Positions 1 through 64,000 of a stretch of 64,000 bases of DNA are shown piece by piece (the first letter of the stretch is position 1; every line of letters begins with the position of its first letter). The DNA lies in contig CAMDMA010000003.1 in the NCBI GenBank assembly GCA_945902075.1, forward strand, positions 5,022 through 69,021, given 5' to 3'. The position numbers were made by a program, and so were the translations under genes. Source of the DNA: Candidatus Kuenenia stuttgartensis. Lineage in GTDB: Bacteria > Planctomycetota > Phycisphaerae > Phycisphaerales > SM1A02. The notes beneath the pieces were generated by a model. That model did no database searches. It was not told where the DNA came from and saw only the letters and a program-made list of their open reading frames with translations.

Positions 1-650
1 GTTCCTATTTTGTCCTGTTTCCGGCGTCCGCCGGGATCATCGATTTCCGAGAGAGCTTCGCGTCTGGGGCGGCGAATTGGCGCAATTCAAACGGTGCATC
101 GATCTTGAACTGGTCTGCGGCAGGGGGGCCGGGTGGAGCTTCTTTCGTCACGAGCCTGTTCAATCTAAGCGCAACGACTGTCGGAGGATTTCCGCCGACC
201 GTAATCCGGGCGGCACAAAGTTACGGCTCGTCTGACGGTGCCTATGTGGGCAACTGGATCGCGGCTGGAGTCACCGGCGTGACCTTTCAGTTCCGACACA
301 ATCTCTCCGAATCAATCTCGGTGACGGGGCGCTTTGCGACGCCCGTGAATACACCAGGGGCGTCGGTGGTTTCAGCGGTCGTGGTGGCGCCGAACACCTG
401 GACCATGATTTCCTTCGACCTTCGCGAGGGAAGCTCCGACATTGTCTCACTCGGAGGAGGAACATATGCAGGCATTTTCTCAAACATCGGAAACATGCAG
501 TTCGGCTTCAGCGTTCCTGGAGCGCTTGCGGGCCAAAATATTGACGCCAGCTTCGACTTGACCGAATTCGCGATAGTTCCCGCGCCGGGCTCTTTCGCTT
601 TCTTCGGTCTTGCGGCGGTCTGCGGTACGCGTGGCCGTCGGCGGCATTGA
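1..650 (+). CDS. PEP-CTERM-type sorting-signal protein; 5' end lies outside the window
   Basis: The frame of ORF 105..650 stays open back to nt 3 with no in-frame stop, so the gene starts upstream. The C-terminus IVPAPGSFAFFGLAAVCGTRGRRRH is a PEP-like motif, a hydrophobic helix and an Arg cluster. Confidence 0.6.
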   Translation, partial: SYFVLFPASAGIIDFRESFASGAANWRNSNGASILNWSAAGGPGGASFVTSLFNLSATTVGGFPPTVIRAAQSYGSSDGAYVGNWIAAGVTGVTFQFRHNLSESISVTGRFATPVNTPGASVVSAVVVAPNTWTMISFDLREGSSDIVSLGGGTYAGIFSNIGNMQFGFSVPGALAGQNIDASFDLTEFAIVPAPGSFAFFGLAAVCGTRGRRRH

Positions 651-666
651 ACGGTGTTGACCGGAA

Positions 667-711
667 ATTCGGGACACGGAGATTCGGGACACGGAAATTC
701 GGGACAGGCAA
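667..711 (+). repeat. 3 x 15-bp tandem repeat (ATTCGGGACACGGAG / ATTCGGGACACGGAA / ATTCGGGACAGGCAA) ending in motif copy a
   Basis: Read directly from the sequence. The units are iterations of the 5' half of the 20-nt intergenic motif. Confidence 0.9.
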
Positions 712-715
712 GTAT
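696..715 (+). repeat. 20-nt intergenic motif, copy a
   Basis: AATTCGGGACAGGCAAGTAT. It lies between the convergent PEP-CTERM gene and the Y1-transposase gene. Confidence 0.85.
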
Positions 716-919
716 TTTCACCACAGTTCCCGCTTGGGCACAACACATCGACGCGTTGTCAACGACGGAGAGCATCAGTTCCTTCGCAATTGAGCTTTGG
801 TCACACGTTGCGGTCCGAATGGAACGTCCAAAACGCGAAACAGCATCGCGGCCTGATCGCTCGCGAAGCATCGAGGGCGACGGTTGTTCAGTAGCCTATC
901 GAGGTCAACCCGCAAGGGT

Positions 920-2143
920 CTAAGCTGCAACGTGCGAGAGTATTCCCCGCCATAGCCATCGCCTTCCGCGTCGACAGGCTTCTCGTCTCATGGATTCTTC
1001 CGAGCCGTAGCAGGATCCCCGTGATGACGGGAAATTTTTTGCTGTTGATATGGAGGGCACCGTGACGCGTCGCAGTTGTGCCTCAAGCGACCGAACGCGA
1101 ATAGGGTTTGGCCGCTGATCTACTCCAAGATTGTTGAGAATTCCGTCAAAGAGAACTCGAAGCGGGTCGGGCTCCCAACGGGGAATCCAGCCAGGCTTGT
1201 CGGGCCTTTGCCGTCGACCGTTTCTGTCGAGTAAGGCTAAGTAGGACGCGAGCGACGGAATCTCGCAGCCAGTTGCGAGGCCGGCGCTCACCTTTCGCTC
1301 AGTGGTCCCGCGTGGAGTTTGGACCTGTTGAAACTCGGTCAGTGGGGATATGCGACAGGGAAAGGCGGGCTCCCATGCAAATCTCGAGATCTTCCGTGCC
1401 AATTCTTCGGGGCCGCGATCCGTGGACTGCAGCATTTTTTCCACCAAGTTGTAGAGCCGACGCCACTGCCGTGATGCCGACGTCCATCGACTAGAGGAGA
1501 TTGAGGAAGCCACGCAAGCATGCACCTCGTTCAGTTCGACATACTGGGCGACTTGCAGAAGGCCTTGCATGTCGAGAACTTTAGGTGATTTGAACCGACC
1601 CTCCCAAAAGTGTCCCGTCACGTGTTCTTCTCGATTCCATGCGCGCGCACATGGTTCTTTGAGAAGGCGGTGAAATAGCCCAAGTGTGGAAAGCTCTCGT
1701 CGCGCACGACTGAGACGCGGCCGATCAAGCAGCATGCTTTCAATCTCGGTTTCTGACGGTTCCGCATCGCGAGGAACGCCGTGTTTTTTTCGCCAACGCT
1801 GGTTTGGAAGCAGAGCGGTCCTGCGCATCGCAACTTCACGATCAGTCCAACGAGCGACAATCTCAGGCCGAGTAGTGAGCAGTAAGTGGATGTGATTTCG
1901 CATGATCGCAAATGAGACAACATCGATAGCCATGAATTCCGAAAGAAACGCGAGGCGTGAGACAATCCACGCCCGCCGCTTCGGATCGTCGAGTAAGGAC
2001 GTCCGTCGGACACAGCGTGAAATGCAGTGGTAGGTGCCGGGGCTGTCGGCATCCACGATGTCGCATCGTCGTGTAGTCACACGCTGAACATAATCCCGGC
2101 GGCGAGCACTTCGCACCGTCAGACGAATCTCCCGCCATATCAT
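920..2143 (-). CDS. IS200/IS605-superfamily Y1 (HUH) transposase-like protein, RAYT-like, with a long C-terminal extension
   Basis: 407-aa ORF. It has GTYHCISRCVRR, the HUH motif in RNHIHLLL, GHFWEGRFKS, and the catalytic-Tyr region QYVELNEVHA (compare YIHxNPV). This layout is typical of COG1943/REP-associated tyrosine transposases. Only the first ~220 aa resemble that fold. Confidence 0.6.
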   Translation of the reverse strand: MIWREIRLTVRSARRRDYVQRVTTRRCDIVDADSPGTYHCISRCVRRTSLLDDPKRRAWIVSRLAFLSEFMAIDVVSFAIMRNHIHLLLTTRPEIVARWTDREVAMRRTALLPNQRWRKKHGVPRDAEPSETEIESMLLDRPRLSRARRELSTLGLFHRLLKEPCARAWNREEHVTGHFWEGRFKSPKVLDMQGLLQVAQYVELNEVHACVASSISSSRWTSASRQWRRLYNLVEKMLQSTDRGPEELARKISRFAWEPAFPCRISPLTEFQQVQTPRGTTERKVSAGLATGCEIPSLASYLALLDRNGRRQRPDKPGWIPRWEPDPLRVLFDGILNNLGVDQRPNPIRVRSLEAQLRRVTVPSISTAKNFPSSRGSCYGSEESMRREACRRGRRWLWRGILSHVAA

Positions 2144-2207
2144 TCGAAATTGCTCATCTCAGTCGCGCGCCGCAATCAAAAATCAGATTTCGGAAAATTA
2201 AGGGGAA

Positions 2208-2227
2208 AATCAAGGACAGGCAAGCAT
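2208..2227 (+). repeat. 20-nt intergenic motif, copy b
   Basis: AATCAAGGACAGGCAAGCAT. It is preceded by AATCAAA, AATCAGA and AAATTAAGG half-site-like iterations and sits 33 bp upstream of the ATG at 2260. Confidence 0.85.
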
Positions 2228-2259
2228 CACTTGATTACCGCTACCCTCTGAGCCGATCT

Positions 2260-3741
2260 ATGCCCCCTCGAGAAACTCCTGCTTCCCGCATCGAACGGCT
2301 CCTTGCGGCGGGGGATCTCCATGGCGCGCTTCAGGCGGCCAATGAGTTGCTCGCACAATCGCCAAACAGCTTTCTCGGCCGCTTCGGACGGGCGCGAGCC
2401 AACTTGCGGCTTGGCGACGATCTCGAGGGAGTACGGGATCTCGACATCGCTGCGTCACTTGCGCCAAACGACGACCACCTTCGCTTCGTTCGCGCGAGAA
2501 TCGACTTTCGCAACGGTAAGACAGATGAGGCGATCGAGGTACTGAGTTCAGTTGTGCGAAGGCGCGGACCGCACGCCCTCGAAGCGTCATTCGCATTACT
2601 TGATGCCTATTTTTACGCGAATCGCGCAGAATCGCTAGCTGCGATGGTTGAAGCGGGTGGGCTCTGGGACAAAGACCCGCGCACCGCATTGCATGTTGCG
2701 CGCGTCCGTGCCATGAAAGATCGTGACGCGGGTATCGATGCACTGTTGTCGGTCTATCGCAGTGCACTTCCGGTCGCTGTGCGCCGGTTTGCGGGATTCG
2801 AAGCAGCCGGGTTGCTCGACAAGGCAGCCCGGTATCGCGAGGCATTTGATTTGATCTCAAATCTTCACGCGACGACGAGTGGTCCGATTGAGATTGAATC
2901 TTGGACGGCGCCACTTGCGGCGCAGGAAAGGGCGATCGAGAAGATCGCTGATAAGGTCAATGTCGGTTTGAAGCCACGCGGTGACTGTCAGCACGGGGTG
3001 GCCTTTGTTGTCGCACTTCCGCGTTCAGGCACAACACTGCTTGAGCACATGCTCGATCGGCATCCACAAATCGGCGGTATTGGCGAGTTTCGTGGACTGA
3101 ACACGATACAACACGCGCTCTCGTCCGCCGATGCATGGCCGTTTCGAGGAAACGCGGTTCCAAACTCCATCATTGACAGGCTTCGAAGTGGCTACATCTC
3201 CTCCGCGCGTCAGATCTGTAAGGACGGTGCCTCGTGGACTTTTGATAAGAGTTTGATGGCATGGCGGATGCTCCCGGAAATCTCCGTCTGTTTTCCCAGT
3301 GCGGTCTGTCTCGCAATCGACCGCGATCCACGGGACAACGCGACGAGCATCTTTCTCTCACATCTCAATCCCGCGACCCATCGATGGGTCGGCAGTTTTT
3401 CGGCAATCCGAGAAATCGTGTCGTGGCAGCGCAGGATTGTGCCTCGGACACTTGAGATCCTCGGCATTTCGCATGAGTCAATCATGTACGAAGACCTGAT
3501 TGAAGACCCCGCGAGGCATGCCACGCGTTGTCTTGCGCGTATGGGACTTCCTATGGACTCGCGCGTGCTATCGCCAGAGTCGTCGGAGAAGACGGCTGCC
3601 ACTCTCTCGCATGCACAGGTTCGACAGCCGATCAATCGGTCGTCGATCGGCCGGTGGAAGAACTATGCGTGGGCCTTCGATGGATCCTGGGACGAGCTCA
3701 CATCCGCGCATGAGGCAAGACTAGCCCTCAGTCGGGAGTGA
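2260..3741 (+). CDS. TPR-repeat / sulfotransferase-family protein
   Basis: 493 aa. The N-terminal half has TPR-like helical repeats. The C-terminal half carries the PAPS-binding 5'-PSB-like motif ALPRSGTTLLEHMLDRHPQI. Confidence 0.7.
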   Translation: MPPRETPASRIERLLAAGDLHGALQAANELLAQSPNSFLGRFGRARANLRLGDDLEGVRDLDIAASLAPNDDHLRFVRARIDFRNGKTDEAIEVLSSVVRRRGPHALEASFALLDAYFYANRAESLAAMVEAGGLWDKDPRTALHVARVRAMKDRDAGIDALLSVYRSALPVAVRRFAGFEAAGLLDKAARYREAFDLISNLHATTSGPIEIESWTAPLAAQERAIEKIADKVNVGLKPRGDCQHGVAFVVALPRSGTTLLEHMLDRHPQIGGIGEFRGLNTIQHALSSADAWPFRGNAVPNSIIDRLRSGYISSARQICKDGASWTFDKSLMAWRMLPEISVCFPSAVCLAIDRDPRDNATSIFLSHLNPATHRWVGSFSAIREIVSWQRRIVPRTLEILGISHESIMYEDLIEDPARHATRCLARMGLPMDSRVLSPESSEKTAATLSHAQVRQPINRSSIGRWKNYAWAFDGSWDELTSAHEARLALSRE

Positions 3742-3751
3742 GTTTGCAGTC

Positions 3752-3771
3752 AATCCGGGACAGGCATGCTT
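3752..3771 (+). repeat. 20-nt intergenic motif, copy c
   Basis: AATCCGGGACAGGCATGCTT, upstream of the ABC importer operon. Confidence 0.85.
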
Positions 3772-3871
3772 TGCGAACCGTCGTCCCGCCACGATTCACC
3801 TTGATCACGAACTCCAACCCAAAGCGGGTTTGGAACCCGCCGCATGGAAATGGGTTAACCTCCCTAGCCAA

Positions 3872-5986
3872 ATGCTGCATTCGCTGAGCCGACTCTTTCT
3901 AGGCATCATTCTGATCGTGCTCGCGGCAACTGCGCTCGTGTTAACCGATCGATCGGGGCTCGTGCGTTCCGCGCAACCAGGCGCCAGTGGCCCATCGCCT
4001 CGACGCATTGCTGTCATCCAAGTCTCATCTATCGACGCGTTAACAGAGGGACGGGTTAGCGCGATCGATCACCTAGCGAAGGCGGGGTACACAGCAGAAC
4101 TCGGATCCACGATCGACCTCTTTAATGCCGAGGGCGACATGGGCACACTGAATCAGATTTCGGCACAGGTCGCGGGTTCGGCCACGCCTTACGACCTTGT
4201 CATCACGCTTTCAACTCCTGCGACGCAGACTTTTCTCCGTGCCAACAAGCGCGCTATCCCACACGTGTTCGGTCTCGTCGCGTTCCCTCCTGCGATCGGT
4301 ATCCCCTTTGGTCCCTGGGTAGAGGGCTCTTCGCGACCGCAGCAGGTCGCGGGCTTCGGCACCATGCAACCGGTGCAACTCCTCTTCGAGTCGATGCTGG
4401 ATTGTGACCCGACGATCAAACGCGTAGGCGCCGTTTGGAATCCGGCTGAGCCTAATGCTGAAGCCTCGGTGAAGCTCGGCCGGGAAGTGTGCGCAAAACT
4501 CGGACTCGAACTTGTTGATGCGAATGGTGGCAATGTCAATGATGTCGTCTCTGCAGCAGATGTCGTGCTTTCCCGCGGAATCGACTGCTATTGGATTCTC
4601 GCGGATACCAACGTCATCGCGGCGGCGAAGCCTCTGATTGAGCGCTGTCGCAAGGCAGGCGTGCCTGTTGTGACAAACTTTCCACCGATGGCTGAGTTGG
4701 GTGCCGCGATCAACTTCGGCGCCGATTACAGCGCCATGGGAACTGCAACAGGCGCAACTGCCGAACTCGTTCTCGCAGGAATGCTCCCCCGCGAAATCCC
4801 ATGCGAGAATTTCGTCCCGGTGGCACTTCGCCTCAACACGGAGGGATTCGGTTCCAATTGGGCGCGTCCCTCCGCGCTGATCGCAAAAGCTGAGCGCGTC
4901 TATGGCGCTGACGGCAGGATTGCCGAGCAAGTCGTTGCAAAGGCGCTCATGCCGCCGAGTGTTGCTCAACTCATCGCGGCGCGGCAATCTTCATCGCCGC
5001 GTGGAACTCCTCGTGTCCCGGAGATCGCCGTGCTCACCTACAACCGCACACCGAACTTCGAAGAGGCCTATGCAGGCTTCCTTACCGAACTCACCCGACT
5101 CGGGTACGAGGATGGGCGAAATATCCGCATACGTCTCCGCGACGCGCAACTTGATGCTGGCACTCTCAACACAATCGTGGCTGCTATCGCGAGCGAGCGG
5201 CCTGATGTCGTGGTGCCGTTCACCACACCGGCGCTACAAGCGACCGCACGTCGCATCAAAGACATTCCTATCGTCTTCTCGCTCGTCGCATCGGCATCGG
5301 CAGCTGGTGCCGGTAAATCAAATACGGATCACGAACCGAACATCACGGGCGTGCAGACAACGCTCGATGGACCCGGCATGATTCGGGTCGTGCATGCGGT
5401 GCTGCCTCATTTGCGTCGTGCGGGCACGGTCTTCGCGCCAAGTGAGGCAAACAGTGTTTTCTTCCGCGATCGCTTTACCGGTTTACTGAAGGATGTCGGT
5501 ATCGAATTGGTCGCGGCGGGCGCGGATCGAGTGACGGAGCTTCCAGAGGCGGCTGACAGTCTTGGAGCGAAGGGTGTCACAGCGATTCTGCAGATCGCAG
5601 ACAACGCATCCGCAACGGGCTTCCCGACCATCGTCCGAAGCGCGGATCGCGCCAATCTTCCAGTTTTTGCCTTCACTCCAGGTGCGATGAAGTCGGGGGC
5701 CACTCTCGCGGTTGCGCTTGATTATGCCGACCTCGGCGCGCTCAGTGCCGGATTACTCGATCGTGTGCTCCGCGGTGAGTCAACAGCGACGATTCCGTTC
5801 ATCGATCCGAAGGACTCAATCCTCTGGGTGAATCCTGCGCGCATGAAGCGTTTTGGACTCACGATGCCAGAGGCGATGCTGAAAACTGCACGAATTACCG
5901 ATGCGGATGGAAACTGGTCGCCGCCCACGCCTGACGATGAGGTACGTCCGGCAGCGCGAATGGCTGAAAAAGAGGCGATGCCATGA
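3872..5986 (+). CDS. ABC transporter substrate-binding protein with a tandemly duplicated ABC_sub_bind (PF04392-like) domain
   Basis: The ORF opens at TTG 3830, but ATG 3872 directly precedes a TM/signal helix (LFLGIILIVLAATALVL). Two homologous halves are visible: IAVIQ..GY..DLVITLSTPATQ..IPHVFGLVA and IAVLT..GY..DVVVPFTTPALQ..IPIVFSLVA. Confidence 0.7.
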   Translation: MLHSLSRLFLGIILIVLAATALVLTDRSGLVRSAQPGASGPSPRRIAVIQVSSIDALTEGRVSAIDHLAKAGYTAELGSTIDLFNAEGDMGTLNQISAQVAGSATPYDLVITLSTPATQTFLRANKRAIPHVFGLVAFPPAIGIPFGPWVEGSSRPQQVAGFGTMQPVQLLFESMLDCDPTIKRVGAVWNPAEPNAEASVKLGREVCAKLGLELVDANGGNVNDVVSAADVVLSRGIDCYWILADTNVIAAAKPLIERCRKAGVPVVTNFPPMAELGAAINFGADYSAMGTATGATAELVLAGMLPREIPCENFVPVALRLNTEGFGSNWARPSALIAKAERVYGADGRIAEQVVAKALMPPSVAQLIAARQSSSPRGTPRVPEIAVLTYNRTPNFEEAYAGFLTELTRLGYEDGRNIRIRLRDAQLDAGTLNTIVAAIASERPDVVVPFTTPALQATARRIKDIPIVFSLVASASAAGAGKSNTDHEPNITGVQTTLDGPGMIRVVHAVLPHLRRAGTVFAPSEANSVFFRDRFTGLLKDVGIELVAAGADRVTELPEAADSLGAKGVTAILQIADNASATGFPTIVRSADRANLPVFAFTPGAMKSGATLAVALDYADLGALSAGLLDRVLRGESTATIPFIDPKDSILWVNPARMKRFGLTMPEAMLKTARITDADGNWSPPTPDDEVRPAARMAEKEAMP

Positions 5987-6067
5987 TTCGTGATTTCATG
6001 ATTCATGATGTCATGATTCGTGCGGTCCTCATTCATGCGGTCCTCATTCATGCGGTCCTCATTCATG
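5986..6067 (+). repeat. 15-bp periodic array, about 5.5 units, in the spacer between the SBP and STAS genes
   Basis: Units are ATTCGTGATTTCATG, ATTCATGATGTCATG, ATTCGTGCGGTCCTC, ATTCATGCGGTCCTC, ATTCATGCGGTCCTC and ATTCATG. The array starts at the last base of the SBP stop codon. Confidence 0.9.
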
Positions 6068-6119
6068 TTGGAACGAACGCCACAGGTCATCTCAGCTCCT
6101 ACGTCCCGAGTGCCGCGCT

Positions 6120-7289
6120 ATGAACATCGAAAGAACCATGACCGCCAGCGGCGTCAATCTTGCGTTTGTTGGTCGTCTCGATGCAGCATGGTCTGAGCCA
6201 GCAGCGCGCGCGCTTGAAGAGGCGATTCGCTCTGGCCGCTCGCGCATAGACCTTGATTTATCACAGGTCGACTTCATTTCGTCCGTTGGTATTGGGGTTC
6301 TGCTGCAAGCAATGACCCGATTTCGGAAAGTGGGCGGTGCGCTGACAGTCACCGCCTCAAGCACAGGTGTGCGCGAGATGCTGCGAGTGGCCAAACTCGA
6401 GTCGCTGCTTGTGGCCCCGTTATCCAAGCCGACAGAGGCCGGGAGCAGCACGTTGATCGGAAGCGGGTGGACGGGAGAGATTCGGTCGATTTCCAACTCG
6501 AAGCAAAGTCGGTCAGCTCGTGTCATAGACGAGGGCTTGCTGCGAGTGACGCCGAATCTTGTCGCCCTCGGACACCTCGCGCTCGCGGGTGATATCACCT
6601 CGGCACGCGGGCTCTTCGGCGAGGGACTCGTCGCAGGCGGCACCGTTGTGGTCTCGCCCGCGGAGGCGCCACGCCCCGACTATCTCGCCTCAAGCGACGC
6701 GGGGAGTGTCTCATGTATCGCGCGTGATGCACTCGTCGTCGATGCGCCGCCCGATCTCCGGGGACACTTTGAGTGGAATGAGCGCGAGCCGATCATGGTG
6801 CATGATCTTGCGGGAGCACTCGTCGAGGCGGCCGATGCGCCGATTTGCTTCGTCGCGATCGGCGAGTGCGCCGGAGCATTCGGTGCATGGGCGCGCACAT
6901 CCCCCGATTGCTGGCCGCGTCCGCTCACGGCGATGTCCGATGATGAGCTCCGCATGTCACTGCGCTTCGCGGGCGAACCTATGCATATTGGTGATTCTGT
7001 CGTTGCCGTAGGATTTGCGGCGAATGATGCCACGATGGTCGGACTTTCGTCAGCAGTAGCCGACCGGCTCGTGACTGTTGGCAAAGTACGTCTCCACGCG
7101 CACGTCGCAGTGACCTCATATCGCCCCGTCCCTCGATCGACTACGGACATCGGAACCGCGGGAGTACTACTTTCTGAGCAGCCGCTGCGCGTCGTAATGC
7201 ATGCTCTGCGCGCGCAGGGAAATATGGAGACTGCGTTCCGTCGAGGAACGGTGTGGGCGATTGCTCTTAGCGAAGGAGTTCGTCGATGA
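6120..7289 (+). CDS. STAS-domain protein with an uncharacterised ~280-aa C-terminal domain
   Basis: The N-terminal ~100 aa (RLDAAWSEPAARALEEAI..IDLDLSQVDFISSVGIGVLLQA..GGALTV..REMLRVAKL) fit the anti-sigma antagonist/STAS fold. The stop overlaps the permease start (ATGA at 7286-7289). Confidence 0.6.
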   Translation: MNIERTMTASGVNLAFVGRLDAAWSEPAARALEEAIRSGRSRIDLDLSQVDFISSVGIGVLLQAMTRFRKVGGALTVTASSTGVREMLRVAKLESLLVAPLSKPTEAGSSTLIGSGWTGEIRSISNSKQSRSARVIDEGLLRVTPNLVALGHLALAGDITSARGLFGEGLVAGGTVVVSPAEAPRPDYLASSDAGSVSCIARDALVVDAPPDLRGHFEWNEREPIMVHDLAGALVEAADAPICFVAIGECAGAFGAWARTSPDCWPRPLTAMSDDELRMSLRFAGEPMHIGDSVVAVGFAANDATMVGLSSAVADRLVTVGKVRLHAHVAVTSYRPVPRSTTDIGTAGVLLSEQPLRVVMHALRAQGNMETAFRRGTVWAIALSEGVRR

Positions 7290-8224
7290 GCCTGCTTTTC
7301 GCGACACTGGCGGTTGGTCTTGTTTTTGCGATCCTTGCGCTTGGCGTCTATTTATCGTTTCGCGTCTATCAGATCCCGGACATGACAGCCGACGGTTCAT
7401 TTCCTCTCGGTGCTGCGATCACTGCACGGCTGCTGAAGGATGGAGCCGACCCGATCTCCGCAACCGCGGCAGGTATCGCGGGTGGTGCGCTCGCGGGCGC
7501 GATCACGGGCTTTATTCATGTTCGTTTTAAGGTCAACGCGATTCTTGCCGGCATCCTCGTGATGACCGCGCTTTACTCGGTGAATCTTCGTGTGATGGGC
7601 GCCAGCAATCTGCCAATCACGGCAACGACGCTCTTTTCACCGCTGGAAGACGCCGCATGCCGATTCTTTGGTGAGGAGACCGAGATCCTTGGCCGCTCGG
7701 TACCAAGCGGTGATCTCGGGCTGCTGTTTGGTTGCGTCACGCTCGCTGGTCTTACCGCGTGCGTGCTCATTTTCTTTCTCAAGACTGAGCTGGGCGCAGC
7801 CATGCGCGCAACCGGCGACAACGCGCGCATGCTCCGCGCTCTTGGAACCAGCACGGATCGAATGCTCGTCGTGGGACTAGCACTTTCGAACGCACTCGTC
7901 GCGTTTGCGGGTTCACTCTTCGCGCAAATGCAGACTTTCGCCGATGCGCAGATGGGTATCGGTGTCATCGTCCTCGGCCTTGCGAGCGTGATCCTCGGAC
8001 AGACGCTCGTCGGCCCAGTGCGTTCGATTGGTCTGGTGGTCATCGGAGCGTTGATGGGCGCGGTCCTCTTTCGACTGCTCGTTGCAATCGCTATTCGCAT
8101 GGGACTTGATGCCAATGATCTGAAGCTTGTGACTGCGGTCGTCGTCCTCGCCGCCATCGTTGCGCCGGGTTGGATCAAGAATCTCGGCACGCGACGCGGG
8201 AGGGGTGCGCATGCTGCGGCTTGA
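7286..8224 (+). CDS. ABC transporter permease (BPD_transp_2 type, partner of PF04392 binding proteins)
   Basis: 312 aa, polytopic and Gly/Ala/Leu-rich. It is translationally coupled to both the upstream and the downstream gene. Confidence 0.8.
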   Translation: MSLLFATLAVGLVFAILALGVYLSFRVYQIPDMTADGSFPLGAAITARLLKDGADPISATAAGIAGGALAGAITGFIHVRFKVNAILAGILVMTALYSVNLRVMGASNLPITATTLFSPLEDAACRFFGEETEILGRSVPSGDLGLLFGCVTLAGLTACVLIFFLKTELGAAMRATGDNARMLRALGTSTDRMLVVGLALSNALVAFAGSLFAQMQTFADAQMGIGVIVLGLASVILGQTLVGPVRSIGLVVIGALMGAVLFRLLVAIAIRMGLDANDLKLVTAVVVLAAIVAPGWIKNLGTRRGRGAHAAA

Positions 8225-9023
8225 ATCAGTTCGGAAAACATTCAACCCTGGCACCGCGAATGAGGTCCGCGCGCTAGCGGGACTTGACCTCAACCTTGCA
8301 CCAGGCTCGTTCACGGTCGTGATCGGGACGAACGGTTCGGGTAAGAGCACTCTTCAAGGAGCGATCTCCGGGGTCTTCGCGATCGATGCAGGGCGTATTG
8401 AAGTCGATGGGATCGATGTCACGTCGTGGCCCGAGTTCCGTCGATCGCACCTCATTGGGCGGGTGTTCCAAGACCCCTTCGCGGGAACGGCACCCGAACT
8501 CACCGTCGCGGAGAATCTTGCGCTCGCCTCCAAGCGTGGGCACTGGCGTACGCTTGCCCCGCTGCTTCGGGGTGCGAGGCGTGGCGAATGGCGCGATTTG
8601 TTGGCGCAGATTGGTCTGGGTCTTGAGAACCGACTCGATGACCCTATTGGACTCTTGTCGGGCGGGCAGCGTCAATCAATCACGCTGCTAATGGCGACAC
8701 TCACGAATCCAAAGATTCTGATGCTCGACGAGCACACCGCCGCGCTGGATCCGAGGAGTGCCGAGTTGGTGATCGGACTCACAACCCGTCTGGTCGCACG
8801 ATCGAGTTCAACAACATTGATGGTGACTCACTCGATGCAGCAGGCAGCGTCGCTCGGTGATCGGTTGATCGCCATGCACCGGGGGCGGATTTACCTCGAC
8901 GTTTCTGGCAGCGAGAAGCGCAAACTGACGGAGAACGAACTATTTGGCATGTTCAGCCATATGCGTCGAGATGACCGATTTGACGAGGCTGCCTGCGAGC
9001 TTGTGCGGAGCCAGTATCTGTAG
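8211..9023 (+). CDS. ABC transporter ATP-binding protein
   Basis: Walker A GTNGSGKST, signature LSGGQRQ and Walker B LMLDEHTAALD. ATG 8211 (MLRLESVRKTF) overlaps the permease stop. The longer ORF from 8160 is probably a 5' over-extension. Confidence 0.85.
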   Translation: MLRLESVRKTFNPGTANEVRALAGLDLNLAPGSFTVVIGTNGSGKSTLQGAISGVFAIDAGRIEVDGIDVTSWPEFRRSHLIGRVFQDPFAGTAPELTVAENLALASKRGHWRTLAPLLRGARRGEWRDLLAQIGLGLENRLDDPIGLLSGGQRQSITLLMATLTNPKILMLDEHTAALDPRSAELVIGLTTRLVARSSSTTLMVTHSMQQAASLGDRLIAMHRGRIYLDVSGSEKRKLTENELFGMFSHMRRDDRFDEAACELVRSQYL

Positions 9024-9032
9024 GCAGTAGGC

Positions 9033-9052
9033 AATCCGGGACAGGCATGCAT
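9033..9052 (+). repeat. 20-nt intergenic motif, copy d
   Basis: AATCCGGGACAGGCATGCAT. The 19-mer CAATCCGGGACAGGCATGC (9032-9050) is identical to 3751-3769. Confidence 0.85.
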
Positions 9053-9333
9053 TTCAGCTTGAGCTGGATGCTTAGTACGCGACCACCACTGCCACCACCT
9101 CAGCCAATACCAAGTCTGCCGTCACATCTCAGTGGAACTCGCTGGGGCGTCGCCCCTCGCTCACTGTTTGGACATTCTCGCAATAGCACTGCGGTTCCGT
9201 CGGTCTGCGCGATAGTTGGGATCACACGCCGACGAGCCCGCGCATCGACCCAGTTATCTCGAGGGAGGCGGTTTGGTTAGACCGCCTCTGTTTGCGGTGA
9301 GCGTGTCGCCGACGAACCTAGAGAGGCTGACGA

Positions 9334-9353
9334 ATGCATGCCTGTCCTTGATT
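9334..9353 (-). repeat. 20-nt intergenic motif, copy e
   Basis: The minus strand reads AATCAAGGACAGGCATGCAT. Confidence 0.85.
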
Positions 9354-9541
9354 GGTCTCTTGATTGGTCTTTCGATTGGTCGGAAGTCGGGGAGGTGGGA
9401 AGCGCGCAGCCCCCGGATCCAAAGATCCCGGCAAATTGAATCGCACTGCCGCGGGTAGCGCGGGTAATCTCTCTCCTTCGTCCAGAACATCTTTGCGATT
9501 GGCACCGCAGAAACGCCACCGCCGACCTCCCAGGACCCGTC

Positions 9542-10702
9542 ATGAAGATCCTCCATGTGACTGAATCGCTCAGGCTTGTCGACGGGGGAGTGGCACGCGC
9601 GCTTCATGACCTCATCTCCGTCATGGATCAGCGTGGGCACCGATCGATGCTCCTCACGCACGGTACTCCTGATCTTCCCGCACACTGGGCGGCCGATTGC
9701 ATCGACAGGGTTCATCAGTTCGACGGCTTCCCCATCGCGCGCAAAGGGCCACTTCTCCGCGATAGAGCGCGTCTTCTCGCCCTTATGCAGCGGGTTGACA
9801 TGGTGCATATCCATCAGCCGTGGCACCCGTTCCTCGTCCAAGTCGCGACCCTTTGTCGAAAGGCGGGAACCCCGTACTGCGTCAGTCTCCACGGCTGCTT
9901 AGACGATTGGCCGATGTCGCAGAAGGCTTTGAAAAAACGAGTTAGTATCGCGCTCGTCGGTCGTCGAATGCTTGAGTCTGCGGCTTTCGTTCACTGCACA
10001 GCCACCGACGAAGTTCGACAGTCGATCAAGTGGTTCCCGCGCGGTCGGACTGTGGTGGTTCCGTGCACCATGGACCTGCGCGTCTACCGACAACTGCCCG
10101 AACCAGAGCTCGCCCGCGAAAAGTTTAACTTGAATCGTCCGGGCGACATGCTTCTTTACATCAGCCGCATTCATCCGAAGAAGGGTCTGATTCACCTGAT
10201 TCGCGCACTTCCGAGGATTCGTGAGCAATACCCAGCGTGGCTTTGCGTCGCGGGGCCACGGGAAGACGCTGGGTACGCGAGTCTTGTTGACGACGAAATT
10301 CGCCGACTTGGTCTCCAAGAGTCAGTGAAGTTCGTGGGGAATGTCAGCGATCCGACGCTCAAGGCCTCTCTCTACAGCGCAGCGAGAGCATCAGTTTTGC
10401 CGACGAGCCAAGAGAATTTCGGATTCGTTTTATTCGAGTCGCTCGCATGCGGCACGCCGCTTGTAACCACGGATTTGGTTGATACCTGGCGAGAGTTGAA
10501 GGAGCATGGCGGCGCCTTCATCGCGTCCCAAAACCCTGAGACGGTCGCGAGGGAAGTACTTCGCGTGCTCAGTCTCTCGGAGGCAGAGCGGTTTGCACTC
10601 AGTGAAAGGGCACGAAAATGGGTGCTGGGCTACTTAGACGAGCGCGCCATCGGCAAGCAGATGGAGCAGGCTTATGAAGCGGCGTGTGACCAGCGCATCT
10701 AA
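9542..10702 (+). CDS. Glycosyltransferase, GT4 (GT-B fold) family
   Basis: 386 aa. It starts MKILHVTESL..GGVARAL and carries the C-terminal EX7E-type motif region ENFGFVLFESLACGTPLVTTD. Confidence 0.8.
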   Translation: MKILHVTESLRLVDGGVARALHDLISVMDQRGHRSMLLTHGTPDLPAHWAADCIDRVHQFDGFPIARKGPLLRDRARLLALMQRVDMVHIHQPWHPFLVQVATLCRKAGTPYCVSLHGCLDDWPMSQKALKKRVSIALVGRRMLESAAFVHCTATDEVRQSIKWFPRGRTVVVPCTMDLRVYRQLPEPELAREKFNLNRPGDMLLYISRIHPKKGLIHLIRALPRIREQYPAWLCVAGPREDAGYASLVDDEIRRLGLQESVKFVGNVSDPTLKASLYSAARASVLPTSQENFGFVLFESLACGTPLVTTDLVDTWRELKEHGGAFIASQNPETVAREVLRVLSLSEAERFALSERARKWVLGYLDERAIGKQMEQAYEAACDQRI

Positions 10703-10741
10703 TCTCAGTTATCTGATCTGGTACGCATCTGATCTGGGACT

Positions 10742-10761
10742 GATCTGGGACAGGCATGCAT
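10742..10761 (+). repeat. 20-nt intergenic motif, copy f
   Basis: GATCTGGGACAGGCATGCAT. Confidence 0.85.
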
Positions 10762-11009
10762 CTCGTCTCTCCGCGGGGTACGGCCAGCATCACCTCTTGC
10801 GGGCCTGAATAGGCAGCTAGTTCCAAGCGCATTCACGGGGTCAACTCTCCACGAACGGTGAGAAGACATTTTGCTAGTCAAACTGCGGTTCTGTCGGCCT
10901 GCGCAACATCAGACGCCCGACGCCGGACATCACCCGTTCAAAGTGCTGCAAATGTCCACGCTGAGCGTGTCGCCGACAATCGGGGATGCATGAGAGAAAG
11001 CATGAGAGA

Positions 11010-11029
11010 AAGCATGCCTGTCCTCGATT
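11010..11029 (-). repeat. 20-nt intergenic motif, copy g
   Basis: The minus strand reads AATCGAGGACAGGCATGCTT. Confidence 0.85.
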
Positions 11030-11059
11030 GACTTTCGATTGGCTCTCGATTGGCGCGCC

Positions 11060-11776
11060 TCAATCGAGGAATCGCACCGCGCCCGTCTCCACGTCATACA
11101 TCGCCCCGACGACTTGCAGGTTGCCGTCAGCAACAGCCTTCGTCAGGATGTCACTACGCTTGACGAGCTCAGCTGCCTGCCAACGAACATTTGCGATCTC
11201 GGCGTCCGTGGTGCTTACGCGGCCATCCGCGCCCTTCGGTGCATTGGCGAGTGCGGGTCGGATTGCCGCCACAAACGACGACATCCTGCCGGGCAACTCT
11301 TTGCCTTCAACAGTCGCATTGACTGCGCCACACTTCGTATGTCCAAGCACGACGATCGTGTGCACCCCAAGGGCGGCGACGCCGTATTCAAAGGTACCGA
11401 TGCCGACATCATTCTGAAAGTTGCCCGCGATACGGACCACAAACAGGGATCCCACTCCCTGATCAAAGATGAGCTCGGGTGGAGTGCGTGAGTCTGCACA
11501 TGTCAAAATCCCGACCGATGGAGTTTGGCCATCCCGACCCGTCTTCGCGATCCGCTCGTGCAGCCAGTCGTGTGTTCGGACATCACCCGACAAGTAGCGA
11601 TCATTGCCATCTTTGAGTGCCTGCATCGCCATCTTTGGCTCGATACCGGTTGAAAGCGCACGGCCACTTTCGGGCGAGTTGGTCGAAACGCAGGCGGTGA
11701 AACTGAGCGAAAGCGCAAGAGTAACGGCAGTGCGGAAGATTGAAATCATTGTGGAACTAGAATAACGGTTTTTCAC
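11060..11776 (-). CDS. Beta-class carbonic anhydrase, exported (lipoprotein-like signal peptide)
   Basis: 238 aa. It has an N-terminal signal with SLSFTAC, Zn ligand motifs CADSRTPPE and GHTKCGAV, and FVVRIAGN. Confidence 0.8.
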   Translation of the reverse strand: MKNRYSSSTMISIFRTAVTLALSLSFTACVSTNSPESGRALSTGIEPKMAMQALKDGNDRYLSGDVRTHDWLHERIAKTGRDGQTPSVGILTCADSRTPPELIFDQGVGSLFVVRIAGNFQNDVGIGTFEYGVAALGVHTIVVLGHTKCGAVNATVEGKELPGRMSSFVAAIRPALANAPKGADGRVSTTDAEIANVRWQAAELVKRSDILTKAVADGNLQVVGAMYDVETGAVRFLD

Positions 11777-12685
11777 GGGGCAGGTGTGTAAACCGATGGG
11801 GTTCGGTTGGGCAGCGTACGGGCCACGGCTGGTGGATGTGCAGGTCTGTCTGAGGCGCCGCGCACGCGATGTTCGCCGTTCGCCGAGGCCGCACGAACTC
11901 CGGTCTTCGGTGATTCGCGGTCGAACGCGGGTTCAAGTGCTCGCATCCGCCTGCGGAGTCGAAAATCAAGTTGATACGGCCTGAATTCGGGCAAGCGTGT
12001 GTCGAGCAGTCGTGCGTATTGCTGAAAAGGGTCGAAACGCGACGCAACAGGCTTGCGCACCAGCCAAGAAGCGTGGGTCTCAAGTGGAAGTCGTCCAACG
12101 CCAGACGCCCTGAGCACGCGTCGATCGAGATTTGGTCAATCAAGTAAGCGCGCTTCCTGATCGTTGCGCGGTCCAATCGACTTGTGAAACCGGACGCCGA
12201 CTCTCGCTCTATCGGGCGGGATAGTCATAAGTAAGAAGAGACCCACGCAGTCCAGCAGGGACCGATCGACTCAGCAGCGCGCAGACTTCTTTGGAAAAGA
12301 ACCATGGCATCGCCCTACTCGGAGCCTCAGTCGCGAAGTTCGACGACTTGGGTTCCACCGTCGCGTGTCGGTCGTCGGAACTGTTCTGGGTGTCGTAGAT
12401 CGGGCAAACACTTTTTAGCCGATGGCAATGTGTGCCGTGAAGGCGGGTGGTAGCGGCGATATCGATGTCGCCATTGGCGTTCGGCGGGCGACAAATCATC
12501 GATCAAGGGGGGTCTCCCGCTGCGTGAATCCGGCCGCCGCGAACCATCAGGCTGCTTGGTCTCTCAGCGCTCATCGGCCTTCACCGACAGCGAAAATCCG
12601 CAGCCATTCGGTTAGGCGTACAGCTTGTCTTGATCGACGCCGAGCAGGAACGGGAAGGGTCGGTGCCATTGCAGTTGCAACGCAG

Positions 12686-12732
12686 CAAAATGAGAAATGC
12701 CGAAGTCTCGCAGCAAACCGCGCGACTTCGGC
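12686..12732 (-). terminator. Hairpin downstream of tRNA-Val (possible terminator)
   Basis: A 9-bp stem, GCCGAAGTC (12699-12707) with GACTTCGGC (12724-12732), and a 16-nt loop. On the minus strand it is followed by ATTTCTCATTTTG. The long loop and broken T-tract keep confidence low. Confidence 0.4.
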
Positions 12733-12759
12733 ACTCCAGCAATTTCTTGCTGACCTCAA

Positions 12760-12833
12760 TGGGCGATATAGGATTCGAACCTACGACCCCACGCGTGTGA
12801 TGCGTGTGCTCTAGCCAACTGAGCTAATCGCCC
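12760..12833 (-). tRNA. tRNA-Val (anticodon CAC)
   Basis: Hand-folded 74-nt cloverleaf. The acceptor is GGGCGAT/ATCGCCC, the anticodon stem is CACGC/GCGTG with loop ATCACAC, and the T-loop is TTCGAAT. CCA is not encoded. Confidence 0.9.
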
Positions 12834-13173
12834 AACGGTCCCTGAGTATAGCAAAGCTGGCCCCGCGCTCAACTTCTCCAAGCCGGTTCTTCAGGGTGAT
12901 TCTCAAGCCGATTTGCAAGCAAAGAGATTCTGTCGAACTCTGGCGGCGGACTCCCTGTTGAGTGAGGCCACACGAAGGCTCACGCCAGCGGGTCGCACCG
13001 ACTCGAGTCGGCAAGCCTCGGGCATGATTGCGGCGCGACGGAATTCGTTGGACCTCTCCATGAAATTCATCGCTCCGACAAGATGACTTGGATTGCCGGA
13101 TTCTGCGTTCTGGTCCCACACGAGAAAGGTGGCGACGGTGTGGTTGGCATATGCGACCGAGTCCGGCGTCCAG

Positions 13174-14103
13174 TCATTTCTCGGGGACGGCGGTGGCATC
13201 CAATCTTGCGAGCCACTCGCGAGCGCGTTTTCGGAGATCAGCTTGCATGGCTGGTTCAATCTTGTCTGCAACCCGTTCGAGAATCTTTTCGGCGTTTGCG
13301 GCGACCGACGCGTCGCCAGTAATTCGTGCGAGGGTTGCCCAGAGAAAGCCCTCCTCGTAGTTGCGGGCGACGCCCTTTCCTTTGCAGGAAAGAAGCGCGA
13401 AGTTCAGCATGCCCTCTGCACTTCCAGCCTCTGCTGCCTTCCGATACCACACCGCAGCCATTGCTTCATCGCGTGTGATGCCTTTACCGTGGCTCAATGC
13501 GTAGCCGAGGTTCGACATCGCCGCCGTGTTTCCGCGATCAGCGGCCAGTTGATACCAACGAACGGCTTCACTATCACTTTTCGGCAGGCCTTTCCCCTGG
13601 CCTGCGAGCGATCCGAGGTTGAACATGGCCGTTGCACTTCCAGCATCAGCCGCGCGGCGATACCAAGTAACGGCGTCGGGCTCGCTCTTCGGTACTCCGC
13701 GTCCTGCGCTGTACATGAGGCCAAGGTTTGACATCGCGTCGGCATCGCCGGCCTCAGCAGCCTTTCGGTAGAGCTCGGCAGCCCGTACATCGTCGGTTGG
13801 TACGCCCTTCCCATTCGCGAGTAGGAAGCCGAGATGTGTCATCGCTTTGACATGTCCGACTTGTACGGCCTTCGTGTACCACTCGGCGGCAGTCACGTGG
13901 TCGACCTTGGCGTCTGCTACGAGACCAAGTTTGTACATCGCTTCGGCGTTTCCAGACTCTGCCGCGCGTTCAAGTTCGGCCTGAGTTTCAGCTGTTTTCA
14001 TCGGCGAAACATGCTCAGATTGCGCGTCAGCGATCGGTGGCAGCGGGAGGAACAGCGCGGTGGGTAGCGCGAGATATGTGAGAACGAGTGCGGCGGTTTT
14101 CAT
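13174..14103 (-). CDS. Sel1-repeat (TPR-like) secreted protein
   Basis: ATG 14103 gives MKTAALVLTYLALPTALFLPLPPIADA, a signal peptide. At least 7 Sel1 units of the form A..Y.KAA.AG.A.AM.NLG..Y..G.GV.. follow. The ORF-track start at 14289 is an over-extension. Confidence 0.75.
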   Translation of the reverse strand: MKTAALVLTYLALPTALFLPLPPIADAQSEHVSPMKTAETQAELERAAESGNAEAMYKLGLVADAKVDHVTAAEWYTKAVQVGHVKAMTHLGFLLANGKGVPTDDVRAAELYRKAAEAGDADAMSNLGLMYSAGRGVPKSEPDAVTWYRRAADAGSATAMFNLGSLAGQGKGLPKSDSEAVRWYQLAADRGNTAAMSNLGYALSHGKGITRDEAMAAVWYRKAAEAGSAEGMLNFALLSCKGKGVARNYEEGFLWATLARITGDASVAANAEKILERVADKIEPAMQADLRKRAREWLARLDATAVPEK

Positions 14104-14122
14104 AGTGGCACGAGTATCGATT

Positions 14123-14965
14123 TCAATGCGTGATGTTCTGTTGATCCATTGGAAGTGATGCTCCACGTATTGAAGCAGGAACAAGCACCACGGCGAAACG
14201 ATACACGAGCGAATGACCGATCCACGCAACGCGAAGTCCGGCACGCGCCGCAAGCGCATCGATCTCTGCACGAGTAAACCCGGCCTCAACGCTTACACGG
14301 GCATCATGTCGAGTGGATATCGATGCAAACATGGTTGCTACTCGCACCGCGATGTTTTGCGCCGCGCCGCGCTTCAAATCATTCCAGATCACCGCACGCC
14401 TCGCCGCGCGCGACATCTCAGTCAACGCTGCAACCACACGCTCGTCCGAAAAATGATGAAGCGTGAGCGATGCGTGGACGAAGTCAAACGCCTGCACACC
14501 GAATTGTGCGGTGAGAGTGAAGATGTCACCAGTTTCGAAGCGTGCTCGGCTCGACGTGCCTTGAAAGGAGACCTGAGCGCGCGCGATCATCTCCGGGCGT
14601 CGGTCAATGCCGATGACATCAAGAGAAGGCTTCGCATCAGCAAGTGCGCGCGCGATATCGCCGCTCCCAGTACCGACATCCGCGAGCGACTGCTTCATAT
14701 GCGGATCGGCGGGTGGGCTCCGATTTGCAGTCTGGCTCGCGGCATGAACCGCTCGGATTGAGAGCGCGGTTCCGCCGAATGTGCGGTTGATCGCGCGGAG
14801 ATAACCGAGTTCACGGTCGAGCGCTTCGCCGCCGCAGCTCGCTTGATCGAGGTACTCGTCAGAGAGCAGTCGTTGGGTCCAGGGCTGTGGGCGTCGCCGA
14901 TAGGGCTCAAAAACAATCGAGGACGCGGCGCGCGCGTCCTCGGTGTGGTTTTGATCTGGATCCAT
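14123..14965 (-). CDS. Class I SAM-dependent methyltransferase
   Basis: 280 aa with motif I DVGTGSGDIARALA, followed by an acidic post-I residue and a Rossmann-like pattern. Confidence 0.7.
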   Translation of the reverse strand: MDPDQNHTEDARAASSIVFEPYRRRPQPWTQRLLSDEYLDQASCGGEALDRELGYLRAINRTFGGTALSIRAVHAASQTANRSPPADPHMKQSLADVGTGSGDIARALADAKPSLDVIGIDRRPEMIARAQVSFQGTSSRARFETGDIFTLTAQFGVQAFDFVHASLTLHHFSDERVVAALTEMSRAARRAVIWNDLKRGAAQNIAVRVATMFASISTRHDARVSVEAGFTRAEIDALAARAGLRVAWIGHSLVYRFAVVLVPASIRGASLPMDQQNITH

Positions 14966-14973
14966 CGAGCGTC

Positions 14974-15249
14974 TCAGTGCGTCTGAGAGCGCTCTTGGGT
15001 GTTTTCGGGGGTTCGGATCGGCTGCTCAGGCGGAAGTGCCCGGCGAGATTGCCCGTCGTCCTTTTGGACTTCGTCACCCACATCCTTCAGTCCCTTTTTG
15101 AACTCGCGGATGCCAACTCCCATCGACTTGCCAACTTCAGGGAGGCGTCGACCGAACAACAGGAGGGCAATGATGAGGATGACCGCCCACTCCATCATGC
15201 CGAGATTGCCGATGAAAGCGATGAGCGAGGTTGAGGTGAGCGAGGTCAT
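14974..15249 (-). CDS. tatA: Twin-arginine translocase subunit TatA/E
   Basis: A TM helix plus amphipathic helix: WAVILIIALLLFGRRLPEVGKSMGVGIREFKKGLKD. The true start may be the internal MMEW (about 15198). Confidence 0.7.
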   Translation of the reverse strand: MTSLTSTSLIAFIGNLGMMEWAVILIIALLLFGRRLPEVGKSMGVGIREFKKGLKDVGDEVQKDDGQSRRALPPEQPIRTPENTQERSQTH

Positions 15250-15390
15250 GCAGTTTGCTCCTTGAAAGCCGAGTATACCCAGCCCGCGCCGCTTTCAAGC
15301 GGCCCATGCTGCCAAGCACCAGATTTGCTCAGTGATGCCCGCGACGTTCTCTGCTGCAAAGTCCGGGATCTTTCCGATATCGCTCCCACT

Positions 15391-16698
15391 ATGCAGGATC
15401 GCATGAGCTATCGGTTGAGCTTTCGCGGCGCCCTTCACGGCGCCCTTCGCACCGCCTCGGTCGTCACATTGCTTGTCGCACTGGCAGGATGCCGGACGCA
15501 GCAGGAGGTGCCCGAGGATCCGAATCGTCCGACCGACGGTCCGGCCCTTGTCCGCCTCGGGCCAGATGATCCAAAGCCGGACGTTGGTGCCGCGTTCGCC
15601 CGAAAGAGTTTTTACCTTGATCGGTCGACCAACGAGAGCATCGGTTGGTTCCAGAAGCCATCCGCACAGACCTGGTTTCCGTTCCTCAATCAAGGCACCA
15701 AAGAGCAGGTCTGCACATACGAGCAGGCTGCGGCGAGTGTCGTTGCGTTCCGCGAATTACTTCAGAACGCACCGAGTGCTGAAGAATTCACCAGCAAGTT
15801 CAACGAGATGTTCGAGGTTTGGCAGTCGGTGGGCTACAACCAAAAGCGCGACGTTCGCTTTACCGGCTATTTCTCACCTACTTTCAAGGCCGATCGCTCG
15901 CCAAGTGAGCGATTCAAATATCCACTCTACCGCCGCCCGGACAACCTGCTGAGTGATCCAAAGAGCGGTCAACCGCTGGGCCGCCGTATGCCGGATGGGT
16001 CTACCGCGCCGTGGCCGTCACGTGTCGAGATTGAGTCAAGTGGCATGTTTAAAGGCACGGAACTGGTTTGGCTTGAGAGCCCGCTTGATGCCTACATCGT
16101 GCAGGTCAACGGCAGCGCAAAGCTCATCATGCCCGACGAGAGCGTGATGTATGTCGGCTATGCAGGGAAGACCGACGGCGAGTATGTCGGACTTGGACAG
16201 TCTTTCATGGACGCCGGCATTCTGAAAAAGAGCGAGCTTTCACTCGCTGCGATTCGCCGCTACGGCAAGGCGCACCCAGACGAGGTTCAGACCCTTATCA
16301 ATCGAAACAATTCGTTCGTATTCTTCAAGGAGTACGCGCCGGGTGCGTGGCCAGCCGGCTCGATTGGGACGCGCGTGAATGAGGATGCCTCCATCGCGAC
16401 CGACAAGACGATTTTCCCTCGCGGCGGGCTCGTGATGGTCGACACATTGGCAAACACCTACAAGGGAGGGATGGTCGAGTACAAAAACTTCATGCTCGAT
16501 CAAGATACTGGTGGCGCGATTCGTGCTGCTGGACGCGCCGACCTTTACATGGGTGCGGGTGCACCGGCTGAATTGCTCGCAGGTGGGCAGTACGCGACCG
16601 GGAAGATGTACTACTTCTTCCTCAAGCCCGAGTTTGTCGCGCAGTATCCCTTGCCATCTGCACAGAAGCGCGCGGCCTCCACCAACAGTGGTGGCTGA
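15391..16698 (+). CDS. mltA: Membrane-bound lytic murein transglycosylase A (MltA domain + 3D domain)
   Basis: FTGYFSPTFKA..YPLYRRP matches the MltA pattern, and the C-terminal DTGGAIRAAGRADLYMGAG matches the 3D domain. ATG 15391 was chosen, but the ORF opens at 15262. Confidence 0.7.
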   Translation: MQDRMSYRLSFRGALHGALRTASVVTLLVALAGCRTQQEVPEDPNRPTDGPALVRLGPDDPKPDVGAAFARKSFYLDRSTNESIGWFQKPSAQTWFPFLNQGTKEQVCTYEQAAASVVAFRELLQNAPSAEEFTSKFNEMFEVWQSVGYNQKRDVRFTGYFSPTFKADRSPSERFKYPLYRRPDNLLSDPKSGQPLGRRMPDGSTAPWPSRVEIESSGMFKGTELVWLESPLDAYIVQVNGSAKLIMPDESVMYVGYAGKTDGEYVGLGQSFMDAGILKKSELSLAAIRRYGKAHPDEVQTLINRNNSFVFFKEYAPGAWPAGSIGTRVNEDASIATDKTIFPRGGLVMVDTLANTYKGGMVEYKNFMLDQDTGGAIRAAGRADLYMGAGAPAELLAGGQYATGKMYYFFLKPEFVAQYPLPSAQKRAASTNSGG

Positions 16699-16754
16699 GC
16701 ATCGACGCAGAGTCACGGCGAATACGATCAAACTGTGTATTTACGCGGCGTGCG

Positions 16755-17468
16755 TCATGGACGCGCGCCGCGTTCTTTTTCTTCGGCGTCTGCTGCATCG
16801 GCGTCCCGTTTCCAGCCAAGGCCGCGCTCTCGGCGGAGTTCGTCAGACGTTTGCCATTCACGCTCGCGACCAAGTTCTGGCCATGCCTCGCTGCCAAATG
16901 TGCCATCTTCTCTGACCCACATACGAGCGAATCCGGCTGGGAAAGCACGTGAACGCGTGTACGTCGCGTCTCGTGATGAGGCACACTCAGCAACGAAGCG
17001 TGATTCGTCAAGCACACACCACGCTTCACCCATGCCGCACGCGAGAAGTAGTGCAGGAAAAAGTAAGCACGCGAGTCGGCGGACTGGTCGTGCAGTAAGC
17101 GTCCACGCTGGGAGCGGTGCTGTGCTGCGTCCGCATTCGCTGCAGGTCGGCCGCGATTCATGTGGGTAGCCACAGAACGGGCAACGATTCTCGCGAGCGC
17201 GGCGGTCGGCGGGTAGATGGAGCCAGAAGATCTCCGCGAAGTCGGCGAACGGTACAAGCCACCAGAGAAAGATGGACGCAGCGATGGTCGCAAGCACGCA
17301 CGCAGCGATGGTGCCAAGGTGTGCGCCGAAACCGCCGACCAGCGCTCGTGCCATGCAGTAACTCGTGAATAAAAAAATCGTCGAGAGCGCGAGGAGCGCA
17401 CCGAAGGCAATCATGTTCGCGCCCGGAGGCGCGCGCAGGTTTTCGATCTCGTGATGTGCTTCCGACAT
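16755..17468 (-). CDS. Hypothetical membrane protein with a CxxC..CxxC zinc-ribbon
   Basis: 237 aa with two N-terminal TM helices and CPFCGYPHESRPTCSECG. Its codon usage is gene-like, unlike the overlapping Arg/Ser-rich frame 16622..17410. Confidence 0.45.
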   Translation of the reverse strand: MSEAHHEIENLRAPPGANMIAFGALLALSTIFLFTSYCMARALVGGFGAHLGTIAACVLATIAASIFLWWLVPFADFAEIFWLHLPADRRARENRCPFCGYPHESRPTCSECGRSTAPLPAWTLTARPVRRLACLLFPALLLACGMGEAWCVLDESRFVAECASSRDATYTRSRAFPAGFARMWVREDGTFGSEAWPELGREREWQTSDELRRERGLGWKRDADAADAEEKERGARP

Positions 17469-17507
17469 ACGTCCGACGATAGCCGCGGAACACCTACACT
17501 GCGCGCT

Positions 17508-18500
17508 ATGGTTGCGAACGCAGTAGATTCAACTCGGGCTCCGCTAGCAATTGATCTTGTTGATGTGACGAAGATGTATGCAGGCCGCGTGCATGCACTA
17601 CAAGGGGTCTCGATGCGCGTCCCGCGCGGTGAAATCTTCGGACTTCTCGGGCCGAATGGCGCGGGAAAATCGACGTTGGTCAAAATCATGACGACGATTG
17701 TCCGGGCGACGACCGCGAGTGGAACGATCCTCGGCGCTCCCGTGGGCAATCGTCCGACGCTCGCGCGCGTGGGCTATCTCCCAGAGCATCATCGATTTCC
17801 CCAGTATCTCACGGGTCGTCAGTGTGTTGAGTTTTTCGGCGCAATGAGCCTTATGCGACGTACAGACCGAAAGCGACGCGCGAGCGAAATGCTTGAAGTT
17901 GTCGGAATGGCAGCGTGGGGTGATCGGCGCGTCGGTACCTATTCGAAGGGCATGCAGCAGCGAACTGGCCTCGCCGCGGCGCTTGTGAACGACCCCGAAC
18001 TCGTCATCCTTGATGAGCCGACAGATGGCGTTGATCCGGTCGGGCGCCACGAGATTCGCGATGTACTACTGCGTATGCGCGAGGAAGGACGCACGGTCTT
18101 CCTCAACAGTCATCTGCTCGGTGAAGTCGAGTTGATCTGTGATCGCGTGGCCATCATGCTGAAGGGCCGTGTCGAACGCCAGGGTTGTCTCGCTGAACTC
18201 ACGCAAGACAGTCGGCGCTGGCGCGTTTCTATCGAGGGTGCGATGCCCTCATGGGTCGCAGGAATTGGTGCCACGGGTGAGGACCGCGGTCGCGCGCATG
18301 TCGAGTTCAAGGCGGACGATGTTGACGAGTTGCAGCGGTTAATCGACCGACTACGCGCGGAAAATGCGCGCATCGTCGGCGTGACCGAACAACGCGAATC
18401 GCTCGAAGAACTGTTCATGCGCCTTGTTCGCGATGTTGACGGCCGTACAAGCGCGGTCGGTGCATCCAACGTCAACGCATCGATGAGGATTCCGCGATGA
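17508..18500 (+). CDS. ABC transporter ATP-binding protein (ABC-2/DrrA-like exporter type)
   Basis: Walker A GPNGAGKST, signature YSKGMQQR and Walker B ILDEPTDGVD. ATG 17508 was chosen because the 5' part of the ORF from 17451 overlaps the divergent gene. Confidence 0.85.
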   Translation: MVANAVDSTRAPLAIDLVDVTKMYAGRVHALQGVSMRVPRGEIFGLLGPNGAGKSTLVKIMTTIVRATTASGTILGAPVGNRPTLARVGYLPEHHRFPQYLTGRQCVEFFGAMSLMRRTDRKRRASEMLEVVGMAAWGDRRVGTYSKGMQQRTGLAAALVNDPELVILDEPTDGVDPVGRHEIRDVLLRMREEGRTVFLNSHLLGEVELICDRVAIMLKGRVERQGCLAELTQDSRRWRVSIEGAMPSWVAGIGATGEDRGRAHVEFKADDVDELQRLIDRLRAENARIVGVTEQRESLEELFMRLVRDVDGRTSAVGASNVNASMRIPR

Positions 18501-19657
18501 ATCAGGCCCGAAACTCGGCGCGAGTGAGCGACCAACTTCATTCGCTCTATCGAACCCACCTCACGCTCTCCGATTACGCGGTGCAGACTTGGGGGCTGTT
18601 CGTCTCAGCGTATCGTGAGCTGAATGCGCGAAAATTGTTTTGGGTCGCACTCGCACTGAATGCGCTTGTCATTGGCGCGGTTGCGGCCGTTGGTATCGAT
18701 GAGACGGGGATCTCGATTCTCGGCTACGACCTCGATATTCCGGGCGTAACGAGCAAGATGTTTCCCGACGGGCAGTTATACAAAACGATTATCTCTGCAC
18801 TCGGTGTTGGATTTTGGCTCTCTTGGCTTTCGACGATTCTTGCGCTGCTATCAACTGCATCGATGTTCCCAGATCTCGCGACCGGCGGTGTTGACACGAT
18901 GCTGTCGAAGCCCATTGGACGCACGCGACTCTTTCTCACCAAGTTCGCAACCGGTCTGCTCTTCACGGCGTTACAGGTGGCTGTCTTTGCGGTGCTGGCG
19001 TATCTCGTACTCGGCATTCGTGGGGGCGTGTGGGAGGTTGGGATCTTCGTCGTGGTGCCGCTGATGGTGGTGTTTTTCAGTTATCTGTTTGCGCTGCAGG
19101 CGGTTGTTGGAATGGTGACGAAGTCGCCGATCGCATCTGTGATCGTGACACTTCTCTTTTGGATTTTCATCTTCCTTGTGCATGCAGGCGAGCAGTTCAC
19201 CCTGCTTGGGAGCACCGCGTCGCGGCTTGAGATCGAAGGAATTGAGGCGAAAGCAGCGTCACTCCAGACGGATGAAGCAAGATCGGGTCTTGCGACTCCG
19301 CTCGAGTCGGCGAAGCGAGCCAATGAAAACTGGCAACTCGCGCACGGCATTTTTTATTCCGCGAAGACAGTTCTTCCAAAGACCACCGAGACTGCAGGAT
19401 TGGTCACGCGTGCCCTTGCGGTGGCGGCAAACATCGGCTCGGAATCGGATGGCGAGGGTGGTGGCGGAGAGGACGAAAACACTCGTCGGCAGCGAGGTTT
19501 CTTTCGATCTCAGTTTGTGAGTGAACGCAAGTTGCGAGCAGCCATGAACGAGGAGATGTCCTCACGGCCGGTATGGTGGGTCGTAGGCACGAGCTTTGGC
19601 TTTGAGTGCGTAGTGCTCGCTGCGGGCATCTGGTACTTCAGGCGGCGCGATTTCTGA
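18497..19657 (+). CDS. ABC-2-type transporter permease
   Basis: 386 aa, multi-TM. Its start overlaps the ATPase stop (ATGA). Confidence 0.6.
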   Translation: MNQARNSARVSDQLHSLYRTHLTLSDYAVQTWGLFVSAYRELNARKLFWVALALNALVIGAVAAVGIDETGISILGYDLDIPGVTSKMFPDGQLYKTIISALGVGFWLSWLSTILALLSTASMFPDLATGGVDTMLSKPIGRTRLFLTKFATGLLFTALQVAVFAVLAYLVLGIRGGVWEVGIFVVVPLMVVFFSYLFALQAVVGMVTKSPIASVIVTLLFWIFIFLVHAGEQFTLLGSTASRLEIEGIEAKAASLQTDEARSGLATPLESAKRANENWQLAHGIFYSAKTVLPKTTETAGLVTRALAVAANIGSESDGEGGGGEDENTRRQRGFFRSQFVSERKLRAAMNEEMSSRPVWWVVGTSFGFECVVLAAGIWYFRRRDF

Positions 19658-19705
19658 CCGATGCCGCGACGACTCATGATGCTCGAGATTGATCGCGTGA
19701 CGCTT

Positions 19706-20521
19706 TTAAGGCCGGCCAAGCTCCGCACCACGATCTCGCGCAGCGCGCAACGTTTCCAACATCAGCGCGTCGAGCCCGCCAACGCGGGAACAGTCGTCGT
19801 CGAGACGAGCGACTCCCGCAGCGGTAGTCCCACCCTTACTCGTGACCTTTGCTCTCAACACTTCGGGTTCCTCGCGGGTTTCCTCGAGAAGCGTCGCCGC
19901 ACCGATTAGCGTCTCTCGTGCGAGGGCGCGCGCTTTGTCGGTTGGAAGGCCGATTTGCTCCGCAGCGTACGACCAGGCTTCTAGGAAGCGAAAGACGAAG
20001 GCGGGGCCTGAGCCGCTCACGGCGGTAACGGCATCGAAAAGCGCCTCGGGTACACGGATCGTGCGCCCCACGGAGGCGAAGAGTTGTTCGGCGCGAAGGA
20101 AGTCTGCTTCCGCGACATCGGCGTCGGAAGCGATGGCGGTGATTCCGCGGCGCACGGCAGCGGGGGTATTCGGCATCACGCGGACAACTCGGGCGTGACC
20201 GCCTAATGCATCGCGGATGGCATTGCTGCGGACGCCGGCCATGACTGAGACGATCAGGGGTCCATGAGCGGGGATGGCACCGAGCGCGGCAGCAGCTTCA
20301 GCGAAGCTCTGCGGCTTCACGGCGAGAACGGCGATTTCGCTCCCATGAACGCCTTGGGCGGAAACAACGCGAAGGCCCATTTCACGCGCCTCGTCGAGCC
20401 GAACCTGATCCGGCTCGAGGACGCCAATTTCACTCGGAGCGGCGATGCCAGACTCGATCGCACCACGGACGATCGCATGTCCAACGTTTCCGAAACCGAC
20501 TACGGCGAGGCGGGGGTGCAT
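19706..20521 (-). CDS. proC: Pyrroline-5-carboxylate reductase
   Basis: LAVVGFGNVGHAI (NADP-binding), SVMAGV, RVMPNTPA and VTSKGGTTAAG. Confidence 0.85.
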   Translation of the reverse strand: MHPRLAVVGFGNVGHAIVRGAIESGIAAPSEIGVLEPDQVRLDEAREMGLRVVSAQGVHGSEIAVLAVKPQSFAEAAAALGAIPAHGPLIVSVMAGVRSNAIRDALGGHARVVRVMPNTPAAVRRGITAIASDADVAEADFLRAEQLFASVGRTIRVPEALFDAVTAVSGSGPAFVFRFLEAWSYAAEQIGLPTDKARALARETLIGAATLLEETREEPEVLRAKVTSKGGTTAAGVARLDDDCSRVGGLDALMLETLRAARDRGAELGRP

Positions 20522-20545
20522 GCCGGGAGGGTACCGGCGGTTGCA

Positions 20546-20565
20546 AATCTAGGACAGGCATGCAT
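20546..20565 (+). repeat. 20-nt intergenic motif, copy h
   Basis: AATCTAGGACAGGCATGCAT, 25 bp from the proC start codon in the proC/accA divergent spacer. Confidence 0.85.
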
Positions 20566-20628
20566 CGGACATGTATCGGGCATGACTCGTCTCGTGGTTG
20601 GTAACGGTTGGTAAGAATCGGGGACAAG

Positions 20629-20648
20629 AATCTGGGACAGGCAAGCAT
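20629..20648 (+). repeat. 20-nt intergenic motif, copy i
   Basis: AATCTGGGACAGGCAAGCAT, preceded by the half copy AATCGGGGACAAG and 27 bp upstream of the accA ATG. Confidence 0.85.
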
Positions 20649-20674
20649 CGCGGTGCATCCGATACAATCTCTCG

Positions 20675-21670
20675 ATGCCCCGACCTGGCTACAGCCCGCT
20701 CTACCAACTCGATTTTGAGAACCCAGTCCTTGATATCGAGCGTCAAATCGACGCGATTGAGGAGCGCCCAGATGCCGAGCGTTACGCCGACGAGCTCGCT
20801 CAACTCAACGCGACTCGGGAGAGCCTGCTTCAGAAGGTCTACTCCGGCTTGACCCCTTGGCAGACCGTCCGCATCGCCCGCCACCCACTTCGTCCCCAGA
20901 CATACGACTACATGTCGATGATTTGCCGCGACTTCTGCGAATTGCATGGCGACCGAGCTTTCGGTGATGATTCCGCAATCGTGACGGGCTTCGCGCGCAT
21001 TGGCTCCGTGAAGTGCATGTTCATCGGTCACAACAAGGGAAAGACAGTCGCCGAAAAGGTTGCTGCAAACTTCGGCTGTGCGCACCCCGAGGGTTATCGC
21101 AAAGCACTTTTGAAGATGAAGCTCGCTGAAAAGCTTGGGCTGCCGATCGTCACGCTTGTCGATACTCCCGGTGCATATCCCGGCATCGGAAGTGAGCAGC
21201 GCGGACAGGCTCAGGCGATCGCAATCAATTTGCTTGAAATGAGCCGGCTGCGCACGCCAATCGTTTCCGTCGTCATTGGTGAAGGTGGCTCGGGGGGTGC
21301 GCTTGGGATCGCCGTCGCTGACCGAGTCGCGATGCTTGAACACGCTTGGTACTCGGTGATCTCGCCCGAAGGTTGCGCGGCCATCCTGTGGAAGGAGGCC
21401 AACGAGCAGACCAACAATCGAGCCGCGGAGTGCCTCGCCTTGACCGCACGCCGAAATCTTGAGAATGGGCTTGTCGACGAGGTCATTCCCGAGCCTCTCG
21501 GCGGAGCTCATCGAGATCCACGCAAGGCTGCTGACGCGCTGCAGACGTGGATTGTCGATCGACTTCGAGATCTCGCGAGGCTCAACCCAGATACCTTGGT
21601 TCGTCAGCGGTTTGAGAAGTTCCGCAAGATGGGCGCTTTCCGTGACGAGATGGCCGCTGTAACCACCTGA
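20675..21670 (+). CDS. accA: Acetyl-CoA carboxylase carboxyltransferase alpha subunit
   Basis: LDFENPV..IARHPLRPQTYDY..LVDTPGAYPGIGSEQRGQAQAIA..VIGEGGSGGALG. Confidence 0.9.
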   Translation: MPRPGYSPLYQLDFENPVLDIERQIDAIEERPDAERYADELAQLNATRESLLQKVYSGLTPWQTVRIARHPLRPQTYDYMSMICRDFCELHGDRAFGDDSAIVTGFARIGSVKCMFIGHNKGKTVAEKVAANFGCAHPEGYRKALLKMKLAEKLGLPIVTLVDTPGAYPGIGSEQRGQAQAIAINLLEMSRLRTPIVSVVIGEGGSGGALGIAVADRVAMLEHAWYSVISPEGCAAILWKEANEQTNNRAAECLALTARRNLENGLVDEVIPEPLGGAHRDPRKAADALQTWIVDRLRDLARLNPDTLVRQRFEKFRKMGAFRDEMAAVTT

Positions 21671-21818
21671 ATTGACGGATATCCGCTCTTTTCCCCGTAC
21701 GAATCGCCTTCGATGCCTTTGACGCTTCGTTCGGTCCTTGCTACGCTCTAGCCCCCTCAGGCTCAGATCGCGCTGTAGACGCGTCGGCCGTTTGAAGAGA
21801 GAGAGATCCTTCTTGGCG

Positions 21819-23123
21819 ATGAAGAAAGACCCGACGAAGGGCGCGGCGAAAGCCGTGACCAAGGCGAAGGCTCCCCCGAAGTCTCTCCCGACGGCCCCCG
21901 CGAAAGCACCCGCGAAAGCCGGCGCGAAAGTTGTCGCGAAGGCCCAGCCACCGGCAAAGGCGGCAGCAAAGGCTGTTGTCAAATCGCCGCCTTCCAAATC
22001 GCCGCCTTCCAAGTCGCCGCCTTCCAAGTCGCCGCCTTCCAAATCGCCGCCTTCCAAGTCGCCGCCTTCCAAGTCGCCGCCCTCTAAGTCGCCGCCCTCC
22101 AAGTCGCCGCCCTCCAAGTCACCGCCTTTGAGGTCAGCGAAGCAAGCTGTCGCGACTTCGAAGTCAACATCAAATGGTGTGACCAAGTCTGGATCCGCAT
22201 CCAACGCGAAGACGGTCCCCGTTGCGAAGCCAGCAGCGGGCGCGGCAGTTAAGAAGGTGAATGGTCCGTCGGTATCCAACGACGTTGCGGCTGGAAATCC
22301 ATCTAAGAACGGCAATGGCGCCTCGCTTAAGTCCACCGCCTCGAAATCATCTGAGTCGAAAGCGACGACATTGAAGTCTCTATCGCCGGCAGCGTCGTCC
22401 AAGCCCGCGGCAGCGTCGTCCAAGCCCGCGGCAGCGTCGGCCACACCCACGGCAGCGGCCACCAAGCCTGCGGCCACCAAGGGCGCTGCCGCAACCAAGC
22501 CCGGGCCACTCGACACGCCGATCGTGCCGAAGAAGGGTCCCATCGATCTCGCGCAGCACAAGTCTGTCGCCGCAGCCGCAGCCGCCGTCGCGCATGCGCG
22601 CGGTGGGGACTCAGGCGAATTCATCATCATCAACGGACGTCGTGTGCGCGCGATCTCGACGAGTAGCATCACACTGCCGAAAAAGACGAAGAATTCCGCA
22701 GCGGAAGCGCCGCCACCGCCGACTGAGCAACAGATCGCGTCGATCAAGACGAAGATGCCGAAGAAGGAACTCGACGAGTATCGCGAGTTGCTTCGTGCAA
22801 AGCGTCGTCAACTTGTTGGCATGCTGAATGGCATGGAAGATGAAGCGCTTCGATCTTCGGGCGGAAATCTCTCCAATATGCCGGTCCACATGGCCGACAT
22901 GGGCTCAGATGTTTACGAGCAGGATTTCACGCTTGGGATGGCTGAGACGGAGAGGTTGATCCTCGACGAGATCGACGCTGCGCTCCAACGCATTGAAGAT
23001 AAGACCTTTGGTGTCTGCCAGATGACAGGGAAGCCCATCTCAAAGGCTCGCCTCGATGCCAAGCCTTGGGCGAAGTTTACGATCGAGGCCGAGCGCATCT
23101 CTGAGGCCAGCGGCGGACGCTGA
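21819..23123 (+). CDS. DksA/TraR-family protein with a Lys/Ala/Pro-rich histone-H1-like N-terminal tail
   Basis: ATG 21819 (MKKDPTKGAAKAV). About 300 aa are low-complexity (KAPAKAGAK.., 10 x KSPPS, PAASSK repeats). The C-terminal ~130 aa are DksA-like (ELDEYRELLRAKRRQL..DEIDAALQRIEDKTFGVCQMTGKPISKARLDAKPWAKFTIEAE). Only one of the four usual zinc-finger Cys residues is present. Confidence 0.65.
   Translation: MKKDPTKGAAKAVTKAKAPPKSLPTAPAKAPAKAGAKVVAKAQPPAKAAAKAVVKSPPSKSPPSKSPPSKSPPSKSPPSKSPPSKSPPSKSPPSKSPPSKSPPLRSAKQAVATSKSTSNGVTKSGSASNAKTVPVAKPAAGAAVKKVNGPSVSNDVAAGNPSKNGNGASLKSTASKSSESKATTLKSLSPAASSKPAAASSKPAAASATPTAAATKPAATKGAAATKPGPLDTPIVPKKGPIDLAQHKSVAAAAAAVAHARGGDSGEFIIINGRRVRAISTSSITLPKKTKNSAAEAPPPPTEQQIASIKTKMPKKELDEYRELLRAKRRQLVGMLNGMEDEALRSSGGNLSNMPVHMADMGSDVYEQDFTLGMAETERLILDEIDAALQRIEDKTFGVCQMTGKPISKARLDAKPWAKFTIEAERISEASGGR
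21980..22129 (+). repeat. 10 x 15-bp in-frame tandem repeat (AARTCGCCGCCYTCY) encoding (KSPPS)n
   Basis: Read directly: 9 near-identical units plus one degenerate unit. A second 21-bp x ~2.5 repeat (GCAGCGTCGTCCAAGCCCGCG) lies near 22390-22440. Confidence 0.9.
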
Positions 23124-23131
23124 CTTCAAAG

Positions 23132-23815
23132 ATGGGCGACACCGCACCGCACGTCAACATGCACGTCACCACGCAGAGCAACATGTCTGAGCGTGCAGCT
23201 TGGCGCTCGATGACCGCCTGGGTCACGCTCTCTTTCGTGTTCGCGTCTGGGCTCGCGCTTGATCTCTGGTCGAAGGCGTGGGCTTTCGAGGCCATCGCTG
23301 GATATCCGGTTGAACTCGCCCGCGAACGAGTGCTCAACGATCCATCGTTCTTCGTCCCCCACCATGCGCGATACATTGCTCTTCCCGCCGATTTGCTTGA
23401 TTTCCGCCTCGTTCTGAATCATGGTGCCGTCTTCGGAATCGGACAGCAGCGACGGGAGCTCTTCATTGTGTTCACGGCACTTGCGACAATTGCTGCGATC
23501 TTGCTCTTCGCCCGCGGAACACGTGCGCGTATGCATGCATCACACGTTGCGATTGGCCTGATTCTCGCCGGAGGAATCGGCAATCTTTATGACCGGATCT
23601 TCTACGGTGCTGTGCGCGATTTTCTGCACATGCTTCCGAATTGGCAACTCCCAAATGGATGGTCTTGGCCGGGAAACACCAATGGCGATGTCTTCCCGTG
23701 GGTCTTCAACGTTGCGGATGTGATGTTACTCGCCGGTATGGCACTGTTTGTGCTAACGAGTTACGCCGAGGATCGCCGCGTCAGACGCTCGATCAAGGTT
23801 ACGGAGACGGCGTAG
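23132..23815 (+). CDS. lspA: Lipoprotein signal peptidase (signal peptidase II)
   Basis: LDLWSK, NHGAVFGIG, GGIGNLYDRI..GAVRDFL and FNVADVML. Confidence 0.8.
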   Translation: MGDTAPHVNMHVTTQSNMSERAAWRSMTAWVTLSFVFASGLALDLWSKAWAFEAIAGYPVELARERVLNDPSFFVPHHARYIALPADLLDFRLVLNHGAVFGIGQQRRELFIVFTALATIAAILLFARGTRARMHASHVAIGLILAGGIGNLYDRIFYGAVRDFLHMLPNWQLPNGWSWPGNTNGDVFPWVFNVADVMLLAGMALFVLTSYAEDRRVRRSIKVTETA

Positions 23816-24542
23816 CCGAATCTGCGGCTTTCGCAGCCATTGCGGAGAGCGCGGTTTCAAGAGGAATCAAGCATGATTCGTCGATCGCCTCGGGAAGTTC
23901 GTCAAGTTTTCGCGCCAAGCGGTCAGTGAACGGACCAACGGCGGTTCGTCTCAAAGTTGCGCAGTGTCCGCCTGTGCCAAGTGCCACTCCCAGATCACGG
24001 GCGAGACTTCGGACGTAAAAACCTTTTCCCGTACGCATCGAAATGCGCGCAATCGGCCAGTCGTAGGCCATCAGTGCGATCTCATGGACGGCCACTGCGC
24101 GCGGTGGAAGTTCTGGCGGTGCGTCATTGCGCGCAAGTTGGTAGGCACGCTTTCCTGCGACGTGAATAGCGCTGAATGCGGGTGGTCGCTGTGAAATTGT
24201 CCCGCGGAAGTTCTGGAGTACAGACTCAACTTTCTCGCGCGCTGGAGGGTTCGCGATCATGACCTCGCGACGCTCGCCTTCGCGATCATCCGTTGTGGTA
24301 AACGCCGACAAATCCACGTCAGTTTCATAGCGCTTCTCAGTCGCCATCAGCAGGTCGATGGCCTTCGTCGCACGGCCGAAAGCGATCACGAGTACGCCAG
24401 TCGCAAGTGGGTCGAGGGTGCCCGCGTGGCCAGCCTTCGCGCGGCCCGCGCGGCGTCGAGCGATTTCCACCGCACGCATGGAACTCATGCCGAGGTCCTT
24501 GTCGAGCACGAGAATTCCGGTGAGATCGGTGAGGTAACGCAT
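23799..24542 (-). CDS. truB: tRNA pseudouridine(55) synthase
   Basis: GILVLDKDLGMSS..AGHAGTLDPLATGVLVIAFGRATK. Its 3' end overlaps the lspA 3' end by 17 nt (convergent). Confidence 0.85.
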   Translation of the reverse strand: MRYLTDLTGILVLDKDLGMSSMRAVEIARRRAGRAKAGHAGTLDPLATGVLVIAFGRATKAIDLLMATEKRYETDVDLSAFTTTDDREGERREVMIANPPAREKVESVLQNFRGTISQRPPAFSAIHVAGKRAYQLARNDAPPELPPRAVAVHEIALMAYDWPIARISMRTGKGFYVRSLARDLGVALGTGGHCATLRRTAVGPFTDRLARKLDELPEAIDESCLIPLETALSAMAAKAADSATPSP

Positions 24543-24598
24543 GGCGCGTAGTGTGGCGATTTTGACACATGGCGTGGGAGGGTCGATAGCATGCGCTT

Positions 24599-26143
24599 AT
24601 GGATGGATATTCGCTGCTGGTGGGAATCGGCGTCGGTTTGCTCATGGGCGGAATCGCGGCGTTTGTGATTGCAAATCTGCTCTCTCGCGCGCGATCGGCA
24701 GCGGCAGGTGCTGCAAATGAAGCAGTGCGCCGCGAGTTTGATTCCATGCGCGCCGAGCGCGACGCCATGCGAGGAAGCGTTGCTCTGTTGCAGCAGTCGG
24801 AGGCGTCGGCAAAAGCACTTCACGGTGCCGCACAACAAGCATCACTCGAACTCCGTGCACAAGTCGAAGCAGAGCGCGCACGTATTGAATCTGAGCGTGC
24901 GCGCGTTGAGCAGGAGTCTGCGCTTCGCGCGCGTACTCAACAGGAACTCCGCGCGATTGAGGAGCGCTCTGCGGAGCGTGAGGAGTCGCTAAAGCGTCAA
25001 CTTGCCGAACGCGAGAAGTCGATCAACGATCTCCGTCAGACCATTGAGCAAGCCCGCACATCGCTCACGGAAACTTTCAAAGCTGCGGGTGCTGATGTGA
25101 TGCGGACAACGACCGAAACGCTCATTCAACAAGCGAGACAGCAATTCGAGGGGCAACAGAAACTCTCGCAACTCGATCTCGAGGCTCGTCAGAAGGCGAT
25201 TGACGCGACACTCGTTCCGCTTCGGGAGCAACTCGCGAAGCAGGAAGAGCTCGTCAAGCAACTCGGAGAAAAACGCGAGGGCGATGCGAAGTCGCTTGGT
25301 GAACAACTCAAGCAGATCGCGGAGTTGCAGCAGAAGGCTTCGAGCGCAGCGCAGATGCTCGCTGGTGCGATGCGCGACAATCGTCAGCGCGGGCAATGGG
25401 GCGAAGTCGCGCTCCGATCGGTGGTCGAGATGGCAGGCCTTACGGCCGGGATCCACTTTACCGAACAGGAGAGTCTGGATGGTGACGCGGGTCGATTGCG
25501 TCCGGACATGATCGTGCGGCTTCCGAGCGAGCGGTTCATCGCGGTCGATAGCAAAGTTCCACTCAGTGGCTACATGCAATCCATCGAGCCAGATATCACC
25601 GATGCAGCGCGTGCGGATTTTCGTCGGCAACATGCGGACGCTTTGCGAAGCCATGTCCGGACGCTGCACTCGCGCGGCTATGCCGCTGCAGTTGCGGGTG
25701 AAGTGGAGTTCACTGTGTTGTTCATTCCAATCGAGAGTGCATTTACTGCTGCGTTTGAAACGGACCCAAGTATTCACGAGGAAGCGATGCGTAAGAAGGT
25801 CCTTGTCGTAACCCCGAGCACACTTCTCGCGCTATTGCGGACGGTCGCCATGCATTGGAGTAATGCGCGGCTTGCAGAAAATGCGGCCAAGATCGGCGAT
25901 GAAGCAAAGGAGCTGGTCAAGCGCATCGGGATCTTCGTCAAGCACTTGAATGGCGTCGGCGAGAAACTCGGTGCCGCCAACGAGGCATACAACTCGGCAC
26001 TCAGCTCCTTTGAAAAACGCTTGATTCCTTCAGTAAATCGCGTTGCACAACTCTCCGCGGTCGAGGATGTCGAGCTCGGGGATGCGATAGATGAAACGCC
26101 TCGGCGACTCATGCTTCCACACGCAGACGACCCCGATGCGTGA
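24599..26143 (+). CDS. rmuC: DNA recombination protein RmuC
   Basis: An N-terminal TM helix, a long coiled coil, and RPDMIVRLPSERFIAVDSKVPL plus the C-terminal nuclease-like region typical of RmuC. Confidence 0.8.
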   Translation: MDGYSLLVGIGVGLLMGGIAAFVIANLLSRARSAAAGAANEAVRREFDSMRAERDAMRGSVALLQQSEASAKALHGAAQQASLELRAQVEAERARIESERARVEQESALRARTQQELRAIEERSAEREESLKRQLAEREKSINDLRQTIEQARTSLTETFKAAGADVMRTTTETLIQQARQQFEGQQKLSQLDLEARQKAIDATLVPLREQLAKQEELVKQLGEKREGDAKSLGEQLKQIAELQQKASSAAQMLAGAMRDNRQRGQWGEVALRSVVEMAGLTAGIHFTEQESLDGDAGRLRPDMIVRLPSERFIAVDSKVPLSGYMQSIEPDITDAARADFRRQHADALRSHVRTLHSRGYAAAVAGEVEFTVLFIPIESAFTAAFETDPSIHEEAMRKKVLVVTPSTLLALLRTVAMHWSNARLAENAAKIGDEAKELVKRIGIFVKHLNGVGEKLGAANEAYNSALSSFEKRLIPSVNRVAQLSAVEDVELGDAIDETPRRLMLPHADDPDA

Positions 26144-26152
26144 GTGAGCGAA

Positions 26153-26635
26153 CTAGTGCCCGACAGGTCGCACATGCACGGTTTCGCCGTGCGAAAGTGC
26201 TGGACACGTGCCCGCAATAAACTCCGCTTCTTGGGCGTTTTTCACCTCAATGATGAAATAGCCGGTGAGACTTTGCGCGGTCAGGTCGAGTGGATATGCC
26301 TCGGGTACAGCTTTCGCGTCAAGCGCAATGAGCACGCCGCCGCGCCCAATCGCATTTCCGTCCTTCAGAATCCCCTTTGAGCGAAGGTCGCGAACCCAAA
26401 GCCCGTACCGCTTCAACAAACTATCGCGTTGGGCGGGTGGTAGTTGATTCCAAGCGTCATTCCGTTCGTACATGAGTATGGCGAACTGGGTCCGTCCCGG
26501 AGAAGCCAAGTTTGTGGTGCTTACGCTCGTCGAGTGAACGGGCGGCGTCGCCGAACATGCAGCTAGCAAAACCGAGGAGCCAAGAATCAGGCAACGGAAC
26601 GAATGTTGTAACTTTGAAAAATGGAGTCGTTTCAT
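26153..26635 (-). CDS. YCII-related domain lipoprotein
   Basis: ATG 26635 gives MKRLHF..LLAAC (lipobox-like). The body (FAILMYE..LTGYFIIEVKNAQEAEFIAGTCP..ETVHVRPV) fits the YciI-like pattern. The ORF-track start at 26818 is an over-extension. Confidence 0.6.
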   Translation of the reverse strand: MKRLHFSKLQHSFRCLILGSSVLLAACSATPPVHSTSVSTTNLASPGRTQFAILMYERNDAWNQLPPAQRDSLLKRYGLWVRDLRSKGILKDGNAIGRGGVLIALDAKAVPEAYPLDLTAQSLTGYFIIEVKNAQEAEFIAGTCPALSHGETVHVRPVGH

Positions 26636-26688
26636 GGTGAAAGACGCGAATTGCAGTGTGGCACCGCGCACTGCAGAATTTAGAAACG

Positions 26689-28059
26689 CTACATCCGCGA
26701 CGAGGCTGTTGGCCGCCTTGCGAGGAGAGGACGTACGGCGAGGAGAACGACGACCGTGACCAACGACGCAGCGATCGCAAACCAACCTCCGGTGATCACG
26801 CTTGCGACGACAGTCCATGCAGCAAGTGCGAGGTAGACGATCGGAGTAAATGGGTAAAGCGGTACGCGAAACGGCCGAGGCGTGTCCGGCATCGTGCGTC
26901 GGAGTACCAACACTGCTGCAACGGAGAGTGAACTGAAAATGTTCACGAGCACTGTGAGCATGTCAAGAATCTGCCCGAGCGAGCCGAGACCGAGTGACGC
27001 AAGGCTAAGGAGCGCAACAACAGTAAGCCCGCGAAGCGGCACTCCATTTGCGCGCCGAACTCCCATCCATGCGGGAATCTCGCCAGCATGCGCCATCGAT
27101 TCGAGAATACGCGCCGCTGTGATCATGCCGGAAACAACGGTGGAAAAAAGGAGTAACGCGATCGCCGCGGTCATCAAGGCACCGATGCGCTCGCCGAAGA
27201 GGAGAGTCGCTGCGACGGAGCCGATCGCCTTCATTCCGCCCCCGTTCGGGTCGGTCATTGCTTGAGGGTCAATGACGCGTAGGTACGCGAGATTCACGCC
27301 GATATAGAGCACGAAGACGATCACAATCGATGCAGTAATCGCGAGCGGAACGTTGCGCCCCGGCCGTTTGATGTCGCCAGCGATGTCTGCGCCAGTTGAC
27401 CAACCGAGGTACGCAAAACTCACCGCCAGTGTCGCGTTTGCGACAGCGGGGGAGAGAAGACCTGGGGCGTTGGTCACGGTCTCGACAGGAGCTTCGAGGC
27501 GCGCGCTGATCGGTACGAGTAACCCACCGAGTACAAATGCGGCCACAACGCCAATCTTGACGATCGACAGCGCGGTGTTGACCGCGTATCCAGCGCGGAG
27601 TCCTGGAATCTGCGAAGCGAAGGCGATGACAATTGCGGCAATCGCGATGGTGTGGTCTGAGAGGTCGGCAACGACAAGTCGGTCGACATACTCCGCGAGA
27701 AACAGACCAACAACGGCAATCGACAGCAGGTAACCAGAGAGAATGGTCACCATCGCGACGAGGTAGCCAGTCGTACTTCCAAATGCGCGGCGTGCGAACT
27801 CCACGCTTCCGCCGGAGCAGGGGATCATCGCTCCAAGTTCTGCAAGCGACAGTCCACCACAGAGCGCAAGGAGGCCACCAATCACCCACGGTGCCAAAAG
27901 GTTCGTTGGCGTTCCAACGTCTGCACCGAATTGGCCTGTGATCGCAAAGATTCCGCTGCCAACCATCGAAGCGACAATAATGCCCGTCGCTCCCACTGCG
28001 CCGATCACACGGAAGCGCTCATTCGATTGCCCGGCGGAACTCACGCCGGCAACCTGCAC
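26689..28059 (-). CDS. APC-superfamily amino acid/polyamine permease
   Basis: 456 aa, about 12 TM helices, with the N-terminal motif GSGIFAITG. Confidence 0.8.
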   Translation of the reverse strand: MQVAGVSSAGQSNERFRVIGAVGATGIIVASMVGSGIFAITGQFGADVGTPTNLLAPWVIGGLLALCGGLSLAELGAMIPCSGGSVEFARRAFGSTTGYLVAMVTILSGYLLSIAVVGLFLAEYVDRLVVADLSDHTIAIAAIVIAFASQIPGLRAGYAVNTALSIVKIGVVAAFVLGGLLVPISARLEAPVETVTNAPGLLSPAVANATLAVSFAYLGWSTGADIAGDIKRPGRNVPLAITASIVIVFVLYIGVNLAYLRVIDPQAMTDPNGGGMKAIGSVAATLLFGERIGALMTAAIALLLFSTVVSGMITAARILESMAHAGEIPAWMGVRRANGVPLRGLTVVALLSLASLGLGSLGQILDMLTVLVNIFSSLSVAAVLVLRRTMPDTPRPFRVPLYPFTPIVYLALAAWTVVASVITGGWFAIAASLVTVVVLLAVRPLLARRPTASSRM

Positions 28060-28667
28060 GATGGTTCGAGAGCGCGGACCTCATCCACCATTGGAGTGAG
28101 GTCTCGAAGCAGGCCGTCCGCCACATCGTAGATCCAGCCGTGAACCTTCACGCCATGCTGACGCGCGGCGAGGAGGATCGGGGACTCTCGCACATGCACG
28201 ACTTGCACGGCGACATTGAGTTCGCAGAGCCTTCGAGACTGTGCAATGGCCGTCGGCTCACGTTCGATTTCGTCTTTGTAAAACTTCGCGATGTCGCGGA
28301 CATGGCGGATCCAGTGGTCGACGACACGGCCCTCGGTTGGCGCGAGCGCTGCGTTTACGCCGCCGCATCCGTAGTGTCCGCAGACGATGATGTCCTCGAT
28401 CTTGAGGACATTCACGGCAAAATCGAGCACCGAGAGGCAGTTGAGGTCGCTGTGGACGACGAGATTCGCCACATTCCGGTGGACGAACACTTCGCCTGGT
28501 GGAAGTCCAATGATTTCATTCGCTGGGACTCGGCTATCGGCGCAACCGATCCACAAGTAGCGAGGCTTCTGCTGCGATGCGAGGCTTTCAAAAAAGCCGG
28601 GGCGCTCGCGTTCCATACGCTCAGCCCACGCGCGGTTGTTGTCGAGGAGGTTCAGCAAACCAGGCAT
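28041..28667 (-). CDS. can: Beta-class carbonic anhydrase (Can/CynT-like, cytoplasmic)
   Basis: MPGLLNLLDNNRAWA..YLWIGCADSRVPANEI..FVHRNVANLV..VCGHYGCGGV. ATG 28667 was chosen. Its 3' end overlaps the permease start by 19 nt. Confidence 0.85.
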   Translation of the reverse strand: MPGLLNLLDNNRAWAERMERERPGFFESLASQQKPRYLWIGCADSRVPANEIIGLPPGEVFVHRNVANLVVHSDLNCLSVLDFAVNVLKIEDIIVCGHYGCGGVNAALAPTEGRVVDHWIRHVRDIAKFYKDEIEREPTAIAQSRRLCELNVAVQVVHVRESPILLAARQHGVKVHGWIYDVADGLLRDLTPMVDEVRALEPSCRLPA

Positions 28668-28751
28668 TCCAACATCGTAGTGGAAACTCCGCGCATTTCG
28701 AACCCTTCGGCCTGTGAACAGGCATGGCCAACTGTTTCCGAAGTGGCCGAA

Positions 28752-29954
28752 ATGGCGTACTCTTATCGAATGGCTTCGCATTTGCCCGCGTTTCTCATCG
28801 AACGGCTCTCGCGGCTCGAGATTGAGATCCCCACTTGGGGCTTTGCGGATACCGGTACGCGTTTCGGCAAGTTTCTACAGGATGCAGCGGCGCTCACGAT
28901 TGAAGATAAGCTCGACGATGCGGCGCAGGTGCACCGACTCACTGGCTCGTGCCCAGCGGTCGCGATCCATGCACTCTGGGACATTCCGGTGGATGGCGCA
29001 GCGTTTCTCAGCGCAGCGGTGAGGGCTCGCGGACTTCGTGTCGGCTCGATCAATCCGAATGTCTTTGAGGGTCAGTGCTACAAGCATGGTTCGATCGCAA
29101 ACGAGGATGCCTCGGTGCGAAAGGTCGCGATTGATCACATTGTCGAGTCGTGCGCACTCGGTCGTACGCTCGGTTCGCGTGCCCTCACGCTCTGGTTTGC
29201 CGACGGAACCAACTATCCAGGACAGGGAAGCTTTGCGCGTCGGAAGCGATGGTTCATGGATGCGCTCCGCGAGGTGCATAGTCACGTGGCGAGTGATGCG
29301 CAGATGCTTGTCGAGTACAAGCCGTTTGAACCAGCGTTCTATCACACCGACATCGCCGATTGGGGAATGGCGTATGTGCTCGCGAAACACGCGGGACCGC
29401 GTGCGAAAGTTCTCGTCGATATCGGGCATCATTTGCCAGGACAGAATGTCGAGCACATTGTGTCCTTCCTCGCAGATGAAGACATGCTTGGTGGATTTCA
29501 TTTCAATGATCGTCACTATGCTGACGATGATCTCACTACGGGATCCATTGATCCCTATCGCGTTTTCCGCATTTTTGTTGCAATTGCTGAGGCGGAGCGC
29601 GCGCTTGGGCGCGATCTGCCAATTGAGTACATGATTGATCAGTCCCACAACGTGAAGCCGAAGATTGAGGCGATGATCCAGACAGTGACAACGGTACAGG
29701 AGCTGTTTGCGAAGGCACTACTCGTTGATCTCGGCACGCTCAATGCAGCACGAGAACTCAATGATGTTGTTGCTGCTGAGGAATGTATGAAGAGTGCATT
29801 CGCGATTGATGTGCGTGAAGCACTCGGCGAGTGGCGAGTTGGACGCGGATTGCCGCGTGATCCGCTTGTCGCACATCGCGGATCAGGCTACGAAGCTGCA
29901 GCTGCAGCAGATCGCATTGCGCGAAAGCGAACGTTCGGAGGTTCTTACGCATGA
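28752..29954 (+). CDS. L-rhamnose isomerase-like sugar isomerase (xylose-isomerase-like TIM barrel)
   Basis: The ORF-track entry 28140..29954 runs antisense through can, so the real start is taken as ATG 28752 (GTG 28743 and ATG 28770 are alternatives). IEIPTWGFADTGTRFGKF and the rhamnose gene context support the call. Confidence 0.65.
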   Translation: MAYSYRMASHLPAFLIERLSRLEIEIPTWGFADTGTRFGKFLQDAAALTIEDKLDDAAQVHRLTGSCPAVAIHALWDIPVDGAAFLSAAVRARGLRVGSINPNVFEGQCYKHGSIANEDASVRKVAIDHIVESCALGRTLGSRALTLWFADGTNYPGQGSFARRKRWFMDALREVHSHVASDAQMLVEYKPFEPAFYHTDIADWGMAYVLAKHAGPRAKVLVDIGHHLPGQNVEHIVSFLADEDMLGGFHFNDRHYADDDLTTGSIDPYRVFRIFVAIAEAERALGRDLPIEYMIDQSHNVKPKIEAMIQTVTTVQELFAKALLVDLGTLNAARELNDVVAAEECMKSAFAIDVREALGEWRVGRGLPRDPLVAHRGSGYEAAAAADRIARKRTFGGSYA

Positions 29955-31441
29955 GAAGCACGCGGCGTTACATCTCAATCGATCTTGGAGCGTCAAGCGG
30001 GCGTGTCGTTGAGGTCCGTGTCGGAGCAGACACGCTTGATGTTCGTGAGCTGCACCGATTTTCAAACGCGCCCGTTGCAGCACATCGGTCGGGCTCTGTG
30101 CGCTTGTGCTGGCCATTCGAGTCGATATTCGAGTCCATCCTAGAGGGGCTTCGCATCGCTGCCGATGGCGGCGCAGTTGATTCGATTGGGATTGATTCGT
30201 GGGCGGTTGACTATGCGCTTGTGGACGAGGACGGCGAACTCGTGCGGCCGATCGCTGCGTATCGAGATCCGCGCACGCAAGAGCCGTCACGATCACTTCG
30301 TGCGCGTATCGGTGATTCCGAAATTTATGAAGCGACAGGAATTGCGTTTCAGCCATTCAACACGCTCTATCAACTCGCGGCCGATGCAGAAGATCCGCTC
30401 GCTCCGCTTGAGCGCGCACATCGACTGTTGCTGGTGCCAGACTTCATCGCTTTTCGCCTCTGTGGAGCGATGACTTCAGAACGAACCAACGCAAGTTCAA
30501 CGCAGATGCTGGATGCGCGCACGCGCAAATGGAATACGCGTCTGGTTGAAGCTGCCGGCGCACCCTTGCGCATTCTTGCGCCACTTGTTGATGCGGGAAG
30601 TGTAGAGCCGCTCGGCACGATCCTTAGTGAGATCGCCGATGAAACAGGTCTCGATCAAGAAACGCGAGTCGTCGCGACGGCGACACACGACACCGCAGCG
30701 GCGGTACTCGCCGCGCCCATCAACCCAAAACACGATCTCTTTGTCTCAAGCGGAACATGGTCGCTCGTGGGCGCCGAATTGCAGCGACCCATTCTTTCAG
30801 AAGAGGCTCGTGAGGCGAACGTCACCAACGAACTTGGTGCATTTGGCTCCGTTCGATTTCTTCGCAACGTCGCAGGACTTTGGCTCGTACAGCAATGCGA
30901 AGAATCGTTCGCGAGGGCGGGTCGTCGTCGGTCATGGGCTGAACTTGCGGAGCTTGCGGCTGCAGAGCCAGGGCTTGCGAGCATCATTGATCCCGACGAT
31001 CCAGCGCTCTTTGAGCCTGGTGATATGCCGACACGCATTCGTGCCGCATGTGCAAGTCGAGGTGAGCGTGAGCCTCTTGATGACGGTGCGCTCGTGCGTT
31101 GCGCGCTCGATAGCATCGCCATCGCAACCGCGCGTGCTGTGCGCGATATCGTGCGTCTTGCGTCGATCGATGCCCGCCGTATTGTTGTGGTTGGAGGCGG
31201 CAGCGCGAATGATTTGCTCAATCAACTTATCGCCGATGCGACTGGACTTCCCGTAGAAACTGGTCCGAGGGAAGCTTCGGCGATCGGAAACGCTCTTATG
31301 CAACATGCAGCCGCCGAGGAAGTCACGTCCGCTGCGCCGCTCCGTGCGATGGTGCGCGCGGCGTTTCCGATGCGCGAGTTTCGACCTGATCCTCGAATGA
31401 CGGAACGTATTCGTGCCGCTGAATCGCGCGTGTATCAATAG
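29951..31441 (+). CDS. rhaB: Rhamnulokinase (FGGY carbohydrate kinase family)
   Basis: ISIDLGASSGRVV.., GIDSWAVDYALVD, and a C-terminal VVGGGSANDLLNQLIADATG. The start overlaps the upstream stop (ATGA). Confidence 0.8.
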   Translation: MRSTRRYISIDLGASSGRVVEVRVGADTLDVRELHRFSNAPVAAHRSGSVRLCWPFESIFESILEGLRIAADGGAVDSIGIDSWAVDYALVDEDGELVRPIAAYRDPRTQEPSRSLRARIGDSEIYEATGIAFQPFNTLYQLAADAEDPLAPLERAHRLLLVPDFIAFRLCGAMTSERTNASSTQMLDARTRKWNTRLVEAAGAPLRILAPLVDAGSVEPLGTILSEIADETGLDQETRVVATATHDTAAAVLAAPINPKHDLFVSSGTWSLVGAELQRPILSEEAREANVTNELGAFGSVRFLRNVAGLWLVQQCEESFARAGRRRSWAELAELAAAEPGLASIIDPDDPALFEPGDMPTRIRAACASRGEREPLDDGALVRCALDSIAIATARAVRDIVRLASIDARRIVVVGGGSANDLLNQLIADATGLPVETGPREASAIGNALMQHAAAEEVTSAAPLRAMVRAAFPMREFRPDPRMTERIRAAESRVYQ

Positions 31442-31508
31442 CCGGTTTCCTGAGCCTCTCCCAAATTCTCGTCCCAATCACGATCGTCCTGTCGCACTCG
31501 AGCCTTCG

Positions 31509-33698
31509 ATGACTATCGCTACCACGCCGACCTTCGTCACCCGCACCTGGAACAACAGCGATGCATCAAAGCTCGACCCTGTTGGTCTTCTTGTCTATCG
31601 ATCTAATCGTCTCGGCGATGATCAACGGGTGACGAACACTGGTGGTGGAAACACGTCGAGTAAGACCGAGGAAAAAGATCCGCTGTCAGGCCGCATGGAG
31701 CGCGTGCTTTGGGTGAAGGGTTCGGGCGGCGATCTGCGAACCGCGGGACGTGAGTTTTTCTCGTCGCTGTCTATGGTGAAGCTTGAGCAACTCAAGTCGG
31801 TGTATGCCGCACAATCCACGCGCGGGATAAAGACGCAAGCAGAAGACGACATGGTTGATCTCTACCGTCACTGCACTTGGAACCTCAATCCGCGCGCGAC
31901 CTCAATTGATACTCCTCTCCACGCGTTCGTTCCTCGCGCGCATGTTGACCACACCCACCCGAATGCGCTCATCGCTATCGCGGCATGTACGCGCGGTGAG
32001 GAGATCATGCGTGAAGTCTTCGGTACGCAACTGGAATGGCTTCCGTGGATGCGTCCGGGCTTTGAGCTTGGGCTCGCACTCGAGAAGCTCTGCAAGGATC
32101 ATCCCACCGCAGACGGTGCAATCATGGGTCAGCATGGGCTCATCAATTGGTCGGATGATCCGGTGAAGTGCTACGACCTGACGCTTACGCTCATTTCCCG
32201 AGCGGCTGAGTATCTCGCAGCACACGACAAGGGTGATCATACTTTCGGCGGCCAGCGGATTGCGCCGGTTTCAGAGGACAAACGACGCGCGCTCCTCGTG
32301 CAATTCCTCCCCTTTCTGCGAGGGAAGGTCTCGTCGCGTCGCCGCATGATTGCGACCGTGCAGCATGATGATGCGATGCTGCGGTTTGTCTCGAGCCACG
32401 ATGCTGCGCGCTTGGCCGAGCTCGGCACCTCTTGTCCGGATCACTTCCTCCGCACCAAAATCAAGCCACTTCTCATTGACTTTGATCCGCACGTCGGCTC
32501 GTTCGCGGAACTTTGCGCGAAGACCGAAGCTGGGCTTGTGCAGTATGTAAAGGATTACGCAGCGTATTACGACGCATGCAAGCATCCAGATAGTCCTGCG
32601 ATGCGCGCGCCTGAGCCGACCGTCATTCTCATTCCCGGAGTTGGAATGATCGCCTGGGGTTCGTCAAAGTCAGAAAGCCGCACAACTGCAGAGTTCTACC
32701 GCTGTGCGGTGGAAGTCATGCGCGGTGCTGAAAGTATCGGCGGGTATCGGGCGCTTCCGCGGCAAGAGGCATTTGACATCGAATACTGGCGCCTTGAGGA
32801 AGCAAAACTGCAGCGGATGCCGAAGCCCAAGCCGCTCGCAGGCCACATTGCGGTGATCGTGGGCGCAGGAAGCGGAATCGGTCGCGTTTCAGCAGGTTCG
32901 TTTGCTGCTGATGATGCGTGTGTTGCATGTGTCGATCTCGACGCAAAGGCTGCAGAAGCGGCGGCGAAAGAGCTTGAGAAGTCGATCGGTACGGGGATTG
33001 GTGTTGCAGGAAGTGGGATCTCAGCGTGCGGTCCGGCGATCGCACTTGCCTGTGATGCGACCGATCGCCTTGCCGTACGAAAGACATTCGATGACATCGT
33101 GCTTGCATACGGCGGTATTGACGAACTCGTGGTGACAGCAGGTCTTTTTCCAACGCCAGGTGCAGATGGCCGTACGAGCGATGTCGACTTCATGCGTGCG
33201 ATGCAAGTGAATGTGCTTGCACCTGCGATGCTGATCGAGGAAGCAGCCGCAACGATGATGCCACAAAAGCTTGCTTGTTCAGCGGTGGTGACGACCAGCG
33301 TCAACGCGGTCGTCGCGAAGAAGGGGTCAAGTGCGTATGACGCATCGAAGGCCGCGGCGAATCACTTGGTGCGATCGTTTGCTGTGACATACGCGCCATT
33401 TGTGCGCGTGAACGCTGTCGCACCTGCAACAGTCATCGAAGGTAGCACGATGTTCCCGCGTGCACGGGTGTTGGCGAGCCTTCGAAAGTATGCGATCGCG
33501 CACGACGAATCGATGACGGATGCTCAGCTCGTCGAATGTCTGGGGCGCTTCTATGCCGAGCGCACATTACTCAAGACGACCATCACACCGCGAGATCAAG
33601 CGGCTGCGATCCGATTCCTCGCGGGTCCGGAAAGTTCGCGCACCACTGGTCAGGTTCTCCATGTTGATGGCGGACTCGCGGATGCGTTCTTGCGATGA
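31509..33698 (+). CDS. Bifunctional rhamnulose-1-phosphate aldolase / short-chain dehydrogenase (RhaEW-type)
   Basis: The N-terminal class II aldolase-like region has NTGGGNTSSK and the HVDHTH metal site. The C-terminal SDR has VIVGAGSGIGR and Y..SKAA. ATG 31509 was chosen. Confidence 0.8.
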   Translation: MTIATTPTFVTRTWNNSDASKLDPVGLLVYRSNRLGDDQRVTNTGGGNTSSKTEEKDPLSGRMERVLWVKGSGGDLRTAGREFFSSLSMVKLEQLKSVYAAQSTRGIKTQAEDDMVDLYRHCTWNLNPRATSIDTPLHAFVPRAHVDHTHPNALIAIAACTRGEEIMREVFGTQLEWLPWMRPGFELGLALEKLCKDHPTADGAIMGQHGLINWSDDPVKCYDLTLTLISRAAEYLAAHDKGDHTFGGQRIAPVSEDKRRALLVQFLPFLRGKVSSRRRMIATVQHDDAMLRFVSSHDAARLAELGTSCPDHFLRTKIKPLLIDFDPHVGSFAELCAKTEAGLVQYVKDYAAYYDACKHPDSPAMRAPEPTVILIPGVGMIAWGSSKSESRTTAEFYRCAVEVMRGAESIGGYRALPRQEAFDIEYWRLEEAKLQRMPKPKPLAGHIAVIVGAGSGIGRVSAGSFAADDACVACVDLDAKAAEAAAKELEKSIGTGIGVAGSGISACGPAIALACDATDRLAVRKTFDDIVLAYGGIDELVVTAGLFPTPGADGRTSDVDFMRAMQVNVLAPAMLIEEAAATMMPQKLACSAVVTTSVNAVVAKKGSSAYDASKAAANHLVRSFAVTYAPFVRVNAVAPATVIEGSTMFPRARVLASLRKYAIAHDESMTDAQLVECLGRFYAERTLLKTTITPRDQAAAIRFLAGPESSRTTGQVLHVDGGLADAFLR

Positions 33699-33708
33699 GG
33701 GCTGCGCG

Positions 33709-34029
33709 ATGAGGCGAGTGTGCTTTGTGTTGCAAGTAAAGCGCGATCGACTCGTCGAGTATCGCATTCGACATCGAGCGGTGTGGCCCGAGATGCTCGC
33801 TGCGCTTTCGCGACATGGCTGGCGCAACTATTCGCTCTTCCTCCGCGACGATGGGTTACTCGTTGGCTATTGCGAAACACCTGACTTTTCGCAGGCGGTC
33901 GCAGGCATGCAGGATGAGGAGGTCAACGCGCGTTGGCAGCGCGAGATGGGAGGTTTCTTCGAATCGTTGCCGGGCGCGGCGGCTGATACATCGATGAGGC
34001 CATTGGAAGAAGTCTTTCACCTGGAATGA
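33709..34029 (+). CDS. rhaM: L-rhamnose mutarotase
   Basis: 106 aa: MRRVCFVLQVKRDRLVEYRIRHRAVWPEMLAAL..GWRNYSLFL..VFHLE. Confidence 0.8.
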   Translation: MRRVCFVLQVKRDRLVEYRIRHRAVWPEMLAALSRHGWRNYSLFLRDDGLLVGYCETPDFSQAVAGMQDEEVNARWQREMGGFFESLPGAAADTSMRPLEEVFHLE

Positions 34030-34705
34030 ACGAAGCCATCGATCGTTGATCGCTGTCCTCGCGTGATTTGACATGCGATCCTGCGCTCAGAATCGTTCAT
34101 TCGACTGACGCATTCCGTTGGGAATATACCACGCGAGTCGCACCTCAATATCACCGTTGCCCTCCCCGGCTAGGAGCAAGAAGTTTCTGACGTTGGCGCT
34201 CCGAACGCCTCATCGGGTGAACAGAACAGAGGGTTGACCCATGAAGGGCCGTGAACCAACCTTCAATTCTCGAGCTTGTTGCGGGAATTTTGGATATGAG
34301 AAACCCATTCGAAACACCGACAGTTCAGAGATTTGAAAGCGATCGCGACGAGCACGAGTGCATCAGTAGAAATGATTGAACTCTCTCAGCCTCGAGCACT
34401 TGATACATATCGCGCGGCATTTCGCGCGGTCATCGACAACGACCGACGCTTCGAATTGGAATGCCGCCTTGAAGCGAAGTCGATCAAGGTGAACGAATCC
34501 TCACGCGGTTACGAAGTCGAAAATTGCCGCGTCGACCAGGAGCCCACCACCTCAAATCACAACGCATAGCCCACGCGGACGCGCCACACACAACTTCTCC
34601 CAAGGGCGAGCGATCAACGATGCTCGACGTCGACCTGAAATCACCTCGAGCGTCGATATCAGCAGCGACCATCTCAGATACAGAGCGATCGCATATCAAA
34701 GCAGT

Positions 34706-36625
34706 TCAATTGGCTGCCGCGAGTGCCGGCAACGGAACATCCAACGCATCAGCCACGGAGCGCACGACCAAGTGCTCGCTCTCCGTGACGCCGCCATCGT
34801 GGGCAGCTGCCGCCGCACAGGCATTCAAAAAGCGTGCGCGATCGGCGAAACGAAGCGTCGCGAGCCGAAGTACCGCTGCATTCAAAGCATCGAGTGAACG
34901 GATGTTGGTGTCGGGAAACGATGGTGATTGAAGCCCCATCGCGTTGTAGCCGCGCGCAAAGGCGCGCGCAGCGGAGTCACCGGACTGTTCGGTCGCGGCA
35001 ATGGTTGCAAGCACAGTTCGCGCCTCGTCAGCTAGAATCTCCAATCGCGCATCAGCACTTGCCGGGTTCTTCGCGAAGCGACGCTCAACATTGCGCTCAA
35101 GGCATTTCGCCAGCGACCATTCGCGCAAGTCAACGCGGCCATCAGATTGCATCGTGCGTGCGAGAACCTCGCGGAATTTTCGGTAACGCGGTATTCCGAG
35201 TGCAAAGAGTGCGGGTGCTGCGAGTTCGGCGAGCGCGAGTTGCATGTCGGCTCGAAGTTCTGCAACAGGAGCGGCAAGTGCGGCGTAGGACGCGTAGGCC
35301 TCGCGATCATCAGCGGCAATGAGCCGATCACAAACATCGTGTCCAGCAGCTCGGCGCGCGATCAAATAGCAAAGTGCACGCGCGCCGACTGAGTCATGTG
35401 CGGCGTCTATGAGCGCCGTCGGAAGCGCGGACTTCCAAGCGTGCACTCGGTCGATCGCAGCGGGATCAAGTGTTCCCGCGGCAGCGACAGCATCGGAGGT
35501 GAATCCTGCAAGAGCTGCAGTGGGTTGTCCGGCGGCGGGCTTTGCTCGTGCCGCGGGGGTTGAGCGCGGTGCGATGCTTGCCGCGACAGCCTCACGCGCG
35601 CCAAGTCGAACTGCGCCCATCGCGACGATGCGCTTGATGCGCTCGTCGATAGGTGGATGGGTTGCAAGGAGCGTGTCAAGCGAACTACAGAAAAAGAAAT
35701 GATTGAGTTCACTCGCCGCTGGAGATGCAACGCGAGCGGAGTAGTGGTCGCGGATCTTTGCGAGCGCGCCTCCGATGCCATCAGGATTTCGCGTGTACTG
35801 CACGGCGGAAGCGTCAGCAAGAAACTCGCGTTGGCGACTGATTGCAGCTTGGATCATGCGTCCGAAGAGCATGCCGATTGATCCAATTGCCCAGATCAGC
35901 AGGCCTCCGACGATGAGTCCGGCGCCAATGGCAGGACCAGGATTATTTTTTCCACCGCGCGATCGCGCAAGCGAAGGTCCGATGTATCGAAAGCAGATGT
36001 AGCCAATCACACCAACTGCCATGATGCCAGCGATCACCGCCGTTGTACGCGCATTGATCCGTGTGTCGCCATGAAAAATGTGGCTGTACTCATGGGCAAT
36101 CACCCCCTGCAACTCATCGCGCGAGAGCAGATGAATGCAGCCGCGCGTTACCCCGATTACGGAACGTGACGGATCAGGCCCCGCTGCGAATGCGTTGATG
36201 GATCCCGTTTCCATGAGATACACCGGTGGGACAGGTACGCCGCTTGCAATCGACATTTCTTCGACGATGTCGAGCACCGCGCGTTCCTCGCGATCTCGCG
36301 TTGCTGGATCGATTCGTACGCCACCGAGCATCTCCGCAATCTTTTCGCCGCCTTGCGAAAGTTGCGCCAACTTGACGAGCGTTGCAATTCCGACGATCGC
36401 ACCAACGATCGTCATGACAGTGAGAAGTGCTTGCCAGTTTCCAAACGCGGCTGCCCAGTTAGGTTTTCCGCCGTTGCGGTCCGCACCGGCCAGCGCAATC
36501 GGAACAATTGCAACAAGCCACACCGAAAGCATTGTCCCAAGCACGCCGAAAATGAACATGGCAACGAGGCGGCCAGTCTGTTTGCGAGCATCATCCTGGC
36601 TTGTAAAGAAGTCAGTCGACATCAT
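34706..36625 (-). CDS. M48-family (HtpX/Ste24-like) zinc metallopeptidase with a long Ala-rich C-terminal region
   Basis: TM helices, the HEXXH motif in VIAHEYSHIFHGD, and a downstream REFLADASAV. The C-terminal ~330 aa are non-catalytic. Confidence 0.75.
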   Translation of the reverse strand: MMSTDFFTSQDDARKQTGRLVAMFIFGVLGTMLSVWLVAIVPIALAGADRNGGKPNWAAAFGNWQALLTVMTIVGAIVGIATLVKLAQLSQGGEKIAEMLGGVRIDPATRDREERAVLDIVEEMSIASGVPVPPVYLMETGSINAFAAGPDPSRSVIGVTRGCIHLLSRDELQGVIAHEYSHIFHGDTRINARTTAVIAGIMAVGVIGYICFRYIGPSLARSRGGKNNPGPAIGAGLIVGGLLIWAIGSIGMLFGRMIQAAISRQREFLADASAVQYTRNPDGIGGALAKIRDHYSARVASPAASELNHFFFCSSLDTLLATHPPIDERIKRIVAMGAVRLGAREAVAASIAPRSTPAARAKPAAGQPTAALAGFTSDAVAAAGTLDPAAIDRVHAWKSALPTALIDAAHDSVGARALCYLIARRAAGHDVCDRLIAADDREAYASYAALAAPVAELRADMQLALAELAAPALFALGIPRYRKFREVLARTMQSDGRVDLREWSLAKCLERNVERRFAKNPASADARLEILADEARTVLATIAATEQSGDSAARAFARGYNAMGLQSPSFPDTNIRSLDALNAAVLRLATLRFADRARFLNACAAAAAHDGGVTESEHLVVRSVADALDVPLPALAAAN

Positions 36626-36646
36626 CTCTCCTTGCGTGTGGCCGCG

Positions 36647-37279
36647 TCAAAATTTCACAGCAACATTTGCGCGAGCATCAGATTCGGCTTCAAATAAGCC
36701 CATTTCGCGAATTCCAAACACGCGCGCAACGATGCTTGCCGGAAAGACAACGATCGATTCGTTGAGTCGCATGACAGCATCGTTGAAGGCTTGACGGGCG
36801 AATGCGATGCGATTTTCCGTGCTCGCAAGCTCCTCTTGAAGTCGAAGCGTGCTCTCGCTCGCCTTGAGGTCGGGGTAGCGTTCGATCAGCCCCATGAGCC
36901 GACCGATTGCACTATCAAGCGCGCCAGACGCATTCGCGAGCGCGGACATCGAGGCGATTCCCATCGCGCCACCTTCGACCGCGCCGAGCGCGCCCGACGC
37001 CTGCGCACGCGCTTTCACAACAGCTTCGAGTGTCTCGCGTTCATGCGTCATGTAGCCTTTCACTGTTTCGACGAGATTCGGAATCAGATCATGTCGACGC
37101 TTCAATTGCACGTCGATCTGGCTGAAGGCATTCCGCGCTCGAACCTGCTTCCGGCGGAGCCCGTTGTAAACAACGACGGTCCAAAAGCACACGATTGCGA
37201 GTACGAGAGCGAGTACGACCCCGGCGCCACCAATCGTGGTTGCGATGTCCGCGACGAAAATCGTGTGGTTTCCAAACAT
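36647..37279 (-). CDS. lemA: LemA family protein
   Basis: An N-terminal TM helix, then YNGLRRKQVRARNAFSQIDVQLKRRHDLIPNLVETVKGY..E..TLE.V..AR. Confidence 0.85.
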   Translation of the reverse strand: MFGNHTIFVADIATTIGGAGVVLALVLAIVCFWTVVVYNGLRRKQVRARNAFSQIDVQLKRRHDLIPNLVETVKGYMTHERETLEAVVKARAQASGALGAVEGGAMGIASMSALANASGALDSAIGRLMGLIERYPDLKASESTLRLQEELASTENRIAFARQAFNDAVMRLNESIVVFPASIVARVFGIREMGLFEAESDARANVAVKF

Positions 37280-37348
37280 GTCGCGGAGTGTAGACGGAGC
37301 GTTCCTGCGCGTGTCGGTGTTCGCGCGCGGGCTCGGCGCGCAGCGGTT

Positions 37349-38854
37349 TTAAAGGGTGGGCCCATTCGCGTCGCTCGCGCGGGTCGATGGCAGTCTGCCA
37401 AGTAGTGCGCGGCTTCGGGCGCGACGTAATTTTGTGCGCGAGAGGAGTTCTTCGGTGAAGCGAACCGTGTCGAGCATGAATGTCCCGATTCCGAGCATCA
37501 CCGCATCCGCGCGTGCGGCGTCGGCTGCATCGGTGACCTCGCCGCGTGTTGGAAAACCGTGGTCGGTCATCGATTCGAGTACTTGCGTCGCCCAGATAAC
37601 GGGGACATGTGCGGCTTCCGCGAGCGCGAGGATTTCATCTTGTGCCTCTGGAAGATTTTCGAAACCGATTTCGACACCGAGATCGCCGCGCGCGAGCATC
37701 ACGCCGCACGGCGGCATCTTCATCAACTCAAGCAAGATTTCGGGGAGCGCATTGCAGGCCTGCGGTGTTTCAATCTTTGCAACGATGCCGATTGGGCGTT
37801 GCGTACGCTCAAGAACGGCACGATGAAGATCTTGGACATCAGAGGCAGAGCGCACGAAACTCATGGAGACGAAGTCGACGTGCGCGACCGCGAAGTCGAG
37901 CGTCTTGAAGTCGGCGTCGGTGAGTGCGCGGATCGGAAGATCGGTGTCAGGGACATTCACACCCTTCCGATCCTTGAGCGGCCACGCGCCAGTACGAGCG
38001 GCCTCCACAATGCAAGTCGCTTCACCACTCACCCGATTGACAGCTGTGCAGCGCGCCCGAATGTTGCCATCGTCAAAGAGTACGCGGTGACCCTGTGCGA
38101 TATGCGCCACGAGTTCGCGGGGACGAACAGCGACACGCGCGGGACCAGTCGCAAAGCACTCTTCGTCGCGTGGCGCGTCGGTACTCGTTGGCCCGGTGTG
38201 GAGAACGACGATGTCATTCGCACGCAAGATGATCGGGCCACTTGCGCAGACTCCGGTTCGCACCTTCGGCCCGGCAAGATCGATCGAGATTGGAATGCGT
38301 CGTCCACGCGTCGCAGCGGCCGTGCGAAGTGCTTCGGCGCACGCGGTCCACTGGGCGATGTCGCCGTGCGATGCATTAATGCGGCCAACATCCATTCCTG
38401 CATCGAGAAGAGAGCCCATGAATACAACATCACCTGCTCCCCACGGGGGTAACGTGACCATGATGCGAGTCGGATGCGGTCGTGGTGGACCGAGGAGTTC
38501 CGCGGCATGCCGTTCAAGGAGTGTCGCGCCGTCATCGATCGCAATATCGGCGCGCGGGCGATCAGATTCGCGGCCGCACATCGCAGCGAGCGCCCGCTCC
38601 ACAGCATCGAGTGTGGGCATCACATGGGCCTCGCGCCGCGCGAGTGAACTGAGTCCTGCGCGCACGAGTTCAGCTTGGAGCTGCGCGTGATCGGTGCCGC
38701 GGAGCGCAAGGTAGTGCGCGAGATTTCGCGCACTCCGTTGCATCGCAATCGGCAGCGCCCCAAGCGCGCTCTGCATCGAACGCTCAGTTGCCGAGGCCCC
38801 GTCGCGGAGCGAATGAATTGCGTCATGTAATCGCATGAGCCGATGAGTTTCCAT
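37349..38854 (-). CDS. Pyruvate kinase-family protein (atypical paralogue)
   Basis: PK barrel motifs: RIMVTLPP, GMDVGRINASHG, KIETPQA, MLARGDLGVEIG and VIWATQVLESM. ATG 38854 has AAGGAGA 7 nt upstream. It has a ~120-aa N-terminal extension and no C-terminal PK regulatory domain. Confidence 0.65.
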   Translation of the reverse strand: METHRLMRLHDAIHSLRDGASATERSMQSALGALPIAMQRSARNLAHYLALRGTDHAQLQAELVRAGLSSLARREAHVMPTLDAVERALAAMCGRESDRPRADIAIDDGATLLERHAAELLGPPRPHPTRIMVTLPPWGAGDVVFMGSLLDAGMDVGRINASHGDIAQWTACAEALRTAAATRGRRIPISIDLAGPKVRTGVCASGPIILRANDIVVLHTGPTSTDAPRDEECFATGPARVAVRPRELVAHIAQGHRVLFDDGNIRARCTAVNRVSGEATCIVEAARTGAWPLKDRKGVNVPDTDLPIRALTDADFKTLDFAVAHVDFVSMSFVRSASDVQDLHRAVLERTQRPIGIVAKIETPQACNALPEILLELMKMPPCGVMLARGDLGVEIGFENLPEAQDEILALAEAAHVPVIWATQVLESMTDHGFPTRGEVTDAADAARADAVMLGIGTFMLDTVRFTEELLSRTKLRRARSRALLGRLPSTRASDANGPTL

Positions 38855-38896
38855 GCGATTCTCCTTACGCGCGCACACTTTCGTGGGTTTCGTACT

Positions 38897-40498
38897 TTAT
38901 CCGCGCGACATTGCGATGCCCCCGAAGGGCAGCGTGGATAGCTCGACCTCAGGCACGCGCTTCTGAAAGTTTCGGATGGCCCACTCGTCGGTAAAGAAGA
39001 TCACACGGCGACCCATGTGATCGATTCCATGCGTTGAGTCTGAGAGGAGGTCCGGCAACCACTCTGCATCAGCAGACGGCTTTTTCCACCAACGCACCAG
39101 CTGCCAACGCGCTTTTTCAAGCCGCGACTCTGCGCCGTACTCGCTCTTCAATCGATACTGCACGACTTCGAATTGCAGTGGTCCAACCGCGGCGAGAATC
39201 GGAGTCTTCACCTGTCCGGTGCCGATTTCCATCTGTTGGACAACGCCCTCTTTGAGAAGTTGATCGACGCCGAGGCGATACTTCTTTGAGTTTCCTGGCT
39301 GGGGATTCGTCAGGTATGCGAAGACCTCAGGCGTGAACTGCGGGATTTCGTTGAAGCGAATCGTGCGATCTTCGGCGAGGGTGTCACCGATCTGCAGAAC
39401 ATCGTGGCCGATGATGCCAATGACATCGCCGGCCTCGCCCTCCTCAACTGTTTCGCGTTGTTGGCCGAACAATTTCTGCGCGCTGGAAAGACGAATCTTC
39501 TTTCCGCTCTGAACGTGAACCACGCTCATTTCGCGCTCGAAGTGGCCGCTCACGACGCGAATGAATGCGATGCGGTCGCGATGCTTCGGGTCCATATTGG
39601 CTTGGATCTTGAAGACGAATCCACTGAATCCAGGCTCCTGCGGCTCGACGAGTCGTTCACCCGAAACACGCGGACCTGGGTCAGCAGAGTGCTCTAGAAA
39701 TCCGTCAAGGAGCAGTTGCACGCCGAAGTTGTTCATCGCGCTGCCAAAATACACGGGGGTCGTTTGTCCAGCGAGCACGCGCTCACGATCGAAACTCTCG
39801 CCTGCGCCCTGCAACATCTCAATCTCGTCACGCGCTTGCGCGAGCACATCCGAATCAACGCGTTCGGCGAGCACAGGATCGTGAAGGCCGAGCACCTGGA
39901 CTGGCGCTTCATGTGCGCCCCGTCGCGTGCGCTCGAAAAGGTGCAGTTGCTTGGACAATCGGTCGTAAACCCCGCGGAACTCGTGGCCATTTCCAACGGG
40001 CCAATTCACCGGGAATGCGCCGATTCCAAGCACGCTCTCGAGTTCGTCAAGGAGGGCGATCGGATCTTTGGTGGGACGATCGCACTTATTGATAAAGGTA
40101 AAAATCGGGACGCCACGGCGGCGGCAAACCTCGAAGAGTTTGCGCGTTTGCGGCTCGATACCTTTTCCGGCGTCGATGACCATGACCGCGGCATCAACCG
40201 CGGTGAGCACGCGGTAGGTGTCCTCGGAGAAATCCTTGTGGCCTGGCGTGTCAAGCAGGTTCACGCGATAGCCGTTGTAGTCAAATTGCAGCACCGTCGA
40301 CGAGATGGAGATACCGCGTTGCTTCTCCAGTTCCATCCAGTCGGAGGCAGTCGCGCGTTGATCCTTGCGCGCGGTGACACTCCCGGCCAACGCGACCGCG
40401 CCGCCATAGAGGAGAAACTTCTCAGTGAGAGTCGTCTTTCCGGCGTCAGGGTGCGAGATGATCGCGAAGGTTCGGCGGGGGAGGTGTTCGGTCGTCAT
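38897..40498 (-). CDS. prfC: Peptide chain release factor 3
   Basis: RRTFAIISHPDAGKTTLTEKFLLYGGAV, DTPGHKDF and FINKCDR. ATG 40498 was chosen. Confidence 0.9.
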   Translation of the reverse strand: MTTEHLPRRTFAIISHPDAGKTTLTEKFLLYGGAVALAGSVTARKDQRATASDWMELEKQRGISISSTVLQFDYNGYRVNLLDTPGHKDFSEDTYRVLTAVDAAVMVIDAGKGIEPQTRKLFEVCRRRGVPIFTFINKCDRPTKDPIALLDELESVLGIGAFPVNWPVGNGHEFRGVYDRLSKQLHLFERTRRGAHEAPVQVLGLHDPVLAERVDSDVLAQARDEIEMLQGAGESFDRERVLAGQTTPVYFGSAMNNFGVQLLLDGFLEHSADPGPRVSGERLVEPQEPGFSGFVFKIQANMDPKHRDRIAFIRVVSGHFEREMSVVHVQSGKKIRLSSAQKLFGQQRETVEEGEAGDVIGIIGHDVLQIGDTLAEDRTIRFNEIPQFTPEVFAYLTNPQPGNSKKYRLGVDQLLKEGVVQQMEIGTGQVKTPILAAVGPLQFEVVQYRLKSEYGAESRLEKARWQLVRWWKKPSADAEWLPDLLSDSTHGIDHMGRRVIFFTDEWAIRNFQKRVPEVELSTLPFGGIAMSRG

Positions 40499-40606
40499 AG
40501 CGGTGATCCGCCGAAGCGGACTCTCATTGTCGCATGGAAGCGCCATCCGCGCAGCATGTCTGTTGCTCGAGACCTTGCGTGATCGCAAGAGCCTTGTTCA
40601 AATGCG

Positions 40607-42160
40607 ATGATGCAACCAAACACTTGTTGGGGCACGCTTTTCCTTTCGATTTTCTTCGCGGCAGGCATGTCGCTCCCACAGGAGGCGGCACCGTCCACTG
40701 AAAGCCCGTCGGTGAGCCCAACGGTCGCAGCTGCCCCAATTTTCGAAGAAGCCACGCTCCGAAAGTCGGTCATCAACATCTCGGTGCGACAAGAATTGCG
40801 GAATCCGACAACGCCATGGAAGCGCGAATCGCCGCAGGAATTTGGTGGTTCGGGCGTAGTGATTGCGCCGGGGAAAATCCTGACCAATGCCCATGTCGTC
40901 GAACAGGCAAGCGAAATCCTCATTGAGAGTTCGCAGACAAAGTTGCCGCTGCAGGTTGAACTTCTTGGATTCGATTCGACACGCGATCTTGCGTTGCTTG
41001 GCACCACGGACGCAGAATTTATCGCAGCTCATCCTCCGATCCTGATTCTCAATGGGCTCCCCAAAGAGGGAACGCGCGTGGTCGTGATGGGCTACCCCCT
41101 CGGCGGTGATGCGCTTTCGACGACGAGTGGCGTTATATCGCGCATCGAATGGGCGGAGATCGGTCAATCGAGCGAGGAAGGGATGCGCGTACAAGTGGAT
41201 GCCGCGATCAACTTCGGGAACTCCGGTGGCCCAGCCTTTGTCGATGGGCAAGTTGCTGGATTGGCGTTTAGCGGCATGGACAACGCCATGTCAGACAACA
41301 TCGCGTATCTGCTTGCAACCGAGGAGATTGGTCGTTTCCTCGATGAAGTCGCGAGTGGAAAAGTCGACGGCAATACGGTGAGCGATGTGCAGATCCAGAC
41401 ACTTGAAAACCCGTCGCTTCGCGCGAAGCTTGGTGCTGGGTCTGAGACTGAGGGCGTCGTTGTCATCAGGCAGAAGGGTGGCCCACTTCAGGCATGGGAC
41501 ATCATCACTTCTGTTTCGGGATATGCCGTCGACAACAAAGGGCAGATTTCGATTGAGGGCGACCGTAAAGTTTCGATGAACTGCGCGATTGGACGCTTTG
41601 TTCCGAGCGCAACAGCCGAGTCCATCGCGATCGATATCCTGCGTGATGGAAAGCCACTCTCGCTGCAGATGCCAGCGTATTCGTTGGCCAATCGCACGAT
41701 TGGCTCCTATCCGGATGGCAACTTTCCGTACCTGGTGTACGGGCCCCTCGTCTTTAGTCCGCTGCATGACGAGCTTCTCCGAGAGTCGAGCGGTTGGATG
41801 ATTTTCGCCGACGGTCCTGTCGCCGCGAGTCTCCTTGATCTTCGTCCGAGTGGCGGTCGGCAATTCGTCTCGGTGGCGAGTCCGCTCCTCTCAAGCCCGA
41901 TCGGTCGTGGATACGAAGCGCAGGTTGGGCAGACTGTTGCAACGGTCAACGGGAAAGAGTTCCGAAACTTCGCGGAGTTCGTGACGGTGCTGCGCGATCT
42001 CGAGGACGAGTATGTGGTGTTTGAGTTTTTCGAATCCGGGGTTGAGCGCATCGTGTTCAAGCGGGCCGAGGTCGATTCGGCCACCGATAGCATCATGGAT
42101 TCGAATGGCATCCGTCGAGCATGCTCCAAGGATGTACGCGAGATTTGGGAGAAAGAGTAG
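40607..42160 (+). CDS. Trypsin-like serine protease (S1C/Deg-like) with PDZ-like C-terminal region
   Basis: A signal peptide plus the catalytic triad context: ILTNAHVV, DLALLG and GNSGGPAF. Confidence 0.7.
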   Translation: MMQPNTCWGTLFLSIFFAAGMSLPQEAAPSTESPSVSPTVAAAPIFEEATLRKSVINISVRQELRNPTTPWKRESPQEFGGSGVVIAPGKILTNAHVVEQASEILIESSQTKLPLQVELLGFDSTRDLALLGTTDAEFIAAHPPILILNGLPKEGTRVVVMGYPLGGDALSTTSGVISRIEWAEIGQSSEEGMRVQVDAAINFGNSGGPAFVDGQVAGLAFSGMDNAMSDNIAYLLATEEIGRFLDEVASGKVDGNTVSDVQIQTLENPSLRAKLGAGSETEGVVVIRQKGGPLQAWDIITSVSGYAVDNKGQISIEGDRKVSMNCAIGRFVPSATAESIAIDILRDGKPLSLQMPAYSLANRTIGSYPDGNFPYLVYGPLVFSPLHDELLRESSGWMIFADGPVAASLLDLRPSGGRQFVSVASPLLSSPIGRGYEAQVGQTVATVNGKEFRNFAEFVTVLRDLEDEYVVFEFFESGVERIVFKRAEVDSATDSIMDSNGIRRACSKDVREIWEKE

Positions 42161-42197
42161 CGATCCCAGCGCGTGGTAGGACCGCTATCCTCTGCGC

Positions 42198-43727
42198 GTG
42201 CTTCACTCGAATATTCTCGATCTTCCTGAACGCATCGCCGCACGCGAAGCCGATTGGCGCGCGGGGGCGGTTGTGTATCAAGTGTTTGTCGATCGATTCG
42301 CGCCGAGCGACGATCTGGCCTCGAAGCGGCATCGCTACGAAGCACCAAAGACCCTTCGCGAGTGGCATGAGAAACCGTCGAAGGGCCATTTCGTCCCTGA
42401 CGCGGGTGTCTGGAGTCACGAAATCGACTTCTGGGGCGGAGACCTCGCGAGTGTGCGCGCTCGGCTCGGTCACCTTGAGGCGATCTCGGCCGACGTGCTC
42501 TATCTCAACCCAATTCATCTCGCGTACACCAATCACAAGTACGACGCTGCCGACTATCTCGAGATCAGTCCTGAGTACGGCACGCGCAGCGATTTGCGCA
42601 TGCTCATTGGTGATGCGCACGCGCGCGGCATCAAAATCATGCTTGATGGCGTGTTTAATCACGTTGGCCGCCGACATCGCTTCTTTGAAGATGCGATGCG
42701 CAGTGAATCAAGCGACTATCGCTCATGGTTCTTCATCGGCAGTCAGTATCCAAACGGATACCGCGGATGGGCCGACGTCGCCAATTTGCCCGATCTGCAC
42801 GTTGAACGCGACGAAGTTCGCGAGCATCTGTGGCTTGGTGAGGCTAGTGCGGTGCGCTCCTACTTACGAGATGGCATCGACGGGTGGCGACTCGATGTCG
42901 CGAGCGATCTTGGGCCACACTTTCTCCGCGAGTTGACGCAGGCGGCACACCGCGAGAAGCCCGGCAGTGCAGTTGTCGGCGAAATTTGGAACGCACCCGC
43001 GGGCTGGGATCGCGCGCTTGACGGCATTCTCAATATGAACGCGCGGATGATTCTGCTTGATTACTGCTGCGGTCGCTCCGATGGCGCGACGACCGCAGAT
43101 CGTCTTCGTGACATGGTCGAGGACGCAGGCATCGAGTTCGTACTTCGCTGCTGGACCACGCTTGAGAACCATGACACCGAGCGACTGGCTCATGCTGTTG
43201 CAGACGAGGGCGCACGCCGTGTCGCTCATACGCTGCAAGCAACGCTGCCTGGGTGCCCAAATCTCTACTACGGCCAGGAGCTTGGTACCAATGGCGGGGC
43301 CGATCCGGAGAACCGCGCTCCGATGCAGTGGGATCTCGTGCGTGACAATCATCCGGAATGGAGATTTATGCGCGAGCTCTATACGGCGCGCCGCTCGTTG
43401 CGCGCGCTTGCGAAGGGCGACGTCGTTTTCCTACGCACGAAAAAATTACTTGCGTTCATGCGCACGACGGATCGGGCGCTTGAGAGTTGTCTTGTGGTTG
43501 CCAACATGACCGACAGCGAGGTCGAAGAAACCGTCGGGGTACGCGACGGGCGGATCATGGCGGGAACGACGTTCAAGGACGCGCTCGCCTTTGATCGCAA
43601 TGAGGCAATGCAGGTACACGTCCACATGGGATTTGCGACGATCACATTGCCAGCAAAATCCGTGCGGGTGTTGCGTGTCGTACCGCCCGTGCCGGGGCAG
43701 CACTCGCCGTACAAGCGGATGCGGTGA
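42198..43727 (+). CDS. GH13 alpha-amylase-family glycoside hydrolase (neopullulanase/cyclomaltodextrinase-like)
   Basis: YQVFVDRFA, LYLNPIH, DGVFNHVG, GWRLDVA, VGEIW and LENHDTERL. GTG start. Confidence 0.8.
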   Translation: MLHSNILDLPERIAAREADWRAGAVVYQVFVDRFAPSDDLASKRHRYEAPKTLREWHEKPSKGHFVPDAGVWSHEIDFWGGDLASVRARLGHLEAISADVLYLNPIHLAYTNHKYDAADYLEISPEYGTRSDLRMLIGDAHARGIKIMLDGVFNHVGRRHRFFEDAMRSESSDYRSWFFIGSQYPNGYRGWADVANLPDLHVERDEVREHLWLGEASAVRSYLRDGIDGWRLDVASDLGPHFLRELTQAAHREKPGSAVVGEIWNAPAGWDRALDGILNMNARMILLDYCCGRSDGATTADRLRDMVEDAGIEFVLRCWTTLENHDTERLAHAVADEGARRVAHTLQATLPGCPNLYYGQELGTNGGADPENRAPMQWDLVRDNHPEWRFMRELYTARRSLRALAKGDVVFLRTKKLLAFMRTTDRALESCLVVANMTDSEVEETVGVRDGRIMAGTTFKDALAFDRNEAMQVHVHMGFATITLPAKSVRVLRVVPPVPGQHSPYKRMR

Positions 43728-43812
43728 GCGCGGCTGCGGCGGTGTCTCGGGAATTGCTGCGACGGTGTCGCTTGGCTCCACTCGGAGCGCCCGGGGGCGC
43801 CATACTGCGCGG

Positions 43813-45093
43813 ATGCTCTCGCCTGCCGTCCCTACGACCACGCACGACCTGGCAATTCGCACCGATGGCGTCCACGCTGCTGCTCGCGCCGAACTCGCGC
43901 GCACGCAGGGGCTCCTGCGCCTCGCCCCGTGCTGGGTACCGCGCTCATTCTTGCAGCCGGGCCTACGCATCAAGCTACACCCCGACGACACCTATGCGTA
44001 TGGACTTCATCGCGGTGGCATTGACGAGCGTTGGTTTGGATCAACCACCGATGCTGCGAACGACAACCGCACGCCGGACGAGGGACTCTCGTATTGCGTT
44101 GTTGGCCGCGAGCGTTTTACGCTCAAGCAGGCTGTCGCCGAGTTGGGCGCCGACATCGTCGGCGACGCGATCTGGTCGAAATATCGCAAATGGCCTGTGT
44201 ACGCGAAGTTTTTCGACAACATGGGACCGATCCCGCACCACATGCATCAAGACGACGCGCAGGCCGCGCTTGTCGGACAGGAAGGGAAGCCTGAGGCGTA
44301 CTACTTCCCGCCGCAGCACAATCCGGTTGGAAACAACTTTCCGCACACCTTCATGGGACTTGTGCCCGGGACGACGAAGTCGGATGTGCGTCGCTGCCTC
44401 GAGCAGTGGAACAACGGCGACAACGGCATCCTCGATATCTCGCAGGCGTATCGCCTGAAGGTCGGCTCGGGCTGGATCATGGAGCCGCGCGTGCTGCATG
44501 CACCAGGGTCGCTCTGCACCTACGAGCCGCAGTGGGGGAGCGATGTGTTCGCGATGTATCAGTCGCTCGTCGAGGGCCGCATGGTTCCGTGGGAACTGCT
44601 CGTCAAGGACATGCCGAGCGGCAAGCACCGCGACCTCGACTTCATCGTCGAGCAACTCGACTGGGAGAAAAATGTCGACCCGAACTTCAAGGCAAACCAC
44701 TATCTCGAGCCGGTGACTGCGGCGCAGGGTGCGGGCTGGTACGACCGTTGGATCATCTACGGCAAGATGAACGGCTTCGAGTATTTCACAGCGAAGGAAC
44801 TCACAGTTGAGCCGGGCGCGACGGCAACTGTCGCCGACAACGGTGCGTATGGCCTCACCTGCGTGCAGGGAACGGGCACGATCAACGGCGAACCGCTTTC
44901 GAGCCCGCGACTCATTCGCTTCCGCGAATTGACAAATGACGAGTATTTCTGCACCGCCGGTGGCGCGCGCCGGGGCGTGGTATTCACCAACACTTCGACA
45001 ACGGAACCGCTCGTCTGCCTGCGATATTTCGGTCCCGAAGTTCACCCCAATGCACCTTCTGTTGGCGCACATCTTTCCCAAGGATCAGTATGA
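43813..45093 (+). CDS. Type I phosphomannose-isomerase-like cupin protein (function uncertain)
   Basis: ATG 43813 was chosen because the 5' part of ORF 43591.. overlaps the GH13 gene. [28 protein letters not shown] and VLHAPG resemble the PMI metal-site layout. Confidence 0.5.
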
Positions 45094-46103
45094 AACTTCA
45101 CAACGCCATGTGGCCCGGACTCGTCGGCAAAGAGCCCGGCACCGACCATCCTCCGATTTCGCTCGAACGCATGATCGAACTGACCGCGAAGGCGTCCGTC
45201 GACGGTCAGAAGTTTGATGGCATCGACCTCTTCCTCTTCCATCCGCACACCGACCCTGAGGCAAGCGAGTCGGACATCCGCAAGATGGCCGACAAGATCG
45301 CCGCGAAGAATCTCGCGGTCGGCTCGCTCGTCGCGCCTGTGTGGCCGGGCACCGTCGGTGATAGCGCGATGGGGTCAATCGAGCAGCGAGCCAAGTTCGT
45401 CGACGCCGTCCGCAAAGCCTGCCGCATCGCGCGTATTTTGAACGATCACGGCGTGCGCAAGTACGGCGTGATTCGCATCGATAGCGCGACTAGTACGAAG
45501 GCGGCCGCGAAGAACTCGAAGCAGGCGATCAAACGGATTGCTTCGACGTTCCGTGAGGCAGGTATGGTCGCTGCAGGTCATGGCGAACGCCTTGCCGCCG
45601 AAGGCGAAGTGTGTTGGGCTGGACTCCATTCGTGGAAGTCGGCGCTGGCGCTACTCGAAGCAGTCGACCTGCCAGGAACTGTTGGTTTCCAAGCCGATCT
45701 CGCGCATACCTATCTTTATCTCCTCGGCGTAAATGCGCCGAAGGACGCACTACTCGCGAAGAAGCACACGGCGAAAGAGTTCGACCGTGCCTACGACAAA
45801 CTCGTCTCGGCGTTGCGCCCGTGGACAATTGATTTTCACGTTGCACAGAATGACGGAACGGTGCACGGAACCGGCTCACACGACAAGACGGGGCGTCACT
45901 GCCGTGCCGACGACCCGAAGGGCAAGCTCGACATTGCTGCGTGCTCAAAGGTGTGGCTCACGGGCGCGGAGTCGCGCGGTATTCGTCATATCTGTTGGGA
46001 CGGGTGCATGTTCCCGAACGACGTGCTTGAAAAGCAGGAGACCTGGAACACGGTCCTGCGCACGATGATCGCAGTCCGTTCCGCACACATCGCGCAGGCT
46101 TGA
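45090..46103 (+). CDS. Sugar phosphate isomerase/epimerase (xylose-isomerase-like TIM barrel)
   Basis: 337 aa starting [14 protein letters not shown]. The start overlaps the upstream stop (ATGA). Confidence 0.7.
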
Positions 46104-46117
46104 AAAGGAGAATCACG

Positions 46118-47359
46118 ATGGCAAAGTCGAAGAGTGTGAAGACTCCAACAGTCAAAGCAGCGACCGCAACGAATTCTGCTGCAACGATTTCCACCACCGC
46201 GCCAACCGCGTCCACGCGCGAACTTCGTATTGGTCTTGTTGGCTACGGCTTCATGGGCCGTGCGCATGCGAACGCGATTCGCCAGGTTCCACATTTCTTC
46301 AAAACCGGGCGAAAGCCGGTGCTACAAGCTGTTTGCGGGCGAGATGAGCCGAAGGTGCGCGAGTTTGCGGCGAGGTGGGATGCGCGCTCGATCGAGACCG
46401 ATTGGCGGAAACTCGTCGCGCGCGAAGATATCGACGCCGTCGACATCTGCACGCCAAACGACTCGCACATGGAAATCGCGCTCGCGTGCATCAAGCACGG
46501 CAAGATGATCCTCTGCGAGAAGCCGCTCGCGCTCAACGGGAAGCAAGGAGAGGCGATGGTGAAGGCGGTCGAAAAAGCGAAGTTGCCGAATCTCGTTTGG
46601 TACAACTATCGCTTTCTTCCTGCGGTTTCGCTCGCGAAGAACATCGCTGACTCTGGCGAACTCGGCAAAATCTTCCATTACCGAGCCAACTTCTTGCAAG
46701 ATTGGACGATCTCGACGGATCTGCCGCAGGGCGGAACGGGGCTTTGGCGACTCGATGCAAAGGTTGCGGGTTCGGGTGTGACCGGCGACCTCCTCGCCCA
46801 TTGCATCGACACCGCGCGTTGGATCAATGGCGACATTGTCGCGGTCAGTGCGATGACTGAAACTTTCATCAAGGAGCGAGTTCACACGGCGACCGGCAAG
46901 AAGCAGCCTGTCAAGATCGATGATGCGTGCGCTTTTCTCGCGCGTTTTGCGAACGGTTCGCTCGCGGTCTTCGAGTCAACCCGTTACGCGCGCGGACACA
47001 AGGCGCTCTACACCTTTGAAATCAACGGTGAGCACAAGTCGCTCGCGTGGGATCTTCATGACCTGAATCGCTTGTCGTACTTCGACCATGGCGTTCCGAG
47101 TGACCGACGCGGATGGTCGAGCATCCACTGCACCGACGGCGACCATCCGTACGCGGGCAACTGGTGGGTCCCTGGACTCGGCCTTGGATACGAGCATTCT
47201 TTCGTGCACGGGCTTGCGGAGTTTCTCGGCGCGCTCGACGACCCGAAGGCACCGCGGCGATTTCCCGACTTCCGACACGCGCTCGGCACGCAGTACGTTT
47301 GCGACGCCGTATTGGAAGCGGCGCGTACGCAGAAGTGGGTAAAGGTTCGCACAGCGTGA
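46118..47359 (+). CDS. Gfo/Idh/MocA-family oxidoreductase
   Basis: [18 protein letters not shown] (Rossmann) and EKPLAL. ATG 46118 has AAGGAG 7 nt upstream. Confidence 0.8.
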
Positions 47360-47435
47360 GCAGCGGGAGCCGAGTATCTTTCGACAGTCTCAACCGGCAT
47401 CGGTCGGTCGCAAACCCCAGCAGGATCACCCCACT

Positions 47436-48011
47436 ATGAAGTCCTACCAGCACATCGTTTCCAGCCTCCTCGCAACTACCTTCGTGGCCTCGACGCTCAC
47501 AATCGCAGCATGCAGCACCACTCCGCAATCTGCAGCCGATCGCAGCGCTTTGACTGCAGAAACCTCTGGTTTCGTCTCGGGTGCGAAGGCGACCGATCCC
47601 ACGCTGACAAAGTTTTTCGAGAACAGCGTTGGTTACGCGGCGATCCCTTCGATCGCGAAGGGCGGCTTCATTGTCGGTGGCGCTTACGGTAAGGGTCAGG
47701 TCTTCAACAAGGACGGAACGCTTGCTGGCTACTGTGATGTCAGCCAGGGTTCGATCGGCGCGCAGATCGGTGGCCAAAGCTTTGGTGAGCTCGTCTTCTT
47801 TGAAACGAAGGAGTCGTTCTCCCAATTCAAGGGCGGAAAGTTTGCGCTCGCTGCGCAGGCTTCGGCCGTCGCGCTCAAGGCCGGTGCTGGCGCGGCTGCC
47901 AAGTATCAGAACGGGGTCGCGATCTTCATTCTGAATCCTGAGGGCCTGATGCTCGAGGCCTCTGTCGGCGGTCAGCAGTTCAACTATCAATCGCTCGTGG
48001 ATGTCGATTGA
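47436..48011 (+). CDS. SYLF (Ysc84/DUF500-like) lipid-binding domain lipoprotein
   Basis: A signal peptide with lipobox LTIAAC, and GGFIVGGAYGKGQVF..GSIGAQIGGQSFGELVFF. Confidence 0.6.
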   Translation: MKSYQHIVSSLLATTFVASTLTIAACSTTPQSAADRSALTAETSGFVSGAKATDPTLTKFFENSVGYAAIPSIAKGGFIVGGAYGKGQVFNKDGTLAGYCDVSQGSIGAQIGGQSFGELVFFETKESFSQFKGGKFALAAQASAVALKAGAGAAAKYQNGVAIFILNPEGLMLEASVGGQQFNYQSLVDVD

Positions 48012-48080
48012 TGTTTATTGGATTGAGCGCGTCAAACTGATTTGATCGCGCGTGTGCTTCGAGTGCCCCACGAAAAGCGC

Positions 48081-48114
48081 CACAGACCTCGGCATTGCCG
48101 GGGTCTGTGTTTTT
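48081..48114 (+). terminator. Rho-independent terminator (possibly bidirectional)
   Basis: A CACAGACC..GGGTCTGTG stem (48081-48109) followed by TTTTT. It lies between the convergent genes ending at 48011 (+) and 48124 (-). Confidence 0.6.
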
Positions 48115-48123
48115 GCGAGCGGT

Positions 48124-49851
48124 TCACGCGGTCATGCTGATCGCAACTGCCTCGGCGATCTTGATGCCGTCGATTGAGGCAGTGAGGATTCCACCGGCGT
48201 AGCCCGCGCCTTCGCCAGCGGGGTAGAGGCCGCGTGTGCTGAGGCTCTGCCAGTCATCGTCGCTGCGGGTGATGCGAATCGGTGACGACGTCCGCGACTC
48301 CACCGCTGTGAGCACCGCATCCGCCATGTTGAAGCCCTTGATCTCTCGTGCAAATGCCGGAATCGCCTCGCGAATCGCCTCGACCGCGTACTCAGGAAGC
48401 GCGGTGGAGAGATCGGTGAGATGCACGCCAGGCGTGTAGGACGGAAGCACGCTCTTGAACTCAGTCGATGGACGCCCCTTCAGGAAGTCGCCAACGAGTT
48501 GGCCCGGCGCCTGGTATTTGCCGCCGCCGAGTTCATACGCGCGCGACTCCCAGAACCGCTGGAACTCAATGCCCGCGAGTGGCCCACCTGGATAGTCGAC
48601 CTCGGGGGTGATGCCGACCACGATGCCTGCATTCGCATTGCGCTCTTCGCGGGAATACTGGCTCATGCCGTTGGTGACGACGCGCCCCTCCTCGCTCGCT
48701 GCTGCGACCACCGTTCCGCCGGGGCACATGCAAAAGCTGTAGACCGATCGGCCGTTTTTTGCGTGATGCACAAGCTTGTAATCCGCAGCGCCGAGAAGCG
48801 GGCTGTCTGCCTTCTCGCCGTATCGGCACTGATTGATGAGGGACTGCGGATGCTCGATGCGGAAGCCGATCGAGAACGGTTTCGCCTCAATGAACACGCC
48901 GCGCGCGTGGAGCATCGCAAAGGTATCGCGCGCACTATGTCCAACGGCGAGCACCACGTGATCCGCATCGATGCGTTCGCCGTTTGCGAGGATCACGCCG
49001 CGCACGCGACCGGTGCGAACGCCAGTTGGCTCATGCTTGTGCGATTCGGTCGCGTCGGGTTCGATGATGATGTCGTCGACGCGCGTTCCAAAGCGAATTT
49101 CGCCACCGAGCGCGATGATCTTCGCGCGCATCTTCTCGACCATGCTCACGAGTCGAAAGGTGCCGATGTGCGGTTTGTTCACATAGAGAATCTCTTCCGG
49201 TGCGCCGGCCTCCACGAACTCGCGAAGCACCTTGCGACCGTAATGCTTCGGGTCCTTGATCTGGCTATACAACTTGCCATCGGAGAACGTGCCCGCGCCG
49301 CCTTCGCCGAACTGCGTGTTCGATTCCGTGTCGAGAATTCCTTCGCGCCACATGCGAAAAGTATCCTTCGTGCGCTCGCGAACGGCTTTGCCGCGTTCGA
49401 GCACAATCGGCCGGAATCCTGACTGCGCGAGAATCAGTGCGGCGAAGAGCCCCGATGGCCCCATGCCGATGACGAGTGGACGCCGAGCATCGGGCCACGC
49501 ACCGCCGAGGACGCCAGCCTCAGGATTGTTCATGGCATCGCTCGCCGCGTCTTCTGCAGGCTCATGCGCGGCAGCACCAACTTTCGCAACGAACTTGTAG
49601 CGCATGTCCGGTGCGGCAGCGACGTGTGGATCGGTCTTCAACCGATTGAGAATCTTGGCCTGCTCACGAACTTCCGCGTCGATGGTGTAAACAAAGAGAA
49701 TCGACTTGCGCTTCCGTGCATCAACGGCGCGGCGATAGACCCGAAATCTCACCAGGTGTTCGGGTGGGATTCCAAGGCGAGCAACGATGGTTGCTCGCAG
49801 TTCATCTTCGGCGTGTTCGAGAGGGAGACGGAGATCGGTAAGGCGCAGCAT
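48124..49851 (-). CDS. FAD-dependent oxidoreductase (COG2509-like)
   Basis: 575 aa with the dinucleotide motif VIGMGPSGLFAAL and the C-terminal GLYPAGEGAGYAGGI. Confidence 0.75.
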   Translation of the reverse strand: MLRLTDLRLPLEHAEDELRATIVARLGIPPEHLVRFRVYRRAVDARKRKSILFVYTIDAEVREQAKILNRLKTDPHVAAAPDMRYKFVAKVGAAAHEPAEDAASDAMNNPEAGVLGGAWPDARRPLVIGMGPSGLFAALILAQSGFRPIVLERGKAVRERTKDTFRMWREGILDTESNTQFGEGGAGTFSDGKLYSQIKDPKHYGRKVLREFVEAGAPEEILYVNKPHIGTFRLVSMVEKMRAKIIALGGEIRFGTRVDDIIIEPDATESHKHEPTGVRTGRVRGVILANGERIDADHVVLAVGHSARDTFAMLHARGVFIEAKPFSIGFRIEHPQSLINQCRYGEKADSPLLGAADYKLVHHAKNGRSVYSFCMCPGGTVVAAASEEGRVVTNGMSQYSREERNANAGIVVGITPEVDYPGGPLAGIEFQRFWESRAYELGGGKYQAPGQLVGDFLKGRPSTEFKSVLPSYTPGVHLTDLSTALPEYAVEAIREAIPAFAREIKGFNMADAVLTAVESRTSSPIRITRSDDDWQSLSTRGLYPAGEGAGYAGGILTASIDGIKIAEAVAISMTA

Positions 49852-49886
49852 CGAGGAGTGACACTGTATCGGAGCACGAGCCGTCG

Positions 49887-50939
49887 TCAGGCCCGGAACG
49901 ACGCCATGTCGATGACGAAGCGATATTTCACGTCACTTCGAAGCATGCGCTCGTAGGCACTATTGATCTCGTCCATGCGAATCTTCTCAATGTCGCAGGT
50001 GATTCCGTGCGTGCCGCAGAAGTTGAGCATCTCCTGCGTCTCGCCGATGCCACCAATGCATGATCCTGCAAGGTTGCGTCGTGGGAGGATCAGGCTAAAT
50101 GCCGCGATTTTTTGCGGATTTGGCGGTACTCCCACCATGGCAAGGGTCGCGTCGAGCTTGAGCAGCGCCATGTATGCGTCGATGTCATGGTCGGCGGAGA
50201 CGGTGTCCACAATGAGGTCAAAGCTCGAAGCATGTCTCGCCATCTCATCAGCATTGCGCGAGAGCACCACTTCATGAGCGCCGAGCCGCTTGCCATCAGC
50301 GACCTTTCCTTCTGAGGTTGTAAACAACACCGTGTATGCGCCAAACGCGCGCGCAAACTTCACGCCCATGTGTCCGAGGCCACCGAGCCCGATGATTCCA
50401 ACCTTCTTGCCCGGTCCCGCGCCCCAATGGCGCAGCGGCGAGTAGGTGGTGATTCCTGCACAGAGGAGAGGCGCCGCCGACGCAGGGTCAAGGTTCGTTG
50501 GGACAGAGAGCGTGTACGCCTCGTCGGTAACGACTTTCTCTGAGTAGCCTCCGAAGGTCATTCCGCCTGAATGCTTATCTTCGCCGTTGTAGGTGAAGAT
50601 CGGTCCGCCGGTACCAACGCAGTATTGCTCAAGCCCGCCCTTGCAGTGTGCGCAGGTGCGGCACGAGTCAACAAGGCAACCGACGGCGGCAAGATCACCG
50701 ACTTTGAATCGCGAAACCTTCGCGCCGACGCGCGAGACGCGGCCGAGGATTTCGTGGCCAGGTACCACGGGATAGTTCGTGAACCCCCATTCATTCCGCG
50801 CAAAGTGCAGATCGCTGTGGCAGACCCCGCAGTACATGATGTCGATCTCCACATCGGTCGGCGTGGGCTCACGGCGTGTGATCGTTGTTGGTCCAAGTGG
50901 CGAGGAAGACGACTGCGCAGCGTAGGCTTTGGTAGACAT
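49887..50939 (-). CDS. Zn-dependent NAD(P) alcohol dehydrogenase (YahK/cinnamyl-ADH-like)
   Basis: GVCHSDLH, the structural Zn site CRTCAHCKGGLEQYC, and GIIGLGGLGHMG. Confidence 0.85.
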   Translation of the reverse strand: MSTKAYAAQSSSSPLGPTTITRREPTPTDVEIDIMYCGVCHSDLHFARNEWGFTNYPVVPGHEILGRVSRVGAKVSRFKVGDLAAVGCLVDSCRTCAHCKGGLEQYCVGTGGPIFTYNGEDKHSGGMTFGGYSEKVVTDEAYTLSVPTNLDPASAAPLLCAGITTYSPLRHWGAGPGKKVGIIGLGGLGHMGVKFARAFGAYTVLFTTSEGKVADGKRLGAHEVVLSRNADEMARHASSFDLIVDTVSADHDIDAYMALLKLDATLAMVGVPPNPQKIAAFSLILPRRNLAGSCIGGIGETQEMLNFCGTHGITCDIEKIRMDEINSAYERMLRSDVKYRFVIDMASFRA

Positions 50940-51070
50940 CGATCAGCTCCGTTCGGGTGAGTCGCGATGGTTGCGACGGGACGCGGATGGTACTCAGAGT
51001 CGAAACGCGCTCGCAGAAATCAATCGGCCAACAAGAAGCGGGAGCGGACGCTTGTTGCGCACGCTCCCAC

Positions 51071-51125
51071 CATGCCGAGCTTCATGCCGAGGTTCATGCC
51101 GAGCTTCATGCCGAGCTTCATGCGC
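51071..51125. repeat. 12-bp tandem array, about 4.5 units (CATGCCGAGCTT)
   Basis: Read directly. It is intergenic, between the ADH start and the protease stop. Confidence 0.9.
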
Positions 51126-51171
51126 ATCAACCTACGAACTCCTCGGTCCCTCCATCTTTATCCATGCGGAT

Positions 51172-52674
51172 TCACTGTCCGCACGGCCCCCAGCTGCTGA
51201 GGATTTGAGCGAGATCCGGGCCACCAACCATTCCGTCGCGGTCGAAGTCCGCCGGGCACTGTTGCATGCACGCACCCCACGCACCAAGCACCATCGCGAG
51301 GTCCGACGCTGCGACCATTCCGTCGCCGTCGAGATCCGAGGCACAAGGAAGCGGCGCAGGCGCTTCTCCGTCTTCGGTCTGATCGGGTGCGTCGACACCA
51401 ATGACCGCTGGTTCCTGCACGAGGTTCAACTCGCCTGCCACCACCGACATTCCAAACGCGCCGGTGACTGCAGGTCCGGCACGCCCCGCGGAGCCTGAGA
51501 GAAGCGCATTGGCCTTCGCTACGCTGAGCCATCCCTGAGTCGCACTGTTCGGGCTGAAGTTCATACCCGGCTGCCAGATGACCCCTGCGAGTTGCTGGCC
51601 AGGCGCAACGAGGAGTTGCACGAGTTTCATCGAAGAGGGATTTCCTGGCTGCAGATCAAACTCTGCCCACTCATAAAAACCACGCTCGATGTACTGCATC
51701 TTTCGCCGCGACGGGCCGGTTGGCGGCGGCACGATGGGATTCGCAACACCAGCATTGGCGGCAGAGAGGCGCTTCTTCGGGTTCGCCGTGAAGAACCCAA
51801 CCAGTTGCTCAAAGTTGAGCATTCCAAACTGCACACATCCCGCAGCCATTCGCTCGCCGATCGTCGGCTCCCAGCGCATCCAATTGCGGATCAAATCCTC
51901 GTTCTGCCACATGAGACGCGGCCCACCACCATCACACTCGTTGGTGTGCGTCGAATTGATCGCGAATACCTCGACCAGCGCCTCTCCGGCGCGCCAGTTC
52001 CAGACGGGGCTTCCAGAAGCGCCGCCCGTCGAGCGCGCGTCGTAGAAGACCGTGCGCGAGTTGACATCGTTCACATCGCCGTACGCAATCCACTGGTTGC
52101 GGTTGAGTGCCGAATCGGGCGTCTCCTCCGTCGGATACCCGGCCATATGCGCCCAGGTCGACACATAGTCAAAGCAAAGCGGCATGAACGTCGTGATCTC
52201 TTCGAACGGACACACAAATTGCAGCGCGCCATAGTCGACACCGGTCGTCGACTCATACGAAGGATCGGCGTACTTGTTGTTGGTGCGCTTGTACTTCGCC
52301 TCACGCTCGCCAAAGGGATTGTCGTAGCCAGATCCCGAGCGGCACGCGCCGGGCATCAGGTGAATGTCCTTGATGAAGTAGCGTTCTTCACTGCGCTTGT
52401 AGAGGCAGTGACCGTTCGTGAGCGCGCAGTGCGGGCTTACGAGAAAGCCGGTGCCGTACCCGGAGAGTGAGCCGTCGGTTTCCTCGACGAGGAGTCGGGT
52501 GATCGTGTTGAACGGGTAGATCGATGCGTAGTAGCAGTCGCTCGCGACGCGCTCCTCGCACGGGGTATCGGTGGCAAGAGCACCGGCAGCGATAAAGGCA
52601 GCAGCTGCGTATGCGACGGCGCCAAGGCGTGTGTGAGCGGTGGACAGGCTTCGGATGACGTTGTGCTGAGACAT
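51172..52674 (-). CDS. Secreted trypsin-fold (Glu-specific/V8-like S1) serine protease with a C-terminal dockerin-like module
   Basis: ATG 52674 (MSQHNVIRSL.. signal). GTGFLVSPHCALTNGHC and GGASGSPVW are present. The C-terminus is DLDGDGMVAASDLAMVLGAWG..DFDRDGMVGGPDLAQILSSWG. Confidence 0.65.
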   Translation of the reverse strand: MSQHNVIRSLSTAHTRLGAVAYAAAAFIAAGALATDTPCEERVASDCYYASIYPFNTITRLLVEETDGSLSGYGTGFLVSPHCALTNGHCLYKRSEERYFIKDIHLMPGACRSGSGYDNPFGEREAKYKRTNNKYADPSYESTTGVDYGALQFVCPFEEITTFMPLCFDYVSTWAHMAGYPTEETPDSALNRNQWIAYGDVNDVNSRTVFYDARSTGGASGSPVWNWRAGEALVEVFAINSTHTNECDGGGPRLMWQNEDLIRNWMRWEPTIGERMAAGCVQFGMLNFEQLVGFFTANPKKRLSAANAGVANPIVPPPTGPSRRKMQYIERGFYEWAEFDLQPGNPSSMKLVQLLVAPGQQLAGVIWQPGMNFSPNSATQGWLSVAKANALLSGSAGRAGPAVTGAFGMSVVAGELNLVQEPAVIGVDAPDQTEDGEAPAPLPCASDLDGDGMVAASDLAMVLGAWGACMQQCPADFDRDGMVGGPDLAQILSSWGPCGQ

Positions 52675-52832
52675 GTCTGACTCCTCATTTCTTGCGCCGC
52701 GGCGCGGCAGGCCCGGTCGGGCGGTGTGCTGGTTGAGGACGGGGACGACCGCCTCGACCGCCTTCCGCAGGTCAAACCGCGATCTCTCAGGAAAAGTCAA
52801 AAGTGCAGCGTGGGTCCATGCGTCAAAAGAGT

Positions 52833-52869
52833 GCAAAAAACAACGCGAGGCCATTGCTGACCTCGCGTT
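52833..52869 (-). terminator. Rho-independent terminator after tRNA-Pro
   Basis: A 9-bp stem, AACGCGAGG (52842-52850) with CCTCGCGTT (52861-52869). The minus strand continues GTTTTTTGCAC. Confidence 0.7.
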
Positions 52870-52876
52870 CCTTGAG

Positions 52877-52950
52877 TCGGGCTGGCGGGATTTGAACCCA
52901 CGACCTTTTGACCCCCAGTCAAACGCGCTACCAAGCTGCGCTACAACCCG
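52877..52950 (-). tRNA. tRNA-Pro (anticodon GGG)
   Basis: Hand-folded 74-nt cloverleaf. The acceptor is CGGGTTG/CAGCCCG, the anticodon stem is TTTGA/TCAAA with loop CTGGGGG, and the T-loop is TTCAAAT. Confidence 0.9.
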
Positions 52951-53058
52951 TTGGGCCGCGGAGTATACCGCTTCCGCCGAAGATCCGAAACTCTGCGAAT
53001 CGGAGGCTATCGGTCGAGTTGAAGCCGCGCATCGCAGCGCATCCGTTCTAATCCGCGC

Positions 53059-54549
53059 ATGCTCTCTGTGCTCTGCTCCCTCGGATGTCTCATCGCGATG
53101 TCAAGCGTCACCACCGCCGTTCCACCGCCAGCACCAATTGCCCCGCTTCCCGCACCGCGACAACTCGCGTGGCAGGCGATGGAGTTCACGGGCTTCATCC
53201 ACTTCGGCCCGAACACATTCACCGACATGGAGTGGGGTCATGGCGACGAGCCGGCAGACGTCTTCAATCCCACCGCGCTCGACTGTCGACAGTGGGTGAA
53301 GGTGATGAAGGACGCGGGAATGAAGGGCGTCGTGATCACGGCAAAGCACCACGACGGATTCTGCAATTGGCCGACGAAACTCTCGACGCATTCGGTGGCA
53401 TCGAGCCCGTGGAAGAGCGGTCAAGGCGATGTGCTGCGCGAACTTTCCGACGCGTGTCGTGAAGGTGGGCTCAAGTTTGGTGTCTACCTCTCGCCGTGGG
53501 ATCGCAACAATCCGAAGTATGGCACGGGCGAGGAGTACAACGAATATTTCCGGCAGCAACTCCGTGAGGTGCTCACGCAATACGGACCGATCTTCGAAGT
53601 CTGGTTCGATGGCGCGTGTGGTGAAGGCCCGAATGGCAAGCGGCAGGTCTACGACTTTCCGAGCTTTCGCGCGGTCGTCCGCGAGTTGCAGCCCGATGCT
53701 GTGATGTTTAGCGATGTTGGTCCTGACATCCGCTGGGTCGGCAACGAGCAGGGCTGGGCCGGAGACACCTGTTGGGCCATGCTGAAGGCGGCGGGTCACG
53801 GCATCGGCAACGACAATCCGCCGAGCACGAAGTCGCTGAATGAGGGCGATCTCGACGGCGAGTCGTGGATTCCCGCCGAGTGCGATGTTTCTATTCGACC
53901 CGGTTGGTTCTATCACGCGCACGAAGACGACAAGGTCAAGTCTCCCGCGCAACTCCTCGATCTGTGGGAGCGCAGCGTTGGGCACAACGCCAATTTTCAC
54001 CTGAATTTCCCAGTCGATCGCCGCGGCCTTATCCATGAAAATGATGCAACCGCGGTGCTCGGACTGCGGGCGCTTGTCGATGCGAACTATGGCGAAGGCA
54101 CCGACCTCGCGCGCGGACAAACGACGGGCGTGACGAATATTCGCGGTGAAACGGCGCGTGCAGCGAGCGAGCCGCTCATCGAGTCTGCCTTCTCAGGCGC
54201 GAAGGCGGTCGATGGAGATCCCGCGACCTATTGGGCAACCGACGACGGTGTACTCGCAGCATCGATTGAGGTCGCGCTCGATCCGACGAAGCCATTCGAT
54301 CGCATCATGCTCGCAGAGCCCATCGCACTCGGCCAGCGCGTGAAGTCGTTTCGGGTCAGTGTTCCCGCGAAAAAAAGCAACAATCACCGCGACTGGGTGA
54401 CGCTCGCCGAAGGTACGACCATCGGTCATAAGCGCATCGTGCGTGTGCCAGTAACCATGGCGACGCATGTGCGCGTTGAGATTCTGGACAGCCGCGCATG
54501 CCCGGCAATCTCGCAGTTTGGTGTGCACAAGACGACGACAGCGGAGTGA
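53059..54549 (+). CDS. GH29 alpha-L-fucosidase with a C-terminal F5/8 type C (discoidin)-like domain
   Basis: A signal peptide, FIHFGPNTFTD.EWG, ITAKHHDGFCNWPT, and the C-terminal AVDGDPATYWATDD. Confidence 0.8.
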   Translation: MLSVLCSLGCLIAMSSVTTAVPPPAPIAPLPAPRQLAWQAMEFTGFIHFGPNTFTDMEWGHGDEPADVFNPTALDCRQWVKVMKDAGMKGVVITAKHHDGFCNWPTKLSTHSVASSPWKSGQGDVLRELSDACREGGLKFGVYLSPWDRNNPKYGTGEEYNEYFRQQLREVLTQYGPIFEVWFDGACGEGPNGKRQVYDFPSFRAVVRELQPDAVMFSDVGPDIRWVGNEQGWAGDTCWAMLKAAGHGIGNDNPPSTKSLNEGDLDGESWIPAECDVSIRPGWFYHAHEDDKVKSPAQLLDLWERSVGHNANFHLNFPVDRRGLIHENDATAVLGLRALVDANYGEGTDLARGQTTGVTNIRGETARAASEPLIESAFSGAKAVDGDPATYWATDDGVLAASIEVALDPTKPFDRIMLAEPIALGQRVKSFRVSVPAKKSNNHRDWVTLAEGTTIGHKRIVRVPVTMATHVRVEILDSRACPAISQFGVHKTTTAE

Positions 54550-54587
54550 AGCCACCCCGCAGAGTCACCCTCTCTTCAGAGCCACCC

Positions 54588-55349
54588 ATGTTGGACCGCG
54601 ATGCAACGATCAAGGCCCTCACACGCACTTCGCGGCGGCTTTCCCGCGCAGTGGACGCAATGGGATTTTCGCCACCGGTCGCGTACACCTACAACCCGCT
54701 CGCCTACGCACGCGCGCCGCACGAGGCATATCTCGCGTATGCAAACTGTGGTGTCGACGCGCTCTTCTTAGGGATGAACCCTGGGCCATTCGGAATGGCG
54801 CAGACCGGTGTGCCGTTTGGCGAGGTGGCGGCGGTGCGCAGATTTCTCTCGATCGACGCAAAGGTCGGGCGGCCGAGCGCAATGCACCCGAAGCGGCCAA
54901 TCGAGGGCTTCGCTTGCACGCGAAGCGAGGTCAGTGGGCGACGCTTCTGGGGCTTGATAGAGGAGGAGTTCGTGACGCCGACGGCGTTCTTTGAGCGCGC
55001 GTTTGTTTGGAACTGGTGTCCGCTCGCATTTATGTCGGAGAGTGGCGCCAACATCACTCCCGAGAAACTTGCGCGCGAGGATCGAGCTCCGCTTGTCGCT
55101 GCGTGCGATGAAGCACTCGCGTGCGTCGTCACTGCGCTCAAGCCGCGGATCGTGATCGGTGTCGGGGCTTTTGCGTCCGCGTCGGCGACGCGCGCACTCG
55201 GATCGACCGCGCCGCTCATCACGACAATTTTGCATCCGTCGCCCGCGAGCCCGGCCGCGAACCGCGGGTGGACTCTGGCGGCTCGGCGCATGCTTGTGGA
55301 CTGCGGGTTTTTTCCCGCAGGCTCCGCTGTTTCCCACGGCCGAAAGTGA
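54588..55349 (+). CDS. Family 3 (SMUG1-type) uracil-DNA glycosylase
   Basis: GMNPGPFGMAQTGVPFG and a C-terminal HPSPASPAAN. ATG 54588 was chosen because the 5' part of the ORF from 54498 overlaps the fucosidase gene. Confidence 0.75.
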   Translation: MLDRDATIKALTRTSRRLSRAVDAMGFSPPVAYTYNPLAYARAPHEAYLAYANCGVDALFLGMNPGPFGMAQTGVPFGEVAAVRRFLSIDAKVGRPSAMHPKRPIEGFACTRSEVSGRRFWGLIEEEFVTPTAFFERAFVWNWCPLAFMSESGANITPEKLAREDRAPLVAACDEALACVVTALKPRIVIGVGAFASASATRALGSTAPLITTILHPSPASPAANRGWTLAARRMLVDCGFFPAGSAVSHGRK

Positions 55350-55379
55350 CAAGACCCGCGCAATCGCGCGGGTCTTGTC
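55348..55379. terminator. Perfect 14-bp-stem hairpin between a convergent CDS and tRNA-Ser
   Basis: GACAAGACCCGCGC aatc GCGCGGGTCTTGTC. It begins inside the SMUG1 stop codon and ends 6 nt from the tRNA-Ser 3' end. There is no clear T-tract on either strand. Confidence 0.5.
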
Positions 55380-55384
55380 GGGGA

Positions 55385-55471
55385 CGGACAGGGGGAGATT
55401 CGAACTCCCGATACGGCAAGCCGTATACAGCATTTCCAATGCTGCTCCTTCAACCGCTCGGACACCTGTCC
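55385..55471 (-). tRNA. tRNA-Ser (anticodon GGA)
   Basis: 87 nt, class II. The acceptor is GGACAGG/CCTGTCC, the anticodon stem is CAGCA/TGCTG with loop TTGGAAA, there is a long variable arm, and the T-loop is TTCGAAT. Confidence 0.9.
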
Positions 55472-55772
55472 CAAGGCGGCGGAGTGTACAGATTCCCGTG
55501 TCGGGGGAGGGTCGGGGCCCGCAAGTGTCACGCGGCTTCTTCTTGATTTCAATAGAACGGCTTACCGGCACTTGACGCAGCCGCAAACAGGGCAGTACTG
55601 CCAGTTGCGTCATGAGATCACGGTTTTTCGCGCAACTAATTTCGCGGTGACTGCGCATGATGCCGATCTTCCATTGCAAGGTTCTGTGCAATCGCTCTGG
55701 ACCTCGTGGCGTTCCCTCGGTGTCGGCGACCGATGGTGGCGTGGAGAGATTTTCTGTTCCGCAGGGAGACAA

Positions 55773-55860
55773 GGACAATCGGTCTGGGCTGGACAATCGG
55801 TCTGGGCTGGAAAATTGGTCTGGGCTGGAAAATAAATTTGGGCTAGACAAAAATTTGGAC
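55773..55860 (+). repeat. 5 x 18-bp progressively degenerating tandem array
   Basis: GGACAATCGGTCTGGGCT x2, GGAAAATTGGTCTGGGCT, GGAAAATAAATTTGGGCT and AGACAAAAATTTGGAC. It is intergenic, about 110 bp upstream of the GTG at 55973. Confidence 0.9.
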
Positions 55861-55972
55861 CGATGTGCGGTCTAGGTAATCGTTCGGGTTGTGCCTCTCC
55901 CGAGAGAGTGGCAAAGTGTCGTAACCCGCGCCTCGTTTTTCAAGCAAACCTCTTCAAAACTTTCGATCGTCC

Positions 55973-56929
55973 GTGCTTCAACGCTTCAACAAGTTCTTCG
56001 ATCGCATCTCGATCGTCACGCTGTTTTTGGTGATGGTCTTGGCGGCGTACTTTTTGGCGACCGAGCCAATCGCCTATCAAAAAGCGATGGCACTGACATC
56101 GACGCCGTTGCCGCCAACCGATTGGTCTGAAGGTCAGGTACTGGATGCACGAGCCGTCATTGGCGCAATTCCGTACCGCGGCTCCGAGCGGGTTTACGAC
56201 GTCCTTCCGCAAGTGCTCTACGAGAAGTGCATCTTGCGGGGACTCGGAAACTGTGCCAATAAGACGCGCGGACTTTGCTTCTATCTCGAGCAAAACGGGA
56301 TTCCTTTCGAGCGCATAGACCTCATCCCCCTTGAGGGATTTCTCTCTGGAAACGGGCACACGCTCGTTCAGACGCGATTCATGCTCGACGGTGTTTCTTA
56401 CGTCGGGGTGATCGACATGCTTGAGGGCGCCATTCCCACGTTCCGGGGTGCGCCGATGGACAGTAATCAGTTCCGAGTCGCAGTTCCACACTCGATTTCG
56501 CTCGCAACCTTGAACCCACGTGTCGATGACTCCTCGGACTACTACGGGAGTTTCCTAGAAGCTGTTGCGTTCGGCGCGGTGGATGGTCGGTCGGTCGCGC
56601 GGTATTTCCGCTACCTCGATGCCGTGCATGTCTCGCTTGGCGATGCCCGGATTGAGCGACTTTTCTGTAGCGCGAGTGCTGTCGTACTTGGTGTCTTTCC
56701 AATGACCCACGTCACCCCGGCTGATTACGCGCGGCTCCGTGGGTCGAGCCCTCGTGTGTTCCTCGCCGCACATGTGCTCACGTGGGCTGCGCGGGTATTT
56801 CTTGTTGCAGTCGTGCTTGGCGCCCTGTGCAGGGTGTTTCGTTTCATATTGCGCCAAGTCGGGCAATCGCTTCCGCATCGCCTTCCGGTGGCCGGGGGCA
56901 GCGGGCAGGTGTCGTCGAACCGCGCGTGA
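55973..56929 (+). CDS. Hypothetical membrane protein, possibly transglutaminase-like/papain-fold
   Basis: 318 aa with N- and C-terminal TM helices. GNCANKTRGLCFYLEQNGIPFERIDL..NGHTLV resembles the Cys..His core of transglutaminase-like enzymes. GTG start. Confidence 0.45.
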   Translation: MLQRFNKFFDRISIVTLFLVMVLAAYFLATEPIAYQKAMALTSTPLPPTDWSEGQVLDARAVIGAIPYRGSERVYDVLPQVLYEKCILRGLGNCANKTRGLCFYLEQNGIPFERIDLIPLEGFLSGNGHTLVQTRFMLDGVSYVGVIDMLEGAIPTFRGAPMDSNQFRVAVPHSISLATLNPRVDDSSDYYGSFLEAVAFGAVDGRSVARYFRYLDAVHVSLGDARIERLFCSASAVVLGVFPMTHVTPADYARLRGSSPRVFLAAHVLTWAARVFLVAVVLGALCRVFRFILRQVGQSLPHRLPVAGGSGQVSSNRA

Positions 56930-56944
56930 CGCGAGCCGCGTCGG

Positions 56945-58219
56945 GTGCCTTACGATGGGCAGATGGCCCCATCGGCTTCTCCCAACACGCGTGTGCAACT
57001 CGCCGTCCTCGTCGCCGCGCTTGGTTATTTCGTCGATCTCTTCGACCTCGTACTCTTTTCGATTGTTCGTGTGCCGAGTTTAAAAGCGCTTGGCGTGACT
57101 GATCCCGATGCGCTTCGAACAGTCGGCAAGCATCTTCTCGATATTCAACTCATCGGCATGCTGCTCGGCGGTATCGCGTTTGGCGTGCTCGGCGACCGCA
57201 TCGGACGGACGAAAACTCTGTTCGGATCGATCTTCCTCTATTCGATCGCGAACATCCTGAATGCGTTTGTGACCGATGTTTCACAGTATGAAATCTTGCG
57301 CTTCGTCGCAGGCTTCGGCCTCGCTGGTGAACTCGGTGCGGGAATCACATTGGTCGCCGAGATCCTTCCAACCGCGAAGCGTGGAATTGGTACGACGGTC
57401 GTTGCCTCGGTCGGTCTCATGGGCGCAGTTGCGGCAGGACTCGTCGGAAGTGCATTCGCGTGGAACCACTGCTATCTCATCGGCGGCAGCCTTGGACTCG
57501 CGCTACTCCTGCTTCGAGTGGGCGTCGCCGAGAGCGGGCTCTTTGAGGAGTCAAAGGTAAAGGCGGCGGAACGTGGTGTTTCTCGGGGAAATCCGTTGCA
57601 GCTGCTGTGGCCGCCGCGCCGACTGGCGCGTTTCTCGCTGGTCGTACTTTCGGCGATGCCAATTTGGTTTGTTGGTGGCGTGATGTTTATCTTCGCGCCT
57701 GAGATCGGCCGCGCGATGGGGATCGCCGAGCCAATCATGCCAGCAAAGGTCATCTTCTGGGCGTATCTCGGCGTGGTGCTCGGTGACATCGCGAGCGGCA
57801 CGATTTCGCAACTGGTACAGAGCCGAACGCGCACGATGCTCGGCTTCCTCGCGGGTCTCGCGGCATCAATCGCGCTGTTCTTTGCGGTTGCGCCGCGCGG
57901 TGCGCAGGAATTTTATTGGATGATGTCGCTCGTCGGCGCGGCGACTGGATACTGGGCGATCTTCGTCACAACCGCAAGCGAGCAGTTCGGCACGAATCTT
58001 CGCGCGACTGCCGCGACAAGCGCGCCAAACTTTGTTCGCGCGATGGCGGTACCAATCACATCGATTTGGCTTGCACTCATCGGCACCGCGGACGCACCCG
58101 GCATCGACACCGTCACGGCAACCTGGGTGCTCGGAATATGCTGCGTCTCAATCGGCATGATCGCGACACTTGCGCTCGACGAGACCTTCCACCGCGATCT
58201 TGACTATCTCGAGCACTAA
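56945..58219 (+). CDS. MFS transporter
   Basis: 424 aa, about 12 TM helices, with GVLGDRIGRTKT (the MFS loop 2-3 motif). Confidence 0.8.
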   Translation: MPYDGQMAPSASPNTRVQLAVLVAALGYFVDLFDLVLFSIVRVPSLKALGVTDPDALRTVGKHLLDIQLIGMLLGGIAFGVLGDRIGRTKTLFGSIFLYSIANILNAFVTDVSQYEILRFVAGFGLAGELGAGITLVAEILPTAKRGIGTTVVASVGLMGAVAAGLVGSAFAWNHCYLIGGSLGLALLLLRVGVAESGLFEESKVKAAERGVSRGNPLQLLWPPRRLARFSLVVLSAMPIWFVGGVMFIFAPEIGRAMGIAEPIMPAKVIFWAYLGVVLGDIASGTISQLVQSRTRTMLGFLAGLAASIALFFAVAPRGAQEFYWMMSLVGAATGYWAIFVTTASEQFGTNLRATAATSAPNFVRAMAVPITSIWLALIGTADAPGIDTVTATWVLGICCVSIGMIATLALDETFHRDLDYLEH

Positions 58220-58221
58220 TC

Positions 58222-60300
58222 ATGTCACTCTTCCCAAACACACTCGTGCTGCTTTCAGCACTGAATCTCACGCCTCCTGAGGTGGAACCGCGCTCGGTCG
58301 CGCGCATGCCGGATGCTGGGAAGCTCTCTGCGTTCCACGAACTTCTCGCGAGCGAGCCTCATGTCGCAGGGACGCCCGGTGATACGCGCACGATCGAACG
58401 AATCGCCGCCGCGTTTCGCGCGTTTGGTTCCGATGCGGATGGCCGTCCTCTCGCGGGTTTCGAAGTGGAAGTGCAGGAGTTTTATCCATTACTTACGCGA
58501 CCAGTAAAGGGAAGTCTCGAGATCGTTGGTGCGCCAGTCGCGCCACTCGGTTCGCGTCGCGGCGTACTCTCGCTTGGCACGAAGGAGCCAAACCTTGCGA
58601 TCGATCCCGCGACGGCGCACCCCGACCTTGATATCGCGTGGAACGCGTGGAGTGGTTCGGGGGTCGCGGAGGCCCGCGTCGTCTATGTGAACTATGGAAG
58701 ACGTGAGGATTTTGCTCTCCTCGCCGAGCTCGGCGTGGATCCCCGCGGCAAGATCGCCCTCGCGCGGTACGGCGGGAACTTTCGTGGTTACAAAGCGAAG
58801 TTCGCCGAGGCAGCGGGCTGTGTGGGCCTCGTCATTTTCACCGATCCCGCCGATTCCGGATTCACCAAGGGAAAGACCTGGCCCGATGGCGGCGGCTGGG
58901 CAAACGCCGACTGTATCCAGCGCGGCTCGCTTGCCACGCTTCCGTACATCGGCGATCCGCTCACGCCCGGGCGCATGGCGACGAAGGATGCCGAGCGCCT
59001 CGATCTGGCGACTGTTGCGCTTCCGCGGATTCCGGTGCAGCCGATTGGGTATGGCGCGGCGCAGCAGATCCTCGCACGGATGAAGGGTCAGGCTTCGCCT
59101 GAGGAGTGGCGCGGCGGGCTTCCGTGTGGATATCCGCTTGAGGACAGCGAACTGACTTTGCGGCTTGAAGTCGAGCAAACCAGAGAGATCTCGCGTACGG
59201 CGAATGTGATCGCGCGACTCCGCGGGGCGAAGTCTCCCGATGAGGAGGTCATCGTCGGTGCCCATCACGATGCGTGGTGTTTCGGCGCAGCCGACCCGCT
59301 CGCGGGAACGATTTGCATGATGGAGTCGGCGCGAAACTTTTGTGAGCTCGCGCGCGCCGGTATTCGAGCCGACCGGACGATTGTTTTCTGCGCATGGGGC
59401 GCAGAGGAGTACGGAATCTTCGGTTCCACGGAGTATGTCGAGGGCGACGCGGCGGCGCTTTCGCAGCGAGCGGTTGCCTATATCAATCTCGATATGGCAG
59501 CGATGGGTCTTTCGCCGGGCGGCGCAGTTTCACCAACGCTTCGCGCCGCAATCACCCGTGCTCTCGCCGCGGCGCCGGGTCCGCGTGGTCAAGGTACAGC
59601 GCTTGCCGCGTGGTCAAAGTCGCCCGCAGGTGCTCCGGCGTTTGGTGACCTCGGCGGTGGCAGCGACCACGTTGGTTTCTGGTGTCACGCGGGAATTCCC
59701 TCGGTTTCGCTTTCAACGGGTGGAAGTGAAGGCACGAGCTATCACTCAAATTACGACACGGTCGCGTGGTATCGCGCGACAGTTGGCGATGACTACGCGG
59801 CGGCCTGTCTTGTGACTGGGATGACGAACGCAATGCTTGCCGGCCTCGCCGACACCTCCACCGCCCACATCTCAGCCACAGAGCTCGTTGACGACTGCGT
59901 GAAGCAGGCCAAGGCACTCGCGAAACTGGCCGCCGACCGCGGGGTCGGTACTCCTGCGCTTGACGCGCTGGCCGCGGCATTTGAATCTTGTCGGGACGCT
60001 GCCGGAGCTGCTGATGCGTTGGCTTCCGGCGCTGGGGCACCGGATCTCCGTTCGCTTCGCGAGATTTGGTGTTACGCCGACGGTATTCCCGGTCGGCCAT
60101 GGTTTCGGAATCTCTACGCAGCGACGGACCGCTTTACCGGCTATGGCACATCGCTTTGGCCGATGCTGCGCGAAGCGATCGAGGACGCGACGCCCGGCGA
60201 TCGAGATGCCGCAAGGGCCGTCGATTCGGCGACCGCGACCTATCGGTCTCTCGCGGAAAAACTCGCAGCGATCCTCCTGCGGGCGCCTCAAGGCGGCTGA
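58222..60300 (+). CDS. M28-family peptidase, glutamate carboxypeptidase II/transferrin-receptor-like (PA + M28 + dimerisation domains)
   Basis: LASEPHVAGTPGD, the PA-domain region GKIALARYGGNFRGYKA, VGAHHDAW, WGAEEYGIFGSTEY, and the C-terminal helical domain. Confidence 0.8.
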   Translation: MSLFPNTLVLLSALNLTPPEVEPRSVARMPDAGKLSAFHELLASEPHVAGTPGDTRTIERIAAAFRAFGSDADGRPLAGFEVEVQEFYPLLTRPVKGSLEIVGAPVAPLGSRRGVLSLGTKEPNLAIDPATAHPDLDIAWNAWSGSGVAEARVVYVNYGRREDFALLAELGVDPRGKIALARYGGNFRGYKAKFAEAAGCVGLVIFTDPADSGFTKGKTWPDGGGWANADCIQRGSLATLPYIGDPLTPGRMATKDAERLDLATVALPRIPVQPIGYGAAQQILARMKGQASPEEWRGGLPCGYPLEDSELTLRLEVEQTREISRTANVIARLRGAKSPDEEVIVGAHHDAWCFGAADPLAGTICMMESARNFCELARAGIRADRTIVFCAWGAEEYGIFGSTEYVEGDAAALSQRAVAYINLDMAAMGLSPGGAVSPTLRAAITRALAAAPGPRGQGTALAAWSKSPAGAPAFGDLGGGSDHVGFWCHAGIPSVSLSTGGSEGTSYHSNYDTVAWYRATVGDDYAAACLVTGMTNAMLAGLADTSTAHISATELVDDCVKQAKALAKLAADRGVGTPALDALAAAFESCRDAAGAADALASGAGAPDLRSLREIWCYADGIPGRPWFRNLYAATDRFTGYGTSLWPMLREAIEDATPGDRDAARAVDSATATYRSLAEKLAAILLRAPQGG

Positions 60301-60565
60301 AGCAATGGGAACCGGTGCGTTCGCGCCCGGGGATCGACTTTTGAGCCATCTGGCGAAGGTTCACGACCCGGGCGTCGACCTGTTTGCGCACCCGCACACC
60401 ATCTGAGTTCGATTCGTCCGTTGATTCCACGATTCGGCGTGAACTTGCAATAGACGTGCACCGTTTCCGTCGTATCTTTCGAATATCGGCGTTCCCCGGT
60501 CGACTGCGCTCCGCAATCGTCCGACCACACGACCACACGACTTGATTCGCCCGCAGAGATCCACC

Positions 60566-62038
60566 ATGTTCAAGAAGTCTGCTCTCGCTGCACTGTTCAA
60601 CACGTCTTCCACGACTCGACTTATGACAACGCGCGCCAGGACGATGTCTTCATCAATGGCCGCAGCGGTTGTCGCCTCGGTCGCTGCGCTCGCCGTCGCT
60701 CCGGCGGCGGACGCGCAGGTCGGAAGCATCCGAACGAAGCGTATCGTGGCAACCGGGTTGGTCTACCCAACCTATGTCACACACGCCCCCGGTGACGCAA
60801 GCCGACTGTTTGTGCTCGAAAAGGCTGGTCGGATTCGAATCGTCGACATCTCCGGTGCCACGCCGACTCTGTTGACAACGAACTTCCTCAACATCGATCC
60901 GATTGTCACCGGCGGTGCTTCGACGGGCGATGAGCAAGGACTCCTCGGTCTCGCGTTTGACCCAAACTACGCGAAGAACGGCCAGTTCTACGTGTACTAC
61001 ACCGGGACCGGAACCAACAACCTCGCACGCTACACGGTGTCGAGCAATCCGAATGTCGCCAATGCGACCGGTGTTGTCATGATGACTTGGTCCGACCCGT
61101 TCACCAACCACAACGGTGGCTGGATCGACTTTGGTCCGGATGGCAATCTCTACATCGCAACGGGCGATGGTGGCAGCGCCAATGACCCGAACAATGCCGC
61201 GCAGAATCTCACCTCGCGCTTGGGCAAGATTCATCGCATCAAGCCGTCGGTTGGCGGAGCGTCGCCGTACTACACGGTTCCGGCGACGAATCCATATGTG
61301 GGCGGCGTGACCACCGACGACACCATTTGGTCGTTCGGCATGCGCAACCCGTGGCGCTGCTCATTTGACGCCGATACCGGCGACTTCTGGATCGGCGATG
61401 TCGGCCAGAATGCGGCTGAGGAAATCGACTTTCAGGTTGCCGGTGCGGCCGGCGGTCGCAACTATGGCTGGCGCTGCACCGAGGGCACCTTGAATACCGG
61501 TCTCACCGGCTGCACCTTTGGCTCGCCCTCGCTCACGGGGCCGATCCACACCTATGGCCACGTTGCTGGCACGACTGGCGGCTACTCGCTCACCGGTGGC
61601 TACGTGTACCGCGGCTGCCGCATGCCTGAGCTCCAGGGCACCTACTTCTTCGCCGACTACGTGAACAACAATGTTTGGAGCTTCCGCTACAACGCGGCGA
61701 CCAACACGAAGACACAGTTCACTCTTCGCAACACATCGATTACCCCATCGATTGAGTCTGCTGTTGTGAATCAGATCGTGAGCTTCGGCGAGGATGCGAA
61801 CCGCGAGATGTACATCGTCGACCACGGTGGCCAGATCTTCAAGATCATTCCATCGACCGGCGACGGCACCTGTGCGCCTCCGTGCGCGGCGGTGGACCTT
61901 GATTGCAACGGAACCATCAACGCGGCCGATCTTGCGGTGCTCCTCGGAAACTGGGGCGGAAGCGGCGCGGGCGACATCAACGGCGACGGTGGCGTCGATG
62001 CGACAGATCTGGCTGCGCTTCTCGGCGCTTGGGGCTGA
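60566..62038 (+). CDS. PQQ-dependent sugar (glucose/sorbosone) dehydrogenase-like beta-propeller with a C-terminal dockerin-like module
   Basis: ATG 60566 (signal peptide). GLLGLAFDPNY..FYVYYT, HNGGWIDFGPDGNLYIATGDGG and GKIHRI are present. The C-terminus is DLDCNGTINAADLAVLLGNWG..DINGDGGVDATDLAALLGAWG. Confidence 0.75.
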   Translation: MFKKSALAALFNTSSTTRLMTTRARTMSSSMAAAVVASVAALAVAPAADAQVGSIRTKRIVATGLVYPTYVTHAPGDASRLFVLEKAGRIRIVDISGATPTLLTTNFLNIDPIVTGGASTGDEQGLLGLAFDPNYAKNGQFYVYYTGTGTNNLARYTVSSNPNVANATGVVMMTWSDPFTNHNGGWIDFGPDGNLYIATGDGGSANDPNNAAQNLTSRLGKIHRIKPSVGGASPYYTVPATNPYVGGVTTDDTIWSFGMRNPWRCSFDADTGDFWIGDVGQNAAEEIDFQVAGAAGGRNYGWRCTEGTLNTGLTGCTFGSPSLTGPIHTYGHVAGTTGGYSLTGGYVYRGCRMPELQGTYFFADYVNNNVWSFRYNAATNTKTQFTLRNTSITPSIESAVVNQIVSFGEDANREMYIVDHGGQIFKIIPSTGDGTCAPPCAAVDLDCNGTINAADLAVLLGNWGGSGAGDINGDGGVDATDLAALLGAWG

Positions 62039-62077
62039 CATTTCGATCTGTCCCTTGTGACTTCACGGCAACTTTCG

Positions 62078-62111
62078 CGAGGCCCCGGTTTGCCGGGGCC
62101 TCGTTCTTTTT
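62078..62111 (+). terminator. Rho-independent terminator
   Basis: CGAGGCCCCGG tttg CCGGGGCCTCG followed by TTCTTTTT, 40 nt after the stop at 62038. Confidence 0.75.
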
Positions 62112-62126
62112 CGGTACGCTGTTCGG

Positions 62127-62906
62127 GTGGAATCACTTCTTTCGATCTTCGCGCCAGAGAACCTGCTGGCCTTTCTCTCGCTGACAGCACTCGAAATCGT
62201 GCTCGGTGTGGACAACGTGGTGTTCATCGCCGTGCTGTCGGCACGGTTACCACCCGAGAAGCAGCGCCTCGCGCGACGCGCAGGCCTGATCGGCGCGATG
62301 TTTATGCGCATCGGACTCCTCGCCGCAATCGACTGGGTCCGCGGACTGACTGGTGAAGTCTTCAGCGCAACAGTGCTCGGCAGAGCATTCACCTTCTCGT
62401 GGAAAGACATCATTCTGATCGTGGGCGGATTGATCTTACTCTTCAAGTCGACGCGCGAGATTCACCACATCTCAGCGGGCCCTCACCTTGATGCCAAGCC
62501 GAAATCAGTCACGCTCGGCGGTGTCATTGCCCAGATCATGCTGATGGACCTTGTGTTTTCGCTCGACAGTGTCATCACCGCCGTTGGAATGGCAGAGCAC
62601 CTCCCAACGATGATCGTTGCGGTCGTCGCCTCGGTCGGAGTGATGATGTTTGCTGCGGAGCCGATTTCCAATTTCGTGGAGAAGCGTCGTTCACTCAAGG
62701 TTCTCGCGCTGTCGTTTCTGATTCTCATCGGCGTCATGCTTGTCGCTGATGGCTTTGGAACCCACGTCTCGAAGGGCTATATCTACTTCGCGATGGCTTT
62801 CTCACTTGGGGTCGAAATGGTGAACTATGGCGCCGATCGCCGAGCGCAACGCGCCGCGGCAGCTGCGCTTGAAGCGAGAGAATCTGGACGATCACGATCG
62901 TCCTAA
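62127..62906 (+). CDS. TerC-family integral membrane protein
   Basis: LALEIVLGVDNVVFIAV and the repeated ..DLVFSLDSVITAVG motif. GTG start. Confidence 0.8.
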   Translation: MESLLSIFAPENLLAFLSLTALEIVLGVDNVVFIAVLSARLPPEKQRLARRAGLIGAMFMRIGLLAAIDWVRGLTGEVFSATVLGRAFTFSWKDIILIVGGLILLFKSTREIHHISAGPHLDAKPKSVTLGGVIAQIMLMDLVFSLDSVITAVGMAEHLPTMIVAVVASVGVMMFAAEPISNFVEKRRSLKVLALSFLILIGVMLVADGFGTHVSKGYIYFAMAFSLGVEMVNYGADRRAQRAAAAALEARESGRSRSS

Positions 62907-62930
62907 TCAACCGACAGAAGGAACGCGACC

Positions 62931-64000
62931 ATGCTGCGTACAGTGTTTCCCACCGTGACTCCCACCGTGACTCCCATCGTGACTCTCATCGTGACTCTCG
63001 CGTGGGCATCCGCGTGGCTCAGTTCTCCGCTGCTGCCTGCAGTGTTTGCAGCGTCACCCATTGTCGCCACCCAGCAAGCTGCCACTTCGAAAGCCGCCAC
63101 CTCGAAAATCGCCGCTCCGCAGGCCGCCTCTGCGATCGTTGTGGCTCCCGAAATCATGGACCTCGGGGCAATTGAGCCTGGCTCGACTCACCCCGCGAAG
63201 TTCACGCTGATCAACACCGGTGCGCGCGAAGTGACTGTTCTCGGCGCAGTTCCCAATTGCAAATGCACTGCGATCAGCGACATCAAGGGCAAGCGTATTC
63301 CGCCCGGGGGGACGCTTGAACTCTCAGCTTCGCTCGCCGCGCCGCGCGCACCCGGCGTAAAGGAGGCGGTCGTATTCCTCACCTTTGAGGGTGCGGCGCC
63401 CACCAAGGCGACCATCAAGGGCGATGTCAGACTCAAGGTTGTTGCGGAGCCTCCGTATGTCGACGCACTAAAGGATGTCACCTCGGGCTCGGTCAAGTTG
63501 CGCGCCGCCGATGGCAAGCCCTTCTCCGTGTTGCGCTCGGGTGGTCGGGACCCGGTGTTCGTGGGCTTCGATCCGAAGACCGACGCGCCGCGGGCTGAGT
63601 ATGTGATCGCATGGGATCTCTCAGGCCGCGCATGCGAAGCGATGCCGATCTGGTGGTTTGTGTTCACGGATCGGCCGGATTGTCCGGCGATTCCGCTGCG
63701 CGTGCGCGATGAGTGCACAGGCTCGAAGGCAGACATGGGTCGATTTGGGCGCTTCTGGATTGCGAAGGAAGGGCTCATCGACGCGGGTCTTGGTTTGATC
63801 GGCACGGCAAGCGAGGTCGAGATCGATCTCGACCACTACAACCCCGCGAAAAAGGGCGCGATCGAGCGTGTCGATTGGAGCGCGGTCAAGGCAGTGCGCT
63901 CGCTGTCTCCAATCGCGGATGCCGCGTTCATCTCGAAGCGTGATGTTGGCGCGGATGTCGTCGTCGTCAAACTCGCGATCACGCCAAAGCAGCCGGGGCC
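62931..64000 (+). CDS. DUF1573-domain secreted protein; 3' end lies outside the window
   Basis: Absent from the ORF track because there is no stop in the window. I translated ATG 62931 to 64000 without hitting a stop, and GAAGGA lies 9 nt upstream. MDLGAIEPGSTHPAKFTLINTGAREVTVLGAVPNCKCTAI fits the DUF1573 pattern (FDFG.V..G......F...N.G...L.I..V...C.CT). Confidence 0.6.
   Translation, partial: MLRTVFPTVTPTVTPIVTLIVTLAWASAWLSSPLLPAVFAASPIVATQQAATSKAATSKIAAPQAASAIVVAPEIMDLGAIEPGSTHPAKFTLINTGAREVTVLGAVPNCKCTAISDIKGKRIPPGGTLELSASLAAPRAPGVKEAVVFLTFEGAAPTKATIKGDVRLKVVAEPPYVDALKDVTSGSVKLRAADGKPFSVLRSGGRDPVFVGFDPKTDAPRAEYVIAWDLSGRACEAMPIWWFVFTDRPDCPAIPLRVRDECTGSKADMGRFGRFWIAKEGLIDAGLGLIGTASEVEIDLDHYNPAKKGAIERVDWSAVKAVRSLSPIADAAFISKRDVGADVVVVKLAITPKQPG
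62949..62996 (+). repeat. 4 x 12-bp in-frame tandem repeat inside the N-terminal signal region of the DUF1573 gene
   Basis: CCCACCGTGACT x2, CCCATCGTGACT and CTCATCGTGACT, encoding PTVTPTVTPIVTLIVT. Confidence 0.9.

Follow-up and report, generated by a model that had tools for sequence, protein, structure and literature searches.

A family of short intergenic repeats linked to a RAYT/TIRYT-like Y1 endonuclease gene in a soil Phycisphaerae bacterium

What is the short sequence that recurs between genes at one end of a 64-kb stretch of planctomycete DNA (hereafter the window), and to what kind of system does it belong? A preliminary description had listed nine copies of a 20-nt motif, and our analysis reproduced the coordinates and strands of all of them (Table 1). 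Here, we examine whether these copies form a true repeat family, which gene they accompany, and how the resulting system compares with known ones.

A locally clustered intergenic repeat family

The invariant 9-mer of the motif, GGACAGGCA, has nine matches in the window, compared with 0.45 ± 0.70 expected from dinucleotide-preserving shuffles, and none of 100 such shuffles reached this number. When the whole 20-mer is searched with up to three mismatches, ten matches are found where 0.15 are expected; the tenth, at 29214 (two mismatches), lies inside coding sequence and lacks the flanks of the family. All nine copies are located between genes, as judged from Pfam-supported ORFs and from the genes called on ten strain contigs that share synteny, and their sole gene overlap involves a 44-aa ORF call without supporting evidence. 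The motif is a genuine repeat family, as originally proposed.

The reported confinement of the copies to the first 21 kb of the window also reflects real clustering. This part contains ~3.0 kb of spacer, with the nine copies spread over six spacers, whereas the other 43 kb contains ~4.4 kb of spacer in 14 spacers and no copy (chance of such clustering, (0.41)^6 = 0.0045). The 8.9 kb past the window end holds one chance match only, within a gene, while two further copies, an inverted pair with the stutter described below, precede the window by 1.8-1.9 kb. The copies group locally around a gene for a Y1 enzyme.

Tandem iterations of the 5' half of the motif had been noted ahead of most copies. 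These partial tandem units beside the core, which we term stutter, are real ahead of six copies (696, 2208, 9334-, 10742, 11010- and 20629) and absent at the remaining three (3752, 9033 and 20546). Strain differences consist almost only of the number of 12-15-nt stutter units beside the core, which is the main polymorphism between strains. Among 11 strain sequences, there was no presence/absence polymorphism of whole copies, and recent movement was not seen.

Table 1. Features of the Y1 gene and its associated repeats in the window.
Feature	Coordinates	Strand	Evidence and remarks
RAYT/TIRYT-like Y1 HUH endonuclease gene, 407-aa ORF	920..2143	-	Pfam, NCBIfam, residues, AF2, TIRYT alignment
Copy 1: two 15-nt stutter units (GGArATTCGGGACAC), then AATTCGGGACAGGCAAGTAT	663..715 (motif 696-715)	+	205 nt downstream of Y1 gene stop, '-' orientation relative to gene; 2 or 3 stutter units among strains
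Copy 2, degenerate AATC-containing stutter ahead of it	2172..2227 (motif 2208-2227)	+	Divergent spacer between Y1 gene and TPR-sulfotransferase gene; spacer of 111, 123 or 131 nt among strains, differences within stutter
Copy 3, single, without stutter	3752..3771	+	Invariant in all strains; between sulfotransferase gene and ABC substrate-binding protein gene
Pair A, ~320-bp element	9033..9353	.	Inverted copies 4 (9033-9052 +) and 5 (9334-9353 -); two 12-nt stutter units outside element (9354-9379), x2 or x3 among strains; interior a diverged paralog of pair B interior (score 31.5 vs shuffles -7 ± 6.4)
Pair B, ~290-bp element	10713..11056	.	Copies 6 (10742-10761 +) and 7 (11010-11029 -); 5' stutters outside both arms; 12-nt 3' stutter (GCATGAGAGAAA on +) inside, 10986-11009, 2 to 5 units among strains, so that core-to-core spacing is 267, 279, 291 or 303 nt
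Copy 8, divergent P5CR/accA spacer	20546..20565	+	
Copy 9, one stutter unit (AAGAATCGGGGACA)	20613..20648 (motif 20629-20648)	+	26 nt upstream of accA start codon

A Y1 HUH endonuclease gene among the copies

The gene between copies 1 and 2, overlooked in the preliminary description, encodes a RAYT/TIRYT-like Y1 HUH endonuclease. Its true start is probably the GTG at 2080, yielding a protein that begins with MTTRRCDIVD, as in homologs. The 407-aa protein matches the Pfam family Y1_Tnp (4.6e-6) and scores 33 bits, under the cutoff of 80, with the NCBIfam model REP_Tyr_transpos. In sequence comparisons, it aligns with published TIRYTs at E values of 1e-9 to 3e-12, while matches to RAYTs are not significant. 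The AF2 model (pLDDT 80.5) has as its top PDB match 4er8_A, the E. coli TnpA-REP, a RAYT with a REP hairpin (E 1.6e-4), followed by the IS608/ISDra2 transposases. The HUH motif (N83, H84, H86), W180 and Y201 are kept across 20 homologs; the protein has a Y1 HUH fold with conserved catalytic residues. For its C-terminal module, we found neither a Pfam HTH nor a structural match. The exact protein is present on at least 23 strain contigs, in which the position of the gene is fixed, and no second Y1 gene copy was found in the 64 kb plus flanks or in any fetched locus.

The repeat accompanies the gene across species

We compared seven relatives, in which the Y1 protein is 35-50% identical and the neighbouring genes are unrelated. 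In all seven, inverted repeat copies flank the gene, upstream (+) at ~50-180 nt and downstream (-) at 210-290 nt past the stop codon. The window differs in this respect, as both of its gene-flanking copies have the same orientation. The GGACAGGCA core lies near the gene at 39-50% protein identity in L052/53, L054, L055, L056 and L058, despite unrelated gene neighbourhoods, and extra copies are located within about 5-10 kb. Six of the seven relatives keep the longer core CCAATCNNGGACAGGCA, the cross-species consensus, which is followed by TGCAT in the source organism; the most distant relative, L057 (35% identity), carries GTGGACACACCC instead, in the same layout, with two (+) copies before the gene and two (-) copies after it. 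Core sequence co-varies with the divergence of the protein, and the repeat family, intergenic in the window, is linked to the Y1 gene family across species.

Each species has its own flanks surrounding the common core; the sequence GGGGACAG occurs in L052 and L063. The stretch from the Y1 stop codon to the downstream repeat is not conserved, the spacer around the core is unalignable between species, and in the relatives, units of 22-44 nt are arrayed in tandem. The motif also forms arrays in other Planctomycetota contigs without a RayT-like gene within 8.5 kb, and L054 has several 9-mer matches inside annotated genes.

The comparison of orthologous spacers that had been suggested earlier revealed that the motif is absent in sister species. 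It is missing from the P5CR-accA spacers (68-105 nt) of three relatives (L101, L102 and L056), nor does it occur in 12.9-18.8 kb of syntenic DNA. The Y1 gene itself occupies different loci by species; in L056 it lies between ABC2 and P5CR, and in L102 the same spacer measures 166 nt. The absence from orthologous spacers and the differing gene loci suggest that the motif may behave as added DNA.

Possible origin and function of the repeats

We consider it likely that the motif is the cognate repeat of a TIRtron-type system, namely the recognition or processing site of the RAYT/TIRYT-like Y1 enzyme, and that it has spread locally. The host is a soil Phycisphaerae (Planctomycetota) bacterium in which the Y1 gene is single-copy. 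Support for this reading comes from the linkage and co-variation across species, the features of the protein, the likeness to TIRtrons, the behaviour as added DNA, the paralogous inverted pairs and the local clustering; the same-orientation flanking copies of the window, the constancy of whole copies among strains, the arrays without a nearby RayT-like gene and the in-gene matches of L054 weigh against it. We infer binding or cleavage of the motif by the protein, which would also spread the copies. The conserved core would be the sequence recognised by the enzyme, which probably nicks and rejoins it on single-stranded DNA, like other Y1 enzymes. Such activity could seed copies in nearby spacers as singles, tandem arrays and inverted pairs bounding 150-320 bp. 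The stutter would then grow and shrink fast, perhaps through slippage during replication or through abortive cutting and rejoining; the iteron-like binding array raised in the preliminary description may also be involved.

Those Y1 transposases and RAYTs whose structures have been studied recognise hairpins in single-stranded DNA. Single-stranded folds of the motif were no better than those of shuffles in eight of eight copies tested (z-scores -1.84 to +1.23), and we count this lack of a hairpin in the window copies against recognition by the Y1 enzyme. It also speaks against a structured element acting in the transcript, such as a REP-like hairpin, a terminator, an sRNA or a protein-titrating RNA, as do the Rfam scan of the window, which returned tRNAs only, the lack of a terminator-like site at any copy, and the mixed orientation relative to flanking genes. 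The intergenic copies often directly follow stop codons and their GGA-rich arrays superficially resemble CsrA-sponge RNAs, but we regard this explanation as highly improbable. The same holds for a slippage-prone micro- or minisatellite without a protein partner, whose copies would resemble each other through local duplication alone. Unit-number variation does dominate strain polymorphism, and the arrays in relatives would fit such a satellite. Against it, six species with Y1 proteins sharing just 39-50% identity retain the same 9-15-nt core, which always flanks the Y1 gene, while the surrounding spacer is unalignable. Copies are also found in either orientation, and the separate spacers that hold them lie as much as 18 kb from one another.

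Four of the nine copies (2208, 3752, 20546 and 20629) lie in sense orientation 26-100 nt upstream of start codons, the upstream copies hold a similar position before the Y1 gene in all relatives, and the direct-repeat arrays look like multi-site operators. The motif could accordingly be bound by a transcription factor or an alternative sigma factor that governs a local regulon of sulfotransferases, a glycosyltransferase, an ABC transporter and accA, with the Y1 gene merely a regulated or autoregulated member. We find this unlikely. Other copies occupy spacers where the flanking genes converge (696; 10742/11010) or point towards 3' gene ends (9334), and a sigma-70-like consensus promoter was matched at none of the nine, in line with the earlier remark that a simple promoter does not cover all copies. 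Moreover, the downstream (-) copy stays with the Y1 gene whatever the neighbour beyond it, the promoter region of the housekeeping gene accA lacks the motif in three relatives, and array length differs among strains. Somewhat less probable still is an active selfish IS200/IS605-like element with no domestication or host role, in which the Y1 gene and its flanks would transpose autonomously and the short copies would be non-autonomous, MITE-like derivatives of that unit. The conserved Y1 HUH catalytic fold, the species-specific gene locus and the MITE-like appearance of pairs A and B agree with this proposal; the single gene copy, its constant position in strains, the unconserved sequence between stop codon and downstream repeat, the lack of subterminal hairpins and tnpB, and a ~400-aa protein that differs from IS200 transposases in its insertion and its conserved C-terminal module argue against it.

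Comparison with known systems

A putative TIRtron-type system of this kind would be related to the REP/RAYT repeat systems of bacteria but has been little studied. With the REPtrons (REP/REPIN-RAYT; E. coli TnpA-REP, PDB 4ER8; Pseudomonas REPINs), it shares a single-copy Y1 HUH gene flanked by cognate short intergenic repeats, repeat-protein co-variation, inverted pairs and the top structural match. The window copies are, however, not palindromic and therefore not classical REPs: they have neither an imperfect palindrome or hairpin nor a GTAG/CGTC foot, and the members of their inverted pairs are separated by 150-320 bp instead of folding into a single long hairpin. In addition, sequence similarity to RAYTs is insignificant, the NCBIfam RAYT model stays under its cutoff, and a local cluster is documented here, as opposed to hundreds of dispersed copies. 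IS200/IS605 elements (IS608, ISDra2) resemble the system in their catalytic fold and HUH/Y chemistry, as predicted from the model, and in lacking target-site duplications; they differ in that the Y1 gene here is single-copy, without subterminal hairpins or tnpB, encodes a protein three times longer, and has flanks that are not conserved except for the motif. Pairs A and B are reminiscent of MITEs: both are non-coding, span ~300 bp, end in terminal inverted repeats of 25-30 nt and have homologous interiors. In contrast to MITEs, there are two homologous pairs only, solo or tandem copies predominate, target-site duplications are not seen, and the enzyme that accompanies the repeats is of the Y1 HUH type instead of a DDE transposase.

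The closest parallel is provided by TIRtrons, RAYT-like genes with flanking non-palindromic inverted repeats that share GGGGWSAS (Di Nocera 2013, PMC3733652) and whose repeat families occur as singles, dimers and clusters (PMC3733652; PMC6006769). TIRYTs, the TIR-associated tyrosine transposases, roughly correspond to TnpAY1 subclass 2.1 (Quentin 2018, PMC6006769). In the passages of these two papers that we consulted, we found neither partial-unit stutter arrays with strain polymorphism nor a 15-17-nt core conserved across species. The Y1 protein is longer (~400 aa vs a TIRYT median of 238), carries an insertion of ~75 aa that separates the HUH strand from the W motif, has a distinct C-terminal module (RGSCYGS...EA.RRG) and, in the closest members, E rather than P at Y+5. 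The window copies have GG or GGG only, not GGGG, and those flanking the gene are direct, not inverted. On the other hand, the protein displays the TIRYT signatures NH[IV]H ... WEGRF(K/H)S ... Y[IV]ELN. Its RAYT-like Y1 gene has non-palindromic inverted repeats on its flanks at comparable distances; GGGGACAG fits GGGGWSAS, and the repeat family is likewise of moderate size and comprises singles, dimers and clusters. The initial view that the motif belongs to no described repeat family holds for its exact sequence, which had no match in the literature searched, but not for its kind, the TIRtrons.

A clustered family of intergenic repeats

The 20-nt motif forms a real, non-random repeat family in the window. 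All nine copies of the preliminary description were recovered at exactly the same positions and on the same strands (see table), and their invariant 9-mer GGACAGGCA occurs nine times, compared with 0.45 ± 0.70 occurrences expected from dinucleotide-preserving shuffles (nine or more in 0/100 shuffles). Searching the window with the 20-mer and up to three mismatches returned one further match, a degenerate one at 29214 within coding sequence. The copies read NGGGACAG (5/9) or NNGGACAG (4/9). Their strictly intergenic placement also held, as 9/9 lie between genes according both to Pfam-supported ORFs and to genes called independently on ten syntenic contigs from strains. Tandem iterations of the motif's 5' half, described before most copies, were found at six of the nine as a stutter of one to three partial units. 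Copy 4 has no such stutter; in front of it stands GTAGGCA GTAGGCA, a duplicated unit containing the AGGCA 3' half of the motif.

The confinement of all copies to the first 21 kb was likewise upheld. This part holds ~3.0 kb of spacer, with the nine copies spread over six spacers, whereas the other 43 kb contains ~4.4 kb of spacer in 14 spacers and no copy; the chance of such clustering is 0.41^6 = 0.0045. An inverted pair with stutter, 1.8–1.9 kb ahead of the window start, adds two copies, and the sole match in the 8.9 kb past the window end is a chance one inside a gene. Across ~82 kb around a Y1 transposase-like gene located between copies 1 and 2 (the Y1 gene), all 11 copies fall within −2 to +18.5 kb of that gene. 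Eight of the 11 lie on the strand of positive GC skew, a bias that is not significant (p = 0.11).

Copy orientation relative to neighbouring genes is mixed, some copies sit between convergent genes, and none has a sigma-70-like consensus, which bears out the earlier view that a simple promoter does not explain them all. No promoter-like site was detected at 500–4000 or 8900–11200, and no terminator-like site overlaps a copy. Rfam and tRNA scans returned nothing at the copies, the only Rfam matches in the window being tRNAs. Single-stranded DNA folds of eight copies with their flanks were no better than those of shuffles (z −1.84 to +1.23) and share no common stem. Three further candidates were rejected: a sigma-54 promoter was dismissed by eye, since the GG...GC spacing is 8–9 nt and not 10; a CsrA sponge was discarded because the motif reads ACAGGCAUG instead of ACA-GGA-UG and occurs in mixed orientation; and a reverse-strand mini-ORF (MHACP...) shows no conservation among copies or across species.

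Most copies in the window are solo or tandem. Copies 4/5 (pair A) and 6/7 (pair B) enclose ~300-bp interiors that are diverged yet significantly related (alignment score 31.5; shuffles, −7 ± 6.4), have no discernible target-site duplication and show no homology to the flanks of the Y1 gene. Both in the same orientation, the two pairs bracket a GT4 glycosyltransferase gene, a layout that resembles a composite element. The Y1 gene itself is flanked by two TPR + Sulfotransfer_3 paralogs, one of them just outside the window start. An origin of copy 2 by sulfotransferase duplication was rejected, as the upstream regions of these paralogs cannot be aligned.

Coordinates of motif copies, genes and related repeats
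Feature	Location	Position (strand)	Detail
Copy 1	window	696 (+)	15-nt unit, two or three times (strain comparison)
Copy 2	window	2208 (+)	spacer of 111, 123 or 131 nt (strain comparison)
Copy 3	window	3752 (+)
Copy 4	window	9033 (+)	region of the preceding duplication, 9019–9037
Copy 5	window	9334 (−)	12-nt unit, two or three times (strain comparison)
Copy 6	window	10742 (+)
Copy 7	window	11010 (−)	12-nt unit on 3' side, two to five times (strain comparison)
Copy 8	window	20546 (+)
Copy 9	window	20629 (+)
Y1 gene	window	920–2143 (−)
TPR + Sulfotransfer_3 paralog	window	2260–3741 (+)
TPR + Sulfotransfer_3 paralog	L001	12417–13883
GT4 glycosyltransferase gene	window	9542–10702
44-nt-unit array	L045	259–535
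44-nt-unit array	L063	2632–2903
44-nt-unit array	L095	2124–2220
44-nt-unit array	L073	16–68
Copies with stutter	L044	1–300	contig end
22–26-nt-unit arrays	L058	1851–2129, 8329–8398	at N runs
9-mer matches	L054	11897, 15630, 17483, 19821, 19891
ABC2–P5CR spacer	L102	8974–9138

The Y1 gene and its protein

The Y1 gene, an ORF overlooked in the preliminary description, encodes a 407-aa protein that matches Pfam Y1_Tnp. Across 20 aligned homologs, little or no variation occurs in the HUH motif (NHIHLL), the W motif (FWEGRF) or Y201 of Y[IV]ELN, and conservation extends to a C-terminal block, RGSCYGS...EA.RRG. Homologs carry N at Y+4, with E at Y+5 among close members and P among distant ones. The window protein features NHIH, WE and YVELNE, and its catalytic motif set is intact as judged from the sequence. 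Translation probably starts at GTG 2080 (MTTRRCDIVD, as in the homologs; 386 aa) rather than at ATG 2143; residues 1–22 of the 407-aa ORF (region 2078–2143) have pLDDT < 50 in the AlphaFold model, which overall reaches pLDDT 80.5 and pTM 0.82. The best PDB match of the model is E. coli TnpA-REP bound to the REP hairpin (4er8_A, E 1.6e-4), followed by the IS608 and ISDra2 transposases. No HTH Pfam family matches the protein, and a fold search of its C-terminal half against the PDB gave no significant match; a similarity of residues 328–382 to the RPA32 C-terminal winged helix was weak (E 0.13) and was not confirmed by this fold search. Homologs (~560), named "REP element-mobilizing transposase RayT" by JGI, come from MAGs of Phycisphaerae and other Planctomycetota, and, judging from AccA relatives, the window also belongs to Phycisphaerae. 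Contigs of 200–520 kb, among them ERZ27280276:k141_125063 and ERZ18671513 scaffold_5, also contain the locus.

Linkage of gene and repeat across species

We compared the loci of seven relatives with 35–50% protein identity and unrelated neighbouring genes. In 7/7, the Y1 gene is flanked by upstream "+" and downstream "−" copies, and in 6/7 these copies contain the GGACAGGCA core. The six feature one to three "+" copies within ~50–180 nt upstream of the gene, one or two "−" copies 210–290 nt beyond its stop codon, and additional copies within 5–10 kb. The shared core CCAATCNNGGACAGGCA carries species-specific flanks in each species, and no conserved non-coding segment besides the motif was found from the Y1 stop codon to the downstream repeat. 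L057, the most distant relative, shows an identical layout with the core GTGGACACACCC instead; thus, the repeat co-varies with the protein. Unlike the inverted layout of the relatives, the Y1 gene of the window is flanked by copies in the same orientation (copies 1 and 2).

The chromosomal position of the Y1 gene differs between species. The L056 locus of a relative has it between ABC2 and P5CR, a site at which the sister-species locus L102 has a 166-nt spacer. This spacer, from a species lacking GGACAGGCA, contains GAATCACGGACACCC plus two AATCAACCCAT units, perhaps a relic or a variant form of the repeat.

Variation among strains and sister species

When the window is set beside ten strain contigs, motif-bearing spacers differ almost solely in how many short units abut the core (see table). 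Orthologous spacers were compared for presence or absence of copies, as the preliminary description had suggested. Sister species (AccA 85–87% identical) lack the motif across 12.9–18.8 kb of syntenic DNA. The strains revealed no polymorphism in the presence of whole copies. The P5CR–accA spacer, the site of copies 8 and 9 in the window, is part of this motif-free DNA; it is too diverged for base-level alignment of the empty site, and the comparison rests on length difference and motif absence. One AccA 90% identical to that of the window (P0125) is labelled as from a "Limnohabitans sp." MAG and probably stems from a mis-binned contig; the other named close AccA relatives are Phycisphaerae or other Planctomycetota.

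Related repeats in other contigs

Scans of public contigs with the 20-mer returned 41 loci in the genome set and 42 in the metagenome set, nearly all of them single chance-level matches in unrelated taxa; neither set includes the organism of the window. Motif-family matches were found in six contigs (L044, L045, L063, L073, L083 and L095). The variant GGGGACAG is present in copies of L063, L083, L095 and the relative's locus L052. In several contigs of lake Planctomycetota, 44-nt units, each with GGGGACAGGCATGCAT, are repeated in tandem; the L063 array lies between genes for a CitMHS transporter and a FAD-binding oxidase, with no Y1 gene within 8.5 kb. The L044 contig end contains CCCAATCCGGGACAGGCAT copies with stutter and belongs to a MAG labelled Gammaproteobacteria (65.6% GC), and may represent mis-binned planctomycete DNA or horizontal transfer.

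Two of the relatives' loci have peculiarities of their own. L058 contains arrays of at least seven units of 22–26 nt with CAATCGAGGACAGGCAC. In L054, four or five matches to the 9-mer, most of them reading GGACAGGCATGT, fall within annotated genes (UbiA, LptD, Glyco_tran_28_C and a hypothetical), far above expectation; the match at 19891 encodes a conserved H-x-G-T-G-T motif and is probably a coincidence. Motif arrays also break metagenome assemblies, as seen in the N-gaps and contig ends of L058 (short reads), L044 and L045, and inflate ORF calls at gene starts.

Possible roles of the core

On the best-supported reading, the neighbouring Y1 HUH enzyme would bind and cleave the core and drive its local spread. 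The core would serve for both recognition and processing, copies would be seeded nearby as singles, arrays and inverted pairs, and partial units beside the core would then expand and contract, either through slippage or through abortive cleavage and rejoining. Several observations count against an enzyme site: known Y1 enzymes use hairpins, the flanking copies in the window are direct, strains show no whole-copy polymorphism, and motif arrays occur in other Planctomycetota contigs with no gene nearby.

Two bolder proposals fit the unit variation at the motif edge, the local clustering and the cross-species conservation of the core, and we regard them as improbable. In one, the long Y1 enzymes of Phycisphaerae would have been domesticated to edit DNA sequence-specifically at the non-hairpin site CCAATCNNGGACAGGCA, adding or removing adjacent units of 12–44 nt and yielding programmed hypervariable "contingency" tracts in the spacers of nearby genes, which in the window are cell-surface genes (sulfotransferases, glycosyltransferases and a transporter). 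In the other, an extremely small single-strand transposon would use AATC as its insertion target and have GGACAGGCA... as its end.

The reading of the core as a Y1-enzyme site raises the questions of how such an enzyme handles a hairpin-free repeat and whether local variation of tandem units is due to the enzyme. A 15–17-nt core kept across species with ~40–50% identical proteins, together with the co-varied core of a distant member, provides a test case and defines oligonucleotides for binding and cleavage assays. The strains form a natural series in which only the number of adjoining short units changes, offering a population-genetic read-out of activity. While not categorically new, the system is well defined; to our knowledge, TIRYT/TIRtron systems have been named in just two studies, and their biochemistry has never been done.

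Comparison with known systems

The copies are not classical REPs, which are imperfect palindromes of 20–40 nt, because the eight folded copies lack such a hairpin and neither foot, GTAG or CGTC, lies within the consensus CCAATCNNGGACAGGCA. Of the RAYT traits (HUH and a catalytic Y in Y---NP), the Y1 protein has HUH and Y, with N at Y+4 and E or P at Y+5 among its homologs; it scores 33 bits against the curated REP-associated tyrosine transposase model (NCBIfam NF047646), whose cutoff is 80, and its best structural match is 4er8_A. Nor is this an IS200/IS605 element, because both the multicopy state (tblastn found one gene copy in the window and no second copy in the other loci) and subterminal hairpins are lacking; in addition, none of the eight species has a neighbouring tnpB. 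MITEs combine TIRs, related interiors and target-site duplications over several copies; in the window, two paralogous TIR-bounded elements are seen, with no discernible target-site duplication, and solo or tandem copies prevail.

The closest likeness is to the RAYT-like genes flanked by GGGGWSAS inverted repeats, rather than REPs, for which the names TIRtron (loci) and TIRYT (proteins) were introduced, and whose repeat families are moderately abundant as singles, dimers or clusters (Di Nocera 2013, PMC3733652). The TIRtron layout of a gene with inverted flanking repeats is found in 7/7 relatives, whereas the two flanking copies in the window are direct; the non-hairpin nature of TIRtron repeats is matched by the eight folded copies. 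GGGGACAG fits GGGGWSAS, GTGGACAC of L057 matches 7/8 positions, and NGGGACAG/NNGGACAG of the window match 6–7/8, with GG or GGG in place of GGGG. Using phmmer against the sequences in Additional file 5 of that study, the window protein matched the TIRYTs hch1378 (3e-12), aba2776 (8e-11), rba2408 (7e-10) and sml1152 (1e-9), and not significantly the RAYTs eco b228 and rba11751; its WEGRFKS and Y[IV]ELN blocks align with TIRYTs. By these sequence comparisons, the protein bears TIRYT signatures and resembles TIRYTs more than RAYTs.

Most TIRYTs belong to TnpAY1 subclass 2.1, with NH[VYF]H, W[EQ] and YIELNP motifs and a C-terminal HTH-like domain (Bac_DnaA_C, HTH_23 or HTH_28) (Quentin 2018, PMC6006769). 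The window protein differs in its length (~400 aa), in ~75 additional residues that separate the HUH strand from the W motif and are missing from the aligned TIRYT sequences, and in a different, unmatched C-terminal module. Stutter arrays, their polymorphism and a long cross-species core were not found in the parts of PMC3733652 and PMC6006769 consulted. The impression that the motif belongs to no described repeat family therefore stands for the exact motif, which, like the Y1 subfamily, was not found in the literature searched, but not for its kind, which is described in PMC3733652. Motif and gene are best filed as a Phycisphaerae variant of the TIRtron/TIRYT kind.

Follow-up and report, generated by a model that had tools for sequence, protein, structure and literature searches.

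The closest described systems are those formed by REP sequences and RAYT proteins. A REP unit is an imperfect palindrome of 20–40 nt with a conserved 5' tetranucleotide (GTAG or CGTC), and tens to hundreds of repeat copies are dispersed in the extragenic space of a genome; the RAYT gene itself is single-copy, stays in one stable genomic context and is typically bordered by inverted copies of the repeat, whose sequence co-varies with the protein across species. The RAYT gene and the repeats dispersed around the genome are jointly called a REPtron. To our knowledge, almost everything that is known about REP/RAYT systems comes from Proteobacteria, with palindromic REPs as the enzyme substrate. 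The REPINs of Pseudomonas fluorescens SBW25 have a length of 71–110 bp, form a hairpin over their full length, and are present in hundreds of near-identical copies (PMC3116915). Y1 families with non-canonical flanking repeats have also been documented (TnpAY1 subclass 2.6 and class 3), one class being found mainly in Planctomycetes (PMC6006769).

We analysed a 64-kb stretch of DNA of the Phycisphaerae type (the window), in which two intergenic elements, E1 and E2, lie on either side of a glycosyltransferase (GT) gene. The most fitting reading of these elements is that of an unusual form of the REP/RAYT repeat systems already described, rather than of classical MITEs, because their ends belong to the same repeat family that flanks a gene for a RAYT-like protein, both here and in four relatives.

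Anatomy of E1 and E2

The two elements and the gene between them comprise the following features.

9029..9053, plus strand: left arm of E1 (motif), starting 10 nt past the stop codon of an ABC ATPase gene
9054..9333: non-coding interior of E1; the part homologous to E2 is 9171-9313, with blocks at 9188-9210 and 9298-9313
9333..9383, minus strand: right arm of E1 (motif) plus three 12-nt units (CTTGATTGGTCT)
9542..10702, plus strand: GT4 glycosyltransferase gene, between E1 and E2, its stop codon 9 nt from 10711
10711..10761, plus strand: left side of E2, with three GATCTGG(GAC) iterations followed by a motif copy
10762..11009: non-coding interior of E2; the part homologous to E1 is 10865-10977
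from 10988, inside the E2 interior and into the right-arm motif: tandem array of GCATGAGAGAAA
11010..11053, minus strand: right arm of E2 (motif) plus three 11-nt TCGATTGR units

The right end of E2 is 6 nt from the stop codon of a convergent carbonic anhydrase gene (11060..11776). The gene between the elements had been taken for a GT4 glycosyltransferase, and its matches to Glycos_transf_1 (8.4e-29) and Glyco_transf_4 (2.6e-17) agree with this. A preliminary description had also assigned the same layout to both elements, which is borne out, with interiors of 281 nt (E1) and 248 nt (E2). The sequence GGACAGGCATGCAT occurs without mismatch at 9039(+), 9334(-) and 10748(+), and with one mismatch at 11010(-). 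Three TYGATTGR units do follow each right-hand arm (at 9348, 9360 and 9372 in E1, and at 11024, 11035 and 11046 in E2), but they are not peculiar to the right ends, as had been thought: read on the opposite strand, they correspond to the AATCNR(GGAC) units found 5' of every motif copy, and the left side of E2 has three iterations of its own, in the form GATCTGG.

The interiors had been described as homologous on the right and not alignable on the left, and formal alignment leads to the same result. With the GACATT block as the dividing point, the right-hand parts can be aligned over ~160 nt (z=15.6), while the left thirds cannot (z=-0.3). Local alignment of the two interiors gives a score of 36 versus 17.9 +/- 2.1 for shuffled controls, a value reached by 0 of 1000 dinucleotide shuffles and compared with a maximum of 34 in ~1000 random segments of the window; the aligned columns are ~64% identical. 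Both blocks that had been pointed out, a 23-mer with 21/23 identities and a 16-mer without any difference, are collinear in E1 and E2 and occur nowhere else in the window. A hairpin with an 8-bp stem at 9265-9288 of E1 was likewise confirmed; it is GC-rich, and is missing (deleted) in E2.

In folds of single-stranded DNA, each element pairs its own two arms (22 nt with 91% complementarity in E1, 17 nt with 88% in E2), base pairing being confined to these terminal arms with no self-pairing of the interiors. Six-frame translation of E1 and E2 yields stops in all frames, with no frame open and none common to both elements, and a 44-aa ORF that the gene caller placed across the stop codon of the GT gene is unsupported.

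The repeat family and the RAYT-like protein

Beyond E1 and E2, their terminal motif is found as single copies, in tandem arrays and in a third pair. The window contains nine matches at ≤2 mismatches, compared with 0.38 expected from shuffles; besides the four arms of E1 and E2 there are five single copies, all intergenic. These and the genes beside them are as follows.

664..715, plus strand: three 15-nt iterations (GGAAATTCGGGACAC), then motif copy GGACAGGCAAGTAT, on the 3' side of the RAYT-like gene
920..2143, minus strand: gene for a RAYT-like HUH-Y1 protein of 407 aa, 7 kb from E1/E2
2176..2227, plus strand: AAAATCAA-type iterations and motif copy GGACAGGCAAGCAT, between the start of the RAYT-like gene and that of a sulfotransferase gene
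2260..3741: TPR-sulfotransferase gene, its start adjoining the spacer with the motif copy at 2176..2227
3752..3771, plus strand: single motif copy AATCCGGGACAGGCATGCTT, in the spacer that separates the sulfotransferase gene from the gene for an ABC substrate-binding protein
20546..20648, plus strand: motif copies at 20552 and 20635, in direct orientation to each other and accompanied by AATC iterations, in the spacer shared by accA and a divergent P5C reductase gene; 26 nt lie between the end of the second copy and the accA ATG

A third inverted pair (E3), with an interior unrelated to those of E1 and E2, is located ~3 kb to the left of the window. This makes 11 copies in the 73 kb of this species that were read, all of them intergenic and all within ~24 kb, a cluster that surrounds the RAYT-like gene. 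The motif is found in 6/13 spacers of the first 21 kb versus 0 of ~22 (crudely called) spacers in the other 43 kb (Fisher p ~0.001). The five single copies are all on the G-rich strand (p=0.06), and the two that flank the RAYT-like gene in the window (702 and 2214) are on the same strand, and thus direct and not inverted.

The RAYT-like protein has a predicted Y1 fold with intact catalytic motifs, and it contains NHIH (aa 83-86), GHFWEGRF (aa 177-184) and Y201-VELN. Residues N83, H84, H86, G177, W180, R183, Y201, L204 and N205 are conserved over 20 homologues, down to 32% identity. It matches Pfam Y1_Tnp with 4.6e-06 (27.2 bits, above the cutoff of 23) and NCBIfam REP_Tyr_transpos with 4.9e-08 (33 bits, below the curated cutoff of 80). 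Searches of PDB sequences, by single sequence and by profile, returned only marginal matches (E=0.4-0.9), so that a fold comparison was needed to settle the fold. The top PDB match (Foldseek) of an AlphaFold model (pLDDT 82.6) was 4ER8 (E=2e-4, target TM 0.61), the structure of E. coli RAYT in complex with a REP hairpin, followed by structures of ISDra2 and IS608 TnpA. Homologues carry the JGI label 'REP element-mobilizing transposase RayT'. The family is large, with 1374 cluster representatives at E<=1e-30 and 6750 at E<=1e-10, and ~200 extra C-terminal residues are conserved across it. The exact protein is encoded on 23 contigs that were read, with one gene neighbourhood in all of them, and there is no tnpB among the called genes adjoining it.

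Homologues were found in four other Phycisphaerae-type contigs (46, 46, 43 and 35% identity), and the repeat flanks the RAYT-like gene at all five loci, in inverted arrangement at L069, L073, L092 and L093. At L069 (46%) three (+) copies precede the gene and two (-) copies follow it; at L073 (46%) the upstream copies are (+), (+) and (-), with one (-) copy downstream. The locus at 43% identity (L092) has a variant motif, with GGGACAGGCAC upstream and GTGCCTGTCA downstream, and that at 35% (L093) has two copies of TGGACACACCC upstream and two of GGGTGTGTCCA downstream. The motif thus drifts in step with the protein in this sample of five loci, the core being GGACAGGCATG at 100% and 46% identity, GGGACAGGCAC at 43% and TGGACACACCC at 35%. 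Convergent arrays of the same core are also present on the metagenome contigs L074/75/77/87, L084 and L085, with no RAYT homologue within the 3.2-10.3 kb examined per contig.

A link to canonical REPs is provided by a contig of 33% GC (L081), where a canonical RAYT is flanked and interrupted by a GTAG-tagged REP palindrome, GGTAGGGGACAGGCATGCCTGTCCCCTAC, of the type associated with subclass 2.4. It includes, as a full stem, the sequence GGGGACAGGCATG, which is identical in the window motif; both repeats flank a RAYT gene. The L081 palindrome is perfect over 22 nt and has GTAG/CTAC feet, with GGGGACAGGCATG making up one arm and the centre, whereas the window copies are half-sites only. The two proteins can be aligned at the HuH motif only.

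The locus shares several features with the REP/BIME-RAYT REPtron of E. coli (PMC6006769): an HUH-Y1 gene in a single context, with 4ER8 as its best structural match, a short repeat that flanks this gene and recurs, frequently in inverted pairs, in further intergenic spacers, and a repeat sequence that changes along with the protein. It differs from that system in that the repeat is non-palindromic and has no GTAG foot, with partner arms 131–285 nt apart. Also, its copy number looks low and local (in the 73 kb read), and the protein has 407 aa compared with 165 aa in E. coli, with ~90 aa inserted between its HuH and Tyr motifs and ~200 aa added at the C-terminus. For 10 of 11 motif copies the local fold of single-stranded DNA is no better than that of shuffles (z -1.05 to +1.21), and no conserved foot (GTAG or CGTC) is seen in an alignment of 73 copies. 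As single copies are neither palindromic nor tagged by such a foot, the repeat lacks a defining feature of REPs.

Similarly, the doublets resemble the SBW25 REPINs in being extragenic inverted pairs of a RAYT-associated repeat, with arms better conserved than the spacer; for REPINs, a non-autonomous nature has been proposed, with dependence on a single-copy RAYT that acts in trans (PMC3116915). However, REPINs are continuous hairpins, while here only arms of 17–22 nt pair, and the interiors of 131–285 nt are unpaired and unrelated between sites except for the right halves of E1 and E2. Among the described Y1 classes, the protein is like TnpAY1 subclass 2.3 in its WE and YV[DE]LN signatures and its length (mean of 325 aa in that subclass), but for that subclass several gene copies per genome, and no REPs, have been reported. 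Class 3 differs by a Y----Q motif and a CnGA foot (PMC6006769), the window family having Y---N(E/P/A) in this comparison of motifs.

Scanning the GTDB species representatives for AATCNNGGACAGGCAWGCWT (too strict a prefix; the host species is apparently absent from the set) gave 41 scattered singletons only, the sole informative match (L056) being a motif array in a 3'-3' convergent spacer. Scans of viral contigs gave four matches, none linked to the repeat system and at least 3 in unrelated repeats, and no RAYT homologue.

Among 16 strain-level contigs, the differences consist of the number of 12–15-nt tandem units and one 34-bp duplication, and where the GT protein is identical, strain differences are limited to motif-adjacent unit number and this duplication. 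The latter is a tandem duplication in strain L009 that includes the left arm of E1 and creates a second tandem motif. At the right arm of E1, the 12-nt units differ by one (12 nt) between strains, with N gaps in some scaffolds, the GCATGAGAGAAA array of E2 ranges from 2 to at least 6 copies, and unit number also varies at 664..715 and at 2176..2227. Intergenic tandem arrays that are free of the motif exist in the window as well (5977-6067 and 55773-55858), so that variation of unit number requires no special enzyme.

Possible origin of the repeats

On these grounds we favour a REPtron-like variant, whose repeat is composed of AATCNR-type units followed by the core GGACAGGCATG, with E1 and E2 as inverted doublets of this repeat and with the repeat as the cognate DNA element of the divergent RAYT-like HUH-Y1 enzyme encoded at 920..2143(-); taken together, this is probably correct. 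We infer that the enzyme binds and cleaves the repeat, that arms pair in vivo, and that there may be some mobility. In the single-stranded state, a (+) copy and a nearby (-) copy could anneal to a stem of 17–22 bp, while a lone copy would be unable to form a hairpin. The annealed stem would be recognised, cut and rejoined by the Y1 nuclease, and in the long term copies, inverted doublets and convergent arrays would be seeded in the intergenic DNA around the gene. A segment of ~200 nt with the (-) arm may have been copied across the GT gene, by such an event or by ordinary local duplication, which we propose as the source of the common right halves of E1 and E2. The motif-adjacent units of 11–16 nt would change rapidly in copy number by slippage.

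Of the other explanations, one that we consider unlikely is a cis-regulatory role, in which the motif, with its helically phased iterations, would be bound by a transcription factor or by a domesticated RAYT-like protein, with the neighbouring cell-envelope genes (sulfotransferases, GT, ABC transporter) and accA as targets; E1 and E2 would be compound operators or insulators, and changes in unit number would be expression switches. The iteration period of 11–12 nt, the hypervariable unit number between strains and the conserved C-terminal residues of the RAYT-like family would all be compatible with this. Also, three single copies point into a close downstream gene, at distances of 32 nt (sulfotransferase 2260), 26 nt (accA) and ~100 nt (substrate-binding protein gene), and in another organism (L084) a convergent array is directly upstream of a TPR-sulfotransferase with 53% identity, in the same position as E3. 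However, copies are also located in 3'-3' convergent spacers without anything to regulate (702, E2 and the L056 array), and an inverted motif on both sides of RAYT homologues that drifts with the protein would be unexpected for a host regulon. A scan of 8900-11200 for promoters and terminators found none, including any sigma-70-like promoter. A sigma-54 promoter was considered and rejected by eye, as its GG..GC spacing is 9 nt instead of the canonical 10 nt.

A bolder extension of the favoured REPtron-like reading, and a decidedly improbable one, is a 'split REP', where the RAYT-like enzyme would act on half-site arrays with complementary arms hundreds to thousands of bases apart. Any DNA between convergent arms would then be a unit that the enzyme can excise or copy, be it a spacer of 130–290 nt, the RAYT gene or a whole gene, such as the GT gene between 9029-9053 and 11009-11033. 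If true, this would be a Y1-nuclease gene-cassette system, and it would account for the new context of the GT gene and for the cassette-like blocks of genes that are parted by motif copies in the 24 kb.

The preliminary description had favoured a MITE pair or composite cassette. Its general part stands, as E1 and E2 are non-coding, bounded by inverted repeats and partly homologous, and in a broad sense they do resemble a non-autonomous element, their termini being the flank repeats of a transposase-family gene 7 kb away. That they are two MITE copies, or the ends of a composite transposon that carried the GT gene to this place, is nevertheless highly improbable. Besides the terminal inverted repeats, the direct orientation and the homologous right halves, such an origin would fit the complementarity of the outermost arms (84% between 9029-9053 and 11009-11033). 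It would also fit the nearest relatives of the GT (86, 78, 76 and 53% identity), which have different gene neighbourhoods, where the spacers are short and free of the motif; the first three are located between different genes, with spacers of 68–123 nt, indicating that the GT gene has changed context in this lineage. This is weak evidence, however, as synteny in the group is too poor to define an empty site: the relatives are not syntenic, and those of the carbonic anhydrase are in unrelated contexts.

Specific predictions of the MITE and composite-cassette reading failed. No direct repeat that could be a target-site duplication abuts the arms of E1 or E2, and the GT gene, expected to be variably present, is found together with E1 and E2 in 16/16 strain-level contigs. 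There are only two copies, with ~64% identity of the interiors and unrelated left thirds; no further copy of the interior was found in the 64-kb window or in 83 other loci, nor is there a homologue among the 14 loci from a JGI metagenome scan for motif pairs of such size. With no second site for this interior, and homology in the right halves only, the whole doublet is not demonstrably a replicating unit. Uniform GC over the region (flat at 0.56-0.61) also argues against transfer of a composite element, and led us to reject a horizontally acquired island. Derivation of a MITE from the RAYT locus by internal deletion was rejected as well, since DNA comparison of the interiors with RAYT flanks from three species showed no similarity, and neither did blastx against 20 family proteins. 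MITEs share with E1 and E2 the terminal inverted repeats around a non-coding interior, but not the lack of a multi-copy family with a common interior. The IS200/IS605 elements are similar in their Y1 transposase fold and in the absence of target-site duplication, and differ from the present system, where the transposase gene is in a single context, with no subterminal hairpins at the motif copies and no tnpB seen adjoining.

Finally, it is extremely doubtful that E1 and E2 encode small or structured non-coding RNAs, as duplicated genes with the 23-mer and 16-mer as functional RNA segments, an alternative that had been raised together with large hairpins: the two collinear blocks are indeed kept far above background while the sequence in between diverged, there is no conserved ORF, and the GC-rich hairpin of E1 is followed by TGTTTG, but Rfam has no match over 8950-11150 at gathering thresholds or even at E<=1 (two tRNAs elsewhere being the only matches at gathering thresholds), folding of E2 is no better than that of shuffles (z=-1.3), the hairpin is deleted in E2, pairing is restricted to the terminal arms, promoter and terminator consensus sequences were not found, and the blocks are missing from all other loci examined.

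Implications

Our data tie the Phycisphaerae members of a large, long-form Y1 family to a half-palindrome repeat in convergent arrays. For annotation, this explains several oversized, assembly-breaking intergenic spacers without the need for new genes. If the association is functional, it would broaden the range of possible RAYT substrates and provide a concrete 11-mer that is testable biochemically, and the repeat would be a marker of fast-evolving intergenic sites in uncultured freshwater planctomycetes.

Layout and homology of the paired elements

The preliminary description of E1 and E2, two inverted-repeat elements on either side of a GT4 glycosyltransferase gene, is accurate in its layout, which is no chance pattern. 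A motif search, together with a reading of 8700–11500, recovered the motif arms, both interiors, and the glycosyltransferase gene as the sole gene separating the elements.

Motif GGACAGGCATGCAT and associated features in the window
9033..9383: E1, interior of 281 nt
9039, plus strand: motif copy of E1, exact
9334, minus strand: motif copy of E1, exact
9542..10702: GT4 glycosyltransferase gene (Pfam Glycos_transf_1, 8.4e-29)
10711..11053: E2, interior of 248 nt
10748, plus strand: motif copy of E2, exact
11010, minus strand: motif copy of E2, one mismatch
702, 2214, 3758, 20552 and 20635, all plus strand: five further motif copies, all intergenic
920..2143, minus strand: RAYT-like gene (REP-associated tyrosine transposase)

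Three TYGATTGR units follow each right arm, as had been claimed; they are not a separate feature, being AATCNR(GGAC) units read on the opposite strand, and an oriented alignment places one to three units of this type ahead of every motif copy, at a spacing of 11–16 nt. The proposed homology also holds: a 23-mer (21/23 identical) and a 16-mer (16/16) occur in the same order in E1 and E2 and are unique to them, and the interiors reach a local alignment score of 36, compared with 17.9 ± 2.1 in 1000 dinucleotide shuffles, none of which attained 36. With each interior cut at the GACATT block, alignment gives z=15.6 for the right parts and z=−0.3 for the left ones, in agreement with the claim that the right two-thirds are homologous and the left thirds not alignable.

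The repeat family and a nearby RAYT-like gene

A contig that reaches some 9 kb past the left end of the window holds a third inverted pair, E3, with a TPR-sulfotransferase gene on one side and the deoxyhypusine synthase gene on the other; the 131-nt interior of E3 is unrelated to those of E1 and E2. The motif occurs in 6 of the 13 spacers of the first 21 kb, while 21–64 kb holds zero copies (0 of about 22 spacers, a count from crude gene calling; Fisher p about 0.001). All five singletons are on the G-rich plus strand (p=0.06), which for Y1 enzymes would be the lagging-strand template; cumulative GC skew climbs steadily over 1–64000.

At the middle of this cluster, the ORF 920..2143 encodes a protein of 407 aa that matches Pfam Y1_Tnp above cutoff (4.6e-06) and NCBIfam REP_Tyr_transpos below it (4.9e-08). 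It has NHIH, GHFWEGRF and Y-VELN motifs, and these positions are conserved in 20 homologues, the most distant of them 32% identical. Several homologues are labelled “REP element-mobilizing transposase RayT” by JGI. PDB sequence searches were marginal and pointed to 4ER8 and ISDra2 TnpA; for the AlphaFold model (pLDDT 82.6, pTM 0.84) the top PDB hit is 4ER8 (E=2e-4, target-normalised TM 0.61), in which the E. coli REP-associated tyrosine transposase holds a REP hairpin, and the ISDra2 and IS608 transposases come next. The exact protein was found on 23 contigs read, with identical neighbours every time; RAYTs, as single-copy genes, behave in this way, and insertion sequences do not. A profile search returned 1374 cluster representatives at E<=1e-30, so this long-form family has many members. 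The gene sits between two TPR-sulfotransferase paralogues, 58% identical, at 2260–3741 (plus strand) and, just left of the window, at 12417–13883 of L063.

The association of repeat and gene was tested at four homologue loci from other species and at the window locus.

Motif copies beside RAYT-like genes of other species
L069, 46% protein identity: upstream, three tandem plus-strand copies of GGGGACAGGCATG; downstream, two minus-strand copies
L073, 46%: upstream, plus, plus and minus; downstream, minus
L092, 43%: upstream, variant GGGACAGGCAC; downstream, GTGCCTGTCA
L093, 35%: upstream, TGGACACACCC, twice; downstream, GGGTGTGTCCA, twice

As all four carry copies, like the window locus, the repeat is present on both sides of the gene in 5/5 loci, and its sequence drifts as the protein diverges. 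A flanking repeat on both sides that drifts with the protein is the REPtron signature of RAYTs (PMC6006769; PMC3116915), and the system in the window shows the same signature. One discrepancy is that the two flanking copies in the window share one strand, which we treat as a local rearrangement. The repeat also occurs away from such genes: three independent high-GC loci (L074/75/77/87, L084 and L085) hold convergent arrays (3–8 plus-strand copies, a unique centre of 100–140 nt, then 3–4 minus-strand copies) with no RAYT homologue within the 3.2–10.3 kb examined per locus.

Alternative readings of the elements

We consider it rather probable that E1 and E2 are inverted doublets of this RAYT-associated repeat, and that their shared right halves come from local duplication. 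It is unlikely that they are instead cis-regulatory sites. In favour of such sites, the L084 array is directly upstream of a TPR-sulfotransferase 53% identical to E3's neighbour, at an identical relative position; against them, a scan around E1 and E2 for sigma-70-type promoter and intrinsic terminator consensus sequences gave none.

A classical MITE or composite transposon, as originally proposed, is very improbable. Further copies of the E1/E2 type, the expectation for a MITE, did not emerge from a JGI metagenome scan for inverted motif pairs 228–288 nt apart, which gave 14 loci, all with unrelated interiors (0/14 homologous to E1 or E2); apart from L081 and the convergent arrays, these hits are long palindromes in other taxa and likely chance matches. 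The predicted variable presence of the glycosyltransferase gene was not borne out either, since it and both elements are present on 16 of 16 contigs encoding the identical glycosyltransferase or RAYT-like protein, and none lacks any of the three. The gene's context does differ here, as homologues of 86, 78 and 76% identity adjoin other genes, with spacers of 68–123 nt and no motif, and carbonic anhydrase relatives have unrelated contexts; this change carries little weight because no empty site is definable from relatives. GC content is flat across the region. We retain the cassette idea, and an extended form of it, as rivals of low probability.

Non-coding RNA genes are the least probable reading: E1 does contain the 8-bp-stem hairpin described (fold z=−3.2, arms and hairpin included), but E2 has z=−1.3, only the terminal arms pair while the interiors fold unremarkably, and Rfam finds just two tRNAs in the window and, with the limit relaxed to E<=1, still has no match close to E1 or E2. 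Nor are the interiors coding, with stops in all reading frames and no frame pair aligning as a continuous protein.

Array growth and departures from REP elements

The 16 strain contigs differ only in unit copy numbers, in a 34-bp duplication in E1 that yields a second tandem motif, and in scaffold gaps, which fall exactly at variable arrays. Copy number differs by one 12-nt unit for CTTGATTGGTCT and ranges from 2 to at least 6 for GCATGAGAGAAA, and unit counts of GGAAATTCGGGACAC and AAAATCAA-type beside the RAYT-like gene also vary. These differences show a route by which arrays seen in other species can grow. In a Planctomycetota MAG from Lake Zurich (contig L056, 240–545) the motif forms a seven-copy tandem array with a period of 43–44 nt; by eye, a short GGCC...GGCC hairpin follows the motif in each unit. 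Motif-free tandem arrays exist elsewhere in the window, which suggests that ordinary slippage is sufficient.

Tandem 15-nt units (CATGATTCGT.. and ATTCATGCGGTCCTC) occupy 5977–6067, between genes for an ABC substrate-binding protein and a STAS-domain protein; a small ORF there is of 36 or 46 aa, or uncalled, by strain, suggesting unit-number variation unrelated to the motif. In the protein of 389 aa encoded by the adjacent 6120–7289, the STAS domain is N-terminal; its gene belongs to an ABC transporter operon, with those of a PF04392 substrate-binding protein, a permease and an ATPase, a make-up that struck us as unusual. An intergenic 18-nt array, GGACAATCGGTCTGGGCT, at 55773–55858 (some 3.4 copies, with decayed units as well) is similar to the AATCGG/TCTGGG iteration units but has no GGACAGGCATG core. 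Long in-frame-looking arrays at 21980–22128 (15 nt, 9.9 copies) and 22387–22509 (21 nt, 4.2 copies) lie inside ORF 21738..23123, probably a repeat-containing protein, downstream of accA (20675..21670). One strain contig (L002) has an insertion of ~3.7 kb (about 13240–16970) at the end of a tRNA gene (window 12760–12833, minus strand), encoding trehalose-6-phosphate synthase (Glyco_transf_20) and trehalose phosphatase. Window 12754–12780 is directly duplicated (27 bp) at the borders of the insertion, which has no motif association.

The repeat is not filed as a strict REP because 10 of 11 single copies do not surpass shuffled controls in folding, because an alignment of 73 copies, in which the GGACAGGCATG core is conserved and the 5' side rich in AAT, lacks a GTAG or CGTC foot, and because the arms are distant. 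We conclude all the same that in its behaviour it resembles a RAYT-type enzyme's cognate repeat. Whereas REPINs (inverted REP doublets) are 71–110 bp and paired along their length (PMC3116915), here a stem is possible only between inverted partners, over 131–285 nt of unpaired DNA. A 33% GC metagenome contig (L081, 1322–1997) encodes a canonical 168-aa RAYT, flanked and interrupted in frame by a GTAG-tagged REP, GGTAGGGGACAGGCATGCCTGTCCCCTAC, the in-frame insertion encoding GDRHACP. This REP has a 13-mer arm in common with the Phycisphaerae motif, which thus corresponds to the 5' arm and centre of what is elsewhere a textbook REP stem.

A full-text literature search found no paper linking RAYT or REPIN with Phycisphaerae. 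Quentin et al. 2018 (PMC6006769) described Y1 classes with atypical flanking structures, one mainly in Planctomycetes, whose motif signatures are unlike those of the present family. The kind of system is known, and the form of the repeat appears undescribed in the literature searched.
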